A DNA stretch of 64,000 bases from an uncultured virus (IMG/VR IMGVR_UViG_3300025723_000029) (IMGVR_UViG_3300025723_000029); one strand, 5' to 3'; shown: positions 1 to 64,000, numbered from the stretch's first letter. The notes: generated by a model from the letters alone, not told the origin. Made by a program: numbers and translations.

Positions 1-1
1 A

Positions 2-268
2 ATGAGTGAGAATAAAAGAGTATATTGTAGTTGTGGAGATTCTATTGAACCAGGCTGTAATGCAGAATGTGCCACCTGTGTTTTGATTTTGAAAAGTGAA
101 ATTAAACAATTAAAGGCAACACGACTTGAATATGCTGAAGCAGTTTTAGACGCACTTGGATGGGGTGGATGTGCTGATGAAGTCACTCAAAAAAACCATG
201 GATACCATGAAGAATATGCTAAATGGTCTGAGATAGTAAAAACTTTAAGTGAAGCGAATGAGAAATGA
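2..268 (+). CDS. hypothetical phage protein (Cys-rich N-terminus)
   Basis: 88-aa ORF with CxC...CxxxCxxC near the N-terminus; ATGA overlap with the next ORF. Confidence 0.6.
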   Translation: MSENKRVYCSCGDSIEPGCNAECATCVLILKSEIKQLKATRLEYAEAVLDALGWGGCADEVTQKNHGYHEEYAKWSEIVKTLSEANEK

Positions 269-453
269 GAACAATTGCACCAACAAATAGATTACGTTTT
301 GTTGAAAGAGTAATCCCTATCCATGATGTTGAGGCAGGTTACAAAGTAAAAATACTTCAACAGTGGTGGAATTATCAAATATTATCAGACAATTCTAGTT
401 GGATCCCTATTGAGGGCGGTGAATGGCGTGATGTACCTTTAGAAAGCGAGTGA
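265..453 (+). CDS. hypothetical phage protein
   Basis: 62-aa ORF, ATGA-coupled to the upstream gene; ILQQWW...GEWRDVP pattern. Confidence 0.65.
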   Translation: MRTIAPTNRLRFVERVIPIHDVEAGYKVKILQQWWNYQILSDNSSWIPIEGGEWRDVPLESE

Positions 454-456
454 ACA

Positions 457-666
457 ATGAACGAACGAATTAGAGATTTGGCATTGGAATGTATTGTAGA
501 AAACATAGCGTCTCCTGTTTGGGTATTTACTGATGCTGAATTGGATCAATTCGCCGACCTGATTGTGCGAGAATGTGGTGTGGCATTGCGTCCAATGTTG
601 CGAGACATGATCAGCAGAGGACAAGCATGGGATTTGATTCGACAACAGTTCGGAGTTAACAAATGA
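457..666 (+). CDS. small hypothetical phage protein (MNERI...FAxLIVREC...FGV type)
   Basis: 69-aa ORF; pattern recalled from small accessory genes of aquatic myophages; ATGA overlap with the next gene. Confidence 0.7.
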   Translation: MNERIRDLALECIVENIASPVWVFTDAELDQFADLIVRECGVALRPMLRDMISRGQAWDLIRQQFGVNK

Positions 667-884
667 TCTATATTATGAAAGATGATTTCTGCAGATATCG
701 TCAAGGTTTAAACTTGTATCCACTCGGTAGCACCCATAGTATAGGTGGGATACTAAGGCTAGGATCATGGCAAGTGAGATTACGCTGGAGTAAAATTCGC
801 CATCGTTTTAATGTAGGTATTGATCGTATTGATCTCGATGAAGAACGAAAACTTCGTAAGGAATTTTTTGGAGTTGACCTATGA
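663..884 (+). CDS. hypothetical phage protein
   Basis: 73-aa ORF; GGAG SD upstream; ATGA overlaps at both ends. Confidence 0.65.
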   Translation: MIYIMKDDFCRYRQGLNLYPLGSTHSIGGILRLGSWQVRLRWSKIRHRFNVGIDRIDLDEERKLRKEFFGVDL

Positions 885-1081
885 AGAGCAACAAGAAAAT
901 AAATCAAATAGCCAACGACACACACTTTGGTATACATCATAGTCCATTATGGCACCAGCAGAGTGTGCGTTATGGGTTTGGTGTAGTACAAGAATGTGCC
1001 CGTGAGCTACGATCCAACGGCTACGACGATGCCGCTGAATTGCTAGAAAAACACTTTGACACCTGGTTTGACCGAGAATAA
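881..1081 (+). CDS. hypothetical phage protein, possibly a distant paralog of 457..666
   Basis: 66-aa ORF; GGAG SD; VVQECA...LEKHF resembles IVRECG...IRQQF. Confidence 0.6.
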   Translation: MKSNKKINQIANDTHFGIHHSPLWHQQSVRYGFGVVQECARELRSNGYDDAAELLEKHFDTWFDRE

Positions 1082-1096
1082 AAAATCTGTTATAAT
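1068..1096 (+). promoter_or_regulatory. sigma70-type (early) promoter, probably giving a leaderless transcript
   Basis: TTGACC-N17-TATAAT with extended TGn; ATG at 1103 lies 6 nt after the -10 box. Confidence 0.75.
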
Positions 1097-1102
1097 AATA
1101 CT

Positions 1103-1315
1103 ATGAAGATTAATCCTGTAAACTTTTGGTATCCAAATTGGTCCGTATATCCAGGACACAACAGCATCTACTACAACGCAGTCCAGCGTGGCGCCTTGGC
1201 GGGTCCGGTTGAAGGCAATGCCAGCCGAGTTAACTCGGGTGCTCTGCGTAACTGGGCGGAGCCTGCTATGACTCCGGCCTGTGTTGTACACATCACAAAA
1301 ACAGAGGTATCATGA
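1103..1315 (+). CDS. hypothetical small protein (overlaps a candidate structured RNA)
   Basis: 70-aa ORF starting at the predicted +1; ATGA overlap with the next gene. Confidence 0.45.
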   Translation: MKINPVNFWYPNWSVYPGHNSIYYNAVQRGALAGPVEGNASRVNSGALRNWAEPAMTPACVVHITKTEVS

Positions 1316-1680
1316 AAAACATATTGATTGCACTGGCACTGGTCACTTTGACTGCATGCAGTACCACAGGAGTCAGACCTCCCACCATGACCGAAGCCGT
1401 AGTGGCTGACACTGCCACCACTGCCATAGCCCTGGCACATGGTGCCACTGAACTGAATCCGCTTGGTCTTGCAGGCGCTGTGCTAGGTAAGGTAGCTGTA
1501 TTTGCAGTGACCGAATCAGGTGCTGTTCCCGACCAACAAGCAAAAGATATCAAGCGTTATGCTTCGGCAGTTTGGACAGGTGCGGCTGTGAACAATCTAA
1601 TTCAGATACTGTTTGCCACCAGTCCGATTGGTTTAAGTATAGGGTTGGGTGTAGCATCTGCTATTTTCATATTGAATTGA
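1312..1680 (+). CDS. predicted membrane lipoprotein
   Basis: MKNILIALALVTLTA-C signal peptide with lipobox; hydrophobic Ala/Gly-rich segments; GAGGT SD. Confidence 0.7.
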   Translation: MKNILIALALVTLTACSTTGVRPPTMTEAVVADTATTAIALAHGATELNPLGLAGAVLGKVAVFAVTESGAVPDQQAKDIKRYASAVWTGAAVNNLIQILFATSPIGLSIGLGVASAIFILN

Positions 1681-1693
1681 ACCGGAGACAGCG

Positions 1694-2002
1694 ATGAGCG
1701 AATATACACCAGACCGTTGGGTCGTAGTAGAAATCAACAGTGCCAAACACGGGCGCATACGCAAGGTCCTGGCATCGTGGTACGGCGGATATGCCGGTTC
1801 AGACAGCTGGAGGATGAACTCGGGTATAGAAAAGGTTATCGATCAAGGTGACTACTATGATGTGGTTGGATCATCTGGTTCGGTCTATAAGTGCTACAAA
1901 GGTGCCGAAGGCATGAGCGCCTATACCAGTGATGTGTTCGAAACCTACAAGAGACAGTTAGAAGAAAACGGTATGGGCTCGATGGAGATAGTGGCGATAT
2001 GA
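1694..2002 (+). CDS. conserved hypothetical phage protein
   Basis: 102 aa; PDRWVVV...WYGGYAGSDSWRMNSGI motif recalled from large tailed phages; GGAG SD. Confidence 0.75.
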   Translation: MSEYTPDRWVVVEINSAKHGRIRKVLASWYGGYAGSDSWRMNSGIEKVIDQGDYYDVVGSSGSVYKCYKGAEGMSAYTSDVFETYKRQLEENGMGSMEIVAI

Positions 2003-2259
2003 CCAATGTTGTTATCAACCAGGATCCCTGGGTACGCATTGGGCCCGGTGACGTCAGTTTCCAAATGCACAACGACCTGATCATGACCAATCGTGCCAGT
2101 ATAGAAATCGACGGTGAATGTCCACACTCTTATGCTATCATCATAGCGCAGGCACTGGAGCGTGGTTGGATCCGACCCATTGCTGTGGTGCCTCGCACAG
2201 ATCCAACCCTGATGTGGGACCTTTTGAAAACAGAAAGAAAAAATGAAGATAAAGTTTGA
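1999..2259 (+). CDS. hypothetical phage protein
   Basis: 86-aa ORF; ATGA overlap; GGAG upstream. Confidence 0.65.
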   Translation: MTNVVINQDPWVRIGPGDVSFQMHNDLIMTNRASIEIDGECPHSYAIIIAQALERGWIRPIAVVPRTDPTLMWDLLKTERKNEDKV

Positions 2260-2404
2260 ACGTGAAACCATGCCCGACGAGTTGTACAACGCCTTGCTCA
2301 TGCACTTTGTACGCGAAGCAGTGGCACAGGGTGCGCCGGTAGACCCACACAGCCAATTTACCAACTGGCGAGTCGAATGCGAACTGCATGTGGCCACGCA
2401 CTAG
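2243..2404 (+). CDS. small hypothetical protein (not in the ORF track)
   Basis: Hand translation MKIKFERETMPDELYNALLMHFVREAVAQGAPVDPHSQFTNWRVECELHVATH* (53 aa) fills the gap before an intergenic region. Confidence 0.55.
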   Translation: MKIKFERETMPDELYNALLMHFVREAVAQGAPVDPHSQFTNWRVECELHVATH

Positions 2405-2464
2405 CAATTTTGCCAAATTGGGCACAAAACCTGGCAAAAAAGATCTCGGAGATCGATTTCTCCG

Positions 2465-2471
2465 TTAAATA
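2465..2471 (+). promoter_or_regulatory. T4-type late promoter core (TAAATA)
   Basis: TTAAATA 5 nt before ATG 2477; the same core precedes several structural genes. Confidence 0.55.
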
Positions 2472-2476
2472 TCTAT

Positions 2477-2692
2477 ATGGAAAATACAACTCAACAAATC
2501 TCAATCGCCGATCTTGATACTATCAAAAATATCATTGATCTGGCCACCAGTCGCGGTGCATTCCGCGGCGAAGAGCTTTACGAAATCGGCGCTGTGTATC
2601 TCAAGCTCAAGAACTTTCTAGACACTGTGATAGCCACAGCACAGGCACAACAGCCAGCCGACACAACCAATCAACCACCCCAAGGAGAATAA
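2477..2692 (+). CDS. conserved hypothetical phage protein
   Basis: 71 aa; IIDLATSRGAFRGEELxxIGxVYxKL motif. Confidence 0.75.
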   Translation: MENTTQQISIADLDTIKNIIDLATSRGAFRGEELYEIGAVYLKLKNFLDTVIATAQAQQPADTTNQPPQGE

Positions 2693-2695
2693 CAC

Positions 2696-3445
2696 ATGGC
2701 ATTTACCAAATTCGTAGGCAAGCATCAAGACCGCAGGGTCTGCGTGTTGTTCAGACAGGTACCCGGTGAAGACCACATGTGTTTGATCATATACCCAGAC
2801 ACCACACATGCACACTGGCAGGATGCCATACAAAAAGTGCTGGAAAGCGACATGGCCCAACAGGGCGAGGAGTTTGCCGATGCCTTGCATCGCAGCTACC
2901 TGCCAGACGGTCGCCCTATCCTGGAGACCCTGCATCAGGAGCGAATGATCAAGAAAGTGCGTTGCTCCGACATCATCATGACTCCCAACCAGGCCAGCAG
3001 TATCAGACTGGACGAACTCAACAAGATGTTGAACGAAATGAAACAGGGCGAAGATGCTATCAAGCGTATGGCCAAGAATGATGCCAGCCGTGGCATGGTA
3101 GCACCCGAAGTCAAGCGTGCAGCCGAAGCCGAATACAAAAAATCACAGTCACAGAAGACTGCTACAGAACAGATCACTCAACCGTTCATTGCCACAAGCG
3201 ATTCGGCCTTGAGCGATAGAGACATCGCGGCCAACATGTTGGCCCAGGCCAAGCGCATGGAGGTCGAAGCCAAGGCCATGGTGGCCGAAGCTGCCAGGAT
3301 GAAAAAGGATGCTGAAAAAATGGATCCCACAGTTTCAGCCAAGGCACGACCAGCCAAGACGGCTACAGTAACAGTCACCGAAACCGCGCCTGCGGCCAAA
3401 CGTGGTCGCAAGGCCAAGACTGTGACAGCCAATGCAACTCAATAA
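2696..3445 (+). CDS. hypothetical protein with coiled-coil and basic C-terminal tail
   Basis: 249 aa; AGGAG SD; Ala/Lys-rich helical C-terminus ending AKRGRKAK. Confidence 0.8.
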   Translation: MAFTKFVGKHQDRRVCVLFRQVPGEDHMCLIIYPDTTHAHWQDAIQKVLESDMAQQGEEFADALHRSYLPDGRPILETLHQERMIKKVRCSDIIMTPNQASSIRLDELNKMLNEMKQGEDAIKRMAKNDASRGMVAPEVKRAAEAEYKKSQSQKTATEQITQPFIATSDSALSDRDIAANMLAQAKRMEVEAKAMVAEAARMKKDAEKMDPTVSAKARPAKTATVTVTETAPAAKRGRKAKTVTANATQ

Positions 3446-3737
3446 CGAAGAAGCACTACGCCAATGGGAAATGATCATACGCGATGTCAACAAGACTGAC
3501 ATCCCGTTGGAGTGCATAAAAAAAGTCGTGATCAAGCTGGCCGGTGGCAAGCAAAAGACTATCAATCTGCAGACCTTGGCCAAACAGGGACTCAGCATAG
3601 AGGAAATTGAAGCCTTTATCACCCGGAACCTGAGCGAAATGGATCCCATCGTGGTCGACCTAGATTTCGTGGTTGATATTTCAGCCGTGGCCCGCATAAT
3701 ACAACCTGAAACTGACAAGCTGTTGGGGCGCCTTTGA
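3432..3737 (+). CDS. hypothetical phage protein
   Basis: 101-aa ORF overlapping both neighbours. Confidence 0.7.
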   Translation: MQLNNEEALRQWEMIIRDVNKTDIPLECIKKVVIKLAGGKQKTINLQTLAKQGLSIEEIEAFITRNLSEMDPIVVDLDFVVDISAVARIIQPETDKLLGRL

Positions 3738-4405
3738 AAGTACGTTTGATATCGCACAGCCAGCCCACTGTTGACTGTGCAGACCTGGGTCTCGCTGACA
3801 TGCAAGAACTGGTGGCTTTTTGTGCTCGTGTAAGCAATCCGGCCAATCAGCTCAACACAGAAACCAGCCAACGACTGATCAAGTATCTGGTTCGCAATCA
3901 GCACTGGAGTCCATTGGAGATGGTTTCGGCCTGTTTGGAGATCACGACCACTCGAGACATTGCCCGTCAGATGTTGCGACACCGCAGTTTCAGCTTCCAG
4001 GAGTTCAGTCAACGCTATGCCGATCCTACCCAGGATCTGGCCTTTGTGACACGACAGGCTCGACTGCAAGACACCAAGAATCGACAGAACAGCATCGTGA
4101 CCGATGATGTGGAACTGCAAGCCTGGTGGGATGCCAAACAAAAGTTCGTGATCGAACACAGTCGTGCAATCTATCAAGAAGCTGTGGCTCGTGGCATAGC
4201 CAAGGAACAGGCCCGTGCTGTGTTGCCCGAAGGACTGACCGAAAGTCGCTTGTACATGAATGGCACACTACGCAGCTGGATACATTTTATTGAACTGCGC
4301 AGCGCCAATGGCACTCAGCTGGAACACCAGCAGGTGGCTGTGGCCTGTGCCGAGGTCATCGCGGCAATCTTTCCTATGTTGTCGGATCTGGTCGCAGATC
4401 ACTGA
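3734..4405 (+). CDS. thyX: FAD-dependent thymidylate synthase
   Basis: ThyX signature RHRSFSFQEFSQRY, HWSPLE, AKEQARAVLP, LRSWIHFIELR; TTG start. Confidence 0.95.
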   Translation: MKVRLISHSQPTVDCADLGLADMQELVAFCARVSNPANQLNTETSQRLIKYLVRNQHWSPLEMVSACLEITTTRDIARQMLRHRSFSFQEFSQRYADPTQDLAFVTRQARLQDTKNRQNSIVTDDVELQAWWDAKQKFVIEHSRAIYQEAVARGIAKEQARAVLPEGLTESRLYMNGTLRSWIHFIELRSANGTQLEHQQVAVACAEVIAAIFPMLSDLVADH

Positions 4406-4411
4406 CAACTC

Positions 4412-4420
4412 TGCTATACT
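4412..4420 (+). promoter_or_regulatory. extended -10 promoter, probably leaderless
   Basis: TGcTATACT followed 6 nt later by ATG 4427; weak -35. Confidence 0.5.
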
Positions 4421-4426
4421 ATCAGT

Positions 4427-4669
4427 ATGCAGAACACACTATTACACAAATTTAGCATGAGCGATGTGGAAGATCCTTATCTGTATGCAGCCTTTCCCAT
4501 CAGCGAATGGCAACAGACCGACCACGGAAAGTGGGTGATGGAACATGTGCAAGACCAACCCACATTCTATTGCGAACCAGATCCGGCCACGCTGGGTTAC
4601 CGAGTGGCCATCTGGGGCAAATTGCATGATCAAGATGTGACCTATCTCAAACTCAAGTGGGGACGATGA
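4427..4669 (+). CDS. conserved hypothetical phage protein
   Basis: 80 aa; DVEDPxLYAAxPIxEWQQTxxGKWVMEH motif; ATGA overlap with the epimerase. Confidence 0.75.
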   Translation: MQNTLLHKFSMSDVEDPYLYAAFPISEWQQTDHGKWVMEHVQDQPTFYCEPDPATLGYRVAIWGKLHDQDVTYLKLKWGR

Positions 4670-5652
4670 ACATACTGGTAACCGGGGGACTGGGCTTTAT
4701 TGGGCACCATGTGGTCGAACTGCTGGAACAGCAGGGACACACAGTTGCCATCATGGACAACGAAACTGACTACGGCATTATAGCCCAGGATGAGTTATCT
4801 GCACTTGTGCGTGAGCGCAAACATAAAATTAAGACCAACAGCATATACTTTTGCGATGTGGCTGATCCAACGGCTCGACTGGCATTTGAGTTGTTCAAGC
4901 CCGACACAGTCATACACTTGGCCAGCTTTCCTAGACAAAAAGTAGTCAACGCCAATCCTACATTGGGCAGCAAAACCATGATCGAAGGATTACTTAATTT
5001 GCTTGAACTATCGGTCGAGCACAAAGTCAATAAGTTTGTTTATATCAGTAGCAGTATGGTGTATGGCAACTTTGACCATGCTTCACCGGCCGGCATTTCC
5101 GAAGATCATGTGACTCATCCCATAGGACAGTATGGAATCATGAAACTGGCCGGCGAATGGTTGGTACAGGACTATGCCAAACGCACCGGCATCCAATCCA
5201 TGATACTGAGACCCAGTGCTGTGTATGGACCCAGAGATGTCGAAGATCGAGTGATCAGCCGATTCATGCTGGCAGCCATGCGAGATCAGGTATTACAGGT
5301 CAACGGTGCTCAAGATGCATTGGATTTTACCCACGTGGACGATGCAGCTCGAGGCATAGTGCAGGCCACAATCAGCAATCGTACTGGAGTTTACAACATC
5401 ACTAGAGGTCGCAGCCGTAGCTTGTTGGAAGCAGCCGAACTGATCATACAACTGGTTGGATCGGGGCGCATACAGGTCAACAATCGCGACAACAGTTTCC
5501 CCAGTCGCGGTCAGTTAAATACAGCACGGGCCCGGGTGGTATTTGGTTTCGCACCATGTATTGATATCGAACAAGGATTTGAAAATTACCTACACTGGCT
5601 TGACGATTTCGTTCACCGGAATCAAAAAACAATACAACCAGATACGCACTGA
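4666..5652 (+). CDS. NAD-dependent nucleotide-sugar epimerase/dehydratase (extended SDR)
   Basis: ILVTGGLGFIG Rossmann motif, SSSMVYG, YGIMK (YxxxK), RPSAVYGP, DFTHVDD. Confidence 0.92.
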   Translation: MNILVTGGLGFIGHHVVELLEQQGHTVAIMDNETDYGIIAQDELSALVRERKHKIKTNSIYFCDVADPTARLAFELFKPDTVIHLASFPRQKVVNANPTLGSKTMIEGLLNLLELSVEHKVNKFVYISSSMVYGNFDHASPAGISEDHVTHPIGQYGIMKLAGEWLVQDYAKRTGIQSMILRPSAVYGPRDVEDRVISRFMLAAMRDQVLQVNGAQDALDFTHVDDAARGIVQATISNRTGVYNITRGRSRSLLEAAELIIQLVGSGRIQVNNRDNSFPSRGQLNTARARVVFGFAPCIDIEQGFENYLHWLDDFVHRNQKTIQPDTH

Positions 5653-6679
5653 AATCCTGGATGTGACCGACGAAGTTCTAAGATCGGGATCTCTCATGGA
5701 CAGCAACTACACAGCCGAATTTGAAAACTGGCTGGCCCGTCGCAACCATGTCAAATATGCAGTGACCTGCCACTCGGGCACACAGGCCTTGGAAATTTTG
5801 GCTGCTTGGAATCTAGAGCGCAATTTGATGTTTGATCCGCCACGTGTCTTGATACCTACCATGACCTATGTGGCCACAGCCAATGCATTTGCACGGGCTG
5901 GCTACGAGGTAGTGTTGTTGGACACTGACGGGCACGGACAAGCCGACTACAGAAAACTGGATCCAGGTCTTGATTGCCATGTAGAGGTCTTGGTTGGACT
6001 GTACGGCATGGCTCTGCCCGATAACGCTGGATCCAAGACCACAGTGGTGTTTGAAGATGCGGCACAGCATTGGCTCAGCGCCGACTCACGTCGGGTGGGC
6101 TTGGCAGCTGCCATCAGTTTTGATCCCATGAAGAATCTCAACTGTTACGGCAACGGTGGAGCCATAGTGACCAACAGTCTGGATATCATGCACTATGCCA
6201 GGTCCTGGCGCAACAACGGCAAACCTGATCACAGTGTGCCGGGTACCAACAGCAGAATGAGCGAGGTAGACTGTGCGCAGATGATGGTCAAGACACGATA
6301 CATTGATGCCTGGCAACAGCGTAGAGCTGTGATTGCGCGATACTGGATGGAACGTCTGGAACGCTCGGGCATACGCAGCCTGATTGACAAGGGCAACTTT
6401 GCCACGCATGCTTACCACAAGTTTGTGATCGAACTGGATCAACGAGATCAATTGCGACAGTATCTGGAAACCCACAAGATTGAAACCAAAATACACTACC
6501 AAACACCAGTACATGAAATGTCAGCTTACCGAGACTTCACTGGTCCTGATATCTTGAGTGCAGCATCAAGCCTGGCACGCAGATGTGTGAGCCTACCGCT
6601 TTATCCTGAGCTTGCCGACTTGGAAGTGGAATACATTATTGATACTGTGTTAAATTACGCTTCAACAAAGCATAACTAG
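5600..6679 (+). CDS. DegT/DnrJ/EryC1/StrS family PLP-dependent sugar aminotransferase
   Basis: SGTQALE, TYVATANA, EDAAQ, SFDPMKNL (PLP lysine), GNGGAI, SLPLYPEL; start uncertain (TTG 5600 chosen). Confidence 0.92.
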   Translation: MTISFTGIKKQYNQIRTEILDVTDEVLRSGSLMDSNYTAEFENWLARRNHVKYAVTCHSGTQALEILAAWNLERNLMFDPPRVLIPTMTYVATANAFARAGYEVVLLDTDGHGQADYRKLDPGLDCHVEVLVGLYGMALPDNAGSKTTVVFEDAAQHWLSADSRRVGLAAAISFDPMKNLNCYGNGGAIVTNSLDIMHYARSWRNNGKPDHSVPGTNSRMSEVDCAQMMVKTRYIDAWQQRRAVIARYWMERLERSGIRSLIDKGNFATHAYHKFVIELDQRDQLRQYLETHKIETKIHYQTPVHEMSAYRDFTGPDILSAASSLARRCVSLPLYPELADLEVEYIIDTVLNYASTKHN

Positions 6680-9038
6680 CCAACCAGGCCCAGTCGTAGC
6701 TTTTACGAAGCTCGTCAAAATTCCCACCAACTTCCTCATAGTATTCCACAGCATCTTGAGCACCCAAACTGCTCCACTGAGCATTGACTCCTGTGCCGTT
6801 GGCACACCAACGATTGAGTCGATATTGACTTTCTACATCATCACTGCCTTTTAGTTTCAACGCTTCACGAAACGCCGTACGCCATGCCATCCAGGGCGTA
6901 TGGGCATATTCGGCTGTGCCTGACAGTATTGGCACAACTTCGTGTGCCGAGTCTAGTGTAAAGTCTAAACCCACTCCAGGATTGTCTAACACCAATTGCT
7001 TGTTGTAGGCAATCATGGCCTGGTGACCATAAGTCAATCCATTTGTTGGATTGAATGCCTGGAAGATATAGTGTTTGGGCATCTGCATACGGTCCGGTTG
7101 CCACGACCAATCAAAATTCTTATTAACACGCAATTTGGCAAATACCGCAAAGAACCAAGGTGTCGCACTGAGTCGGGCTGCTGCATGGTAAGCAGCCACA
7201 CGCCCATTAACTCCGCTACTACGTTCTATGCGTTGGTTGGTAAACATATGGCAGTCGCCAAGATATTTCCAATTTTCTTCTGCGTTGGGTTCGCCGTTGT
7301 CAATGAACACTATGTCTAGTGGGTGATCCTGGCATACGCCGCGCTGTGAGCGGTCTATGTGCTTGTAATCGTACAACTGCGTGCGTATGCTGGCCTTGGC
7401 CACTCTAGGCACTACGACTGCACCGGCACCGGCCGACAGCGGTACTATGGTTTTGGTTTCACTGCGCCATAATGGTACAACCGGTATTCGATCGGGCGTG
7501 TCAGCCACTGTGAACAGGGCCAACGGGCCTAGCCAATCCTGTGTTTTGACTGCTGGCACATGCGAATCCAGATCATGCACGATTACAGGCATGGCTCGTC
7601 GTGGCACAGATCGATCAACAAAATTCACATCGTACCATTCCAGCAGCTGGCAGTTCTGGGCACGATCCACAAAGCTGGGCACATGCATGAAAAACGTGTC
7701 TCCAAACTTTTGATCATCGCTGGCAAACACATGCAACATGGAGGCTTGCCATTGTTCAGGATGCCAGGAAAAATCAAAGTCCCGATAGTCGCAGATGCTG
7801 GAACAGATCCACACAAATTCATGTTGGTGTTGTATATTTCGTGCCAGTCGCAACAGGGTGTCTAGATAATTGTCAAAATAGCGCACTGTCTTTGTGGTAT
7901 CTGGAATCTGTCCAGCATGACCGTCCAGGTGATCTATTTCGTAGATGGCAGTGGCCACACGTTCGGTACGTATGCGTATCTGATCCACAAACTTGATTTC
8001 GGTGGCGTCTGGCATCACATACCTAGGACCACCGGTCCTTTGATGTTGCGTACCAAACTGATAGATGTAGGGGTCATCTGTGTCATCTGGATGCCAGGTA
8101 AAATCAAATGAGTCGGTGTCGACTCCGTCGGGTATGGTCCATTTGTCCTGATCAACTGAAATCTTGGCAACCCGAGGCCGAGACACATACTTGATTGTGT
8201 CAGCGTCTGGCATCACATACCTAGGACCACCGGTCCTTTGATGCTGTGTACCAAACTGATAGATGTAGGGCGGGTCTCCTGGATCGGGACACCAGGTGAA
8301 ATCGAACGAGTCGGTGTCGACTCCATCCGGTATGGTCCATTTGACCTGATCTGGTATCAATTGAGCCCGTGGATGATTCATGTACTTGCGCTTGGTAGCA
8401 CCGGGCACATGATATTCCACAGTGGGCATTGTGACTGCCGGCCACCACTGATTGCCAAACACATAGATCAAGGGCGGGTCTCCTGGATCGGGTACCCAGC
8501 TGTAGTCCCATTCGCAGTCGTGCAGAGTATGCCAGTGATTGGTGTGACGTTCGGGCAATCGAGCACATGGGTCAAAAATGTATTTGCGCTCGGTAGCACC
8601 AGGCACATGATATTCCACAGTGGGCATGCGATTGGCTGGCCACCATTGATTGCCAAACACGTATTGATAAGGCGGGTCATGCGGATGCGGATGCCAGGTA
8701 CAGTCAAACTGCACACCTGATATTATGTTGTGGAAGTGGTCTGGCCTAGACTGATTGGGTATGATTTTGGTATGGAATTTGTACTCAACCTGTTGTACAT
8801 GTGTGGGTACCAGATAGGTGCCCGAGAACGCATGGTGCTGACTGGGCCAGGTGTGAGTGTATTGGCTTTCCCACGGCACTGGTTCAAATAAAAAATCGAA
8901 CCCAGTGTAGTCGCTTAAATAATTTATCCACCAAAAATATCTGGTCCTGCTCAATTGCCTGGCATGCTCAAGATCATGGGTTGCCCGCTCATGCACAAAC
9001 AGATTTGGTTTAACACCGGAATAGAATACATCAAACAT
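6636..9038 (-). CDS. multi-domain glycosyltransferase-like protein with internal ~66-aa repeats and a degenerate GT-A C-terminal domain
   Basis: C-terminal ~230 aa aligns by eye with 25581..26510 (DIVF.D..EP..EENW, GV.G..AA..AAA, NGL.YG, AWR..FRE..K); repeated (F/W)D(F/Y/W)xWxP motif. Confidence 0.75.
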   Translation of the reverse strand: MFDVFYSGVKPNLFVHERATHDLEHARQLSRTRYFWWINYLSDYTGFDFLFEPVPWESQYTHTWPSQHHAFSGTYLVPTHVQQVEYKFHTKIIPNQSRPDHFHNIISGVQFDCTWHPHPHDPPYQYVFGNQWWPANRMPTVEYHVPGATERKYIFDPCARLPERHTNHWHTLHDCEWDYSWVPDPGDPPLIYVFGNQWWPAVTMPTVEYHVPGATKRKYMNHPRAQLIPDQVKWTIPDGVDTDSFDFTWCPDPGDPPYIYQFGTQHQRTGGPRYVMPDADTIKYVSRPRVAKISVDQDKWTIPDGVDTDSFDFTWHPDDTDDPYIYQFGTQHQRTGGPRYVMPDATEIKFVDQIRIRTERVATAIYEIDHLDGHAGQIPDTTKTVRYFDNYLDTLLRLARNIQHQHEFVWICSSICDYRDFDFSWHPEQWQASMLHVFASDDQKFGDTFFMHVPSFVDRAQNCQLLEWYDVNFVDRSVPRRAMPVIVHDLDSHVPAVKTQDWLGPLALFTVADTPDRIPVVPLWRSETKTIVPLSAGAGAVVVPRVAKASIRTQLYDYKHIDRSQRGVCQDHPLDIVFIDNGEPNAEENWKYLGDCHMFTNQRIERSSGVNGRVAAYHAAARLSATPWFFAVFAKLRVNKNFDWSWQPDRMQMPKHYIFQAFNPTNGLTYGHQAMIAYNKQLVLDNPGVGLDFTLDSAHEVVPILSGTAEYAHTPWMAWRTAFREALKLKGSDDVESQYRLNRWCANGTGVNAQWSSLGAQDAVEYYEEVGGNFDELRKSYDWAWLASYALLKRNLTQYQ
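8005..8343. repeat. direct repeat pair, ~140 nt, 198-nt period
   Basis: gcgtctggcatcacatacctaggaccaccggtcctttgatg at 8005 and 8203; encodes KWTIPDGVDTDSFDFTW...YIYQFGTQHQRTGGPRYVMPDA twice. Confidence 0.9.
8383..8665. repeat. direct repeat pair, 198-nt period
   Basis: ggtagcacc(g/a)ggcacatgatattccacagtgggcat in units starting 8383 and 8581; encodes YVFGNQWWPA..MPTVEYHVPGAT.RKY twice. Confidence 0.9.
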
Positions 9039-9039
9039 A

Positions 9040-10146
9040 ATGATTAGAATAGACGAGATTTATAACAATACTGTTTGGCCTTGGTTAAAACAAAATCGAC
9101 CTGGCATGCGAGTTTTTTGTTGCACTCCATTTGGACGAAGTGATCCGAGCAGTGTGATTAATTATGGTCGGACCGACATATACGAACTTAATTATACATT
9201 ATTTTTTGATGTGCAACCAATTGATTTGGATATACACAGTGCCACCTTTGATGAAGTACAGCGAGGTAGGAGCCGAGACATACACCGTCGTTCTCAAGTA
9301 CCTGTTGGATCCATAGTCACCAGCGAAAAAGACAGTGACAGTGTGGCCGAGGTGTGCAAGTTATATAGATGGACCAGCTATTACTATTTCTTTTGGGGAT
9401 GGGCTAGCTTGGACTGGTACCGTGGCTACGACCGCACATTCTTGATAACGCCACCAGAACAACGTACCATCACTCGAACATTCCTGTCGCCCAATCGCAT
9501 AATTGGCGGCACCCGTCGCCACCGCCTGCTCATGCTGTATCACATTTTCAAGCGTGGCATGACCAACAACTGGTTCAGTTGTCCGGCAGTGTGTCCAGAC
9601 GAACATGTCAGTGTACACGACATGGTGCGCCAATTTTCCAACATATATCCAGACATAGAGACTGTGTTTGCTGAACAAACATTTCCCATTGCTTTTCCCA
9701 ACGAAACCGATGCACCCATGACTTCGTGCTGGTTGACTCTGTTTGAAGAAAGTGCCGACAGCTTGTTGTATCTGGTCACAGAAACAGTAGCTACCGGTCG
9801 TAGATTGCACCTGACTGAAAAATCTTTCAAACCCATTTGCATGCGTATGCCATTTATCATAGTTGGCACAGCCGGCAGCCTGCGTCATCTGCGCAGTTAC
9901 GGATTCAAAACATTTGGAGATCTCTGGGACGAAAGCTATGATCTTGAAACTGATGATGTGCGACGTGTTGAACGAATCGCCGACCTGTTGGAACAGTTGG
10001 ATTGCATGACTGTGACCCAAAAACAAGCCCTGTTCGATCAAGCCCGTCCTATCATAGAACACAACTACCAACATTTTTATCAAGGCGGATTTGAATCGGT
10101 GTTGTGGCAAGAACTTACTGCGATGCTGGAGTCCATGAGTGTTTAA
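9040..10146 (+). CDS. GT10-like (GT-B) putative glycosyltransferase, paralog 1
   Basis: LYLVTET...LTEKSFKP...PFIIVG...LRSYGFKTF...WDESYD resembles the fucosyltransferase E..TEK..P..G motif. Confidence 0.65.
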   Translation: MIRIDEIYNNTVWPWLKQNRPGMRVFCCTPFGRSDPSSVINYGRTDIYELNYTLFFDVQPIDLDIHSATFDEVQRGRSRDIHRRSQVPVGSIVTSEKDSDSVAEVCKLYRWTSYYYFFWGWASLDWYRGYDRTFLITPPEQRTITRTFLSPNRIIGGTRRHRLLMLYHIFKRGMTNNWFSCPAVCPDEHVSVHDMVRQFSNIYPDIETVFAEQTFPIAFPNETDAPMTSCWLTLFEESADSLLYLVTETVATGRRLHLTEKSFKPICMRMPFIIVGTAGSLRHLRSYGFKTFGDLWDESYDLETDDVRRVERIADLLEQLDCMTVTQKQALFDQARPIIEHNYQHFYQGGFESVLWQELTAMLESMSV

Positions 10147-11368
10147 TTTTGTTTTTGATCGGCGCAACGACAGCCGCCCATATCCCAATCTGGCACCCAT
10201 GATGGATAACCCACACGATACCTATCACGGCATGGGCGACACTTACCCACGTATAGCACCTTGTCGGTTGTTGTTGTACTGTGCCGATCATGGGTATCCG
10301 TGTGCTGTCGGCTATACGGACGAGCCGTTACCGCCCGATGCATTTTATCCAGTTGGTTTGGCCTGGTTTGATTATTCAATCGATTATTTTGCCATGATTC
10401 CGTCCTCTACCATGGCCCACATACAGGCTGGCCGGTTGAAAATATTGTTTTACTATCACGAAGGCGACAATCCTTTTCGAGAACGTGAGCGATTGGATAA
10501 CCTATGTGCCATGCACGGGTTAAGTGTGGATTCTTATCGATTTGTATCAGGTAATACTCAAGCAGACAGCATGGATCGTTTTGTATATTTTCCAGACCAC
10601 GAATTGTTCTACTGGCGCAACGGTGTGCGCTGGAACGGGCACGACCGTCCACGAGCCCAGGCACACGATCAGCCACGTGGCAGACAGTTCACCATGCTGA
10701 GTCGTATCCACAAATGGTGGCGTGCCACCATAGTCAGTCTATTCCACCAGCGGGGATTGCTGTCACAGGCCTACTGGAGCTACGGTGATGTCACTATAGG
10801 TGATCGATTCGAAGATAACCCGATACAGCTGAGTCGTTTCGCTGGCCTGGAATCTCGCATGCAAGAGTTTTTATCCGGTGGTCCTTATCGGTGTGATGAT
10901 CTCACTGCCGAAGAACACAACAGCCATTGGGTCTTGGCCGAATATCTTTATTCCGACAGCTATTGCAGTTTTGTGATGGAAACTCTGTACGATGCCGAGC
11001 AAAGCGGTGGCGCTTTTATAACTGAAAAAACATTCAAGGCCATATTGAATGCGCATCCTTTTGTGATATTTGGTTGTCCAGGCACTTTGGCTATCTTGCG
11101 AAAATTGGGCTATAGGACCTTTGACACATACCTAGATAACTCGTACGATGCAGAAAACCACAATACAGAAAGATTCATCCGGACCATGAATACTGTGCAA
11201 CACCTGCTGAGTCTTGATCTACACGCATGGTATCAACAGTGCTTGCCAGATATCTTGCACAATCAAGCCTTGTTTGTGTCAAGCAAATACGATCGCTTGC
11301 ATGAGCTCAGCTGTAAACTTTTATCCTGTACAGGCGTTCAAATCGATCAGCATCTGCTCGATCATTGA
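10139..11368 (+). CDS. GT10-like putative glycosyltransferase, paralog 2
   Basis: SFVMET...FITEKTFKA...HPFVIFG...LRKLGYRTF...DNSYD; GTG start. Confidence 0.65.
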   Translation: MFNFVFDRRNDSRPYPNLAPMMDNPHDTYHGMGDTYPRIAPCRLLLYCADHGYPCAVGYTDEPLPPDAFYPVGLAWFDYSIDYFAMIPSSTMAHIQAGRLKILFYYHEGDNPFRERERLDNLCAMHGLSVDSYRFVSGNTQADSMDRFVYFPDHELFYWRNGVRWNGHDRPRAQAHDQPRGRQFTMLSRIHKWWRATIVSLFHQRGLLSQAYWSYGDVTIGDRFEDNPIQLSRFAGLESRMQEFLSGGPYRCDDLTAEEHNSHWVLAEYLYSDSYCSFVMETLYDAEQSGGAFITEKTFKAILNAHPFVIFGCPGTLAILRKLGYRTFDTYLDNSYDAENHNTERFIRTMNTVQHLLSLDLHAWYQQCLPDILHNQALFVSSKYDRLHELSCKLLSCTGVQIDQHLLDH

Positions 11369-12758
11369 CCATGGGTTCGCCTCGTATATTAAGGCTAGTG
11401 TTGAGTAGCAGAGGACAATCGGTTGCTTTATACCAAGCTTCTAACAGTCGTCTAATGCCCGAATTTCCCGGGGGCACAGTTTGAACACGACTGGTTCCAT
11501 CACGGTGGACAATGGCAGGATAAAGATCAGGACGTAGGCATCGTGCCACGACCTGCATGTAACCGGTATCTACCCAGCCTTGGGGCATGTCAAAATAACT
11601 ATCAACATGTTCGGCCAAAATAATCGGAGCAAACGGGCGGAATTGTTGTCTACGCTTGATGGCATTGACCAGATCTTTTATGTCCGTTCCTCGTGGATCC
11701 GCGAGGAGACTTCGGTTGCCCAGTGCCCGCGGCCCAAATTCTGCCGCTCCAGATGCAACACCACAGAGTCTATCAACCAGTAGACTGTGGACAACGGCAT
11801 CAACAGGATACTGGCCGTCAATGATGTGACCCAGGTATGCATGTTCAAATTGGATTCTTCCTCGGTGGGCCAAGGCTGCTGCACCAAGACTGCTACCACC
11901 ATCGCCAGGACAAGGCATGATCCAAATCTTTTCAAAGTACTCATCCAATCTCCTATTGGCCAAACAGTTGAGGGCAACACCGCCCGAATATACCAAATTT
12001 GAACTCCACCCAAACGCTTGAGCTTGACGCATGATCGTATATATCATATTTTCGCAAACTTGTTGCGCACTGGCGGCAATATCCTCATCTCGGGCCGATT
12101 CTAGGAAATTTGGATCCAGACCTGCATGTAGATTTTGATCGGTCAACTTGGTCAGCTCGGCTGTGTATCTGGGTTGACCCCAGGCGGCCATGCCCATGGT
12201 GATGTATTCTTCATCCATGGGGTGCAGGCCCAATCGATCAGTCACGGCACTGTAAAACAGTCCTATACTGCGCGGATAGCGTTGTCGCCACAGTCTGCGA
12301 TATCGAGCACGACCACGATCGTAGTCAGCGGCCCATATGGTCGCAGTGTCCCATTCACCTACCGCATCAATCACGACCACAGTGGCGCGATCAAATGGGC
12401 TGGTCTGGAATCCACCGGCTGCATGACTGAGATGATGATCATGTGTGCTGACAGGAACGCCCGGAAAATGACCCTGTAGTTGTTTTCGCATGATCTGTCG
12501 CGCTGTGAGTTTTGACCACTCAACGCCTTGTCCGCTGTAGAACTGTCGAATCTGTTTGAGCCACGGTCGTTCGTAATAGGCTATGTGGTCAATGTGTCGG
12601 CCGCGGGCCAGGTCCTGGATCAGGTCAGCATGTATGTCAGGATCATTTTTGCGTTTGCTATAACGCTCGCTGTGTCCGGCAAACAAGATCTTGCCTTGTG
12701 CGTCGATTACTGATACCGTGGCATCATGGAATCCGGCACTAATTCCCAAGATGTTCAT
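11307..12758 (-). CDS. O-carbamoyltransferase (NodU/CmcH/TobZ family)
   Basis: ILGISAGFHDA, ERYSKRK, HHLSHAA, DAVGE, MGMAAWG, GGVALNC, EFGPRALGNRS, FRPFAP, DGTSRVQTV, LLNTSLN..GEP. Confidence 0.95.
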   Translation of the reverse strand: MNILGISAGFHDATVSVIDAQGKILFAGHSERYSKRKNDPDIHADLIQDLARGRHIDHIAYYERPWLKQIRQFYSGQGVEWSKLTARQIMRKQLQGHFPGVPVSTHDHHLSHAAGGFQTSPFDRATVVVIDAVGEWDTATIWAADYDRGRARYRRLWRQRYPRSIGLFYSAVTDRLGLHPMDEEYITMGMAAWGQPRYTAELTKLTDQNLHAGLDPNFLESARDEDIAASAQQVCENMIYTIMRQAQAFGWSSNLVYSGGVALNCLANRRLDEYFEKIWIMPCPGDGGSSLGAAALAHRGRIQFEHAYLGHIIDGQYPVDAVVHSLLVDRLCGVASGAAEFGPRALGNRSLLADPRGTDIKDLVNAIKRRQQFRPFAPIILAEHVDSYFDMPQGWVDTGYMQVVARCLRPDLYPAIVHRDGTSRVQTVPPGNSGIRRLLEAWYKATDCPLLLNTSLNIRGEPMVNDRADADRFERLYRIKVYS

Positions 12759-13383
12759 AAATTTTGTTTGCTATTTGTTGGTGCCCTGCATCGGTTGGAT
12801 GCCCGCCATAGGCCCGTGATTTACCGGCAATTTCGTTCATGCCAAATTGATCCCAGCCTATAAAATAATCTGTGTCGATCAACCGAGACAGTTGATCGTG
12901 TTGTTCTTGTCCTACCTGTCTATAGTAGTTTTTGTATGCAATATCAATCATGCGATATTTTATATCATGTGCTTGAAAATATGACTGTAACGATATTACT
13001 TGTATTAAATATTGTTCGTAAAGATATTCCGGACTGTGATGCTGATTGATATATGTTATCAAATCTGTACGCCAGGGGTGATCTTCTGTAAATTTATTTG
13101 GTATAACCACTCCGGGCCATATGTCGTAGGCCACTCCGATTGCGTCTTTCCATTCTATTCTGCCCGGATTGGTCCATCCGATAATGACCAAATCGTAACT
13201 GTTGATTGCCAATTCCTCTAGTGTGCGTCTCAGTATGCTGGTGTTACTGATACCCGATTGTCCCTTATTTTGTACTTCGTAAGTCAACCTATCTGCCAAA
13301 CGGTAAGGCCATGCCTGGTATCGATCTGTCAGTTCGTCACCGTAGGTATAACTATCGCCCACTGTTAATAATTGTTTTTTCAT
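12739..13383 (-). CDS. SGNH/GDSL hydrolase-like protein
   Basis: GDSYTYG block I, NKGQSGISN block II, GGHP..GH C-terminal His; start moved to ATG 13383 (ATGA overlap). Confidence 0.75.
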   Translation of the reverse strand: MKKQLLTVGDSYTYGDELTDRYQAWPYRLADRLTYEVQNKGQSGISNTSILRRTLEELAINSYDLVIIGWTNPGRIEWKDAIGVAYDIWPGVVIPNKFTEDHPWRTDLITYINQHHSPEYLYEQYLIQVISLQSYFQAHDIKYRMIDIAYKNYYRQVGQEQHDQLSRLIDTDYFIGWDQFGMNEIAGKSRAYGGHPTDAGHQQIANKIYEHLGN

Positions 13384-13481
13384 TTGTATATAAATGGATC
13401 GCGTTTGCGCAATTCCCGAAGCTTTCGACGATAGCGTATTTCCAGTCGTATGCGATTGTAAATATTTTTTATCCAAGACAT
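13380..13481 (-). CDS. 33-aa basic peptide, SxtK/DUF5989-like carbamoyltransferase companion
   Basis: MSWIKNIYNRIRLEIRYRRKLRELRKRDPFIYK; PFIY C-terminus; fills the gap with overlaps on both sides. Confidence 0.55.
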   Translation of the reverse strand: MSWIKNIYNRIRLEIRYRRKLRELRKRDPFIYK

Positions 13482-14521
13482 TGTATTTGCAGTTCCTTGT
13501 AGTTGATGTCCCACCAATGGTAAGGATATTCGGCCTGTGTTGTACTGGTGCGTATGGCAGACACATTCAGATGCGTATTTAATACTGCCCAAATCTTCCT
13601 GTAATCTTGTGTGCCAAAACTACGAATCAGATCCACCTGTGCCACCCGGGGGTGACCAATGGTTAGTGCAGGATCTTCAGGATCAAGTCCGTTGCTGATC
13701 AACCAGTCACGAAACTCAGCCAGCTGTTTCTTTTGCCATTCATAGGCGCCAGGATTGTTGGCCCATTCGATATCAAAGTCTCCGGCAGCTTCGGTCTGAC
13801 TGGACAAGGTGGTCGTGGTCAATTCGCCTATCCTGCTGTCACGTCCTTCATCCTGGAACACTTCCCAATGATGTTTGCCCACGGCCTTGTTCACGCCCAC
13901 ATACACTGCGCCCAGCGATCGATTGATGGTGTCTATACCAAACAGTTCCAGATCTGCTGATTCCAGTTTGAATCTGGGTGCCTGTAGCCAACACATCAGC
14001 TGGCTGGGTCTTTGCCACTCAGGGGCGGTATGCTTTTTTCTCCAGCTCAAGGCCCAGCTTTCAAATTCATGACACAGACCATTCAACTGTCTGATATGCC
14101 AGCGTGTGTTGGCATCAGCTGCTGAATAGTATGCGCTGATACGACCGCTCTGCCCTTGCAGATCTTCAAAATATCTGTGCAAGCGATTCAATCGATCATG
14201 ATTTAACTCAAAATTGCCATCTATTAGATCTGTTACATAAAACACATCCTGTATCGAATATGCTATGCCACTGGCATTTATAGCCGCAATACTGGCATTG
14301 ATCTGATCACACAGATACTGACCATTACGTGCCGAATCTGCAAATCCAAACCAGCAGTAATTTTTTTCCAGGTGATAATTGTTCAATAACAAATGATCAA
14401 GAGCTAGCAACCATTTGCGACTCAGGCTGTTGTCGGCCACATCTAGGTACAGAGTAACTGTTTCTTGTGCGGCGGGCAGGCCCAGATCTATTTCTATACA
14501 GTCAAGTGGGGATTGAGTCAT
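13469..14521 (-). CDS. hypothetical protein in the modification cluster
   Basis: 350-aa ORF overlapping both neighbours; no recognised motif. Confidence 0.8.
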   Translation of the reverse strand: MTQSPLDCIEIDLGLPAAQETVTLYLDVADNSLSRKWLLALDHLLLNNYHLEKNYCWFGFADSARNGQYLCDQINASIAAINASGIAYSIQDVFYVTDLIDGNFELNHDRLNRLHRYFEDLQGQSGRISAYYSAADANTRWHIRQLNGLCHEFESWALSWRKKHTAPEWQRPSQLMCWLQAPRFKLESADLELFGIDTINRSLGAVYVGVNKAVGKHHWEVFQDEGRDSRIGELTTTTLSSQTEAAGDFDIEWANNPGAYEWQKKQLAEFRDWLISNGLDPEDPALTIGHPRVAQVDLIRSFGTQDYRKIWAVLNTHLNVSAIRTSTTQAEYPYHWWDINYKELQIQCLG

Positions 14522-15794
14522 ACCATTTTCTTATGTCAGGATCCTGGCCCAAGATATCTGCCAAGTTGTAGCTGTCGCCACGTATACGTTCTAATTGTAG
14601 CACACGCCGCTTGCCTTTTGCAAGAGATTCCTGCCAGGTATCTGGCCATTGTTGTTCAAACGTGGGACGATTCTGCAACTGTTCCAGCACAGCTCGCATG
14701 GCTCCGTCTGTGACCGGTATCAGTTCTGACAATTTTCGATCCAACAGGGCCCTGGGCAGAGCCAGCGGACTCAGTATGATGTCGGGTCCAAAGCTGAAAA
14801 CCACTTTGGCTAGTATTTCGGTGTCGTGTTCGCGTGCAAGTCGCACAATGTTTTCAACTTCAAACAGTCCGGGCAAGGTGAGTGTAAAATCAAGTCGGAC
14901 CTGGCGGCTGTGACGTCTGAGGTCAACTGCTCGAGCGAAATTTGCAAGCCATGAATCGTATCGGAGGCCTGTTCTAATATACTCGCCTGTTTTCGCCGTG
15001 CCGTCCAGGCTTGCACAGATCTGATAATCTCGAACATGAGCAAGAATATCGTCAAAAAGATCAATGCCGCGATAATGACATCGGCTGAGATTGGTATTGT
15101 ATCTGGCATAGACTCTGGGACCGTCACCTAATTCGATTATGCGTTGCATGTAGCGCCAGTGTTGTTCATACATGAGTGGTTCTCCACCCACCCAATATAT
15201 TTCCTCAACACGGTGTTGCTCGACAGCTTGACTAAATTCAGCTTCAATCACGCTGTCTTGAAACGCAGTAATCTTCTCCTTGGTTTCAGGACGCATCCAA
15301 GCGTTCTTGGAATTGGTCCAGTCTATCATGGCATGTTCGCGTTGCTCGCTTTCCCAAGCACTTGACAACATGTCACCGCACATGCGGCATTTGAAATTGC
15401 ACAAATTGGTAAAACGATAATCCCAGCTGACCGGTTGCATGTGTGTATGGCCGTCAGCGTCAGTCATCTGCATGGCTTCCAAATACTTATGTCCAAACAG
15501 ATGATTGAAATAGCTACGGTAAACATCGGTATTGAGCAAGCGGTCGTTGCATACCTCGCACTCGGGCAAGGTCTCGCCTGCCATCATGCGTCTGCGCACC
15601 GATCGCATGTGATCGCTGTTCCAGTGTTGGTCCAGAGTGACCGGAGTGTAGATGCCGGTGCCGGTCGCAGTGTCTATGTACTGTTCAAAACTCTGCGCCG
15701 GTTCTCGGCTGGCACAGCACATTCTTCGCTCGGTCTGTGGGCTGAGATAGGTGTGGGTCCAAGGTGCCATGCACAGGGTGTCAGGTTTTGCCAT
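14502..15794 (-). CDS. radical SAM enzyme with N-terminal twitch/SPASM-like domain (RS-5)
   Basis: CMAPW...CC...CEVC, then CNFKCRMC and GGEPL; start 15794 or 15800. Confidence 0.9.
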   Translation of the reverse strand: MAKPDTLCMAPWTHTYLSPQTERRMCCASREPAQSFEQYIDTATGTGIYTPVTLDQHWNSDHMRSVRRRMMAGETLPECEVCNDRLLNTDVYRSYFNHLFGHKYLEAMQMTDADGHTHMQPVSWDYRFTNLCNFKCRMCGDMLSSAWESEQREHAMIDWTNSKNAWMRPETKEKITAFQDSVIEAEFSQAVEQHRVEEIYWVGGEPLMYEQHWRYMQRIIELGDGPRVYARYNTNLSRCHYRGIDLFDDILAHVRDYQICASLDGTAKTGEYIRTGLRYDSWLANFARAVDLRRHSRQVRLDFTLTLPGLFEVENIVRLAREHDTEILAKVVFSFGPDIILSPLALPRALLDRKLSELIPVTDGAMRAVLEQLQNRPTFEQQWPDTWQESLAKGKRRVLQLERIRGDSYNLADILGQDPDIRKWYDSIPT

Positions 15795-16731
15795 TGACAT
15801 AGTCCAATAATGGTTGTACGATTTCGACATCAACTCGTTGCCTGATCAATTGACGATCAAAGAAGTGATGATAGTTGTGCTCGATTTTGCCCAGAGTCAA
15901 TGCATCGTAGGGTCGTCGCTCAAAGTTTTTTACATTGTCCATTATGCAATACAGTTTTGGATCTGGCTGATTGGATTTTGGATTGCCAATTTGATCGTAG
16001 CTTTCGTTGAACAGATTTTCAAAAGATTCAAATCCGATCGCACGCAGATGTGCCAAGGTACCAGATTGGCCATAGATCATGTAAGGATGACGATATGACA
16101 ACGGCTTCATGGTTTTTTCGGTCATGAAAGGCCATGGTTGCACAGGATATCTATAAGGAACACTATCGGTATTGGCCTCGGCTACCAAACTGAAATAGGT
16201 GTCATTGTACCAGTCTGGATCTGTATAACGATCCCAACAAGCATCATCCACACAATCATTGGGCAAGCGGATGCCCAACTCTACATAACTGTATATGCAG
16301 TCTGCCAGGTACGGTTTCATGGCATCGTGCAAGCGTGTACGGTGTTGTTTGCGTTGATTCATGGGCATCAAGGCCAATTTTTTATAAGTCTTGGCCGGAA
16401 CGTAACCATAATGCTGTCGGTCAGACAACGCTTCGTCATACCAGAACCAATTGATATTGTTCAGTTGATAGAAATTATCCACCAGTGGCGGAAAAAATGT
16501 TTTGTAATGATCGTATGGTTCGTGCAAATTGTCAATCACCAGTCTGATCCCGTCTTGATACAACTGTTTCCACCAGTCATGGTCGTTGCGGAATCCCACC
16601 AGAGCCAAACAGTTCAGTTTGTCGTATTGTGTGTCGGGATCATATTGCACCACGTCGAACTGAGATTTCAAGAAATCATACAGCACATAAGATCCAGCAG
16701 ACGGTGGTACAATCATGGTTGGTTTATTCAT
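15781..16731 (-). CDS. GT10-like putative glycosyltransferase, paralog 3
   Basis: YFSLVAE...FMTEKTMKP...HPYMIYG...LRAIGFESF...FNESYD. Confidence 0.65.
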   Translation of the reverse strand: MNKPTMIVPPSAGSYVLYDFLKSQFDVVQYDPDTQYDKLNCLALVGFRNDHDWWKQLYQDGIRLVIDNLHEPYDHYKTFFPPLVDNFYQLNNINWFWYDEALSDRQHYGYVPAKTYKKLALMPMNQRKQHRTRLHDAMKPYLADCIYSYVELGIRLPNDCVDDACWDRYTDPDWYNDTYFSLVAEANTDSVPYRYPVQPWPFMTEKTMKPLSYRHPYMIYGQSGTLAHLRAIGFESFENLFNESYDQIGNPKSNQPDPKLYCIMDNVKNFERRPYDALTLGKIEHNYHHFFDRQLIRQRVDVEIVQPLLDYVNGKT

Positions 16732-17929
16732 AGCCGATCAGCCTGGCCAATTCTGGTTGTACATTTTTCAAATGCTGATTGCGTCTACGATCAAGCTCGG
16801 CAATTTTCATGCGCAATAGGGAACCATCTAGACTGCTTCCACGACACATAAAATCCACAATATTGTCAAATTCTTGTCGTGTGCGAGCGTCCACCTGCGC
16901 CGATCTCAACTGTGCCGAGATTGCCTGTTTGGCCAAATCGGGCAAGGTGCTGATGCTGAAATATGGAGCATCATGCATCATGTTCCAATACACAAAATCA
17001 AATCCTTGCAACATGATCCAGTTGGCCACTTCTTCCAGATAATACACATTGAACACATTCACTGTGGTACACACCTGAAGTTCGATGTTACAACACCGAT
17101 CACGCATGTCCTGGAATTTTTGTATGTTGGCACAGACTTCGATCCACACAGCATTTGATCGTTGATATTCAAATCGCGCACCCACATCGTCTATGCTGAA
17201 TGCTATCTCAACTTTTTTGAAATAGCGCCAGATCTCTTCGCCTTGCTCGGGCCATTGAGTACCATTGGTATTGTAATGTATCTCAATTTGACCAGCGATG
17301 CCCTGCGCAATCAAATCATGCAACAGATCAAAATGTTCTTGAATCATGAATGGCTCACCGCCGGTAAATTCAATATAACGTATCTGATCCGACACCTGAT
17401 CCAGTTCAGCCCAGAACGATTCATTTTCTCTGGGCCAGGCACCGGCTCGCAACATTTTATGATGGAAACTGCCACGTCGTTGGTCCACCGGCAAGGCCTG
17501 TAGCTCTTCAGTGGCGAATGTGCTCGAGCTCCATGACCCACAGATCCTGCATTTGAGATTACATATACTGCCCAACTTGAGGTCCAGAAACATGAGAGGT
17601 CTAGCATCCTCGGTCCATTCCTGATCAGGAATCATGTGCTTGAGTCTGTCCAAGGTGTGCATTCTTTTGCTGGTACGACCAGCATCCTCTTCTCTCCAGC
17701 ACTTGCCGCATGTGTCAGGTCGTTCACCGGCCAGAAACTGCTGTCTCAATTTGCGCATGCTGTCACTGTCCTGTATTGCAGTAAATTTGGCCTGTGCCAG
17801 ATTGAATTTTTCTCCGGCATTGTCGACCAACTCGTGTTCGGCCAAGCAACAGGGTCTCACTGTACCAATTGGGCTGGTCTCCAAACTGACCCAGGGTAGT
17901 ACACAGAATTGATCATGTGGCGTTATCAT
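16724..17929 (-). CDS. radical SAM enzyme with N-terminal twitch/SPASM-like domain (RS-4)
   Basis: CVLPW...PCC...CGKC, CNLKCRIC, FTGGEPF, YNTNGT, FSIDD. Confidence 0.92.
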   Translation of the reverse strand: MITPHDQFCVLPWVSLETSPIGTVRPCCLAEHELVDNAGEKFNLAQAKFTAIQDSDSMRKLRQQFLAGERPDTCGKCWREEDAGRTSKRMHTLDRLKHMIPDQEWTEDARPLMFLDLKLGSICNLKCRICGSWSSSTFATEELQALPVDQRRGSFHHKMLRAGAWPRENESFWAELDQVSDQIRYIEFTGGEPFMIQEHFDLLHDLIAQGIAGQIEIHYNTNGTQWPEQGEEIWRYFKKVEIAFSIDDVGARFEYQRSNAVWIEVCANIQKFQDMRDRCCNIELQVCTTVNVFNVYYLEEVANWIMLQGFDFVYWNMMHDAPYFSISTLPDLAKQAISAQLRSAQVDARTRQEFDNIVDFMCRGSSLDGSLLRMKIAELDRRRNQHLKNVQPELARLIGYE

Positions 17930-19188
17930 ACTAGCCCAGCCAATTCCGGAATCACAGACAACACACTTTCTTTCCTGACACGATCCAGTTCAAATGTCTT
18001 GTTCCAAAACGTAGGAATCAGCTTGGAATTATCTGTGGCCATCATGAATCTCCAGGCACTTTCAAATCCGGTTGTGGCTCGTTGCAATGGATCCTGTGGG
18101 CGCAACCATTCAATATGTTCGCTGAATTTTTCAGACAGTTTTGCTTTGTACAAGGCAGGAGCGATGTCAATGCGTAAATGTGCAGGATCTTGTAAAATGT
18201 TTACATTTAGATCTTGCGGTCTAATCAGGCCACGATTGACCCAGTCACGATGAAAGTCTGGCAAGTGCCAGGCATTCAGGATGCTGAGCGTGGGGCTGAT
18301 GTAAAAATCTACATCAGGACATGTTTCAAGCATTTGCTCGCGATTGCGCTCTACTGTGTCCCACACTGTGCCTTTTCTGATATATTCTGCACGAGTACCC
18401 ATAGCATCCAGACTGGCACCAACAGCCACACTGTCAAATCGTCGCCAGTAATCAAATACTGTGCGATCTTTGAGACTGGTATGAGTAAAATTGGTATTGT
18501 AGATCAGGCGCACATCAAATCGACCTCTACGTTCCAGCTCGTCCAGGATGTTGTAGTGTTCTTTCATCATGAGTGGCTCACCGCCAGCAAAATAGATCTG
18601 CTCCACGTAATCCAGATGCGGTATCAGCTGTTTCCACATGTCGGTCTCGGTACGTCCGGCATAATTTAAAACTTTGTTTTTTTCCTTCCAGTCGCCGCCA
18701 GCCAATTGAGCCTGATCCTGGTACCAGCTGCTGCTGAATATATGCCCACAACTTCTACAACTGAGATTGCACAGGTTACTGAATCTGACATCCCAATAGC
18801 TCATGCGGAATTGGTCATCGGCAATACGTTTGATATGATGGCCATGATGTTTGTTGGCACTTTTCCTACCACTAAAAAATCCAGATTCTTCTTGTTCGTA
18901 GCAACGTTGACAAGCCAGTGAGGGTGTTTCATTCAGCATGTTGTCACGCAACTGATCCATGGGTCGCGATCGATAAATTTCTTCCAGGGTATGGGTGCGG
19001 CAATTGCCCACTTGTCCCACACCCATTTCAGCATGACAACAAGGATAAGCTTCTCCGGTAGGATAGGCGTGCAGATGTATCCAGGGATAGATGCAGAATG
19101 TTTTACTGTCTCGCAACAAGAATTGTTCGCGTTTGTCGAGTTCAACCGGTCGAGCTAGATCTGCGCTGTTATATTGATAATGACTCAT
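17926..19188 (-). CDS. radical SAM enzyme with N-terminal twitch/SPASM-like domain (RS-3)
   Basis: CIYPW...PCC...CQRC, CNLSCRSC, FAGGEPL, YNTN, ASLD. Confidence 0.92.
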   Translation of the reverse strand: MSHYQYNSADLARPVELDKREQFLLRDSKTFCIYPWIHLHAYPTGEAYPCCHAEMGVGQVGNCRTHTLEEIYRSRPMDQLRDNMLNETPSLACQRCYEQEESGFFSGRKSANKHHGHHIKRIADDQFRMSYWDVRFSNLCNLSCRSCGHIFSSSWYQDQAQLAGGDWKEKNKVLNYAGRTETDMWKQLIPHLDYVEQIYFAGGEPLMMKEHYNILDELERRGRFDVRLIYNTNFTHTSLKDRTVFDYWRRFDSVAVGASLDAMGTRAEYIRKGTVWDTVERNREQMLETCPDVDFYISPTLSILNAWHLPDFHRDWVNRGLIRPQDLNVNILQDPAHLRIDIAPALYKAKLSEKFSEHIEWLRPQDPLQRATTGFESAWRFMMATDNSKLIPTFWNKTFELDRVRKESVLSVIPELAGLV

Positions 19189-20506
19189 ACCAGGTCCTCA
19201 GGTTGGGAAATGTGGATACAAAATCTTTTCCGCGACGTTGATCGTATTGAGAATAAAACTGTTTGAAATCATTCAACAAAGACGGTGGATCAAATGCTTG
19301 CGCATGCGGAGAGTCAACTGTGTCCAGGTAATCTATTAGCCGTTGTACATGCCGGCGTTCGTGTTCTTGTAACAGGTCATCGGTGCCCCATTGATCCAAC
19401 CAGGTCCGCAATCGATCACTGTGTGCTCGACGATGGGACTCGGGCAATACTAACGCACTTTGGAAACTAGGGAATCGCAAGATGTTGAGGGTAAAGTTAG
19501 GAAAGTCACGTCCATGCTGGTGTTTCCAACGCATGAACACAGTTAGAAGGTCCGGTAACCGGTCCAGGCATAGGGCATTGACAGTACACATCACATGCAG
19601 ACTTCGCAACTGTTTGCTTTCAATCAATTTCATCATGTTTGCAACCCAGGCTGCATAGTCCAGGCCATCTCTGATGTATTCGGCCTGCAGGCCTACGCTT
19701 TCTTGGCTGGTGTAAATGTCCAGTTCGAGTCCTTGCGTGCTGGACAACAAGCGATCAACGTCTACCGCATGTCCTAGGTTGCTGTTGATGGCCAAACGGG
19801 TCTGGCTGCGTCCAGGATTGGACCGAAACCAGTCGATCAGTTTCCAGGTCTCTCCGCTCATGAGTGGCTCGCCACCTGTGATCCTTAGTTCTTGCAAGGT
19901 TTTATGCAAATCACTTTCCCACCAGGCAAAGAATGCGTCCACGTACGGATTGGGCTCACCAAATCGATACAATTGAGCATTGTCGTGAGCATGAGTAAAA
20001 TGATTTCGACCGTCGCTGACCAGACCTTGATAGGGTCCGTGTTTTTTAATATCATTTACCCAGGTGCTGCTGAAGGCCGGATTGCAATAACTACAGGCAA
20101 ACTGGCATGTACGATCAAACGCAATTTCCAAGGTTTTAAGATTGACGTCTCGGTCACTGGGTGTGCGATAGGCTTGATCAAGGTCCTGTTGGGAATAGAT
20201 ACGACTTTTGTACACACGGTCGCTGACAGCATCTCTGCCCATGTCTTCGATCTTCCAGCAGTACTCGCAACCGGCAGGGCGTTGACCCGACTGCATTTCT
20301 GCACGTTCAGATTTTTTACGGGCCGTGTTGTGTATGGCAGCAGGATTAATCCGTATTTCTTCGCGATCAATCGCATGTGGTAAGGGATGATGGCAACTGG
20401 TGGTTTGTCCGGACCCCAACCATATGGTGGCATTGTACCATTTGGCTGCACAGAAGCTGGCACTCTTGGTGTCCAAGACCTGTTGGCGAAATTCTAGATC
20501 ATTCAT
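19169..20506 (-). CDS. radical SAM enzyme, CxAKW/SCxHP subtype (RS-2)
   Basis: CAAKW...SCHHP...CEYCW, CQFACSYC, ITGGEPL. Confidence 0.92.
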   Translation of the reverse strand: MNDLEFRQQVLDTKSASFCAAKWYNATIWLGSGQTTSCHHPLPHAIDREEIRINPAAIHNTARKKSERAEMQSGQRPAGCEYCWKIEDMGRDAVSDRVYKSRIYSQQDLDQAYRTPSDRDVNLKTLEIAFDRTCQFACSYCNPAFSSTWVNDIKKHGPYQGLVSDGRNHFTHAHDNAQLYRFGEPNPYVDAFFAWWESDLHKTLQELRITGGEPLMSGETWKLIDWFRSNPGRSQTRLAINSNLGHAVDVDRLLSSTQGLELDIYTSQESVGLQAEYIRDGLDYAAWVANMMKLIESKQLRSLHVMCTVNALCLDRLPDLLTVFMRWKHQHGRDFPNFTLNILRFPSFQSALVLPESHRRAHSDRLRTWLDQWGTDDLLQEHERRHVQRLIDYLDTVDSPHAQAFDPPSLLNDFKQFYSQYDQRRGKDFVSTFPNLRTWYESLSI

Positions 20507-21656
20507 TGATGTATTTTTTTAAGAATTGGAAAAAGCGTTCAGGAAATTCAGCACGCACTTGAGTGCGCATGTGAGCCAGGTGCTGTTGATTGTATTTACA
20601 TACATCTTGAGCAGTACTCAAGAAACTGGCTAGATTCTGCTGACACAGATCCTCGACCACCTGCGCCACGCGATCGATTCGATCTTGCACATTGTGTATG
20701 GTGTCAAAACTTTCGTCGATCAGGTGTCCCCAGGTTTGAAATCCCAGATTGTGTAGATCTCTGTAGTAGCCAGCATTGCTCACAAACACGCAAGGGTGGC
20801 CCATGGCCATTGGCTTCCAGGTTTTTTCTGTACGGAAACTGTAAGGATACTCAAAAACTGTTTCGGTCACCACACTGAAATAGGTGTCGATGTAGGGATC
20901 GGCATTGAGATAGATATCTCCCCATTCATCGTTGAACAGGTGATATTTGGCATAAAGATCTCGCACAGTGTCTGGAGACACAGTGTCTACTCGATCACGA
21001 TATCGATCCACTTCGTATTGCGGTGGCAACTGTTGCAACGGAAATACAGTATGGTCCCAACAGTTGATGTTGACAGCATCAGGCAATACCAATGGGTGGA
21101 ACGTGGCCGGTCTTGGATCCAAATTGGTCCACAGGGCCGAATCCAATAGTCCACGATGACGGAACAGTTCCAACAGATACTTTCTGTGGTGCCGTATGCG
21201 TCCGTTGAGAAATAGGAATTGGTAAGGTTTGTCAATTTTGGTAAAAATTTCTCGTCCACGATCTATCTGGACCAGATTTTCTTCATAGTCCAAGATCTTG
21301 GGCAAGAAGTTATCATACAACAAGTATGGCCAGGTTGCATCCATTTCTCCGCCCGAAATCAACAACAGTTTGCCAGCACGAGCCAGATCATCCATGTGTG
21401 TGACCATTTCAACATGGCATCTCATGGTGTCTGACCCTTCCATGGGATTGCTCAAGATGGGTATGATCGTGCTCGACTCGGCCAGTTCTCGTATGCGAGG
21501 CACGTTGAGATTGAACTGTTCTCGACTGATCAGATACACCGCGCCGGGCACAATGTCATGAGTGGCAAAATCCCAAAATTCAGCATCTGCCCAGGGTTTT
21601 AACAGGTCCGATACTTCACTGAATGTGTCCAATATCAGCTTGCGATGGCCGATCAT
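20499..21656 (-). CDS. GT10-like putative glycosyltransferase, paralog 4
   Basis: FLFLNGRIRHHR; YFSVVTET...FRTEKTWKP...HP...LGFQTW...DESFD. Confidence 0.65.
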   Translation of the reverse strand: MIGHRKLILDTFSEVSDLLKPWADAEFWDFATHDIVPGAVYLISREQFNLNVPRIRELAESSTIIPILSNPMEGSDTMRCHVEMVTHMDDLARAGKLLLISGGEMDATWPYLLYDNFLPKILDYEENLVQIDRGREIFTKIDKPYQFLFLNGRIRHHRKYLLELFRHRGLLDSALWTNLDPRPATFHPLVLPDAVNINCWDHTVFPLQQLPPQYEVDRYRDRVDTVSPDTVRDLYAKYHLFNDEWGDIYLNADPYIDTYFSVVTETVFEYPYSFRTEKTWKPMAMGHPCVFVSNAGYYRDLHNLGFQTWGHLIDESFDTIHNVQDRIDRVAQVVEDLCQQNLASFLSTAQDVCKYNQQHLAHMRTQVRAEFPERFFQFLKKYINE

Positions 21657-22708
21657 GCTACCACTTCCTGTATGCGTTGCAATATAATTTGATCGGTCTT
21701 GTGCGCAAATACCAGCTCGTGGTTGTGTTGTATCTCTTTGATGTGATCATAATAAAAATTTTCAATCCAGTCTCGACCCCGAGCAACCACATCCACGATG
21801 GCCTGGATTCGATCCAATGTACCAAGATCGTCGAACCCTGCAGGTGTAAGATCTGACATGACTTCAAATCCTAGTCCTTGTAGATAGGCAGTGTGTCCCC
21901 GAGCAGCCAGATACAAAGGAATTTGTCCACTCACAAACGGCTTGTGACTTTTTTCGCTTATTTCAGGAAGATTGATATCAAGATTGTATGGTATGCGTCC
22001 AGTTGTGGCTTCGGTCAAGATATTACAGTAAGTGTTGATCTCGGCGTCGTGATACACGCAATGCTGATTTTGTATCGCTTGATTTTGCCATTTGATCGGC
22101 AACAGTCGCAAGTATTCGTACCAACCCAGAACAGAATCTAGTATACCAGGATCTTCATTGCACTGTGGATCTATGCAACCAGCTGGATATACCGGATTGG
22201 TGTGACACATCGCTTGCGTGTTGTTTTGCGTGAATATCATCTGATCCAGCAATCCGCGATTGTTCAGCGCCGTTCCCAACAATAAACGATGCAGAGCCGG
22301 ACGATTGTTCAGGCACCCAAATCCGCGTGGTAACTGTTTGGGCTTGATACGGAATTCGCGCAAGCCAGGAGATTGCCGATATTGGCTATGACGGTTTAGA
22401 TACCAACTGGGATAACTGAGTCGCCAACAGTTGTGCCCCAAATACTGATTTTGATAAGTCTGTGTTTGCAAGAATACCAGTTTGTCTTTCAGTACCGGGT
22501 GATCAAAGATTTCCTGTTCTTGTTCATAGTTGTGCCAATGATCCACTGTGGACAGGATCATGCTGTCGAATGCTGTGTCCAGAGACGAAAGAGTATCCAA
22601 CAGTTCATTGTGGCTCAATGCAGTGATATCTAAAAAACATTTGCGGGCGCCTGGCAATAGATTGACCAAAGGGTCAAAATCCAGTATGCCTATCTTATGT
22701 TTTGGCAT
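21653..22708 (-). CDS. GT10-like putative glycosyltransferase, paralog 5
   Basis: CLNNRPALHR; YCNILTE...ISEKSHKPF..GQIP...LGFE. Confidence 0.6.
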   Translation of the reverse strand: MPKHKIGILDFDPLVNLLPGARKCFLDITALSHNELLDTLSSLDTAFDSMILSTVDHWHNYEQEQEIFDHPVLKDKLVFLQTQTYQNQYLGHNCWRLSYPSWYLNRHSQYRQSPGLREFRIKPKQLPRGFGCLNNRPALHRLLLGTALNNRGLLDQMIFTQNNTQAMCHTNPVYPAGCIDPQCNEDPGILDSVLGWYEYLRLLPIKWQNQAIQNQHCVYHDAEINTYCNILTEATTGRIPYNLDINLPEISEKSHKPFVSGQIPLYLAARGHTAYLQGLGFEVMSDLTPAGFDDLGTLDRIQAIVDVVARGRDWIENFYYDHIKEIQHNHELVFAHKTDQIILQRIQEVVA

Positions 22709-24110
22709 GATACCCGCACTCGTTCCACCAGCTGGCCATTTCAGGAAAGGTTGTCAAAAAATCTGTGCCATGTCTGCGATCAGCTTCCGTAAAAAACCTA
22801 TAAAAGTCGGCCTTCTGTTGATTGATGTAGGCCGGATCCAGCTTCTGTCCATCACGCATCCAGGCTATGTCTCGATCCAGACGGGCCAGTTCATAATCCT
22901 TGAATCCTTGGAAGCGTGTGGATTCGGTTTCGGCCTGCTTGCTCATCCAGACCCATAAACGTTCCAGTTGATCACAATAGCTTTCGGGCAGAATCTGCAG
23001 GCTTTGCCAGGCAGGTTCTCGCAAGACCGGAGTGTCAAACCACACACGCTGATAGGTGGTGCTGTACAGTTTCCTAAGACCCAGGATGCCGGCCATGAGA
23101 CTGCCCAGTCCAGTGACTGACAAGTTGTTCATGGTCACGATGAACGTGATACTGTTACGACCTGGTATCTCGGTCAAGAACTGGTTTACCCGATCCCATA
23201 ACAGATTGAAGTCCAGTCCGTGTCTGATATATTCGGCCTGTGGCCCCCACGAGTCTAGACTCACATATTGCATGAAGTGTTCGACGTTTTCGCCAGCGCA
23301 GATCTGTTTGACAGCAGTCTTGTAGCGTTGCCATGACCGTTCGTCTACACTGAAGTTGGATGTCACATTGAGATGCAGATCTGGTTTGGGATTGGCCAAC
23401 ACATAATCAAACACCCGATAGGTATTGCGATCCAGCATGGGCTCGCCGCCGGTCATACGGAAATGTTTCAGCTCAGGATACAGGTTTGGCCACCAAGACC
23501 AGAAGGCGTCGACGTATGGATTGGCTTCTCTTGCAGGTATAGGGCGATTACGGCCAACAAAATGACTAGAATCATTGTGAATCGTTGATGTAGGATACCC
23601 TCCCCAACGTTCCACCTCTTGCGCCCAGGTGCTGCTAAATTGTGGGCTACAATAACTACAAGAAAGATTGCAGGCATGATTAAAATTAACTTCAACATAA
23701 CTAGGAACAATGTCATCTTCATCTCCGGTTGAATGCATTATCTTTTCAAAATCCATGGCAGCCCAGGATTCACCGGATCTATAGTGACGGTCACTTAATT
23801 TGCCAGCATCTTCCATGCTCCAACAATAGCTGCATTCTGCAGGACGTTCTTGTTTGAGCATGATCTTGCGCTGAGCTTTTTTGTATGGTGTATTGTGCAA
23901 GGTTGCAGGATTGCCTGCCAATAATGTAGAATCTATAGCATGCAAGGGCGGATGATAACAGCTATTGTTTAGGCCGGTGGGCAAGTGCAAGCTGACCTGT
24001 TTCCATTTGGCCAAGCACAAACCCGTACCCAGAGCTTTGTGCATGTGTTCAGCACTGTCTAGGAATCCGCTTTTGAACTCGGCTGTGACTTCGTCACCTT
24101 TGTTGGTCAT
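22695..24110 (-). CDS. radical SAM enzyme, CxAKW/SCxHP subtype (RS-1)
   Basis: CLAKW...SCYHP...CSYCW, CNLSCSYC, MTGGEPM. Confidence 0.92.
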   Translation of the reverse strand: MTNKGDEVTAEFKSGFLDSAEHMHKALGTGLCLAKWKQVSLHLPTGLNNSCYHPPLHAIDSTLLAGNPATLHNTPYKKAQRKIMLKQERPAECSYCWSMEDAGKLSDRHYRSGESWAAMDFEKIMHSTGDEDDIVPSYVEVNFNHACNLSCSYCSPQFSSTWAQEVERWGGYPTSTIHNDSSHFVGRNRPIPAREANPYVDAFWSWWPNLYPELKHFRMTGGEPMLDRNTYRVFDYVLANPKPDLHLNVTSNFSVDERSWQRYKTAVKQICAGENVEHFMQYVSLDSWGPQAEYIRHGLDFNLLWDRVNQFLTEIPGRNSITFIVTMNNLSVTGLGSLMAGILGLRKLYSTTYQRVWFDTPVLREPAWQSLQILPESYCDQLERLWVWMSKQAETESTRFQGFKDYELARLDRDIAWMRDGQKLDPAYINQQKADFYRFFTEADRRHGTDFLTTFPEMASWWNECGYHAKT

Positions 24111-25060
24111 GGTATAGGATTGATACTGTTGGTATAAGTTTGATTATACAGCAAATTGTAGTTATGATCAAGAGAATACTGCATGTCCCAGTACATGCGT
24201 TCAAGTTCGTCCTTGGATTTTTGTGCCAAGCTGTCAATCAGATACAATATTCTAACGAATCGCTCTCGACCCTCGTAGCCGTCGTAGTCTTCGTTCCAGA
24301 AATCTGCAAATGTCCTGAATCCCATGCGACGCAGATATAACAAATAGTTTTTGGATCCAAATATAATAAATGGTTTTTTTAACATCATGGGTCTCACAGT
24401 CTTCTCTGTTACAAAAAAACAATCACCGTCGGTGAAGGTTTCTGCCACAATGTCGATCAAAAAATCTGCATAAACACGCTTGGTCTGTGATATATAACCG
24501 TCGGTATTTTGTTGTCCGGGCGTATATCTGTCTAGATTTTCGAGCAACATAGGAAACTGTTGCCAGTTACTGGAAAATTTTTGCAAACTGTCAGGATCAT
24601 GCTGGAACAACTGAGACACCTCAAATAATTCTCTGTCGTCGGCCTCGCCAGTATTGGCACGACAGCCTATTAGACTCAACTGGCGATGATGCACTAACAA
24701 ATGCGATGCGATGCCAATCCTGTGCCAGAGAGGTCGACCATATATGGTTCCAAAAATTCTGTGCTTGTTCCAACAATGATACCGATCTTCTATTGCAGTC
24801 GATACAGATAAAAAATTCCATTGTCTTGTCAATTTGATTTGATAATGATCATGCTGTTCAACCGGATTGCTAGTAACTATTGTGACCGATTGAAACCGAA
24901 ACTTATCTAATAGATCATATAACCCAATCGCACGGCAACAACAGCCTTCTGAATTGGTTGTCAATACTATATCGCGTTGTTGATTCTGGACCAGGAAATC
25001 AATTAGTTCTAGCTGATTCCAAATGTAATTGCTGGCCGGAATGATGTCAAATTTTGTCAA
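24107..25060 (-). CDS. GT10-like putative glycosyltransferase, paralog 6
   Basis: YGRPLWHR; IDIVAET...FVTEKTVRP...KPFIIFG...LRRMGFRTF..FWNEDYD; TTG start. Confidence 0.65.
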   Translation of the reverse strand: MTKFDIIPASNYIWNQLELIDFLVQNQQRDIVLTTNSEGCCCRAIGLYDLLDKFRFQSVTIVTSNPVEQHDHYQIKLTRQWNFLSVSTAIEDRYHCWNKHRIFGTIYGRPLWHRIGIASHLLVHHRQLSLIGCRANTGEADDRELFEVSQLFQHDPDSLQKFSSNWQQFPMLLENLDRYTPGQQNTDGYISQTKRVYADFLIDIVAETFTDGDCFFVTEKTVRPMMLKKPFIIFGSKNYLLYLRRMGFRTFADFWNEDYDGYEGRERFVRILYLIDSLAQKSKDELERMYWDMQYSLDHNYNLLYNQTYTNSINPIP

Positions 25061-25578
25061 ATCAAAAATCCCGAAACCTGCAAGGTGTATTTGTGATGCA
25101 TACCAGCATTGGCCGAAAGATGCAGGACCTGGTTATCCCATAGTAACACGTCACCAGCGTTCCAGTGCGTATGTACTACATCGTTGTATTGTATAAAATG
25201 CCCCAGTTTCCAATCTTCGAGGTGTATGTTGGCCCGTACTTTTAATTCCGAACGATCAGGATAGCGTTGGTTGATTTGAAAAAAGGTATCTCGATGTATG
25301 GGAATCATACATCCCGGCGGCTGTTGTATGCTGCTGATAGTAATAACTTCCATCCCCAGTTGGCAACCAATTTGATCAAAGTCCAATTGAGTTGAATTCC
25401 ACCATAGTTGGTGAATCATGGTGTTTTCTAGACAATAAGATTGCGGAAAACCCCCATACTGTTCATGTATATCGTTCACTTCGTATATTTGATGCTTGAT
25501 ACAACTACCAGTATGCTGGCTGTAATCAGCCGACAATATTTCAGCGAAATCGTAATTTAGTTTTAATTTTTTAATCAC
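25057..25578 (-). CDS. 2OG-Fe(II) oxygenase / cupin-fold hydroxylase
   Basis: PPGCMIPIHRD (HxD) ... W...HLSAN (distal His) ... LQVSG; GTG start. Confidence 0.7.
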   Translation of the reverse strand: MIKKLKLNYDFAEILSADYSQHTGSCIKHQIYEVNDIHEQYGGFPQSYCLENTMIHQLWWNSTQLDFDQIGCQLGMEVITISSIQQPPGCMIPIHRDTFFQINQRYPDRSELKVRANIHLEDWKLGHFIQYNDVVHTHWNAGDVLLWDNQVLHLSANAGMHHKYTLQVSGFLI

Positions 25579-25580
25579 GG

Positions 25581-26510
25581 CTACCAGCCTTCCTGTTGTC
25601 GTATTATATCAATCTCTCTGACCATGACTCCGCGATTGTGCCAATTGCTGAGATAGTGTTGTTTGAAGAATGCACTTTCGCCTGGTCCCATCATGTTGAT
25701 CGGTAAATCCAGCTGGGTGACCAAGTCTTCGGCCACACGTCCGGCCAGGATCTCGGGGTCCGAATCTTTCACTGTGTGCCATAATTTTTCCAAAGCATCA
25801 AAATCCTGCACAGTTCGATAATCCCAGGCGGGCGTGATCATGGTCATGTAGGTGCCCATCCTGGCACCGGCCATGGCCCAGATACCGTGTTCCACATCGC
25901 GACCCACGTTGTGCCATACAGTCAAATGGTCCAGATTTCTGTGATGCACACGATCCTGGAATTCGGCTATGCTGGGTCTACGCCCTTGATCCAGGCACAT
26001 TTTGACGCCTTCTCTAAATCCGGCACGCCAGGCATGGAATGCCGATCCGTTGGGATAGGTAGTGCTGTAGCAATCGTGCATGGCCCAGTATTGTGGATCA
26101 AAACAAAACTCCACTTGGGTTTCGGTACGGCCATCTGTGGCTTCGTGAGTCTGCATGGTGTTTGCAAAAGTTCGTGTCCACGAACTGAGTCCGCCGTTGC
26201 CGTACATGAGACCATTTACGTGATTTCTAGCACGCCAACGAAACACTGCCGATTCCCACTCGGCAGTGGGCAACTCCAGAGTAAGATTGAAAAAACTTTC
26301 ATCCGGCATGTTGTCGCCATCGATCAAGACAAATCGTTCGGTGTTGCTGGCCTCTGCTGCGGCCTTGTGTGCAGCGTCCGATCCTTTGACTCCGTCTACT
26401 CGACGAGCCCACGGAATCTGGTTGCGTATGCGTGCCCAGTTTTCTTCGCGGTCGGGTTCGTCGTAGGTGAGAAAAATACAATCAAGATCAGCTATGTCAA
26501 TACGTTTCAT
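25581..26510 (-). CDS. GT-A fold (GT2-like) glycosyltransferase
   Basis: IFLTYDEP, VDGVKG..AAHKAAA, FVLIDGDN (DxD), NGLMYGNGG; ATG 26510 by ATGA overlap. Confidence 0.75.
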   Translation of the reverse strand: MKRIDIADLDCIFLTYDEPDREENWARIRNQIPWARRVDGVKGSDAAHKAAAEASNTERFVLIDGDNMPDESFFNLTLELPTAEWESAVFRWRARNHVNGLMYGNGGLSSWTRTFANTMQTHEATDGRTETQVEFCFDPQYWAMHDCYSTTYPNGSAFHAWRAGFREGVKMCLDQGRRPSIAEFQDRVHHRNLDHLTVWHNVGRDVEHGIWAMAGARMGTYMTMITPAWDYRTVQDFDALEKLWHTVKDSDPEILAGRVAEDLVTQLDLPINMMGPGESAFFKQHYLSNWHNRGVMVREIDIIRQQEGW

Positions 26511-26842
26511 CTCAAACTCCATTTCTTGTGTGGTCGGTCTTGGGTGACCACCACACATATATCTCTAGGATCGCAGGCTGTTCCTGAATCTTCGGGTTGT
26601 AATCTTGGTGGTGCTGGTCGCTGCAAATACTGTATAATTCCATCCTGTATGCGTAGATTGAAAGATCCTGCGTGCCATACATCAACGTCAAGTTCTATAT
26701 AATTACCGGGCAGATGTTCCTGGCTGTAGAAAAGCGGAACTCCTGCATCATCATAGTACAATCTATATACCGGCACCGGCGGTTCGTGATCTCGCAATCG
26801 TTGTAGGCTGCGCCAGAAGTCTTGTTCAGTCAGTTCAGTCAC
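26507..26842 (-). CDS. hypothetical protein
   Basis: ~111-aa ORF (GTG 26842 or ATG 26860); YRLYYD...LPGNYI. Confidence 0.7.
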   Translation of the reverse strand: MTELTEQDFWRSLQRLRDHEPPVPVYRLYYDDAGVPLFYSQEHLPGNYIELDVDVWHAGSFNLRIQDGIIQYLQRPAPPRLQPEDSGTACDPRDICVVVTQDRPHKKWSLR

Positions 26843-27608
26843 GGAATGCCTCTTTGACATGATAATGTACCAGTCCCCATTGGGCCACGGTGTTGATGCG
26901 CAATCCGGGCATGGTCTGCTCGGCTACCAGTTCTTGGGTCCAATCGTCACCAAGCAGTCCGATCATGTGCTGTTTCATATGCACTATGCTGGGACCCAGA
27001 CCTGCGGGCAACATGACCGACTCGGGACCCAGTATCACAGCAGCCATGGCATAGACCACGTCGGTGGTAGGAGCCTCGTCGGCAAATTTCAAAACACGTC
27101 GGTAACTGGCCCAGTTTTCAAATATGTCACGCACCGTGGCAAAAAATTGTCGGGCTGGTCTACTCACACGCCAGTAGGTCACAGCATTGTACACATCTGG
27201 CAAATGATTCTGATCAAATATCTTTCTGTAAGATCTGGACTGCGCCGGCTGATCATACAAATTTCTACATCCACGGCTGATCACCACATCTCGTAACTCA
27301 AAAAGATTCCACCAATGATCAATTGGACCTGCACACCACATGTCGGCTTCCAGCTTGATGGTCTGTCGATAAGGGCTGGCGTCAAAGCATTGCCAATCGT
27401 TGACGTATCCTTCAAGATCGCCATGCGGCAATGGAATCACATGATCAAATACCGGATCACTGCATCGATTTACTGTGATGACCGAAATGTTGGCCGACGG
27501 ATGCCATTGTCTAATAGATCGTGCCAATTGCTGGGCACAGGCCACATAGTCCACAGATTCAGTGTTGATGGCCGGTATAAGATAGCCGCGTTCAGCAAGG
27601 ATTGGCAA
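26835..27608 (-). CDS. GT-A fold (GT8-like) glycosyltransferase
   Basis: GYLI.A.N...DY..CA..LA.SI, SPY..TIKLEAD, late VHMK. Confidence 0.7.
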   Translation of the reverse strand: MPILAERGYLIPAINTESVDYVACAQQLARSIRQWHPSANISVITVNRCSDPVFDHVIPLPHGDLEGYVNDWQCFDASPYRQTIKLEADMWCAGPIDHWWNLFELRDVVISRGCRNLYDQPAQSRSYRKIFDQNHLPDVYNAVTYWRVSRPARQFFATVRDIFENWASYRRVLKFADEAPTTDVVYAMAAVILGPESVMLPAGLGPSIVHMKQHMIGLLGDDWTQELVAEQTMPGLRINTVAQWGLVHYHVKEAFRD

Positions 27609-28395
27609 CTATGTCTCCTAGGTATCGTTTGCCCATGGCATGGAAATCAGTCGCAAGCGTGATCCAGCGGGCATGGTTGTCCGAGGTCTTCCAGTCCACT
27701 CGGTACCGATCTTGCGACAGCTGGCTCAATTGATGCTGGTGTGTCACTGTGGCCAGCTTCCAGGGGATACTGGTGTTGGTCTGCACGTGACCATTGACCA
27801 CACCCAAGGCCATGCTCAAGGCAAAATCATTGCGATAGTTTGAATCAACAATGCCGTACACAGCACGATAATGATCCCAGTTGTCTCGAATCATGCCCAT
27901 GGTTTCAAATATCAATCCGACATGATCGCTGCGCCGAAAACACATGACTGTGGCCCAGGTCATGGGATTGTGATAGCGTCCAAAACAGTTGAGTTCATCA
28001 AAATTGTCTCGTCCGGTCACGTCGTAGGCCAGATCGTGTGCTACAAAGTCCTGGCGACTGTCGAACAGGCAGGCCAACTGATCGCTGGTCACCACATAAT
28101 CGGCGTCCAGGACCAAGGTAGTATCGTAGGGCGACAGCTCGTAGGCCGACATCCTGTTGCCGTTGTACCAGGGTACTGTACGATCAAGATCGGCAAAGTA
28201 CCTGGTGGCAGTGCCCGATCTGGTGGCCTGTATGACCTGATCAAATTGGTAAGACTCAGGAACATGATCGCAATCAGTTATGACTGTGACCGGCACAGCC
28301 AGGTGTCGGTGTATGTTGTTGGCGCTCCATGCGGCCAAGGCCATATAGTCCAGCTGATCTGAATTGTAGGCAAATATCACAACACCCTGGGTCAT
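27592..28395 (-). CDS. GT-A fold (GT8-like) glycosyltransferase
   Basis: GVVIFAYN...DY..LA, SPYDTTLVLDADY (DxD), RNDFALS, FHAMGK; ATG 28395 by ATGA overlap. Confidence 0.75.
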   Translation of the reverse strand: MTQGVVIFAYNSDQLDYMALAAWSANNIHRHLAVPVTVITDCDHVPESYQFDQVIQATRSGTATRYFADLDRTVPWYNGNRMSAYELSPYDTTLVLDADYVVTSDQLACLFDSRQDFVAHDLAYDVTGRDNFDELNCFGRYHNPMTWATVMCFRRSDHVGLIFETMGMIRDNWDHYRAVYGIVDSNYRNDFALSMALGVVNGHVQTNTSIPWKLATVTHQHQLSQLSQDRYRVDWKTSDNHARWITLATDFHAMGKRYLGDIVANPC

Positions 28396-28697
28396 CGATT
28401 TTGATTCAGCTGTTCGTGTTCGATCAACCAAGCCGTCATTTGTTCTTGCCAGCGTTGTTGACTCAATGTCATCAGCTCTCGGGTTTGGACCTTGACCGGT
28501 GTTTCATACAAATCCAGCAACACTGCTTCTGTGTCGGGACAGGTCAACAATGTGTTTTGTAACTCAGGACCAGCACGCCACATGCCGCCCTGATAGGCAA
28601 AAGTCATACGACCTTGATATTTTTCTTTGAGAGTCCTGCGTGCAGCCGCATGTTCAAATCTTGTGCGGCCATGTGCGATCAAATTGTCAGTGTCCAT
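28392..28697 (-). CDS. hypothetical protein, first gene of the modification operon
   Basis: 101 aa starting MDTDN at the predicted +1 of the upstream promoter. Confidence 0.75.
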   Translation of the reverse strand: MDTDNLIAHGRTRFEHAAARRTLKEKYQGRMTFAYQGGMWRAGPELQNTLLTCPDTEAVLLDLYETPVKVQTRELMTLSQQRWQEQMTAWLIEHEQLNQNR

Positions 28698-28703
28698 ACA
28701 TGT

Positions 28704-28732
28704 ATTATACACTACATGATTGTATTTGCCAA
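28704..28732 (-). promoter_or_regulatory. sigma70-type promoter heading the minus-strand modification operon (probably leaderless)
   Basis: TTGGCA-N17-TATAAT, 6 nt before ATG 28697. Confidence 0.7.
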
Positions 28733-28756
28733 GCAATATTGGCTATTTTGACCCTG

Positions 28757-29722
28757 TTAGGCTGTGGTAGCGGCCACTGTGGGAGTTCCCCACGAGTTGG
28801 TCAAGTACGTGGTTTCTGGTGGATAATAGGTCAAGATCGTGGTCGGTGCAGTACCGAACGTGGTTCCCGAAGTGGCTGTACCACCCGAAATCTGCGCAGT
28901 TGACCCCGGATTGGTATCACCGTTGTCATGCCAGGTTGTGGTAAAGATTATGGTGGATCCACTGGTATAGGCTGTTATGGTCACATAGTTACCGCTGTAA
29001 GCTGTGCCGGTGTCATACTGTGTGTAAATAGTCTGTGCTGATCCAGTGAGTTGAGCGAACCCGATACCGGTAGCTAACACACTAGGTGTCCCTGTTCCGC
29101 CGGTCTTGTTGGTACCAGTATATGCTACCGAAGCAATGGTTTTGCTGGTACTGGAACTGGTGAATATGACTTTGCCAGCCACTACACCACCAGCGCCGTT
29201 GGCTCCAATAAACGTGTTCCATTCAGTATCGGCCACTGTGCCTGTGCTGCTTTTACCAAATTGCAGTTGTACGTAGCCACCGGCATAAAAGAAATACCCC
29301 ATGGCCGCTGTGCTGGCAAAAGTCATGGTGTGAGTAAAAGTTATGTTCCAGGCCGCACTACCAGATCCGGTGGCAGCTGTTTTGCTGCTGGTCCCAGTCC
29401 AAGCTGTGTATTGGCTGCCTACTGCGTAAGCGTTGAGATAGTTGTTGCTTGTATTGGTAATGTCAGTTTGCACGTTGGCCAAGGCTGCGATAGTAGTACC
29501 TGCTGTGGGGGCTGATCTCGACGTGATCGTGGTCGGCTGATGATTGCCCAGACTGGCTATGGTATTGACCACACTGTCCCATTGCACCGCGGTCACTGTG
29601 CCACCTGTGGCCACTGTGCCCAATGCAGTCTGACCGTAGTAGGTATTCCACGGAGTGTTGATACCCGAGGTAAAAGTATTGTAATCGGTTGCTGCTATTA
29701 GGTTGCCGGTGCTGTATGTCAT
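28757..29722 (-). CDS. Thr/Gly/Ala-rich virion structural protein (fibre-like)
   Basis: 321 aa, very Thr-rich and nearly uncharged; last gene of the tail module; AGGA SD. Confidence 0.7.
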   Translation of the reverse strand: MTYSTGNLIAATDYNTFTSGINTPWNTYYGQTALGTVATGGTVTAVQWDSVVNTIASLGNHQPTTITSRSAPTAGTTIAALANVQTDITNTSNNYLNAYAVGSQYTAWTGTSSKTAATGSGSAAWNITFTHTMTFASTAAMGYFFYAGGYVQLQFGKSSTGTVADTEWNTFIGANGAGGVVAGKVIFTSSSTSKTIASVAYTGTNKTGGTGTPSVLATGIGFAQLTGSAQTIYTQYDTGTAYSGNYVTITAYTSGSTIIFTTTWHDNGDTNPGSTAQISGGTATSGTTFGTAPTTILTYYPPETTYLTNSWGTPTVAATTA

Positions 29723-29740
29723 TTTCTGTTGTTCCTAAAT

Positions 29741-30976
29741 TTATTTGATCATGACTATGGCTTCAACCATACCCAGACCTGGATCTGTTTTGTCTTCCAG
29801 CGCACGCCCTATGGCATTAAACGCTGTGGCCTCACCCGGTTGAGCTGCTCTGGCTATACCGTTGCCGGCACTGACCAGCCTATCACCTTTGGTCACTGTT
29901 CCTGTACATTTTACAGGAACTCGACCGGTTATTGCAACCGGTGGATGAGTGGCATCTGTGCCAGCGCCACTGTTCATCAAATAAGCTGCTTGGGTACTTA
30001 TGACCCCAAACACAGTTTCGCTTAATTCTTGAACAGATTTGGTAATTTCGGCTGTGCCTCCCAATTCAACCACTGTTCCGGCTTCGTATTCGGTATCGGT
30101 TGCAAATCGTTCGGCCACGTCAGCGTATTGTGCGCTGGTGGCACGAGCAAATATAGTATTGAAATATGCACCACTGTTTCCGATATTGCCCACACCGTTG
30201 CCGTTGGCATTTGTTATGTTGCCGACCTGCAGATTGCCGGTATAGGTCGGCAAACTGGTGGTTATTCCACTCAATGTGCTTCCGTTACCAAATATGTAGG
30301 CACCCGAGATATTGCCAGTCACGCTGACTCCAGAATTGCCCTGTCCCCAAAATGATGGCACACTGACACCGCCCACACCATTCACTGTGTTGGCCAATTG
30401 CAGTCCTGGATTCACGTTGGCAAATCCTGTGATAAGAGTCTGTGGAGTAAAAGTGCTGTCTTCGCTGATAATGCCAACCACGGTGCTGTTGACCGTGAGT
30501 TCAATGACCTTGTGGCTTATAGAATTGCTGTCAGTTATAACATTGGCAAATGCGCCGGTGACTCCGGTGCCGGACGTAAATTGCGGTCCAATCAACAACC
30601 ATTTGCTACCGGTCCAGATATTGACCTGTTGGTTCACAGTGTCGTACCACATGTCGCCGGTGTTGCTGTAGGTACTGGTGCTAGGAGTTGCGCTGCTGAC
30701 TACCAGTGCAGCCAGGGTTTTCCAGGCTGATCCCATGTAGATCGAAAGCACACCAGCATTGGGTGTGTTGTTCCACCATAACTGACCAGTAATTGGCGCT
30801 ACTGGAGCAGTCGAATTCGACGCACTTTCCAACAAACGCATGAAATTGTTATCTAAAAATTGTCCATAACCGGCATAATTTTTACCAACCAAAGTCATTG
30901 AGCTGGCAGTGTTGATGGTGCCATCTGCCACGGTGGCAAAAACTGCGCCGTCTGTTAGAGTTATGGTGTATGACAT
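29741..30976 (-). CDS. tail fibre/spike-like protein with probable C-terminal intramolecular chaperone domain
   Basis: N-terminal LVGKNYAGYG...NF..LLE; GQLWW/GDMWYD repeats; C-terminal YADVAERF...GRVPVK...KGD.LV...IGRALE. Confidence 0.7.
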   Translation of the reverse strand: MSYTITLTDGAVFATVADGTINTASSMTLVGKNYAGYGQFLDNNFMRLLESASNSTAPVAPITGQLWWNNTPNAGVLSIYMGSAWKTLAALVVSSATPSTSTYSNTGDMWYDTVNQQVNIWTGSKWLLIGPQFTSGTGVTGAFANVITDSNSISHKVIELTVNSTVVGIISEDSTFTPQTLITGFANVNPGLQLANTVNGVGGVSVPSFWGQGNSGVSVTGNISGAYIFGNGSTLSGITTSLPTYTGNLQVGNITNANGNGVGNIGNSGAYFNTIFARATSAQYADVAERFATDTEYEAGTVVELGGTAEITKSVQELSETVFGVISTQAAYLMNSGAGTDATHPPVAITGRVPVKCTGTVTKGDRLVSAGNGIARAAQPGEATAFNAIGRALEDKTDPGLGMVEAIVMIK

Positions 30977-31008
30977 TATGCGTTATTCCTATCTTTTATT
31001 TTGCACTG

Positions 31009-31016
31009 TATTTATA
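31009..31016 (-). promoter_or_regulatory. T4-type late promoter TATAAATA
   Basis: Exact T4 late consensus 32 nt upstream of ATG 30976, overlapping the upstream stop codon. Confidence 0.75.
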
Positions 31017-31620
31017 CCGCACTGAGATTAGTCAAGGTCTGGATACGCAGGGTATAATCGATCTGTATCTGGCGGTTGAGACTTTTCTGCACAGGATGGA
31101 AAATAACATGCGTGATCAACAGCAGATCAGTGCTGCTACCGTTCCAACATTTCAACCCCAGTTCGTCAAACACATATTCGCCATTGAAATTGGTACTGTT
31201 GTCAAAGGCCTGCTGTCCGGCTGGCTCACCGTAATCCAGCAAACAGGTCACTATGATATCAGTGTAAACCTGCCCTGATGTGTGTACCACAGTCATTTTG
31301 TTGTTGGCTGGATCCAGATTGGTTGCACTGTACTGATCTACTACCTTGGCATAGGTTTGATTGTACAGGCTGGCATTGACACCAGTGGTGTTGGGTGGAA
31401 GATAAGTGATCACACCGGTCAGATCAACTGCGCTACCGCCATTACCGAATGCCATTTCATAAATGAATCCATTTGGACCGTTGCTAAGGGTGTTGGCCAT
31501 ACAAGTACTGATATTTTCATAATTGATAGCATTGCGTTTGTCTACCAATACTTCTCCGGTATGTGGATCGTGTATACGCACAAACCCCTGTACCTGTGCT
31601 AGTCCGGGAGTGATAATCAT
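31012..31620 (-). CDS. virion structural (baseplate-associated) protein
   Basis: 202 aa from ATG 31620; MAFGNGG, FDELGL, THVIFHPVQKS.NR.IQIDYT; follows the giant baseplate gene. Confidence 0.7.
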   Translation of the reverse strand: MIITPGLAQVQGFVRIHDPHTGEVLVDKRNAINYENISTCMANTLSNGPNGFIYEMAFGNGGSAVDLTGVITYLPPNTTGVNASLYNQTYAKVVDQYSATNLDPANNKMTVVHTSGQVYTDIIVTCLLDYGEPAGQQAFDNSTNFNGEYVFDELGLKCWNGSSTDLLLITHVIFHPVQKSLNRQIQIDYTLRIQTLTNLSAV

Positions 31621-31763
31621 GCTGATTTCTCCACTATGACTTGACCAGTTTTGGGATCCGTGATACGCAGATGCGCCTGTAACCACACACTGCCCAATTC
31701 ATCAGGACGACGAGGGTTTGGCTGTGTGGCGTTGTTATTTGTTGTGGGTTTTTTATCCGTCAT
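31617..31763 (-). CDS. 48-aa protein paralogous to the N-terminus of the downstream gene (not in the ORF track)
   Basis: MTDKKPTTNNNATQPNPRRPDELGSVWLQAHLRITDPKTGQVIVEKSA*; ATGA-coupled; preceded by GTAAATA. Confidence 0.7.
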   Translation of the reverse strand: MTDKKPTTNNNATQPNPRRPDELGSVWLQAHLRITDPKTGQVIVEKSA

Positions 31764-31767
31764 GATT

Positions 31768-31774
31768 TATTTAC
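31768..31774 (-). promoter_or_regulatory. late promoter core
   Basis: GTAAATA 4 nt before ATG 31763. Confidence 0.55.
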
Positions 31775-31807
31775 CTTGAGTTTTTACATGTAGATTAAGT
31801 TTTAGAT

Positions 31808-34800
31808 CTAGAAATCAACCCAGGTCCCTCTGCGCACCAGTATGGTTACATCTTGTCCAGCAGGTGGCGTTGCAGTCAGTGTGATCGATACCGGAGTAGA
31901 GGCTGTGACTGTGTAAAATTCAGGAGATACACGCAATCCGCCCACATATACTTCTACAGCAGCGACAAGCGGTTGCCAATAGTCTGTGTCGGTAATATCG
32001 GTTCCGGCCGGTACTGCCTGTTTGGCACGATAAAACTGTCCTCCGTCAAATGGTGTAGTATCGTATGGGGATGAACTAAAAGTTCCTGGAGTTTCTACTA
32101 TGACTCCGGTGTCGTAGCTGTTGGCAATGACCCAGGTTATATCAGTTGTGCTCAGCACAATGCTGGGTGCCACAAATGTTGTGCTGGATCCATCTGCTGT
32201 GACTGTGTCACTGACCACGTAGTTTTGGTATCGTTGACCGTATAAATTGTTACTGCTCATGTCACGCACTGTGGATCCGATAGCATGAGCAGTAACAGCC
32301 GTTCCGGCAGTGCCTCTGATAAGACCACTTACTGTGTTGGCTGTCAAATCAATATTGCGATACATGATGCGTTCAGCATCAATAGTGATCACGCCCCATT
32401 GATTGGTGGCCAGATCCGGCACAAACAAGGCTTCGGCATTGACCACGTGTATGATATCATCGGTTGTGGCCACGGCTTGTGCCACAGTAGTTGTGGTTGG
32501 GCCTGTTATGGCATAGGTCAACTGGAATCCACGCATGTCTTGAAAAATACGGAATTCAGGACTGCCATCATTGGTGATCACACGGAAATCCATGGTATCA
32601 AATTCGCTGCCCGGAACCAGTTCTTCGGGTGCATAGCTGCTGTATTGATCAATGTAGCCGCCGCCTGCTATGTTGATATCAGTGGGTCTCAATCCCAGAT
32701 ATGGATCCACATACGAGCTGGAATAGGCCGCATCTAGGATACTTGGATCATAGGTCGGCGTGCCTTCAAGACTGTAAAATATATTGTCAAATGGATTGAA
32801 ACTGTACCCGCCTAGATCAAATCCTGCATCTTGATCAAAGGCCGGTGCAGACACTTGTACTCCAGGATATGTGACTCCGTTGATCAAGAGCGGCAAGCTG
32901 AGACCGGGCATGTTGGGTGTAGGCGTGTAATAACCCATGGTGCGATCGACTCCGCTCAGCGTCGTAATATCCACCAGACTCCACTGATCCACATTAAAAG
33001 TTGCGGTGTTGACTGAGTAGTTGGCTGACCATACACGATTGAACCAGCGCACCTGGGCGCCAGCTGGGTACGTGATTCCGGCCTGCCATTCTGTTATGTC
33101 AGATGCATATTGATATCGATCAAACCGCATGCGCACGCTGAACTGTCTGGCCATGGCATTGGACATGATTGGAGTGGCACGGGCTCCGGTTCCGTTGCCA
33201 CCGGTCAACGTGATAGTGGCCGTGGTTGTATAACCCGATCCAGGATCAGTCACAGTGACACTGGCCACAGTCCCGTTTGTTCCCAAGGTAGCATAGCCCA
33301 TGGCACCGTTGCCACTCCAGACCAAGGTGGCTGTTCCGTTGACCGCAGACCCCGACACAAACACCGGTGGAGTTTCTCCTGAAGTTCCAGAAACTGTGAC
33401 CAAATAAAGATTGTTGGTTGACCCATTCACATAGTAAATCTGTTGCCCGACGGTGTATACGGTATTGGCTGTCCATGGTGTGCCGAAGGTCACGACCGGA
33501 ACCACTGTGTATCCGGTACCAGACGCGGACATGCTGGCACCGGTAATGCTGAGTGCATGATTGGTAAACCACGGTTGCCAAGGTGGCTCACTCCATATGG
33601 CTGCATTGGCCGACGCATCACTGGCAAAGGATTCTATCGTGCTACCAGCTGCGGTATACGGAGTCAGGACCGGACTCACAAACTGCGGTACTTGCAACGC
33701 ACTGTCCCAATGGGCCGGTACATCAAAGTCGGTCAGTTGGCCATTGTACACATCCTGGCCATCGTAGATTAGATTAAAGGCCAGATTTTGCACATGGAAC
33801 GGTTTGACTTCGTTGATGTAATCTTCCACAAAGGTTTGATCATCTTTTTCGTACAACTGATACGGCAACAAAGGTTGCAGGTTATGATCCGTGATGATAA
33901 AACTGCTCTTGACCAACCAGTCTGGACTGCCAAACTCGCTATACACATATTTGAACATCAGCATGAGCAATTCGTTGCGATATATCAAAAGATCATCCAC
34001 AAACAGTTGTAGGTTGATGGCGTTGATAATTTGTCGTGTTTCTGTGACTGGTGCCTGATCAAAAAACTGCGCATCAAACACATCTGCACCAAATCCATAT
34101 GGACCCAGACTGTAGTTCCACAACACCTCATCAAATGCAATAGTGCCGTTTTCCAGACCCACTCGTGTCCATCCAAGATCTGACCGCAAGTAAATTTCGT
34201 ACAAGCCTTGACCGTTGGCATTGACCTGTACGCTGCTGCCGATTGGTGCTGTGGCCAGACTCAAGGTAGCCAGATCAGCATAGTTGGCCACCTGGGCCAC
34301 TGGCTGTACTGTGCTGTTGTAACCAGGTTGATACCAGTTGATATAGTGCCAATACAGCGGAGTATCAAAATTTTGTATGCGGTTCAGTTGCAGTGCACCA
34401 GTACCGGCGTTGCTGATCACTTCATAAACAGTCCATCTTCCGCCTTCGGTGCTGTCTGACAGCACCAGATATAGATAGCCCGTCGGAACTTGATTGAGAT
34501 TTTGGTAGCCCAGCACTGTGATATTGGGCACAACAAAATTGTAACCGGCTGTGGCTGTTATAGCCTGTGCAGATATCGAAAGACCGGTGCTGATGTTATA
34601 AGTTCCTGCTCCACCTGTTCCGGTAACATAACCGGTTATAACAACTGATGCTGGAATACCTGTACCAGTCAAGGTCTGACCGATCGCAAATGTGCCTGTG
34701 ACTGTGCCTGACACAGTCAATATTGTTCCTGCGATAGAAGCAACCGACGCAGTGCCAATCAACTGACCGGGAGTTGGCTCACTGCTGTTGAGCAAAGCAA

Positions 34801-37800
34801 AGCTTCTGGTTTCAGTAATAGGGTACTGAGCCAGGATAGCATTGGCACGTTCTAGATAATTTTTTAAAGCCGTATATCTGTCGATAAACATGCCTTGTCT
34901 TGGACTGTATCGCACTCCGTACTGCATGCCCGGGCTCAGCAATGGATCGGGCACCAGGGCACCCGAGGTATTCTGTCCGCACAAGCTGTCTACCAATTTG
35001 TTGTAGATGGAATCATTTACAAAACTGGAGGCCTTGCCGTCGGCAATAAATTCGTATTCGGTATGTATGTTGATTCCGGCTCCAGGAGTCTGGCGCTCGT
35101 ATTCCACATGCAGTATGGTGTCTTGCGCACTGATCAGCCCGCTAGCATTGTACAAGGCCACTGTGTTGGCCGTGAGTGGTGCCAGATACGGTATGCCACT
35201 ACCAATTGGATTGGCTATATAGCTGGCAATGGCTGACGCACTGAGATCTTTGCCGTTGGCCGAATCGATTGATGTGATCCCACGTACCCAGTAGTAATAG
35301 TAGTTGGCCAACACACCATTGGCGGTCAACACCGATGATGTGGTGTAACTGGTGTTGCTCAACGGACGACCTGTTCCTGTATAACTGGCCGGAGGCACCG
35401 AGCTTTCTATCCACTGATAAATGTCCACTCGGCTTCCAGGAAATATCTGTGCCCATTGGCGACTGGCATAGGTTATATCGTCCTGGTTGGGATTGACAAA
35501 TCTCACAGTGTCAGTGTCCCACCAAATTTCTCCCACATGTCCTGAATACCAGGCAGTGCCGTTGTTGTGTATGGTGCCGGTGTTGTAATTGGCTGGGTCC
35601 ACAGCACCAATATAGTCTATGTTTCTTGCTGCCACGCCCAGTATCTTGCCCTGCAAAGGGTCAATAAAATCAAAATAGGTTTGTGTGCTGTTCAACAGTT
35701 TGTCAAAGCTGTAGACCGAATTCATGAGTTCAATATTGACTGCAGGCTGTTGGTAATAAGCAATTTTCCAGCTGGGGGCATTGGTCGGATTGTCATAGAT
35801 TGATATGCTGCCGTAATTGGAATTGTTGCTAACTCCAAGATCCTGCCCTGGTGCACCCACAATCAGGCGCCCGTTAACATAGTTGACTGCTGTTCCAAAC
35901 TGGTCGCCGCTCTGAGTACCACTCTGATAAATCTGCTGACCAAATACCATCTGTCCTGGGTTGGTAACTGAAGTATTGGCACTGGGCAAATAATCAAATG
36001 TGTAAGCCACTCCGGAGTTGCTTACAGGATTACTGACTCGAGTGCTGTGTTCGTCAAATATGGTTTTTCCTGCATCGAACGACATGGCTTCGTACACATT
36101 GCCATTGGGGGCGCCAACAACCACGTTGAGGCTGTTGCTGTTTATGGAAATCGCGCTACCAAACGCACCATAGGCCACTGGATCAGGACTGGTCAAGGTC
36201 TGTGTGTACACAAAGGTCTCAAATCCCAACTGAGCAAATGCCGACCCGTTATAGCCTATGCCCGGTAACACACTCAATTGATTGAAGGTGGGTGCTGCGG
36301 CCGAATCTATCACGCTCAAGACCAGTTGTCCGGTCACGATCACTATAGGCAAATAGATTGCAGGTGCTGTCACAAAAGCAATCTGTCCGGGGCTGGAGGT
36401 TGTGGCCGGAATATAGCTGTAGGTATATCCTGCAGCGGGGCTGGCTATTTGTAAAACACCGTTCACATACACTACCGGATTTGATCCAGCTGCACTGTAC
36501 ACGGTCCCGATATCGTATAGCTGTGTGGTGCCATCGCTGATAAATTCAAGATTGTTGCTGAGCGATGCTTGCACATTGGGCACAGCAAAAGAGCTGGTCC
36601 AATACATGCTGTTGGACGATGGCTGTTGCGCCAAACTGCTTTGAGCAGAAATGTAACACACACTGTTGTAGATCACACGATCATTGATATAGTACGTCTG
36701 GGTGCTGGACCACGGCAACGGAGATATGGCATTGGCCAGACCAGCCACGGTATTGTTGGGGCTGTTGGGTACGGCTATTTCTATATTGTTCACACGTATA
36801 GCTGTTCCAGGAGTCAGTGTGGGGTTGGCCACTGTGCTCACTGTGGCTCCGTACAATCGACTCTGATTGACGTGGCGAGTCACGCTGCCGTCCTGTATCA
36901 ATGTCGACGTGTATTTAGGAGATCCCACGTAGATGCTGCAGTCGTTTGAACAAATTTGTACCGCAGATCCAAACTGTGATCCGGACTCCGGAGTTGATGC
37001 TGTTATCTTTTCCATGAACTGGAACTGATTGGTTTCAATTTCGATACTGTCACCAATATTGAGTACCACCGAATTGTTCAATACAATGTTGGATCCTGAT
37101 AGAGTAAATTGGCCGTTGATGTACTGTGCAGAGTTATATAAAAACGTACCGTTCAATAATACTGCTACCGGTGCTGTAACAGCACCCGGTATGGCATAGG
37201 TCAATTGAGCAACGTCAGTGACCAAATAACGTACCACGCTGCGATCAAACACATAGGTTGAACCAGCATTGGCCACAACATTGCCTTGCGAATCTAGAGC
37301 AGAATCTGAATTGCTGCCCACAATCACGGTCCTGCCGTCAGTGCTGGTTGTGACCGCAGAACCAAATGCAGCGTCTGCAGATAACGATAATCCACCAACC
37401 GGCATAGCCGACATGTATTGCCAGTAATTGCCGGCAGTTATCACAATGTTGCTGCCGGACGCAGGCACAGTCAAAAAGGTCAGCTGGGTAGAAAATGTGT
37501 AGTCGATATAAGGACGTTGATATACTCCGTCAACTGCTATAGAAAAACTGTCGATGGATGTAGCTGTGTAAAGATAGGTGGACAAATTATAGGTGTCTGA
37601 TCCAGTACCGGTCAATATGACCTTGTTGCGTCGAGTCACAAGTAATTGTATACCAGGCGACGGTGCTTGCGGAAAAACTATTGATGTGGCTGTAACAGTG
37701 TAATCAACGCCATTGGTCAATTGAACATTGTTCAAGGTCACAATCAATTGGTCAGGATAGGCCGAATTGATCTGTATGGCCGTGTTGTACACAAACGACG

Positions 37801-40800
37801 TGGTTGTTAGATCCGTAGTGTAAGAGATAGATTGTGTTGGAACTGTGATCAGTCCGTAGGCATAGACCAGATTTCTACCAGGTGCGCCAATATACATCCA
37901 ACGTTCATCTGCACTGATCACCACAGCAGTTCCAAATGCCACGGCCGCAGTCGAGGTGGGTGCTGTAAGCAATTGGCTCAATTCATAATCGTTGCTGCCG
38001 GGCACTTGATATATAGCAACGGCATATCCGCGACCAGCGTCGCTGGCTGGAGCTCCAGCAACAGCCCAGTTGCTGTTGCCCCAGCTGAGGCTGCTACCAA
38101 ACGATTCTGTATTGGCTGCTGCCAACGTGAGTATGAGATTGTCTACATAAGTGCCGGCATTGGTACTGGTAGTAACACGTCGATAAGTTTCAACTGTGCC
38201 TCCACCAGCTGTGTTTGGACTGCCTACCAACAGGCTGTAATGATTGCTTGACTGCGCTATCGCAGATCCAAATAGATCATTGTATTGTGGAATGATTGAT
38301 GATACAGTTTCAACTCCGGCAAACGGTGATTGTTTTTCCAATACCTGCCAGTGGCCTGACCCGTCATTGTCCACCCAGGCACGTGCGCCGGGTACTAGAT
38401 CTGTGGCATACGACAATTGACTTACATCACTGGCCTGTTTGACACGCATGGTCTGTAGATGCCAGGCCAAACCAGTGCCAGTCAAGGTAGTCTGATTGCT
38501 GTTGACAAAACTGTAAGAAATTATCAGTTGTGTGGGCGAGCGTATGCCCAAGACACGATATACTCCATCCACAACTGTGGAGAAATATCTCACAATGATC
38601 AGGTCACCAATTTTCAGATTGGTTATAGAGCTAAATTGTGCGATACTGGTACCATTTAGATTGTCTGTGATCTGAGTCAAACGTCCAGGAACTTGAGCAC
38701 AACGATAGATATTCCAGTCGTAGCTGTTGTCATGTGCTACCCAGACAGTGGTGCCTGTGCCAATGATACCAATGTTGGCAGCGATTGACGAAGGGTCGTC
38801 TAGACTGTACACTGTGATATCGGCATCATTGATGTTTACATATCCGGCCGACGGCAACGCAGTCTGCTGAGTGGTAGGATATATGGTAGGTAGGATATTG
38901 GTTGTGGCAATGTTGTAGCTTTCGCTCCAGAGATTGCTCAGTAGCACAGTTTGATTGGCCTGGCTGATATCTCCTGGTTGTATGATTTGCACTGTGCTAG
39001 GGTTGTTGGGCAACAAGGCTTGGTTGAGATTGATTTCAAAATAGCTTCTGTTGGCCGTTGCTCCGTAGGTTCCGATCAACACACCCCAGGTTTCGTAAAT
39101 CTTGTAAGTGCCACTGCCTTTGGCCAAAGACACATTGGTAAACAGATCAGTGGCCTGCAGGCTGCCTTTGGTCTTGATAAACTGCTGATAAAGATTGACC
39201 TGGCTCACATCGTCTAGACCAAGATTGGCCATGTACTGTCTGGGTGTGAACCCAATCAGATTGTACGCCAACAAGTCATTGCTGTTGTTGAGATTGGCTG
39301 TTTGTGTGTTGTAGGTATTGGCCAGCTGATCAGCCTTGTTGGCCAGATTGGCCAACAAACCTTTTTGAATGCGTGCCCAGTTGCTCAAGAACCAGCTGTT
39401 GTAATCAAATGCAGCAGTAGGTTGTACAGTGCCGTTGGCCTGCCAGTATTGATTTTTGTATCGTACTAGGTCGCCCTTGGTGTATCTCTGAGTAGGATCC
39501 CAAGCCAGCACGTTGTCCTGATTCAGCATGAACCCGCGAGCATTCAATGTGCCGTCCCACATGGTGCTGTTAAATGCATTCAGATACAGCCTATTTTGTC
39601 GCTCGGCTGTGGTAGGATCGTAAATCACATCTCCAAAAATATCCACATTGTCGAACACGATCATGTTTTCGTAATCGGTAAATTTGAGATTGAGATAACT
39701 GATGGCCTGACCGGTCGACAAATCGGGCTGTATGACAAAACTGTCGCCAAACCGCTGTATGACAAGATTGCGAGTGGCAAATGTCTGTCTGTTTTGATCC
39801 AGCAGTTGATTCTGTGGACCGTAGCTGACAATGCTGTCAACTACAGCTCCGGGAGTGCTAACTGACAATTGACTGGCTGCTGGATTGAGATTGATCAAGG
39901 TTCCGGTTTGCCAGCCCTGCTGACTGAAATACAGGAATTCCTGGGCCATCTGACGCCAGTCCAACACATACCCATTTTCTATATAGGTAAATGACATTCC
40001 CTGCGTCTGAAGATACTGGCCGTAACTCAACAAGAAATCAACCACCATGTTGCGATTGGTAAACACATAACCGTACGGTATCCGGGCTGTCTGGTTGCTG
40101 TACTGTGCTGGCACCTGTACTGTGGCGCCGCCGGCTGATATGGTCTGAGTGATACCGTTGACCGCACTGACCAAGATAGTAAAATAGGCCTGATAGGTGC
40201 TGTATCCGTATACCGACCAACCGTTGCCCACTTTTTCTATCACGACTGAACTGTAGGTGGATTGCGAGTACGGTTGATCTTTGTAAAGCAGTAGATGATA
40301 ACTTTCAGGCGGAATCAGGAGACTTTGATTTTGACTCTGTGGACTGGATTTTTCAAGAGATATTTCCAGGCTCTGTTGATCGGTCCAGGCCGCCATGCGG
40401 TAGCACAATCTTACATCCACATTGGCCAGATCGCTGGCAAGGCTGTCAGTGCTGTTGACACCCATCTGTTGGTTGTAATCCACTATCCAATCAATATAGC
40501 TGGCCTTGCTGACTCCGTTGCCATAAATTTCTAATTCGTTGGCATTGAGTCTGTAACGTTTGTTGTAAAGATACTGGCGCATCGTGGCCGAATACCGATA
40601 AAGATCTCGGTCGGCAAATAGACTGAAAAATTCAGCGGGTCTGGTCAAGGCCAACAGGCGCATAACAGCAAACGGATAACTCGAGCTGGACCACCACGAT
40701 GCTTCTACTGGACCACCATCGCCCACAGTCCAGCTTTTACGGAACGTGTTGGGGTTGTAGAGTCCAACCACGCTGCTGACCGGAGGCAACAGATTCCCCA

Positions 40801-43800
40801 ATCCATCCACCGGTATCACCTGTGTGAGCCCGGGTCTGGCAAAATTAGATTTTATGTAAGGCGCTACTGGATCAGCCACCAGCCCCTGTTCAAGATCGCC
40901 CCATAATACCAAATTGCCGCTGGTATATGGCGGCAGACCGTAACAATTGGTCCACCAGACTGGCTGTTCAGTAAAGCCCAGCATTTCCCAAGGTGTCAGA
41001 TTGGGTGTAATAGTATCATAAAAATAGCGATAGATACCGCGCCAGGCTCCTTGCTCTAACACCTGATTGTTGATCCGATTGCCGGCGGTGCTGTAGTTGT
41101 AGGTAAATGCGTTGTTGGCCAGGTAATCCTGTGCGGTATAGTCCAGTTTGTTGTAGCCCGCCCAGCTGAGGAAATCTTCACCCAAGATCTGTGTGATTTC
41201 AGCTTCGGTATAATCTGTGGTTCGAAAAAACCCGGGCAACACTTCGTCTATGGTAAGTGGTACCGGGTTACCATCTGTCTTGAGATTGCTGTAGATACGC
41301 TTTTCAAATTCCAGCAAGATGTCGTCGCGGATATCGCCAAACGCAACAGTGATGCTGCCGTCGTGCCCTTGTATGACCGGAGTTGGTTGGACGTAATCCG
41401 AGCTGATGTAGGCCCTGGGAGTCCATTTGGGATACAGTCCCAGCTTGGTAGGAGTGTTGGGTACAAAATTGCCGTAGGTTGGATTGTATTCGTTGATGGT
41501 GACTGTATCGCCTGTGTTTAAAGGCACCAGTATGGTCAAGGTTGGTGTGCCTACACCGGTTTTGTAATCAACACCACGTGTCAACAGGGCGCCATTCAGG
41601 TACACCAACAGTCCTAGATAGTTGCTGGTGGTAAAATCGTAAGTCTGTACAGTGTTGAATCGGTTGGTCGTGATTGCTGTCACTGTGGTTGAGTTTGATG
41701 CCAGTCGAGTGCCAGTAGGCAGCATGTCACTCCAGTAAAACGGACTGATACTGGTATCACCAGCCGTGATCAAACTCACTGCACTGTCCAGGATCTCAGG
41801 CACAGTCTGCGTTCCAAAATCGTTTGTGATCACGGCGTTCAACAGTTGATTCTTGAACTTGATGTATTCGCGGCTGTTGAATACCAGCGAATCAAAAATA
41901 TTATATTCGGTACTGCGCAGGAAAAATCCAGCCAAGGTCATGGGCGAACTCTGTTGCAGGATCTGCAATCCATACGGCACCAGATTGCCTAGATCTCGGG
42001 TGTTGTTGGCACCAATTACAGGTCCTTCAAGATTGATTAGATTTTGCGCAATGGTACTGTAGTGATTGCGTGCTGTTCCCAGAGTAAACGTGCTGGAATT
42101 GTTGTTGAGCGGATTGTTTTCAAGATTGATTGGTACCTGATAAAACCCTGTGGCACTGACCTGATTGCTCAACACTTGCAGTTCGACTGTGTCTCCTACT
42201 GCGATTACCCCGGATGCGAACGTGATAGTGGTAGTGGCCGATGCCACAGTATAGCTGTAATTGTATGTGCCGGTGTCGGAATTGTAAGGTTCTAGAAATG
42301 CTGAATTCACAAAGATCTGTACAGCCGGGACCACTGTACTGGTCGACACAGCCACATCCAACTGCAACGGCAATCCGGCATAAGTGAACCCAAACTGCTG
42401 TCTCACTTGGCTCTTGGACACGGCTGTTTGCCAGCCTATTTCAAGATCAAAGGCAGCTCGTGTCTGGTACTGTCTGACAAATCCGGTGCTGAGTGGAACT
42501 GTAACTCCGGTGTTGTTGGTGGTATAAACAAAACTGTCGGCATAAAGATTGTTATCAAATACTATGTCGCCCAGGTTGGTCAAATTCAAATAGGTCAGAG
42601 GAAATCCCAGATACGGATCATTTGTACCGTTGCTGACTGCATAACTGGTTAGATAGCTGCCGAGGAAATTGGAACTGGGATATGTGGTTTGATCGGCAAA
42701 GCTGATACCGTTGAGATCGTACACATCAAATCTAATAGGCTGGTTCACGCTGTTTTTTTGCTGTGCCAGGATCCAGTTGGCTCCATCAAAGTAGTAGGTG
42801 ACACCGATCAAGGTTGTGCCGGCTAGACACACTGTGGACTGATCAGCTAGCACTGTGGCAATCGGAATCAGATTGATAATGGGTTCCGGTATCAAAGGAG
42901 CCACTGTATCTGGGGTTATAAACGTCACTTGATACACTGTTCTGCGCACCGCAATGTCTTGATCCCCGGCAAAAATTATGGTACTGCCTTCGACCAACTG
43001 ATATCCATCGGTCGCAAACCCCAAGCTGCCTTCCACCGTGCGCAAGGCATCGGTCTGACTAAAATCAATTATGTCAACCGGTGCAATGCCCTGGGTGCCA
43101 AACCCAAACAGGCGTGTACCTCCACGGAATTCCAGAATTGGTCTCTTGGCTCGTAGAGTCTGATCCAGTACCACGTTGGTCCTGTTGTATGATCCAGTCT
43201 GCTGTATCACATCCACATGGAACCATCTATTGCTGCGGCACCAGGGATTGAGATCCAGACTGTCTCGACTGCTGGTAAGGTAATCAGGATAAAGCGGCAA
43301 ACCCGATAGATAGGTTTCTGGTGTAACAAAATCGGTGACCGGCAACAGTTGTATGGCTGTGCCCACACCTTGCACATAATACTCGTTGTTTTGATATCCA
43401 GCTGGAACTGTGGTTCCAGTAAACAGTACCTTGAGACCGTTGGTAAACGTGACTCCATTGGGACTGGTATAGGTCTTTCTGCCCAGAATGTTGCCAACAT
43501 CTAAAACACTCGTGCCTGTTAAATCAACCAGTTCGATCACGCCAAACATGGTCGGGTCTGTTCCGTCTTGGTAGTACAGCAGATCACGTGTGGCTGTCAA
43601 CAAGGGCATTTGTACCAGTAGACCTGAAGCATTTTTGTACCATCTGGTGCTGGCATAGGTGGCTCCAAACAACACACCAAACTGAGAAAGATTGTTTATA
43701 GACAGCACATTGATCAGCTGTATGATCCCACCTGTTTCACTGACCAGCCAGACCACATACAGATCTGTGTCTGTGGTATTGACGGCATTGAATACCAGTG

Positions 43801-45040
43801 TTCTACCAACAATGTTGGTCACACCATCGATGCCTGCAGGATTGGTTGCAAGAAAGTCTGTCAATGCTATGCCGTTGATCTGATCAAACAGCAAAGTGGT
43901 GACCAGATCCACGGTACCTGTAGGTTGATTGGGCAGGCTACCAATATAAGGCAGATTGTAGTAAAAATTCTGTGCAGTGGTAGCAGGTGTGTTGAACGTG
44001 ACAGTACCAAGATCAACTCCGTTGTTGACCACACCGTACACATCACGACTTGAAATATTGGGGGTAGATGCAACAACTCCATTGATACCTGGATCGGTTT
44101 GTATCCAAAAACCAGGACCGGTGCCAGCAACAGCATCGACTATATCAAACGTGCCACGTAAATTGAATTCAGTGCTGTTACAATAGTACAGGGTATCGGG
44201 CGCATCTTGTGGCACTGTGAAAGTGATCAGCCCGGACACAGCGCCGTTGTTGGACACTCCCGAGTTGTAAAGATTGATCGATCCATAGCTGGCCTCGGTC
44301 TTGATATAGAACGGAAGTGGCGCCGACAACGACAAATCAAATGTATAAGTGTTACCCCTGGTAAGGGTCAGGGTCGGATTGCTGTCATAGTCTATGACCC
44401 AGGCTGTGGTTCCATTGTTGGTTACACGGAACTGTATGGTGGCCTGGTTGTTTTGTGCTACCAGGAAATTGTAAGTGCCGTTCCTGGCCAAGGTCAAGGT
44501 TGGATTGTTGCCGGCAATTCCGCTGAAAGTATAAAAACCGTCATTGCGTGTGACTGTGAAATTTTCGTAGGTGGGTATGCCAGTGGCATTGACTGTGACT
44601 GCATCGGGGCCGTTGGGCAACCAATAGTATTCCGAATAATTTATGAACTTGTCGAAATCCACAAACGGATCCCAGGTGTAATACTCGCTGGTATACAAAG
44701 ATGAACTGTTGGCAACCACAGCACCTTGAACGGCCAGTGCATCATTCATGCCCGGATAGGTTATGGCATCCACCACCTGGGCAGTATCAGCAGGGTTGAC
44801 CTGCACTACACCGGGTTCCAGTTGATACTGATTGCGAGTCGCAGTTGGTTCAATCACGTATTGGTCGTTGGCATTGACTCCAGGACCGATACGTTGTCCT
44901 ATAAATCCTTGTCGTTTGGCAAATGCTGGTTCTTGAGTCAGCTGATCCAGCGTGGCAGCCAAGAACTGCCGGTTGATCGGAGTCTGGAATACTTCAGGTA
45001 AAAGGTCTGCGGTACTAAATTGTGCGCTGGGTATGGTCAT
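31808..45040 (-). CDS. giant (~4410 aa) baseplate/virion protein with FG-GAP propeller and carbohydrate-binding-like modules
   Basis: Single ORF directly after the gp6-like gene (TGATG overlap); seven FGxA/S...GA/SP repeats; several W-x4-Y-x2-G/N modules. Confidence 0.8.
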   Translation of the reverse strand: MTIPSAQFSTADLLPEVFQTPINRQFLAATLDQLTQEPAFAKRQGFIGQRIGPGVNANDQYVIEPTATRNQYQLEPGVVQVNPADTAQVVDAITYPGMNDALAVQGAVVANSSSLYTSEYYTWDPFVDFDKFINYSEYYWLPNGPDAVTVNATGIPTYENFTVTRNDGFYTFSGIAGNNPTLTLARNGTYNFLVAQNNQATIQFRVTNNGTTAWVIDYDSNPTLTLTRGNTYTFDLSLSAPLPFYIKTEASYGSINLYNSGVSNNGAVSGLITFTVPQDAPDTLYYCNSTEFNLRGTFDIVDAVAGTGPGFWIQTDPGINGVVASTPNISSRDVYGVVNNGVDLGTVTFNTPATTAQNFYYNLPYIGSLPNQPTGTVDLVTTLLFDQINGIALTDFLATNPAGIDGVTNIVGRTLVFNAVNTTDTDLYVVWLVSETGGIIQLINVLSINNLSQFGVLFGATYASTRWYKNASGLLVQMPLLTATRDLLYYQDGTDPTMFGVIELVDLTGTSVLDVGNILGRKTYTSPNGVTFTNGLKVLFTGTTVPAGYQNNEYYVQGVGTAIQLLPVTDFVTPETYLSGLPLYPDYLTSSRDSLDLNPWCRSNRWFHVDVIQQTGSYNRTNVVLDQTLRAKRPILEFRGGTRLFGFGTQGIAPVDIIDFSQTDALRTVEGSLGFATDGYQLVEGSTIIFAGDQDIAVRRTVYQVTFITPDTVAPLIPEPIINLIPIATVLADQSTVCLAGTTLIGVTYYFDGANWILAQQKNSVNQPIRFDVYDLNGISFADQTTYPSSNFLGSYLTSYAVSNGTNDPYLGFPLTYLNLTNLGDIVFDNNLYADSFVYTTNNTGVTVPLSTGFVRQYQTRAAFDLEIGWQTAVSKSQVRQQFGFTYAGLPLQLDVAVSTSTVVPAVQIFVNSAFLEPYNSDTGTYNYSYTVASATTTITFASGVIAVGDTVELQVLSNQVSATGFYQVPINLENNPLNNNSSTFTLGTARNHYSTIAQNLINLEGPVIGANNTRDLGNLVPYGLQILQQSSPMTLAGFFLRSTEYNIFDSLVFNSREYIKFKNQLLNAVITNDFGTQTVPEILDSAVSLITAGDTSISPFYWSDMLPTGTRLASNSTTVTAITTNRFNTVQTYDFTTSNYLGLLVYLNGALLTRGVDYKTGVGTPTLTILVPLNTGDTVTINEYNPTYGNFVPNTPTKLGLYPKWTPRAYISSDYVQPTPVIQGHDGSITVAFGDIRDDILLEFEKRIYSNLKTDGNPVPLTIDEVLPGFFRTTDYTEAEITQILGEDFLSWAGYNKLDYTAQDYLANNAFTYNYSTAGNRINNQVLEQGAWRGIYRYFYDTITPNLTPWEMLGFTEQPVWWTNCYGLPPYTSGNLVLWGDLEQGLVADPVAPYIKSNFARPGLTQVIPVDGLGNLLPPVSSVVGLYNPNTFRKSWTVGDGGPVEASWWSSSSYPFAVMRLLALTRPAEFFSLFADRDLYRYSATMRQYLYNKRYRLNANELEIYGNGVSKASYIDWIVDYNQQMGVNSTDSLASDLANVDVRLCYRMAAWTDQQSLEISLEKSSPQSQNQSLLIPPESYHLLLYKDQPYSQSTYSSVVIEKVGNGWSVYGYSTYQAYFTILVSAVNGITQTISAGGATVQVPAQYSNQTARIPYGYVFTNRNMVVDFLLSYGQYLQTQGMSFTYIENGYVLDWRQMAQEFLYFSQQGWQTGTLINLNPAASQLSVSTPGAVVDSIVSYGPQNQLLDQNRQTFATRNLVIQRFGDSFVIQPDLSTGQAISYLNLKFTDYENMIVFDNVDIFGDVIYDPTTAERQNRLYLNAFNSTMWDGTLNARGFMLNQDNVLAWDPTQRYTKGDLVRYKNQYWQANGTVQPTAAFDYNSWFLSNWARIQKGLLANLANKADQLANTYNTQTANLNNSNDLLAYNLIGFTPRQYMANLGLDDVSQVNLYQQFIKTKGSLQATDLFTNVSLAKGSGTYKIYETWGVLIGTYGATANRSYFEINLNQALLPNNPSTVQIIQPGDISQANQTVLLSNLWSESYNIATTNILPTIYPTTQQTALPSAGYVNINDADITVYSLDDPSSIAANIGIIGTGTTVWVAHDNSYDWNIYRCAQVPGRLTQITDNLNGTSIAQFSSITNLKIGDLIIVRYFSTVVDGVYRVLGIRSPTQLIISYSFVNSNQTTLTGTGLAWHLQTMRVKQASDVSQLSYATDLVPGARAWVDNDGSGHWQVLEKQSPFAGVETVSSIIPQYNDLFGSAIAQSSNHYSLLVGSPNTAGGGTVETYRRVTTSTNAGTYVDNLILTLAAANTESFGSSLSWGNSNWAVAGAPASDAGRGYAVAIYQVPGSNDYELSQLLTAPTSTAAVAFGTAVVISADERWMYIGAPGRNLVYAYGLITVPTQSISYTTDLTTTSFVYNTAIQINSAYPDQLIVTLNNVQLTNGVDYTVTATSIVFPQAPSPGIQLLVTRRNKVILTGTGSDTYNLSTYLYTATSIDSFSIAVDGVYQRPYIDYTFSTQLTFLTVPASGSNIVITAGNYWQYMSAMPVGGLSLSADAAFGSAVTTSTDGRTVIVGSNSDSALDSQGNVVANAGSTYVFDRSVVRYLVTDVAQLTYAIPGAVTAPVAVLLNGTFLYNSAQYINGQFTLSGSNIVLNNSVVLNIGDSIEIETNQFQFMEKITASTPESGSQFGSAVQICSNDCSIYVGSPKYTSTLIQDGSVTRHVNQSRLYGATVSTVANPTLTPGTAIRVNNIEIAVPNSPNNTVAGLANAISPLPWSSTQTYYINDRVIYNSVCYISAQSSLAQQPSSNSMYWTSSFAVPNVQASLSNNLEFISDGTTQLYDIGTVYSAAGSNPVVYVNGVLQIASPAAGYTYSYIPATTSSPGQIAFVTAPAIYLPIVIVTGQLVLSVIDSAAAPTFNQLSVLPGIGYNGSAFAQLGFETFVYTQTLTSPDPVAYGAFGSAISINSNSLNVVVGAPNGNVYEAMSFDAGKTIFDEHSTRVSNPVSNSGVAYTFDYLPSANTSVTNPGQMVFGQQIYQSGTQSGDQFGTAVNYVNGRLIVGAPGQDLGVSNNSNYGSISIYDNPTNAPSWKIAYYQQPAVNIELMNSVYSFDKLLNSTQTYFDFIDPLQGKILGVAARNIDYIGAVDPANYNTGTIHNNGTAWYSGHVGEIWWDTDTVRFVNPNQDDITYASRQWAQIFPGSRVDIYQWIESSVPPASYTGTGRPLSNTSYTTSSVLTANGVLANYYYYWVRGITSIDSANGKDLSASAIASYIANPIGSGIPYLAPLTANTVALYNASGLISAQDTILHVEYERQTPGAGINIHTEYEFIADGKASSFVNDSIYNKLVDSLCGQNTSGALVPDPLLSPGMQYGVRYSPRQGMFIDRYTALKNYLERANAILAQYPITETRSFALLNSSEPTPGQLIGTASVASIAGTILTVSGTVTGTFAIGQTLTGTGIPASVVITGYVTGTGGAGTYNISTGLSISAQAITATAGYNFVVPNITVLGYQNLNQVPTGYLYLVLSDSTEGGRWTVYEVISNAGTGALQLNRIQNFDTPLYWHYINWYQPGYNSTVQPVAQVANYADLATLSLATAPIGSSVQVNANGQGLYEIYLRSDLGWTRVGLENGTIAFDEVLWNYSLGPYGFGADVFDAQFFDQAPVTETRQIINAINLQLFVDDLLIYRNELLMLMFKYVYSEFGSPDWLVKSSFIITDHNLQPLLPYQLYEKDDQTFVEDYINEVKPFHVQNLAFNLIYDGQDVYNGQLTDFDVPAHWDSALQVPQFVSPVLTPYTAAGSTIESFASDASANAAIWSEPPWQPWFTNHALSITGASMSASGTGYTVVPVVTFGTPWTANTVYTVGQQIYYVNGSTNNLYLVTVSGTSGETPPVFVSGSAVNGTATLVWSGNGAMGYATLGTNGTVASVTVTDPGSGYTTTATITLTGGNGTGARATPIMSNAMARQFSVRMRFDRYQYASDITEWQAGITYPAGAQVRWFNRVWSANYSVNTATFNVDQWSLVDITTLSGVDRTMGYYTPTPNMPGLSLPLLINGVTYPGVQVSAPAFDQDAGFDLGGYSFNPFDNIFYSLEGTPTYDPSILDAAYSSSYVDPYLGLRPTDINIAGGGYIDQYSSYAPEELVPGSEFDTMDFRVITNDGSPEFRIFQDMRGFQLTYAITGPTTTTVAQAVATTDDIIHVVNAEALFVPDLATNQWGVITIDAERIMYRNIDLTANTVSGLIRGTAGTAVTAHAIGSTVRDMSSNNLYGQRYQNYVVSDTVTADGSSTTFVAPSIVLSTTDITWVIANSYDTGVIVETPGTFSSSPYDTTPFDGGQFYRAKQAVPAGTDITDTDYWQPLVAAVEVYVGGLRVSPEFYTVTASTPVSITLTATPPAGQDVTILVRRGTWVDF

Positions 45041-48000
45041 CAAATCACCCCGCTGCCAGGAGCAGTCTGCAGATTGGTGCTGGTCAGGGCTGTTATGACT
45101 TCTATGTCATTGACTGTGGCCCCGTTCACAAATATCTGGTTGGGTGCCGATCTGATTTCGTAAAGATCACCAAAGCTCTTTTGTGGATCCAACGGAACCA
45201 GGACCACGCTGCTCACTATGCCACCAATCTGTTGATGTATGTAAGCCGACAGTTCGCTGAAATAAAACGTGTCTCCAAAATTCCAGTTGGCCAGATCAAA
45301 ATAGGCGGCCATGGTGGCTACCACACTGTTTTTAATTTCAGTGATACTGGTTGTGCTCAAAGGATTTTGTATGACCTTGATAGTGGCTCTGAGTGCAACA
45401 TCGGCTTTCTGTCCAAACAAGGGTTGGAAATCAACCGAGTTCAAAATGACATTGTCGCTGATCATCTTGTAGGTGTCTAGTCCTTGATAGTCAGTACTCA
45501 GTTCATCAATAGTGGGCGGACTAGGCTCGCTCACTGTGCCAGTCACATCCTGGATCCAGTTTTGATAGGCTGTGTAGTAAGCATTGGTCACCAGATACAG
45601 ATCGATGATGTTGGTACTGCCCGGGTCAATACGACTAGACAGGGGACTGTTGTGTCTGTACTGGAAATAGAATCCTTGTCGACCCACTCGTGCTGCATAC
45701 GTGTTATCAACTGTGAGCATGTTGTTGCCTGTGCTATCTCGAGTGATAGTGTAAAATACCTGGTTGGTAATGGTGTTGCCGGGATACTGATTGTAGGCAT
45801 AAAAAGTCTGGCCCACAGTATATTGACTCAACGCCAACAAGATGCTGGCCTGGTTGGGATAACTGGTGTTGACTGTGCCAGGATCAACCAGGATATAGCG
45901 TTGTAAATTGTCAAAATCCACTGTTTGCTGGAAGAAGACCAATTTTTGATTGGAGTTGGTTGCGGGTGCGACCAGCTCATCAAAAAAGTCAGGATTGATT
46001 GGTACCGAGCTTCCGGGTTGGCTGGCAAATGAAATTTCTACCTGGAAGTCGTCGACCAGTCCATCGGTCAAAACTGGCTGAGCTATGATATTGACTATGC
46101 TGTCGTTGGGCAGGGGGTAGTTGGTATCGGGCTGAGTGTTGATTTTGAGCACATTGATATAATCCCGTATCACTGTGCCGGTACGACTGTCGTAGATTGG
46201 ATCTGCTGTGTAAAAGAAAAATCTAGTCTGGGCCACGCTGCCAAAAAAGTATTCTAGAGATCTTGATATCACTGTGTAGTTGTTGCCGTTGGTGGTGCAT
46301 TGTATCAACCAGCTGGCATCTGCATTGGTTCCGGATGTGTTTTGTGCGTTAGCAAGATCAAACGTGGCATTGGTTGCCAGATTTGAGCTGGTGATCACAT
46401 ACCAAGTGGCTGTGAGATTGTTGTAGCCCAGGCCAAAATTCTGATTGAGATAGATCTGATTGACCACGCTTTGTTTGACCGAGATTGGCAAATCTGTAAC
46501 CAGTGTAGGGATAACCAAACTGGCGACAGCACCTGTAGGTACAAATGTATTGAGCACCACTGGACCTACTCCGGTGGGCAAGTTGCCTAGGCCTTGACCG
46601 GTGCCTGACAGATAAACTGCGGTAGGGCTGGCCCAGATCTCAGTTTTCTCAGTGGGTGATGTGGCCGACCCAGGTCGTAGATTGTTGTCGGCATCAAAAT
46701 AATAACCGGACGGCGGAACAAACTTGATTAGGCTGCCAACTGTGATGTACCGGGCATTGTTGCTGGCCGCTGACCCCACAGGCACAGCATCGCCACTACT
46801 GTTTTTAAAATAGCCAGTGACTTCGTTGGTCATGGCCGTACTTTGTTGCCAACTGTAGTTGAGGTTCAACAGGTTGGGTCTAGGAAAATTGGCATAATAA
46901 AATTGTTGTAGGCCGGCCTGGGTCAACAGCGGATTGATCTGGTTGTAGACCACGCTGCTGATATCGTTGATGCTGAGCCAACTGAACAAGAATGCTGGAG
47001 TTAGATTGGTTTCATACATGGCGCCATCACTGGCAAATATGTTGGTGCTCGAGTACTTGCCAGTACCATCCACTAGGTCCAGATATCGGCTGGTTCCTAT
47101 GCTGGCTCGGTTCACAGCTGCGCTTTTCAAGATACTGTTGTACTGTGTGTAAGGAAAATTGGTATAATCCTCGCCATTGACCATTCTGTTTTGTGTATAG
47201 TACTGGGCCGGAGCACGTTGCTTGATATCGTTGATGGTTTCACGGGCCTGGGCGTTGGTTACCGGCTGAGTGATACCGCAGTTGAATGTGAGTGTTTCAA
47301 TCTGTCCAGTGCGACTCACATAGCTGATAGGAATCTGTATGTTCTGCATTTCCTGCGGATTAATGATATAGGTCAATCCGTTGCTGGCCCGCACATAGGT
47401 CCTGAATGTGCCCACCGGTATGGTGCTGAAAATGCCGTCGCCAAAATTCAGCGTGATTTGATCGTTATTTCTACTGGCTATGCTGTAGATCTGTTGGGTT
47501 CCAGCTGAGGTCTGCTGTGCTGCGGCCGCATACACGCTCTGCACAGGAAACCAAAAATTTTGCACGTTGCCCAAATTGTCCAACTGATACAACCATACGT
47601 CAGTGTTGTTGATACCATCTATGTTGATGTCTACGGCACGGTTGGTTATGCGTTCAACCAGATTGAAATCTTGATTTTGCAACGTGCCTTGCTTGAAGAA
47701 GAAAAAGAACCCGGTGTTGGCACTGGCAAATCCCAGCTGATCGTTGCGGAACAGGATGTTGAATCGACCGTCTGGAAGAGGAGGCGGTTCGTACACATAG
47801 TCCTGACCAGCACTGGTGGCATTGACAGCTTCAAACGGCATGCTGATGCCATCCACCACAGCAGTGTAAGGCACTACCGGTAGATAGCCCGGAACCAGAT
47901 TGATGGTATATTCTTGGGTGTTCACGCCCAGTATGGTCTGACTGGCAGCAGGACGTCCAAAACGTTGTGTGTTGAGCAGACTGGCATTCAGTATGGTCGT

Positions 48001-48468
48001 AAACTGTTCTTGCCAATCTAGATTGGTTGGATCGGCCCAGTTGACCGTGATGTTGCTGAGATTGACGCCGTTGTAGTCAACTAGATTTTCTGTGGTGCTG
48101 ATGCTGAATACCTTGAGATAGCCCGAAGCTTCGGTGTTTCTGAGAGGTACATAGCTGACCAAGTTCGACAGCTTGATCACACTGTCTCTACGCTCGGCTG
48201 TGCCTAGATAATTTTCTCTGTTGTTGAGATCGGTCCTGAAGGCCAAGCTCTGACCCATAAACGCCATCACATCCAACAGGGCTATAAATTCCGAACTTTC
48301 AATATAGTCGTTGAAGGTTTCTGGATAATACAAGCGCAAGTAATCCACAAAGGTCTTGCGCAGGGTTTCAAAATCATAGCTTTGGAAATTGGCTTCCTGA
48401 TAGGTCTGATAGATCTGTTTCCAGTCTTGAACTCCGAATATCGCAGTTTGTCTTGTAGTTGTGGCCAT
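45040..48468 (-). CDS. baseplate wedge subunit (T4 gp6-like)
   Basis: YDFETLR...FNDYIESSE..ALLD...ENYL.TAERRDSV; ET..DIKQRAP..YYTQNRMV..EDY; WNFGDTFYFSEL. Confidence 0.85.
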   Translation of the reverse strand: MATTTRQTAIFGVQDWKQIYQTYQEANFQSYDFETLRKTFVDYLRLYYPETFNDYIESSEFIALLDVMAFMGQSLAFRTDLNNRENYLGTAERRDSVIKLSNLVSYVPLRNTEASGYLKVFSISTTENLVDYNGVNLSNITVNWADPTNLDWQEQFTTILNASLLNTQRFGRPAASQTILGVNTQEYTINLVPGYLPVVPYTAVVDGISMPFEAVNATSAGQDYVYEPPPLPDGRFNILFRNDQLGFASANTGFFFFFKQGTLQNQDFNLVERITNRAVDINIDGINNTDVWLYQLDNLGNVQNFWFPVQSVYAAAAQQTSAGTQQIYSIASRNNDQITLNFGDGIFSTIPVGTFRTYVRASNGLTYIINPQEMQNIQIPISYVSRTGQIETLTFNCGITQPVTNAQARETINDIKQRAPAQYYTQNRMVNGEDYTNFPYTQYNSILKSAAVNRASIGTSRYLDLVDGTGKYSSTNIFASDGAMYETNLTPAFLFSWLSINDISSVVYNQINPLLTQAGLQQFYYANFPRPNLLNLNYSWQQSTAMTNEVTGYFKNSSGDAVPVGSAASNNARYITVGSLIKFVPPSGYYFDADNNLRPGSATSPTEKTEIWASPTAVYLSGTGQGLGNLPTGVGPVVLNTFVPTGAVASLVIPTLVTDLPISVKQSVVNQIYLNQNFGLGYNNLTATWYVITSSNLATNATFDLANAQNTSGTNADASWLIQCTTNGNNYTVISRSLEYFFGSVAQTRFFFYTADPIYDSRTGTVIRDYINVLKINTQPDTNYPLPNDSIVNIIAQPVLTDGLVDDFQVEISFASQPGSSVPINPDFFDELVAPATNSNQKLVFFQQTVDFDNLQRYILVDPGTVNTSYPNQASILLALSQYTVGQTFYAYNQYPGNTITNQVFYTITRDSTGNNMLTVDNTYAARVGRQGFYFQYRHNSPLSSRIDPGSTNIIDLYLVTNAYYTAYQNWIQDVTGTVSEPSPPTIDELSTDYQGLDTYKMISDNVILNSVDFQPLFGQKADVALRATIKVIQNPLSTTSITEIKNSVVATMAAYFDLANWNFGDTFYFSELSAYIHQQIGGIVSSVVLVPLDPQKSFGDLYEIRSAPNQIFVNGATVNDIEVITALTSTNLQTAPGSGVI

Positions 48469-48486
48469 ATGTATTCCAGTGTTGAG

Positions 48487-48494
48487 TATTTATG
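48487..48494 (-). promoter_or_regulatory. late promoter core
   Basis: CATAAATA in the intergenic region upstream of the gp6-like gene. Confidence 0.6.
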
Positions 48495-48514
48495 GACTTT
48501 AAAAACTACGTATA

Positions 48515-48889
48515 TTATAAGTAGCTGGCCATGTTCTGCGTCTGATCAAAAAAGATAGACAAACGTTGGGCATCGGTGCTGGGTACCACAGTCAATTGCA
48601 GTTGTATCAGTAGTCCGTTCTGTTGAGGGAATACTTCAATTGAACTGATATGGATCCTGGGATCGCCGCTGGCCACACGTTGCACTTCGTTGTACACAGC
48701 TTGTATGGTATCTTGAGTTTGATTCTCAAACACAAAGTTCCATAACGTGGTGCCATACCCGGGCACGCCTACCAGTTCTCCTTGGCGGATACTGAAAGCA
48801 TTCAACAAGTCTCGTTTGATCAATTCAAAATCGGTCAAGGTAAAATACTTGTTTTGATTGATGGTGTTGAATCCAATAAATGTGGCCAT
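48515..48889 (-). CDS. baseplate wedge subunit (T4 gp25/GPW family)
   Basis: LIKRDLLN...RQGE....P.YGT.LW..VFE...DPR motif. Confidence 0.85.
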   Translation of the reverse strand: MATFIGFNTINQNKYFTLTDFELIKRDLLNAFSIRQGELVGVPGYGTTLWNFVFENQTQDTIQAVYNEVQRVASGDPRIHISSIEVFPQQNGLLIQLQLTVVPSTDAQRLSIFFDQTQNMASYL

Positions 48890-48893
48890 GCTG

Positions 48894-48900
48894 TATTTAA
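48894..48900 (-). promoter_or_regulatory. late promoter core
   Basis: TTAAATA 4 nt before ATG 48889. Confidence 0.55.
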
Positions 48901-50927
48901 CCTATTAGATTGTTCAGAGAGTCTGATATTACGCCGCCGGCTTGTTTGGTTATATCTTGCACAGTACTGCTCACAGCGTTGGTAGCTGTTTGTTGTAGTT
49001 GACTCAGCAGTGCTCCGCCCTGACTCTTGAGATTTTGCAATATGTTAGAAGCGGCTGTTATATCGGCACTGGCATTGAGACTGATACTGTTGATTGATGG
49101 AAAATCAAACAGCGGAGTTGGCACCTTGGTGCTGCCAATGATTTTGGTCAATGCCACATCAAGAGTTCCTCTATCCACAGTATTGCTATAGCCGGCTGCC
49201 ACTTGTGTACTAGATACCAGACTGTCACCACCGCCACCAAATAGTCCGCCCAAGCTCCCAAGACTGCCCAGGGCTCCTAGACTGCTGAGACCGCCAAAAC
49301 TGCCCAACAAACTACCTACACCACCACCGCTCAACAGACTGGTCACTGAACTCAACCCACTGCCACTCAACAGGCCGGAGGCCACATCACCTATGCTACC
49401 ACCATTCAACAGGCCGGAGACCGCACTACCCAAACTACCACTGCCACTCAACAGGCCGGAGGCCACATCACCTATGCTACCACCATTCAACAGGCCGGAG
49501 ACCGCACTACCCAAGGGACCGGTGCTGCCAAGCAAATTGGTCACGGCGCCGCTACCTAGATTGGTCAAGCTGCTAATATCAAAATTTCCTAAATTGGATA
49601 GTGCCGCAGCAGGGTCGCTGAAAGCTGTGGCAAACTGTCCGGCCTTGCCGGTGATGTCGAGATTGCTGGTTAGATTGGATATGCTACTACCGATGTCGCC
49701 AGGCAGAGCATTCACTAGGCTGCTGCCAAGATCGAAAGTGCCCGAGGCCGGACCGGTAATACTGCCCAAAAGATTGTTGGCGATGTTGCTTGCTTGGCCG
49801 GTGATACCGCCCAACACAGATGAAACGGCGCCCGAGGACAATTGGCTCCAGGCTGCGGTGGCTGCTGATCCAAAACGACCAGCATTGGATACTAGAGCTC
49901 CTACATCTCCAATTGCAGTATTGGTCAAATTGCTGATTATACCACTGGTGTTGGTAAAATTGCCAACAGCATTGGTAATAGCATTGACAGCACCAGACGA
50001 TATGCTGTTGATGTTGGTCAACGGACTGCTCAGCAAACTGGCTATGGCAGTACCCGACAAAGCAGATGACACCGAACTGGGCACCGAGAGACTGGCACCG
50101 ATGCTGGCACCCAGCGCACTCACTGTCTGCAGACCGCTTTGACTGAAGATTTGACCTACCGAAGTGGTCAGGCTCTGAGCGGTAGCAGGCAAAATTGTTC
50201 CACTGGACACCAAGCTGTTGTATCCAGTTTGCAACAGATAATTTTGTGCATCTGTTTGTGACCCGGCGTTGTTCAAGAAATCGGTGACCGATTTTATTCC
50301 GTTTTTACCTGTCCAGATTCCAGCAGCCGACAGTACCGAGGTCATGGGCGATGGATCAAATATGAATCTTTGCCAAGTACCGGGCTTGACATATCCGGCC
50401 TGTTCCAGTTGTACACAACTGAATCCGTATTGGCCTACTCCTTTGTCGTCGGTCATGACCGTGGCCGGTTGATCCACTAGATTGCTTATCTGTGCCAGGA
50501 TACCTTGAACCTGATTGCTGCTCAAGGGTCCGATGGGGTTGGGAGCCAAAGTTCCTGTTGCCACATTGACCAAGTCAGCTTGACCGACAGGGTTGACCAA
50601 GGGCGTGGCAGTCAAATTGGGCAGACCCTGTGAGATTGACACACCATTGGCTGCAGTCGAGACCAGGTTGACAGTGGGAATGTTGTTGACTATGGCCACT
50701 ATGGCCTGTGTGTCGACTCCGGCTGTGCCTCTATCCAGCCGGCTGAGAGCAAACTTGGTCACTGTTTCAGTGGCACTGGTCAAGGTCTGTCCTGGACTGT
50801 AACCCACAAATGCGCCTGCAGCCACTTGACTGTAAAAGATCTGGTCGGCTTGCAACTGCGTGGTACCCGTGGGTGCAGTCATGCGGAACGTGGATCCTGA
50901 AGGAAGGGTGTAATTGAATACGCTCAT
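48897..50927 (-). CDS. baseplate-associated protein with Gly/Ser-rich low-complexity repeats
   Basis: 676 aa between gp5-like and gp25-like genes; central VGQYGF...LEQAGYVKPG...WTGKNG domain; GS-rich C-terminal half. Confidence 0.75.
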   Translation of the reverse strand: MSVFNYTLPSGSTFRMTAPTGTTQLQADQIFYSQVAAGAFVGYSPGQTLTSATETVTKFALSRLDRGTAGVDTQAIVAIVNNIPTVNLVSTAANGVSISQGLPNLTATPLVNPVGQADLVNVATGTLAPNPIGPLSSNQVQGILAQISNLVDQPATVMTDDKGVGQYGFSCVQLEQAGYVKPGTWQRFIFDPSPMTSVLSAAGIWTGKNGIKSVTDFLNNAGSQTDAQNYLLQTGYNSLVSSGTILPATAQSLTTSVGQIFSQSGLQTVSALGASIGASLSVPSSVSSALSGTAIASLLSSPLTNINSISSGAVNAITNAVGNFTNTSGIISNLTNTAIGDVGALVSNAGRFGSAATAAWSQLSSGAVSSVLGGITGQASNIANNLLGSITGPASGTFDLGSSLVNALPGDIGSSISNLTSNLDITGKAGQFATAFSDPAAALSNLGNFDISSLTNLGSGAVTNLLGSTGPLGSAVSGLLNGGSIGDVASGLLSGSGSLGSAVSGLLNGGSIGDVASGLLSGSGLSSVTSLLSGGGVGSLLGSFGGLSSLGALGSLGSLGGLFGGGGDSLVSSTQVAAGYSNTVDRGTLDVALTKIIGSTKVPTPLFDFPSINSISLNASADITAASNILQNLKSQGGALLSQLQQTATNAVSSTVQDITKQAGGVISDSLNNLIG
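49357..49514. repeat. perfect 77-nt direct repeat (81-nt period)
   Basis: 49357-49433 is identical to 49438-49514; encodes LGSAVSGLLNGGSIGDVASGLLSGSG twice. Confidence 0.92.
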
Positions 50928-52435
50928 GATATCTTGGTTATCGAAACTCCGACTGGTAAATCTGGCGCATCTATAGGTGGGCTGGGTTGGCCGCTGACCC
51001 CTAGACTGGTCTGGTTGTTTACACCTTGATTATGGTACGGGTAAGGTTCATGAGTGGGCGCTCGCGTGACACAACTCTTGGTGCCAGTGGGACTTACCTG
51101 CCAACCGGTGCTGGGGTTGAATGTGGTATTGGGTTGTAGATAATCAGTGATGCCTTTGGGAGCCGAAGCCGGCAGTCCTGGACCACTATTGAGCAACAAC
51201 AAGGTGCCACTGAGACTGAGTGCAGCACCTGCACTCCAGCTGCCCAACTGACTCTTGATGGCCATGGTGCCACCGGTCTTGATATCCATGCTTTTTTGTC
51301 CAAACAGCTTGAGTCCGCCCTTGCATGCCAAGTCAGCATCCGTGTCGCTCTGTATGCTGGTACCTTTGGCACTTTTGAGATTCATTTTGCCACCGGCAAA
51401 TATGTTGACATCTTGATCGGCATGCAAGTTGATAGTGCCTTCGGTTCGCAGATTGACTGAATTGGTTGTGAACACATCCAAGGTGCCTTCTTGACCCAGT
51501 TCTACCCAGGCCTGACCGTTGGCATGGCAGATGTAGAAAAAATTACCGTCGTCGCTCATGGTGATCTGATGTCCTTTGCTGGTGCGTATCCGGATCAGAT
51601 TGTCAGTACCGTCTTGCGCTCCATCGTCCATGACCAAGGTGTGACCGCCCCGACGACCGATCACGTTGATACTGTCCAGGCTGATGGCATCTAGAGTCTT
51701 GGCATCGGCAGTGTCGCCCAGGCCACCTTGGTAGATTGCACGCCCCGGTGTGCTTATTCCATAACAGTGACTGGGGCTTTCGCGTTGCGCACTGGACCCA
51801 ATGGGTCCACGCATGACATCGTTGTTGAGTCCTTGCTGGAACAGAATCGCGGCCACATAGCTGTGAACTGGTTTGGTGTCATTGAAAAACGTGGCGCTTT
51901 CACTGGTTTTGGGATTTTCTGGGCTGTCGTTGATTTCGGTGACCGGCAGTCGCGAGCTGTTGGCCAGATACGCAGCCTGTGTTGAATTCTGCGCGGCAGC
52001 CTTGTTGGCGGCCACCGATCCAATGGCCGGGATCATGTGAGTGACTCCGTTGTTGGGCAAGCATCCTATGTAATAGCCGTTGCCGGGATCATCATTGATA
52101 AAGATACAGATTACCTGCACACCAATATCGGGTGTGGTAAACCACATGCCGTAGCTTTGTGAGTTTCCGTCCAGGAAAGTGCCGGTTCCGGCAGTGCCAC
52201 CTTGCGGTGTGGCTCCGTAAAATGGAGTCACGTAACTGACCCATTTCCAGGCCGTTTCATCTTCCTCGTTGGCTCCAAATGCCGTGATATAGACCTGCAA
52301 ACGACCCATGCGTGTGGGGTCAGTGTTGTTTTTGACTATGCCAATATACGGGCCGCCAGTGCCAGGTGTGCCACCGCGATTCTGATCAAATGTTTTAGGT
52401 GTGCCACGACTGCGTTGATAATTTTGTAAACCCAT
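50924..52435 (-). CDS. baseplate hub/central spike (T4 gp5/VgrG-like, no lysozyme domain)
   Basis: GIVKNNTDPTRMGRLQV OB-fold, YGMW..PDIG, GHTLVMDD, beta-helix-like repeats, C-terminal PTHEPYPYH. Confidence 0.8.
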   Translation of the reverse strand: MGLQNYQRSRGTPKTFDQNRGGTPGTGGPYIGIVKNNTDPTRMGRLQVYITAFGANEEDETAWKWVSYVTPFYGATPQGGTAGTGTFLDGNSQSYGMWFTTPDIGVQVICIFINDDPGNGYYIGCLPNNGVTHMIPAIGSVAANKAAAQNSTQAAYLANSSRLPVTEINDSPENPKTSESATFFNDTKPVHSYVAAILFQQGLNNDVMRGPIGSSAQRESPSHCYGISTPGRAIYQGGLGDTADAKTLDAISLDSINVIGRRGGHTLVMDDGAQDGTDNLIRIRTSKGHQITMSDDGNFFYICHANGQAWVELGQEGTLDVFTTNSVNLRTEGTINLHADQDVNIFAGGKMNLKSAKGTSIQSDTDADLACKGGLKLFGQKSMDIKTGGTMAIKSQLGSWSAGAALSLSGTLLLLNSGPGLPASAPKGITDYLQPNTTFNPSTGWQVSPTGTKSCVTRAPTHEPYPYHNQGVNNQTSLGVSGQPSPPIDAPDLPVGVSITKIS

Positions 52436-52466
52436 GTGTTTTTCTTTCTGTCAGTTACTTTACATA

Positions 52467-54050
52467 TCAATTGCTATAGTTGTTGGGATTCAATGGATTG
52501 TTTGGTGCCAACGGAGTACGATTTCCTGAAAAAGGTCCGCCGGGTTGTCGTGCTTGCAAGAACGGATTGAATGATGTGCCATTTGGACGGACTATACTGG
52601 CTGCCATGCCAACCGCGGCCTGATCCTGTTGTTGTGACGGTTTTAATGGAGTAGTGCCCGTGAGAGGTGGTGGCGATGTTGGTTTCGTTTTTGGTGCAAC
52701 ACGTTCTACTGGTGCAGTGCTGTTGGCCTGATCTGGTTTGCTTTCGATCAAGAGCTTGCCTTCCAGTTCTTGTTCAAACTTGCCACGGCTGAAAAAACTT
52801 CTACATTCAGATGCATAATAGGTATTGTTGACCTTGGGTCTTCCTTGGGTGTTGTTTAGATCCATCACACCAGTGGCAAAATCGTAATCGGCTGGCTGAT
52901 TCCAGTTGATGTCAAAATTCACCATCTGGCTGTCGTAATTTATGCTGCCATCGGCATTGAATGGATCAAATGTGAACTGCTGTGCTGTGACCCCGGTAGT
53001 GACCGATCCTTGCTGTAGCCAGGCCGGGTCCCCCACTATCCTGATTTTGGCCAAGGCATAATCTGTCTGGCTGTAAAGGAAATCTGCGGCACTGTCGGCT
53101 GCTGCATTGGTATAGGTTCCGGTCTGTTGGCCAGTTTTTTCGTTGGTAGTGGGCATGGCTGTTTTGCTGTATTGCTCACGATAATTGATGGCCACAGCAC
53201 TGTTTATCTGTGTTGCCTGGCTGCCATTCATTATGATCTTGTACAATGCATCGTATTTTTGTTCAAAACTCAGTACCTCGGTATTTTGCCCAGTGAACCA
53301 ATAGTTGTAGCTCTTGTGACTGCCTCTATATCGGCTGTCAGGAAAATAGTCGCTCACCATCTTGGTTATCGAATACGGAGTGATCACAAAGGTCATGTGA
53401 TAGGCAAAATCTCGCCGCAGATTGTCAAATCCCAGACTGACAGCCTGCACACTGACGTTGTACCAGGCTATGATGCCGTTGCTGGTGCTGGGTATGTTTT
53501 TTTGCGTGTTGGCATCAATCTGCGCGGTTGCTTGCTGGCTGATGTATTCACTGCTGCGCATGATCTGATCAATGACCTGGATGATTTGTGTGCCGGCCTG
53601 TACGTCCCAGTTTTGACTGTTGCTGCTTACTGCATCAGTTGTTGAATCTAGTGCTTGTCTGGCTGTGGCAGCGTTTTTGCCAGCGGTTTTTGATCGATCG
53701 GTACTGCCAGCTTTCTTGACCTTGCTGCTGCCCAGTGCGATTGGATTGAATTGGAATTCATAAAAGTCAGCAATTTGATAGATGCCGTCTTTGACCAACT
53801 GGTTCTGATAGGTGTTAAGGGCTTCGGCCAGACCGGTAAAGGCATAGTTGGAATTGCCAGTGGGTGCCGACGTGGCTTTGGCTGGCGGTGATGCAGGATC
53901 AACTGCGGTTGGTTGCTGTGGCTGTCGTACACCGGGTATCTTGAGATCAGCAGGTGTCTTGGGAGTCTCCAGCAACGGATTGCCCCGCTGTAGATAGGTG
54001 TTGGTGGCTGTGATGTAGGCATTCTGTGGTTTGTTGGTGAGATCAGTCAT
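52467..54050 (-). CDS. putative baseplate hub protein (C-terminal-type half)
   Basis: 527 aa; Y.Y.FTGQNTEVL.F, IVGDPAWL, F..GKFEQ.L.G; directly upstream of the gp5-like gene. Confidence 0.6.
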   Translation of the reverse strand: MTDLTNKPQNAYITATNTYLQRGNPLLETPKTPADLKIPGVRQPQQPTAVDPASPPAKATSAPTGNSNYAFTGLAEALNTYQNQLVKDGIYQIADFYEFQFNPIALGSSKVKKAGSTDRSKTAGKNAATARQALDSTTDAVSSNSQNWDVQAGTQIIQVIDQIMRSSEYISQQATAQIDANTQKNIPSTSNGIIAWYNVSVQAVSLGFDNLRRDFAYHMTFVITPYSITKMVSDYFPDSRYRGSHKSYNYWFTGQNTEVLSFEQKYDALYKIIMNGSQATQINSAVAINYREQYSKTAMPTTNEKTGQQTGTYTNAAADSAADFLYSQTDYALAKIRIVGDPAWLQQGSVTTGVTAQQFTFDPFNADGSINYDSQMVNFDINWNQPADYDFATGVMDLNNTQGRPKVNNTYYASECRSFFSRGKFEQELEGKLLIESKPDQANSTAPVERVAPKTKPTSPPPLTGTTPLKPSQQQDQAAVGMAASIVRPNGTSFNPFLQARQPGGPFSGNRTPLAPNNPLNPNNYSN

Positions 54051-54052
54051 GG

Positions 54053-55663
54053 CTAGTATATTCCAGGAGTGTCACTATAGGTTAAACTATTACCCGCATT
54101 AAATGTTCCAAACTGTGTGATTTGCTGTTCAGCAGTTATAACTGTTGCTATAGTTGTGCTGGCATTGCCTGGTGGGGTTGTTGTTGTAACACGACCATCC
54201 TGTTTTGGAACCAGACCAGCCTGCGCCGGTTTACCGATCAAGAGGTCCTTGACCGTGTTTCCGCTTAACTGGAAATTGTATGGCACTGTGCCGCGTGCCT
54301 GGGCAAAGGCCAGCTGACCCCTAGGCACACATTCCACATGATATTCGATGCCGCGACTGTTGGAACCCGGAGCCATGGTAAAAGTGATGTTGACCAGCTG
54401 GAACGGATAGATTTTTTGTACTATGGCCTGTTGACTGCCGTTGGTTCCCATGATGGGTGCCTGCAGATTGCCCTGTGCGTCATAGCCGTAGAATCGTATC
54501 ACAAGACAATACATGGCCTGTAGATAGTTTGGTGGTTGTATGGATATAGGAGCTTGTCCGGGTTTGTACAGCAGATTCTGTGCAGGATCATAGTCCCCGG
54601 TATTGTCGTATCCATACAGTGCAGACACAGCCGAATACAAATTGCTGACCAAGGTCACACCGTTGGGTTCGGTGACCTTGAACTTGATACTGGTAGCAGT
54701 GTGAGCCATTTGTGTGCCGCCCTGCGGAATCAAGGTGTGTATTTCAAGATCGTCCATGTAATAATCTAATGGAAAAAACTGATTACGAATGGGCAGGTTG
54801 TTGTTGGCAGCAGTGGCTCCTGTGGTCTGTACCGGTGCTCCGCCGCTTTGCATCAACAGGCTCCAGCCACCCACGTTACGATTTCCGCTCTTGATCAGAT
54901 CATTGTATTGAGAATCGGTCATAAGATACCAGCTGAGCTGATAGGTGTAGCTGGCAAACTGATCCAGCACATTGGGCTGTGTGGGTATGCGTTGATTGGT
55001 ATTGGACTGGAAGGCAAAGCGTATGATGTCCTGGGCCGAAGTACCAATACCATCACTGTTGGGGGCACCTTGGCCGGGCTGGCTGGCAGCGCTGGCCCGG
55101 AATTCGTTGCCAAGTATGGTATTAGCACCGACTCCACCAGGCAACAGGTTGTTCACTGTGGAAAAAGGCGGAGTGGCCTGACTCTGACTCAAACTCAGGC
55201 TCTGGTTGGCCGGCAAGCCCGATGTCAACAGGCGATTGTTGGTCCCCACAAACCGACTGGCCAGACCACCAATGCTGAACCCCTGGGCCGCAAGGCTGTT
55301 GTTGGCAACAGTAACCACAGTGTTGGCAATCGTTTCTGCCCCCACAATTGAGGTCACTGGTGAGGTGAGAACTGGTGGATTTTGACTGATGGCTCCTTCG
55401 TCGCGAGCATCTGCGGCCTCGACCACAATCTGGGCAGCACTGTCTTGTGGTTGGGCGGTTGCTGACAGCATTGCTGCAAAACCGAGTTGTCCGCCCTGTG
55501 CTACATATTGAGCATAGGCCTGTGCATTCAACGTGCCAGAGTAAGCACTAGAATAGGTGTCGTTGCCCAGTTGAATAGACGCCGAAATAGCCGCCATTTG
55601 TGCCAGCGACAAAGACTGCCCTGGTACATAAGGTTCACCGCCAATCAAAATTTGTGTAGCCAT
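54053..55663 (-). CDS. putative baseplate hub protein (N-terminal-type half)
   Basis: From ATG 55663; PNVLDQFASYTY, F.VTEP.G, IRFYGYD; follows the gp53-like gene. Confidence 0.6.
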   Translation of the reverse strand: MATQILIGGEPYVPGQSLSLAQMAAISASIQLGNDTYSSAYSGTLNAQAYAQYVAQGGQLGFAAMLSATAQPQDSAAQIVVEAADARDEGAISQNPPVLTSPVTSIVGAETIANTVVTVANNSLAAQGFSIGGLASRFVGTNNRLLTSGLPANQSLSLSQSQATPPFSTVNNLLPGGVGANTILGNEFRASAASQPGQGAPNSDGIGTSAQDIIRFAFQSNTNQRIPTQPNVLDQFASYTYQLSWYLMTDSQYNDLIKSGNRNVGGWSLLMQSGGAPVQTTGATAANNNLPIRNQFFPLDYYMDDLEIHTLIPQGGTQMAHTATSIKFKVTEPNGVTLVSNLYSAVSALYGYDNTGDYDPAQNLLYKPGQAPISIQPPNYLQAMYCLVIRFYGYDAQGNLQAPIMGTNGSQQAIVQKIYPFQLVNITFTMAPGSNSRGIEYHVECVPRGQLAFAQARGTVPYNFQLSGNTVKDLLIGKPAQAGLVPKQDGRVTTTTPPGNASTTIATVITAEQQITQFGTFNAGNSLTYSDTPGIY

Positions 55664-55664
55664 G

Positions 55665-55967
55665 CTAGATCCCCAATACTGCCTGCAAGGTACTGATCTG
55701 TGGTAGATAGATGGACGTACCGGCTGCAAAATCCAAAGGCGGTGTTGTCAAGGTATTGGGATTTCGTTGATAAAACACCCACCACAAACGACTGTTGCTG
55801 TAAAGGTCAAATGCCAACAGATCGGGCCTGTACTGATAGGTAGCCGTGATAGCCCAGTAACGATCGTCCGACAACACCGGTATGGGCCGGTTGGTCATGG
55901 TATCTAGGAAAAATTGGCTGTAGCCCGTGGTAAAATACGGACTGGCAGCATCATAGGTGACGGACAT
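55665..55967 (-). CDS. baseplate wedge protein (T4 gp53/LysM-like)
   Basis: YQYRPDLLAFDLY...LWWVF..RN...F..G..IYLP. Confidence 0.8.
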   Translation of the reverse strand: MSVTYDAASPYFTTGYSQFFLDTMTNRPIPVLSDDRYWAITATYQYRPDLLAFDLYSNSRLWWVFYQRNPNTLTTPPLDFAAGTSIYLPQISTLQAVLGI

Positions 55968-57799
55968 TACCAGAATCCTTTTGTGAGTTGGCTACCATTG
56001 GCAAAACTGTCTAGATTGAACACCTGGCTGACCTGTTGACGACTTTGTACCGGCAACAGGGTCAGCACTATTTCCATCTTGGTTGGCACATAGGTAGGGC
56101 TGTTGGTCAATGGTTGTGCTACCGGAGGGCGCACATTCTGTGCCGCCCCCTTGGTCAAGAAAGCTGATGCTAACCGAGCCACTGAGGCCAAGGCCGGATT
56201 GACAGTATTGGTCTGGGCACGCAATTGGTTTTGCGGAAGATTTAGATTGTTGCTGCTGCCGGCACGTATGTAATCCACATCAGCTGGCAACGAGTAGTTG
56301 AACTGGCTGACCAAGACCGGATGTTGGTTGAATTGAAATTCGCCCAGGCCGTTGAGATAGCAGATGGGTGGCGGTGATCCCAGGTGTGAGCTTTGCCCAT
56401 AAAACATCTTGGTAACCGAACGGAAAAAGTGTATGACAGCCAGGAGATAATTGGCTTCTTGGGTGTTCTGTGCCGTGAATGCAGCGGTGACAGTTATGCT
56501 GTCAGTGTAACTGTTCTGATAAAAATAACCACGATAGTTTGAATGTGTAAGGTCGTAGCTGTTGTAGTTGGCCTTGTAGCTGGTACTGATTGTGGGCGTG
56601 TAAGGAAATATGATGCCATTGGTGGCCCGAAGTGGCGACAGTATGCCCGAGGCAGCATCAGCTGCCGAATACAGATAATCGGCTCCGTTGGCCAGACTCA
56701 ATCTCACACGCCAGTCAGTGTTGTTCACGCTGCGGTTTGTGTTGTTGATTGCTGGTTGATTCTGTGCGTTTGCAGTGCCGGCTCTGATAGCCGACGGACC
56801 TGCATTGAGCTGGTCCCCGCCGTTGCCGGCCGTGAATGCTGTGGAATCAGTATTGCTGGAGGCCTGTGCAGCTGCTACAGCATCTGCACCGACCGGGGTG
56901 GCCGACGACACAAAATTGCTGACATCAGTGCCGCCGGAGGCCTGTGCAGATGCCACAGCATCTGCAACAACCGGAGCCGGTGTTCCAACGAAACTGCCAA
57001 CGTCGGTGGTGTTGTTTTGATTGAGACTGGATAGACCGCTAAGTCCATATGTTACTGGTGCAGCCAAACTGACAGTGGTGATTTCACCAGCCGGTGTTCC
57101 AACGAAACTGCCAACGTCGGTGGCGTTTGTTTGTATTTGGTTAGCCGGAAGCGGAGCACTGGTACTGTAGATTTGCTCTTGTCCTTGTTGTGTGTCGTTG
57201 GCACCAACCGGGCTGGCAGAAGAAGCACTGCTGAATTGTGTAGTGGTTGTGGTTGTAGTAGTGTTTGGCGTAGTAGTTACTGTGGGAGTGCCCGGTAGTG
57301 TGGCAGATGCTGCAGCATCTGTTTGTGCATTCCATTGATCATACAGCTCTGCTCGTTGCGCTTGTAGTGTTGCACGCTGGTCTGCTGTTAGATTTGGAGT
57401 GCCGCCAAAAGCAACCGGAGCTAGCTGTCGATTAATTTTGTCAATTTGAGATGACGTAGCATTGATCTGTTCCTGTAGTGCCTTGCTTTCTGGGGTGGGC
57501 GTATCTACCCCTGCTATTATAGTTGTTGTTCCGCCCCCACTGGTTGTTATGGTCGTAGTGGTGGTGGTTTTGACACTAGATGCCGGGGGCTCGTTGTCAA
57601 AATTATCTGTGTTATTCACTCCAGACTTTTGTCCAACCCCTATCACCAAAGGTCCAATTTTTCCGTCTAGGCCTATTACATAAGTTCCAAAATCGGCCTC
57701 GGTGATTCCAGCTTGTTTTGCCGCCGCATCCTCGCTCAACCCGTCTTGGATTAGTTTATTAAATAACGCTGCTTTAGCCGGATCGTACCCTTGTGCCAT
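55967..57799 (-). CDS. baseplate/tail-tube initiator-like protein (gp48/gp54-like C-terminus) with Thr-rich N-terminal region
   Basis: C-terminal IIFPYTPTI...HSNY...FTAQ...HFFRSVTKMF.G...G.PPP...P.KMEI; low-complexity N-terminal half. Confidence 0.65.
   Translation of the reverse strand: MAQGYDPAKAALFNKLIQDGLSEDAAAKQAGITEADFGTYVIGLDGKIGPLVIGVGQKSGVNNTDNFDNEPPASSVKTTTTTTITTSGGGTTTIIAGVDTPTPESKALQEQINATSSQIDKINRQLAPVAFGGTPNLTADQRATLQAQRAELYDQWNAQTDAAASATLPGTPTVTTTPNTTTTTTTTQFSSASSASPVGANDTQQGQEQIYSTSAPLPANQIQTNATDVGSFVGTPAGEITTVSLAAPVTYGLSGLSSLNQNNTTDVGSFVGTPAPVVADAVASAQASGGTDVSNFVSSATPVGADAVAAAQASSNTDSTAFTAGNGGDQLNAGPSAIRAGTANAQNQPAINNTNRSVNNTDWRVRLSLANGADYLYSAADAASGILSPLRATNGIIFPYTPTISTSYKANYNSYDLTHSNYRGYFYQNSYTDSITVTAAFTAQNTQEANYLLAVIHFFRSVTKMFYGQSSHLGSPPPICYLNGLGEFQFNQHPVLVSQFNYSLPADVDYIRAGSSNNLNLPQNQLRAQTNTVNPALASVARLASAFLTKGAAQNVRPPVAQPLTNSPTYVPTKMEIVLTLLPVQSRQQVSQVFNLDSFANGSQLTKGFW
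56975..57123. repeat. 35-nt direct repeat
   Basis: agccggtgttccaacgaaactgccaacgtcggtgg at 56975 and 57089 (TDVGSFVGTPA twice). Confidence 0.85.
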
Positions 57800-57817
57800 G
57801 ATTGTTCCTGTATATGA

Positions 57818-57835
57818 TATTTAGCCAGCTAAATA
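57818..57835. promoter_or_regulatory. palindromic back-to-back late promoter cores
   Basis: TATTTAGC-CA-GCTAAATA gives CTAAATA on each strand between the divergent tail operon and gp55. Confidence 0.6.
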
Positions 57836-57858
57836 AACGGACCAGATAATGATAATGG

Positions 57859-57891
57859 TTGACATTCCTGCAATGTGTTGTAAAATAAATA
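57859..57891 (+). promoter_or_regulatory. sigma70-type promoter overlapping a late core upstream of gp55
   Basis: TTGACA-N16-TAAAAT overlapping AATAAATA. Confidence 0.6.
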
Positions 57892-57911
57892 CACTTCAAG
57901 GAGAATCGCAC

Positions 57912-58811
57912 GTGGCCACAACCACTTTCAAAACACCAGCAAAAATCAACTATCTCAACAATCGAGATATCTTAAAAGAAATACACCTGAGCAAGAACAC
58001 CTACTGCACATATCTGGATCCGGTTGCCGATCATCAGTACGACATAATCTTGCCCACGGTATTGAAAATCAACCAAAGAACCGTGGCCGAAGCCAGACGC
58101 AATCGTGCTGACCGTATCAAGCGAGAAACTGGACAGGTCATCGATCCAGTCAAAATCGCCAACACTGATCTGGTGTTCAGGATCACCTGTTGGGAACACA
58201 TACCCATGGCGCCCAAAAAAATACCCAAGGGTGCAACCAAAAAGAAAAAGATCCAAGACATATTCGAACTGGATGCCGTAGAAGAAGATCCCATCGCCGA
58301 TCTGGTAGATGATGCTGTGCTCAGCCCCAATCATGTGCGATTGAACTTTCCACCGTTTTATCACTACCGTATAGATGAAAATCGCGAGCCGTACCTGGTG
58401 GGCAAGAGCCACTGGCAGGGTGACCTGGTACACGGCGAATTCTGCAAGGATCACGGCAAAATGACCCGCACCTTGGCCAACATGTTCATGAAACTGTGTG
58501 AACGCTATGCCACCAGATCAAACTGGAGAGGTTATACCTACAACGAAGAAATGCGCGGCCAGGCCCTGTTGCAACTGAGCCAGATCGGCCTGCAGTTTGA
58601 CGAAAGCAAGAGCCAGAATCCATTTGCCTACTACACTGCGGCCATCACCAATAGTTTTACCAGAATCCTGAATCTGGAAAAGAAAAATCAAAACATCCGA
58701 GACGATATCTTGGAAATGAACGGTCTCAATCCGTCATGGACTCGTCAGAATGCCGGACGCAGAAATCCAGACATGATTGCCGGAGAGGTCGTATTCATCA
58801 CTGAAGAATAG
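57912..58811 (+). CDS. late-transcription sigma factor (T4 gp55-like)
   Basis: NYLNN..IL.EI, NWRGYTYNEEM, FDESKSQNPFAYYT; gp55-gp47-gp46 synteny; GTG start after AAGGAG. Confidence 0.88.
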   Translation: MATTTFKTPAKINYLNNRDILKEIHLSKNTYCTYLDPVADHQYDIILPTVLKINQRTVAEARRNRADRIKRETGQVIDPVKIANTDLVFRITCWEHIPMAPKKIPKGATKKKKIQDIFELDAVEEDPIADLVDDAVLSPNHVRLNFPPFYHYRIDENREPYLVGKSHWQGDLVHGEFCKDHGKMTRTLANMFMKLCERYATRSNWRGYTYNEEMRGQALLQLSQIGLQFDESKSQNPFAYYTAAITNSFTRILNLEKKNQNIRDDILEMNGLNPSWTRQNAGRRNPDMIAGEVVFITEE

Positions 58812-58817
58812 TATACT
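58812..58817 (+). promoter_or_regulatory. -10 box of a probable leaderless promoter for gp47
   Basis: TATACT followed 6 nt later by ATG 58824. Confidence 0.45.
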
Positions 58818-58823
58818 AGCAGG

Positions 58824-59840
58824 ATGACAAATCTATTCCGTAAAGCAGCCATCTGTACTGACATACACTGGGGACTAAAAAGCAACAGCCTGATTCACAA
58901 TCAGGACTGTGAAGCATTTGTTGATTGGTTCATAGACACAGCCCGGGCCCAAGGTTGCGAAACCGGCATGTTTCTAGGCGACTGGCATCATCATCGTGCC
59001 AGTATCAATCTACAAACTTTGCACTTTAGCCTGCGTAGTTTACAAAAGCTCAGTGCAGCATTTGAACGCTTTTATTTTATTCCGGGCAATCACGATCTCT
59101 ACTACCGAGACCGGCGAGACATACACGGCGTGGAATGGGCCGAACACTTGCCCAATATTACTATAGTCAACGACTGGTTCAAATCCGGTGATGTGATCAT
59201 AGCTCCCTGGTTGGTCGGCGACGATCACAAACGCATACCACGAATGTCAGCACAGTACATGTTTGGGCACTTTGAACTGCCGCACTTCAAGATGAATGCC
59301 ATGGTCGAAATGCCCGACCACGGCGAAGTTCGTGTGGACAGCTTTGGTGGCGTTGGGTCGGTGTTCAGTGGACATTTCCATCTTAGACAAAGCAAACGAA
59401 ACATCAACTACATTGGCAACTGTTTTCCACACAACTTTGCCGATGCTGGCGATGCTGACCGAGGCATGATGATCCTGGAATGGGGCCAACAGCCCGAGTA
59501 TCGGGCTTGGCCCGATCAACCCCTGTATCGAGTCATGCGGTTGAGCGAGGTAATTGACCACGGTGCCAGCATACTGACTCCCAACATGCATGTGCGTGTG
59601 GAGCTGGATATCGACATCAGCTACGAAGAAGCATCGTTTATCAAGAACACATTTGTACAATCACACAATCTCAGAGAGATGGCCCTGATACCCAGCAAAA
59701 GAACCACAGTGGATCTAGACCTGGCGCCTGGCGAAGTACGATTCGAAAGCGTGGATCAGATCGTGACTGACCAGCTGACCAATATCGAAAGTGAATTTTA
59801 CGATCCCAAGTTGTTATTAAAAATATATCAAAATCTATGA
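58824..59840 (+). CDS. recombination endonuclease subunit (T4 gp47 / SbcD-Mre11 family)
   Basis: Metallophosphoesterase motifs DIHWG, LGDW, GNHD, GHFE, SGHFH. Confidence 0.93.
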   Translation: MTNLFRKAAICTDIHWGLKSNSLIHNQDCEAFVDWFIDTARAQGCETGMFLGDWHHHRASINLQTLHFSLRSLQKLSAAFERFYFIPGNHDLYYRDRRDIHGVEWAEHLPNITIVNDWFKSGDVIIAPWLVGDDHKRIPRMSAQYMFGHFELPHFKMNAMVEMPDHGEVRVDSFGGVGSVFSGHFHLRQSKRNINYIGNCFPHNFADAGDADRGMMILEWGQQPEYRAWPDQPLYRVMRLSEVIDHGASILTPNMHVRVELDIDISYEEASFIKNTFVQSHNLREMALIPSKRTTVDLDLAPGEVRFESVDQIVTDQLTNIESEFYDPKLLLKIYQNL

Positions 59841-59890
59841 AAAAAATTTTAGTATTTGGTGCAGGAGGATTCATTGTTGGAAAAAATTAA
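59837..59890 (+). pseudogene. truncated 5' remnant of a nucleotide-sugar epimerase gene
   Basis: ATGA-coupled to gp47; MKKILVFGAGGFIVGKN* versus MKKMLVLGAGGFIG at 61085. Confidence 0.75.
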
Positions 59891-59970
59891 ATTATTAGAA
59901 AATACGTTTGATCTATTGTTAATAGATCAAGACTTCATCGAGCAGTCACATAACCATTGGTATAATTTAC

Positions 59971-60504
59971 ATGCTTGATATATCCACTATCAACATACTA
60001 GAAAAATATTTTAAATTTGATCGAATATTTAATTTACTCAACTACCAAAGTGATATGTCAAGACTATACAATGACCTACTAAAATTAAAACAAGACCATT
60101 ACGAATCAAACTATCGATTTATATTTTTGCATTATGATACTGATTACTATGTTACCAACGATCAACCTGGACTAATGTTGCGTAATTTGCAGAGAATTTT
60201 AGTTAACCTAGATGTTTCAAATTATTTTTGTTTAATTTTAACTCAGCAAAATATAGAAAAAGAATTAGAAATTTTAAGACAACAAGAAACTACAGAGAAT
60301 TGTGCTATTGCTAACATACAAAATTTCTTGCAAAATTTATTATGGTTTGATAAAGAAAATGTTGAATTAAATCCTAAGGCTATTACTTCAAAGTATCAAT
60401 CGTTATGTAGAGTTCGTAGATCGCATCGTACTCTTTTATATTCATTGTTGCGCAATAAAAATCTAATAGATCATGGTATGGTAAGTTTTTGTAATAATAA
60501 CTAA
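59971..60504 (+). CDS. N-terminal half of a split GT10-like protein
   Basis: Ends KYQSLCRVRRSHRTLLYSLLRNKNLIDHGMVSF, matching the central L.R.R.HR motif of paralogs 1-6; TGgTATAAT upstream. Confidence 0.6.
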   Translation: MLDISTINILEKYFKFDRIFNLLNYQSDMSRLYNDLLKLKQDHYESNYRFIFLHYDTDYYVTNDQPGLMLRNLQRILVNLDVSNYFCLILTQQNIEKELEILRQQETTENCAIANIQNFLQNLLWFDKENVELNPKAITSKYQSLCRVRRSHRTLLYSLLRNKNLIDHGMVSFCNNN

Positions 60505-60505
60505 C

Positions 60506-61081
60506 ATGTATCCAGAACATTTACATTTACTTTATATTGACAAACATGCCGGAATAAGAGACCGATTGCTTATCAACCACCCCTGGTTGGTTGATGCATT
60601 TAATCAAATCTTGCCTAATCATTCTTTTAAAAATTTTAAAGATATCAGAAAAGAAAATTACGTATCTGGATCGACGGCGTTATCACAACAATCTTTTTTA
60701 CACGTTATAACAGAAACTGTGTTTGATTATCCAAATGTTTATGTTAGCGAAAAATCAATTAAACCAATAAGTTCTAAACGCCCGTTTGTAATTGCCGGAA
60801 GCACTGGGTGTTTAGCTAATCTTAAATCTATTGGATTTAAAACATTTGATCGCTATTGGAGTGAACATTATGACGCTGTGGATGACCCAGTGGATCGACT
60901 GTTAGCAGTTGTTAGCATAGTTGAATCAATTTGTAACAAGTCCGTGGCCGAATTAAAAGAAATGTGCATGGACATGCAAGATATATTAGATTATAATTTT
61001 AATTATTATTACAACGAATTACACCAGCTTGAATTAAAAAACTTTGCCGCAGAATGTCAAAAAAATTTAGGAGTCAGATAG
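60506..61081 (+). CDS. C-terminal half of a split GT10-like protein (paralog 7)
   Basis: FLHVITET...VSEKSIKP...RPFVIAG...LKSIGFKTF..YWSEHYD. Confidence 0.65.
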   Translation: MYPEHLHLLYIDKHAGIRDRLLINHPWLVDAFNQILPNHSFKNFKDIRKENYVSGSTALSQQSFLHVITETVFDYPNVYVSEKSIKPISSKRPFVIAGSTGCLANLKSIGFKTFDRYWSEHYDAVDDPVDRLLAVVSIVESICNKSVAELKEMCMDMQDILDYNFNYYYNELHQLELKNFAAECQKNLGVR

Positions 61082-61084
61082 TAA

Positions 61085-62050
61085 ATGAAAAAAATGTTAG
61101 TTTTGGGCGCAGGCGGTTTTATTGGGTCGCACTTGGTTATCCGATTAAAAAAACAAGGACATTATGTAACTGGGGTTGATTTACATTTGCCAGAATTTAG
61201 TGTAACCGCTGCTGATAATTTTATTGTTGGCGATTTACGAGACCGTGATGTGTGTAGAATGTTGTTGGAAGAACCTGTCGATGAAATTTATCAATTGGCT
61301 GCAGATATGGGCGGAGCAGGCTACGTGTTTACGGGCATAAACGATATGGACATTCTTTATAACTCAGCTTTGATAAATTTAAATATTATCAATGAGTTGA
61401 TGAAAAATCCTAAACCAAAAATCTTTTTTAGTTCGTCTGCTTGTATATACCCGGCTTACAATCAACTTGACCCTGATAACCCCAATTGTGAAGAAAGTAG
61501 TGCATATCCGGCCGAGCCTGACAGTGAGTATGGGTGGGAAAAGTTGTTTAGTGAACGCTTATATCAAAATTTAAAAAAAAACTACGGAGTCGAGGTTCAT
61601 ATTGGTAGATATCATAATATTTTTGGTGTTGAAACTAGCTGGAACAACGGCAAAGAAAAGGCGCCGGCAGCTATTTGCCGAAAGGTAGCCCAGGCACACG
61701 ACGGTGGATCAATCGACGTGTGGGGGGATGGATCGCAGACTCGTTCATTCTTGTATATTGACGAATGTTTGGATGCTACTATTAAAATAATGGCTAGCGA
61801 TTTTGCTGGGCCAGCTAACATAGGTAGCGAAGAGTCAGTTAGCATCACTGAATTAGCAAAAAAAGTAATAGCTATTTCAGGAAAAAATATTTCAATTAAT
61901 TATGTAGACGGTCCTATTGGAGTTAACGGTAGAAATTCAGACAATAGATTGATTAAAGAAAAACTAGGATGGACCCATACTCAATCATTGGATGATGGGT
62001 TGAAAAAGTTATATGATTGGATAGTCCAGCAAAACAATGCTGTTAACTAA
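61085..62050 (+). CDS. GDP-mannose 3,5-epimerase-like extended SDR
   Basis: GAGGFIG, QLAADMGGAG, SSACIYP, YGWEK, GKEKAPAAICRK, WGDGSQTRSF, GRNSDN. Confidence 0.88.
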   Translation: MKKMLVLGAGGFIGSHLVIRLKKQGHYVTGVDLHLPEFSVTAADNFIVGDLRDRDVCRMLLEEPVDEIYQLAADMGGAGYVFTGINDMDILYNSALINLNIINELMKNPKPKIFFSSSACIYPAYNQLDPDNPNCEESSAYPAEPDSEYGWEKLFSERLYQNLKKNYGVEVHIGRYHNIFGVETSWNNGKEKAPAAICRKVAQAHDGGSIDVWGDGSQTRSFLYIDECLDATIKIMASDFAGPANIGSEESVSITELAKKVIAISGKNISINYVDGPIGVNGRNSDNRLIKEKLGWTHTQSLDDGLKKLYDWIVQQNNAVN

Positions 62051-62753
62051 AGAAACCCTTTATATATGCGGAGACAGTTTTTGTTCTAGCGACCCCGACT
62101 ATGGCAATAATTGGACTGAGATGCTGGCTAAAAAATTGCCCAACACAACCGTCGTTAATTTATCTATACCGGGTGCTAGTAATTACTTGATATATCTACA
62201 GGTTAAACACGCTTTAAAAAATCAGTGCGATTATTTAATATATAACGCTACTGGATCAACTCGTCAGGAATTTGTTTTGAATTTAAATGATTCCCAAACA
62301 GATAATATAAATCGATATCACAATGTGTTGGCACCAGGTGCCCGCAAGGAGTTATTGTGTATGTCATGGGTTAATCCGTTTAATCCAAAATTGCACAACA
62401 ATATTTTTACCACTGCCTGTGTAGACAAAATTAAAAACTTTTTTATGCGGTATGTAGATATGCCGTCGACAATTGAAAAAAATTATATTTTTATACAACA
62501 AACCCTATCAATGATTGATTCTGCTAAGAATGTCAAAGGATGGGCCTGGAGTCAGGGTGGATTTGAACATAAAAATTTTAAACCTGCACAAGATTGGAAC
62601 TTTTCAAAATATAAAGAAAAAGAAAATTGCATCAATCTTTGGGACTACTACGATTCATCTATAGCTCGACCCTACTATCATATAACTGACAAAAAAATTC
62701 TCCAAAGTGTTTGTGATCAATATCTTAATATGTTAAACTTAAACACCATATGA
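62037..62753 (+). CDS. SGNH hydrolase-like protein
   Basis: ICGDSF block I, NLSIPGASN block II, C-terminal YYHI. Confidence 0.65.
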   Translation: MLLTKETLYICGDSFCSSDPDYGNNWTEMLAKKLPNTTVVNLSIPGASNYLIYLQVKHALKNQCDYLIYNATGSTRQEFVLNLNDSQTDNINRYHNVLAPGARKELLCMSWVNPFNPKLHNNIFTTACVDKIKNFFMRYVDMPSTIEKNYIFIQQTLSMIDSAKNVKGWAWSQGGFEHKNFKPAQDWNFSKYKEKENCINLWDYYDSSIARPYYHITDKKILQSVCDQYLNMLNLNTI

Positions 62754-64000
62754 TCCAAATTAAAAAACTAACCGTTAAAAACTTCATGAGTGTGGGCAAT
62801 GCCACACAGGCCATCGATTTTGATCGGTCAGACCTTACTCTTGTGTTGGGTGAAAATCTTGACCTGGGCGGTGACGGCAGTCGCAACGGCACCGGCAAGA
62901 CCACCATCATCAACGCACTCAGCTATGCCTTGTATGGCAACGCACTCAGCAATATCAGAAAAGACAACCTGGTCAACAAGACCAACGGCAAGGGCATGCT
63001 GGTCAGTCTGGACTTTGTGTTGGGCGCACAGGCGTATCGAATCGAACGTGGTCGCAAGCCCAACCTACTGAAATTCTATGTCAACAGCGAACAAAAGGTC
63101 GCCGCGGACGAAGCACAGGGCGACAGCCGAGAAACACAGGAAGCCATCGAGTCGGTGCTGGGACTCAGCCACGACATGTTCAAACACATCATGGCCTTGA
63201 ATACCTATACCGAACCATTCTTGAGTCTCAAGGCCAACGATCAACGCACCATAATCGAGCAGTTGTTGGGCATCACACAACTGAGCGATCGAGCCGATCG
63301 CATCAAAGAGTTGAACAAGGGCACACGAGATGCCATACAGCAAGAAGAGTTCAGGATACGAGCTGTGCAAGAGGCCAATCAACGCATCCAAGAACAGATT
63401 GAAAATCTCAAACGTAGACAACGACTATGGGCGGAAAAACATTCCACTGACGTACAGGAACTGGAAAAAGCACTCGAGGCGCTACAAAATATACAGATCG
63501 AAGACGAAATTGCAGCGCATCAAGCACACCGGGCTTGGGATCAAAAAAGAAAAGACTTCAACGATCTATCCGGTCAGATCAGCCGCACCAAACTGGACCG
63601 TGATCGAGAAAACAAAACGATAGACAAACTGTCGAAAGAAATTGCAACGCTGGAGAGTCACGAATGCCATACCTGCGGCCAGCCCTTCCACGACAACAAG
63701 CACCAATCGGTCGTGACAGCGAAACAGGAGGATCTGGCAACAGCTAGAACAGCAAGCCTGGCACATGCACAGCTCTTGGCAGACCTCGAGCTTGCAGTTG
63801 AAACCCTGGGCACGCTGGGGAGACCGCCCAAGATGTTCTATGACAACGAAGCTGACGCGATTCAGCATCGTGCCACAGTGGCCGGTCTCGTACAGCAGAT
63901 TGATCACAAGCGACAAGAAATCGACCCTTACACTGAACAGATTGAAGAAATGACCCAGGCTGCCTTGCAAGAAGTCTCCTACGACAGCATGAATGAACTC
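62750..64000 (+). CDS. recombination ATPase subunit (T4 gp46 / SbcC-Rad50 family), runs off the window end; missed by the ORF track
   Basis: MIQIKKLTVKNFMSVGN...NGTGKTT Walker A; coiled coil; zinc hook CHTC at 63665. Confidence 0.93.
   Translation, partial: MIQIKKLTVKNFMSVGNATQAIDFDRSDLTLVLGENLDLGGDGSRNGTGKTTIINALSYALYGNALSNIRKDNLVNKTNGKGMLVSLDFVLGAQAYRIERGRKPNLLKFYVNSEQKVAADEAQGDSRETQEAIESVLGLSHDMFKHIMALNTYTEPFLSLKANDQRTIIEQLLGITQLSDRADRIKELNKGTRDAIQQEEFRIRAVQEANQRIQEQIENLKRRQRLWAEKHSTDVQELEKALEALQNIQIEDEIAAHQAHRAWDQKRKDFNDLSGQISRTKLDRDRENKTIDKLSKEIATLESHECHTCGQPFHDNKHQSVVTAKQEDLATARTASLAHAQLLADLELAVETLGTLGRPPKMFYDNEADAIQHRATVAGLVQQIDHKRQEIDPYTEQIEEMTQAALQEVSYDSMNEL

Follow-up and report, generated by a model that had tools for sequence, protein, structure and literature searches.

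Gene clusters with which viruses glycosylate their own virions are known for the fibril glycans of Mimivirus, the capsid glycans of chloroviruses and the O-glycosylated capsid and tail proteins of mycobacteriophages. Like the locus described here, they bring their own SDR and aminotransferase genes together with several glycosyltransferases (GTs), and they act on the virus's own structural proteins. To our knowledge none of these three systems includes a radical SAM enzyme or a carbamoyltransferase; in the present locus, by comparison, the acceptor is a candidate only and the GT-B family is one without a Pfam model.

Two phage loci share the radical SAM component, both known from genes alone. 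In the K566 cluster of Vibrio phage K566/K567, two GT8 genes (over cut-off) lie in among four NF033640-like genes; hmmsearch found no homolog there of family A, g08, g19 or g21/g22 (genes as listed below), and PagP-like and LpxC genes border the cluster. Aeromonas phage 332-Vera has eight radical SAM genes within a structural cluster with tail-fibre genes, according to the accessible portion of its description (PMC12390700). A tblastn search recovered nothing from Aeromonas phage records, so the family of the 332-Vera genes may be another one, or the phage may lie outside the searched collection.

Among bacteria, UbiA-GT4-GDSL / PhyH / NF033640 clusters of Bacteroidota and Henriciella overlap with the phage locus in NF033640 genes (1–3 copies), in SDR, DegT and GDSL-domain genes, and in a GT-B enzyme and PhyH-type oxygenases. 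They differ in encoding a membrane prenyltransferase of the UbiA type, missing from the phage, and homologs of family A, g08 and g19 are not found in them. Aminoglycoside pathways (BtrN, BtrS, TobZ) bring together the same enzyme classes for work on sugars, although the twitch domain of BtrN is C-terminal and those of the phage proteins N-terminal. The phage carbamoyltransferase acting on 5hmC has the same Carbam_trans_N and Carbam_trans_C pair; in the accessible portion of the report on it, carbamoyltransferases accompany thymidylate-synthase homologs in contigs with modified DNA (as in the 5cmdC system) and are flanked by GT genes in unmodified ones, whereas here there are GT-B neighbours and no such homologs (PMC8670742). 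The initial annotation knew of no characterised pathway of this composition, and literature searches agree, with one paper noting the 332-Vera radical SAM genes.

The window analysed is the whole 64,000-nt stretch from an uncultured virus (IMGVR_UViG_3300025723_000029). It is phage DNA, with gp6-like baseplate wedge, gp25, gp5, gp55, gp47/gp46 and ThyX genes identified in family scans of its ORFs, and belongs to a clade of T4-type jumbo phages with genomes of ~340 kb; its gp6 is 33–35% identical to those of Rak2-like phages and Atu_ph07. The block of interest spans 4657–28736. As initially described, it is tightly packed, with 20 of 22 junctions overlapping and the others gaps of 1–2 nt (measured from longest-ORF starts), but it holds 23 ORFs of at least 114 aa (g01–g23) rather than 24 genes. 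It does abut the tail module directly: fibre and baseplate genes adjoin it in the same orientation and with the same overlapping layout. The features are as follows.

4657..5652 (+): g01, extended SDR (NDP-sugar epimerase/4,6-dehydratase type; Pfam Epimerase)
5543..6679 (+): g02, DegT/DnrJ/EryC1 sugar aminotransferase (Pfam DegT)
6636..9038 (-): g03, 800 aa, N-terminal repeats and C-terminal g19-like domain (sequence repeats, hhalign)
9040..10146 (+): g04, GT-B fold glycosyltransferase-like protein, family A (AlphaFold model)
10139..11368 (+): g05, family A paralog (BLAST to g04, g10, g14, g17)
11307..12758 (-): g06, NodU/CmcH/TobZ-type carbamoyltransferase (Pfam Carbam_trans_N and Carbam_trans_C, PHROG 1601)
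12739..13566 (-): g07, SGNH/GDSL hydrolase, accessory (Pfam Lipase_GDSL_2)
13469..14521 (-): g08, conserved protein (cyclophilin-like beta-barrel with inserted four-helix bundle)
14502..15833 (-): g09, N-terminal-twitch radical SAM (NF033640, 284.6 bits)
15781..16731 (-): g10, family A paralog, accessory (BLAST)
16724..17929 (-): g11, N-terminal-twitch radical SAM (NF033640, 336.3 bits)
17926..19188 (-): g12, N-terminal-twitch radical SAM (NF033640, 380.3 bits)
19169..20506 (-): g13, N-terminal-twitch radical SAM (NF033640, 289.9 bits)
20499..21656 (-): g14, family A paralog, core (BLAST)
21653..22708 (-): g15, family A paralog, accessory (BLAST)
22695..24110 (-): g16, N-terminal-twitch radical SAM (NF033640, 291.1 bits)
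24107..25060 (-): g17, family A paralog, accessory (BLAST)
25057..25578 (-): g18, small cupin-like protein, possible 2OG-Fe(II) oxygenase, accessory (weak Pfam, motif)
25581..26510 (-): g19, enzyme-like, LIDGDN (DxD) motif, suspected GT-A (motif, ESM Atlas cluster name)
26507..26860 (-): g20, conserved protein of 117 aa (conservation only)
26835..27608 (-): g21, LEADM / LDADY-motif paralog of g22, suspected GT-A (motif)
27592..28431 (-): g22, LEADM / LDADY-motif paralog of g21, suspected GT-A (motif)
28392..28736 (-): g23, conserved protein of 114 aa (80 of 80 loci)
28757..29722 (-): g24, Thr/Gly/Ala/Ser-rich, candidate glycan acceptor or fibre (composition, position)
29741..30976 (-): g25, fibre protein with C-terminal intramolecular-chaperone (Peptidase_G2-type) domain (PHROG virion and tail-fibre families)
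31808..45043 (-): 4411-aa virion structural protein (PHROG 10938, E 9e-284; FG-GAP repeat)

Conservation was followed in two synteny scans of 80 related loci each, 77 of them non-identical per scan. The genes are not scattered in these relatives: the block is collinear in the 77 non-identical IMG/VR contigs of each scan.

The SDR, DegT aminotransferase, NodU-type carbamoyltransferase and SGNH hydrolase named in the initial annotation were all recovered in Pfam, the last marginally. The match of g01 to Epimerase (E 8.6e-44, 150 bits, cut-off 20.9) is strong, with RmlB and GalE as top NCBIfam models, both under their equivalog cut-offs; that of g02 to DegT (E 7.9e-53, 180.4 bits, cut-off 19.8) begins at residue 33, and the gene's actual start probably lies downstream of 5543. 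In NCBIfam, g02 stays under every equivalog cut-off; the top model, PseC, gives 130 bits against 423. In g06 both Carbam_trans_C (E 1.5e-43, 148.7 bits, cut-off 27) and Carbam_trans_N (E 4.1e-37, 128.8 bits, cut-off 24) are present, and PHROG 1601 matches at E 2e-85; it is a member of the family but not NodU itself, for which the equivalog score was 121.7 bits against a cut-off of 1000. For g07 the Lipase_GDSL_2 score was 34.3 bits against 32.9. Among related loci g06 is found at 79 of 80, g01 at 67, g02 at 64 and g07 at only nine.

The five proposed radical SAM enzymes (g09, g11, g12, g13, g16) all belong to NF033640, with full-length matches (model positions 1–4 to 386–398 of 398) of 284.6–380.3 bits, where the curated NCBIfam cut-off for membership is 170. 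Each retains CxxxCxxC, GGEP and four N-terminal cysteines, C140/C144/C147, GGEP and C32/C50/C93/C96 being invariant in the five-protein alignment. Pfam places SPASM before Radical_SAM in g09, g11 and g12 (in g12 at residues 32–97 and 136–278). The paralogs are mutually just 20–32% identical (32% for g13 and g16), their orthologs in relatives mostly 47–86%; g09 is present at 73 of 80 loci with 54–76% identity, and g16 at 74 of 80 in the second scan. Complete relatives have 6–10 NF033640-type genes each, and all four near-complete ones searched (G003–G006) have exactly five in the cluster. Given this constant number, the deep divergence of the paralogs and the individual conservation of their orthologs, the sequences point to five non-redundant functions. 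A literature search found no paper on NF033640 and no characterised member.

The six "GT10-like" genes (g04, g05, g10, g14, g15, g17), here family A, are true paralogs with pairwise BLAST E-values of 6e-16 to 2e-6, chiefly from alignment of their C-terminal portions (1e-12 to 1e-10 for g05 against g04, g10, g14 and g17). The C-terminal, donor-side half is conserved and the N-terminal, acceptor-side halves are divergent. The structural part of the claim also stood: the AlphaFold model of g04 (pLDDT 91) has two Rossmann-like domains and the fold of solved GT-B enzymes, so that by this model g04 is a GT-B glycosyltransferase fold. Sugar transfer by the family is predicted; a shared fold alone does not establish function. 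The GT10 assignment was not borne out. None of the six matches Pfam Glyco_transf_10 at E<=10, no Pfam model covers the family, and a PDB profile search returned no GT10, its sole match being the unrelated ywmB (E 0.0028). The nearest structures to the g04 model tie among T4 BGT, T4 AGT, Helicobacter FucT and POGLUT1 (GT63, GT72, GT10, GT90), with 8–9% sequence identity between g04 and the T4 enzymes. One relative of g04 in BFVD also carries, by fusion, the N-terminal domain of a UDP-glucose/GDP-mannose dehydrogenase. Distribution varies, from 70 of 80 loci for g05 and 25 of 80 for g10 to, in the second scan, 68 of 80 for g14, 23 of 80 for g17 and three of 80 for g15, all three from the window's own phage.

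Assignments among the remaining genes are less certain. The initial annotation counted three GT-A enzymes (g19, g21, g22), which went beyond what was found, namely motifs of the DxD type and a cluster label assigned automatically in ESM Atlas; from sequence, GT-A identity is suspected. Very conserved (70–83% identity, 80 of 80 loci), g19 is in ESM Atlas from residue 17, with a neighbouring cluster (score 0.99) auto-named "Glycosyltransferase 2-like". It has no Pfam match and no relevant PDB profile match; one of 14 orthologs weakly matches Glyco_tranf_2_3 (E 0.036), and hhalign against a real GT2 aligned the DxD region with a probability of just 1%. The pair g21 and g22 (BLAST E 1.7e-7), each at 80 of 80 loci, has no Pfam match even with orthologs included. 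Their PDB profile search gave NleB alone, weakly (E 0.34) and aligned at DxD, and hhalign with the two K566 GT8 proteins gave probabilities of 4.3% and 0.1%. The "pseudo-GT", g03, has visible N-terminal repeats of the W-x-PDPGDPPYIY-x-FGNQ type and could be placed in no family by Pfam, PDB or ESM Atlas. Its residues 573–761 are homologous to the g19 family (hhalign probability 94.5%, E 8e-8) and lack the DGD motif; the name holds only on condition that g19 itself is a GT. It is found at 78 of 80 loci, at lengths of ~600 to 1784 aa in selected orthologs. The proposed 2OG-Fe(II) oxygenase, g18, is a possible one: Asp_Arg_Hydrox (E 0.046, 14.0 bits vs 22.6) and PhyH (E 0.049, 14.3 vs 22) match under their cut-offs, as they do in two of four orthologs, and the basis is an HxD...H pattern visible in the sequence. 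It occurs at eight of 80 loci in the second scan. Neither a GT-A enzyme nor a 2OG oxygenase, g08 has the cyclophilin-like barrel with helical insert. The small g20 is at 80 of 80 loci (33–48% identity), with no Pfam family match, orthologs included.

On the other side of g19, g21 and g22, which are located directly beside the fibre genes, g24 is 23% Thr, 12% Gly, 12% Ala and 9% Ser with no Cys, and is present at 79 of 80 loci (second scan); its position and composition suggest a structural role. Peptidase_G2 was over cut-off in one of eight scanned g25 orthologs (29.5 bits vs 25). The gene for the 4411-aa protein lies directly upstream in the same orientation as the block. A second low-GC sugar islet is found between gp47 and gp46:

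59971..62753 (+): the islet as a whole, GC 0.34
59971..60504 and 60506..61081 (+): family A gene split in two ORFs (family A motif)
61085..62050 (+): SDR (identity to bacterial-cluster SDRs)
62037..62753 (+): GDS-motif protein (motif)

The ORF at 60506–61081 bears the family A motif and matches family A genes at related loci, and the SDR is 58–63% identical to those of the bacterial UbiA-GT4-GDSL / radical SAM clusters. No regulatory signal stood out: TATAAATA occurs once, at chance level, and sigma-70 and terminator scans were likewise at chance.

Several gene families that would suggest other pathways were looked for in five near-complete relatives (95–100% complete by CheckV). NTP_transferase (NDP-sugar nucleotidyltransferase), UbiA, TGT/DpdA, the DHQ_synthase type (2-deoxy-scyllo-inosose synthase-like, the cyclitol-forming synthase) and the ThyA family (PF00303; a control search matched 10 of 14 genomes) gave no match in any of the five. 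Tet_JBP was absent from four of them (G003–G006) and a 15%-complete fragment (G001). Pfam scans of the window's ORFs showed no flippase, polymerase, exporter or self-resistance family. No clear membrane segment was seen in g01–g26, where a Kyte-Doolittle value of 1.6 is exceeded only marginally (1.62, in g21).

The sugar theme of the initial annotation is supported by the GT-B family, SDR, DegT, carbamoyltransferase and SGNH genes and by NF033640 genes among sugar genes elsewhere, and the block probably builds an unusual glycan. Bacterial loci where NF033640 adjoins DegT, SDR, GT2, GT4 or RmlC-like genes (L174, L201, L215, L169, L200, L241) and the BFVD fusion favour this. Its mild preference for the virion as the target is consistent with the results (no clear membrane segments, no UbiA, ThyA, TGT or TET-JBP; co-orientation with fibre genes; a neighbour with 23% Thr), which leave the acceptor a candidate. 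The leading explanation, held tentatively and as something short of an even bet, is that the enzymes form a cytosolic pathway which draws on NDP-sugars of the host, builds a glycan, tailors it by radical chemistry and places it on the neighbouring Thr-rich fibre proteins. Counted for it were the collinearity of the block and its shared orientation and layout with the fibre and baseplate genes, the five separately conserved radical SAM genes, the lack of clear membrane segments and of the alternative entry enzymes, the GT8 genes in among those of NF033640 in K566, the carbamoyltransferases with GT flanks in unmodified contigs (PMC8670742) and the 332-Vera cluster (PMC12390700). Against it were counted T4 BGT and AGT among the nearest structures to g04, if tied with FucT and POGLUT1, and several features of NF033640 elsewhere: a single copy in 60 of 77 genome-contig loci, five annotated single-copy loci in unrelated contexts (L190, L203, L231, L212, L204), and multi-copy loci with no sugar genes there (L240, L242, L243, L166/L239).

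The glycan could instead serve to remodel the host envelope, a lipid-linked glycan, LPS or capsule being altered during infection, for example for a superinfection block or surface change; the enzymes would then take polyprenyl-linked intermediates of the host as substrates on the cytoplasmic side. This is unlikely, but it has the bacterial company of NF033640 in its favour, with a UbiA-GT4-GDSL membrane protein at 16 of 77 loci, PhyH dioxygenases at 12 of 77, and ABC-2 exporters, as well as the resemblance of the islet SDR to its bacterial counterparts and the PagP-like and LpxC flanks of the K566 cluster. The UbiA-GT4-GDSL proteins and the K566 flanks were also counted against fibre decoration, as pointing to envelope lipids or glycans. 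The phages, however, lack UbiA, the block proteins are without clear membrane segments, and flippase, polymerase and exporter families are missing from the scanned ORFs of the window. Phage surface-modification genes are also usually variable, whereas this is a collinear core beside fibre genes rather than a variable islet.

Since peptides or proteins are the substrates of most SPASM/twitch enzymes characterised so far, the radical SAM enzymes might act on the virion proteins themselves (cross-links, epimerisation or formylglycine-type oxidation, as in SPASM/twitch peptide maturases) and the GTs glycosylate those proteins separately. The position of the radical SAM genes beside fibre genes would fit, as would bacterial NF033640 loci without sugar genes and the arrangement in 332-Vera, as far as it is described in the accessible portion of its report (PMC12390700). 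Such mixed maturation is nevertheless improbable, given that NF033640 is found alongside DegT, SDR and GT genes both at several bacterial loci and in two lineages of phage, and no precursor-peptide-like or RRE-bearing gene was noticed in passing.

Slightly less probable again is a free small molecule, aminoglycoside-like or another carbamoylated pseudo-oligosaccharide, directed against the host or competing phages. The DegT, twitch radical SAM, TobZ-type and GT-B set does resemble the BtrS, BtrN and TobZ pathways, but the DHQ_synthase-type genes are lacking in the relatives and exporter and self-resistance families in the window, and the position and conservation beside fibre genes would be left unexplained. 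Least probable of all is hypermodification of phage DNA, with GT-B paralogs glycosylating it and the radical SAM enzymes and carbamoyltransferase making or tailoring the attachment point: the hydroxymethylcytosine DNA on which T4 BGT and AGT act requires a ThyA-family hydroxymethylase, which like TGT/DpdA and Tet_JBP was not matched in the relatives searched, BGT and AGT score level with FucT and POGLUT1, SDR and DegT point to NDP-sugar chemistry, and the GT-flanked carbamoyltransferase is as in unmodified contigs, pairing with thymidylate synthase being described only for modified ones in the accessible portion of PMC8670742.

To return to fibre decoration, the domain identities, GT-B fold of g04, paralogy, synteny and absence of alternative entry enzymes were computed here, while substrates, step order and acceptor are what we infer. 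NDP-sugars would be drawn from the host, because the phage encodes no nucleotidyltransferase, and the SDR and DegT aminotransferase would convert some of them to amino/deoxy sugars. The GT-B paralogs, three core and three accessory, would add sugars stepwise; each radical SAM enzyme may carry out a different tailoring step (oxidation, epimerisation, C-C or C-methyl chemistry); and the carbamoyltransferase would O-carbamoylate a sugar hydroxyl. The most likely acceptors would be distal fibre proteins of the phage itself, namely g24 and g25, with the 4411-aa protein as a further possibility.

The enzyme block is classified here as virus-encoded glycan biosynthesis, set apart by five enzymes of NF033640, the NCBIfam N-terminal-twitch radical SAM family (6–10 copies genome-wide), and by an unannotated GT-B family. 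The initial annotation described 24 contiguous, mostly overlapping genes. The overlap stands (20 of 22 junctions, counted with longest-ORF starts), but the count is 23 ORFs (g01–g23, 4657–28736). The SDR (g01), DegT aminotransferase (g02), and carbamoyltransferase (g06) proposed there find clear support from Pfam, NCBIfam, and PHROGs, and the SGNH hydrolase (g07) has a family match, although a marginal one. All five proposed radical SAM genes (g09, g11, g12, g13, and g16) match NF033640 over their full length, at 285–380 bits relative to a cut-off of 170. The six genes read as GT10-like paralogs (g04, g05, g10, g14, g15, and g17, here family A) are borne out as paralogs, and the model of one (g04) has a predicted GT fold, but GT10 is one of four tied readings. 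For the putative 2OG oxygenase (g18), Pfam matches of the window protein and its orthologs are all sub-threshold.

In NF033640, Pfam places the twitch (half-SPASM) domain N-terminal to the radical SAM core. All five block proteins keep the CxxxCxxC and GGEP motifs and four N-terminal cysteines. They are 20–32% identical to each other, and each mostly has its own set of orthologs, at 47–86% identity, which indicates that the duplications are older than the clade and that every copy has been kept. Four near-complete IMG/VR relatives (G003–G006) have 10, 6, 10, and 7 copies above the cut-off, exactly five per genome inside the block; 14 control genomes have none.

The family A paralogs match each other by BLAST with E values of 6e-16 to 2e-6, chiefly in the C-terminal part, and all six share invariant E...(T/S)EK residues. 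None matched Pfam at E ≤ 10, and there was no meaningful match to PDB sequences. The family includes at least 4470 metagenomic proteins (E ≤ 0.001, out of 8000 scored candidates), and a Pfam domain is absent from all 120 homologs listed. Comparison of a g04 AlphaFold model (46 sequences; pLDDT 91.4, pTM 0.90) with 997 Foldseek-ranked chains gave structure scores of 10.8 for the T4 DNA glucosyltransferase BGT, 10.4 for the Helicobacter GT10 enzyme FucT, 10.1 for the T4 enzyme AGT, and 10.0 for Rumi; Foldseek alone gave E ~1e-3 relative to GT4-type enzymes. From these structure matches, the predicted fold of g04 is GT-B. At E ≤ 1e-6 in BFVD, g04 has 22 uncharacterised matches, of which one is a Mimivirus protein and the other 21 are assigned to “uncultured Caudovirales phage”; relative genomes have 4–11 family A matches each. 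BFVD entry A0A6J5TB28 (788 aa, uncultured phage) is a fusion of the family A GT-B domain with the N-terminal domain of a UDP-glucose/GDP-mannose dehydrogenase.

Family A has a further, seventh gene outside the block, in an islet between gp47 and gp46:

59971–62753: islet, GC 0.34, also encoding an SDR and a GDS-motif protein
59971–60504 and 60506–61081: seventh family A gene, split by a stop codon

The islet SDR is 58–63% identical to SDRs of bacterial UbiA-GT4-GDSL/radical SAM clusters, and the islet looks like a recent acquisition with a Bacteroidota-type cluster as its source.

Among the remaining genes, g19 is the most conserved (70–83% identity) and includes a LIDGDN motif. A suspected GT-A identity is supported by an automatically named ESM Atlas cluster and one weak match in 14 orthologs; an hhalign alignment of its DxD region with a real GT2 was non-significant. 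Genes g21 and g22 are paralogous and have DxD-like motifs, with no significant link to GT8 proteins by hhalign or PDB profile search. The C-terminal domain of g03 (6636–9038) is homologous to g19 (probability 94.5%, E 8e-8), without the DGD motif, and its N-terminus consists of tandem repeats of the type W-x-PDPGDPPYIY-x-FGNQ. Selected g03 orthologs are between about 600 and 1784 aa long, a spread that suggests repeat expansion; several have spurious sub-threshold LAG1-DNAbind matches in Pfam at the repeat. In the ESM Atlas g03 falls in unnamed viral clusters alone, and its own model has a pLDDT of 0.62. The product of g08 (13469–14521) is confidently predicted to be a cyclophilin-like barrel broken by a four-helix bundle; on this model, with middling Z, readings of g08 as a 2OG oxygenase or GT are rejected. 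No solved chain spans both barrel and bundle among the VIA-wide and Foldseek matches listed. PDB sequence-profile searches with family A, g03, g08, g19, and g21/g22 gave nothing significant, and Pfam searches of 108 orthologs of unannotated genes gave sub-threshold matches only, apart from Peptidase_G2 in orthologs of g25. No convincing membrane segment was found in the block proteins. Near-complete relatives have no NTP_transferase (0/5) and no PhyH match above cut-off. On the adjoining fibre side, g24 is 23% Thr with no Cys, and the fibre protein g25 includes an intramolecular-chaperone domain.

Conservation was assessed in two sets of 80 IMG/VR loci. The first was kept from a g04-family scan (at least 435 relatives among 605 matched stretches), the second from a g19 scan (599 of 600 confirmed relatives); the window's own phage accounts for three loci in each (99–100% identity). 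Gene order and strand are the same across all loci.

Loci (of 80) with each gene, scored by tblastn at E ≤ 1e-5. Counts cover 10 kb flanks only, some contigs end early, and best-hit labels can swap paralogs.
First set: g01 67, g02 64, g03 78, g04 80, g05 70, g06 79, g08 73, g09 73, g11 70
Second set: g13 66, g14 68, g16 74, g19–g23 80 each, g24 79, g25 77, g26 75
Rarer, accessory genes: g07 9, g10 25, g17 23, g18 8
Accessory g15: 1 (first set), 3 (second set)

The window belongs to a jumbo myovirus of the T4 type. One ORF matches a baseplate wedge protein like gp6 (PHROG 10646, E 2e-275), and other ORFs match gp25, a gp5-like hub, the gp55 late sigma factor, gp47/gp46, and ThyX. The gp6 homolog is just 33–35% identical to those of Rak2-like phages and Atu_ph07, and the tail module had no megablast matches in the phage collection. 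Related IMG/VR records are 337–353 kb and 95–100% complete (CheckV), three of them with direct terminal repeats. Two contigs of 148 and 183 kb in a Haliscomenobacter sp. MAG (L162 and L163), with 12 and 17 block genes at ≤76% identity, are phage contigs within a bacterial bin; their binning is either a weak hint of a Saprospiraceae host or bin contamination. Taken together with the Bacteroidota-type islet SDR, these contigs point to Saprospiraceae/Bacteroidota hosts. A very long ORF of the same orientation, with 6–14% T and 5–12% S along its length, directly precedes the fibre genes and the enzyme block:

31808–45043, minus strand: virion structural protein, 4411 aa (PHROG 10938, FG-GAP repeat)

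In the window, TATAAATA occurs once, at chance level, and sigma-70 and terminator scans were also at chance level. TAAATA occurs 21 times, six of them (raw count) 8–80 nt upstream of same-strand starts: those of gp55, g07, g25, gp6, gp25, and a 610-aa virion protein. Of these genes, g07 alone belongs to the enzyme block. TAAATA(C), 10–38 nt ahead of these six starts, is possibly a late promoter of the T4 type in shortened form. Examples are:

31014, 48492, 48899, and 57823, minus strand: TAAATA(C)
57830, plus strand: TAAATA(C)

As to the acceptor, we tentatively favour virion glycosylation by the block enzymes, because the position, orientation, Thr-rich neighbour, and precedent of Aeromonas phage 332-Vera, as described in PMC12390700, all fit.

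Modification of the host envelope is rather unlikely, but is favoured by the contexts of NF033640 in bacteria and in phage K566. The only matches among deposited phages were in Vibrio phages K566 and K567, each with four copies, Ralstonia phage RsoM2USA, with two, and a single-virus fragment of marine origin. Two GT8 genes (32.6 and 47.4 bits; cut-off 24.3) are interspersed among the four copies of K566, and PagP-like and LpxC genes flank the cluster. A genome-contig scan with three radical SAM paralogs found relatives in 399 of 619 matched stretches; the 77 loci kept are mostly from Bacteroidota, Bdellovibrionota, Elusimicrobiota, and Polyangia, 60 with one copy and 17 with two to eight. Phage-type copies of block genes are present in three (L162–L164). 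Profiles of family A, g08, g19, and g21/g22 found nothing by hmmsearch at E ≤ 1e-3 in ORFs of the K566 locus and bacterial loci L165–L238. Nearby genes among the 77 include UbiA-GT4-GDSL (16 loci), PhyH (12), SDR (6), and WelO5 (4). Pfam annotation of 100 ORFs from 11 loci (of 12 selected, L210 was dropped as a near-duplicate of L190), then of 59 ORFs from five further regions, identified sugar genes (DegT, SDR, GT2, GT4, RmlC-like, PIG-L) adjoining NF033640 in L174, L201, L215, L169, L200, and L241, and none in L190, L203, L231, L212, L204, L240, L242, L243, and L166/L239. The association of NF033640 with glycan genes is recurrent, not universal. Against the host envelope as acceptor, UbiA is missing (0/5 near-complete relatives), the enzymes are soluble, and the block has a core, fibre-adjacent position.

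Two bacterial arrangements stand out. L174, L201, L215, and 13 further loci form a recurrent cluster around a UbiA-GT4-GDSL fusion (~1070 aa), with two or three PhyH dioxygenases, an SDR, DegT, one to three NF033640 genes, and sometimes a WelO5-like enzyme. Bdellovibrionota-type MAGs (L166/L239, at G007 C41:68210–80077; G008; G009) have seven or eight NF033640 genes each. One Bacteriovoracaceae MAG has eight in an uninterrupted series apart from a 320-aa ORF between two of them. Each of the five phage paralog types is matched in this series, at 28–50% identity; it lies beside obg and lgt, and no glycosyltransferase was detected there. L242 (G009 C41, 12099–15419) has a 1106-aa open frame, apparently a fusion of two NF033640 units and TPR repeats.

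A free small molecule as product is improbable: the enzyme classes resemble those of aminoglycoside pathways, but a cyclitol synthase is absent (DHQ_synthase in 0/5 near-complete relatives). DNA hypermodification is very improbable, lowered by the missing entry enzymes (ThyA family and TGT each in 0/5 near-complete relatives; Tet_JBP in 0/5, four near-complete genomes and the 15%-complete fragment G001) and by the contig pattern in PMC8670742, on the 5hmC carbamoyltransferase: there, modified contigs alone pair carbamoyltransferase with thymidylate synthase, and unmodified ones have GT-flanked carbamoyltransferases. There is a similarly slight chance of a different DNA route, in which radical SAM C-H chemistry would make the attachment points, without hydroxymethyl-pyrimidine, TET, or 7-deazaguanine entry, and BGT/AGT-like GT-B enzymes, amino-sugar enzymes, and the carbamoyltransferase would then build a tailored oligosaccharide on DNA; if true, this would be a new path to hypermodified phage DNA.

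Searches of the open-access and bioRxiv literature yielded no paper that treats the N-terminal-twitch family or this gene combination. The question is open to experiment, since K566/K567 and RsoM2USA carry NF033640 and have named hosts or isolation sources. The block is dominated by three families without assigned function (NF033640, GT-B family A, and g19), and the ~340 kb phages that carry it form a widespread, uncultivated clade. If virion glycosylation is correct, and the virion carries an amino-sugar glycan that is both radical-tailored and carbamoylated, the block would represent new viral glycan chemistry and a source of new radical SAM carbohydrate enzymes, and the N-terminal-twitch family, found in many Bacteroidota and Bdellovibrionota, would gain a function.
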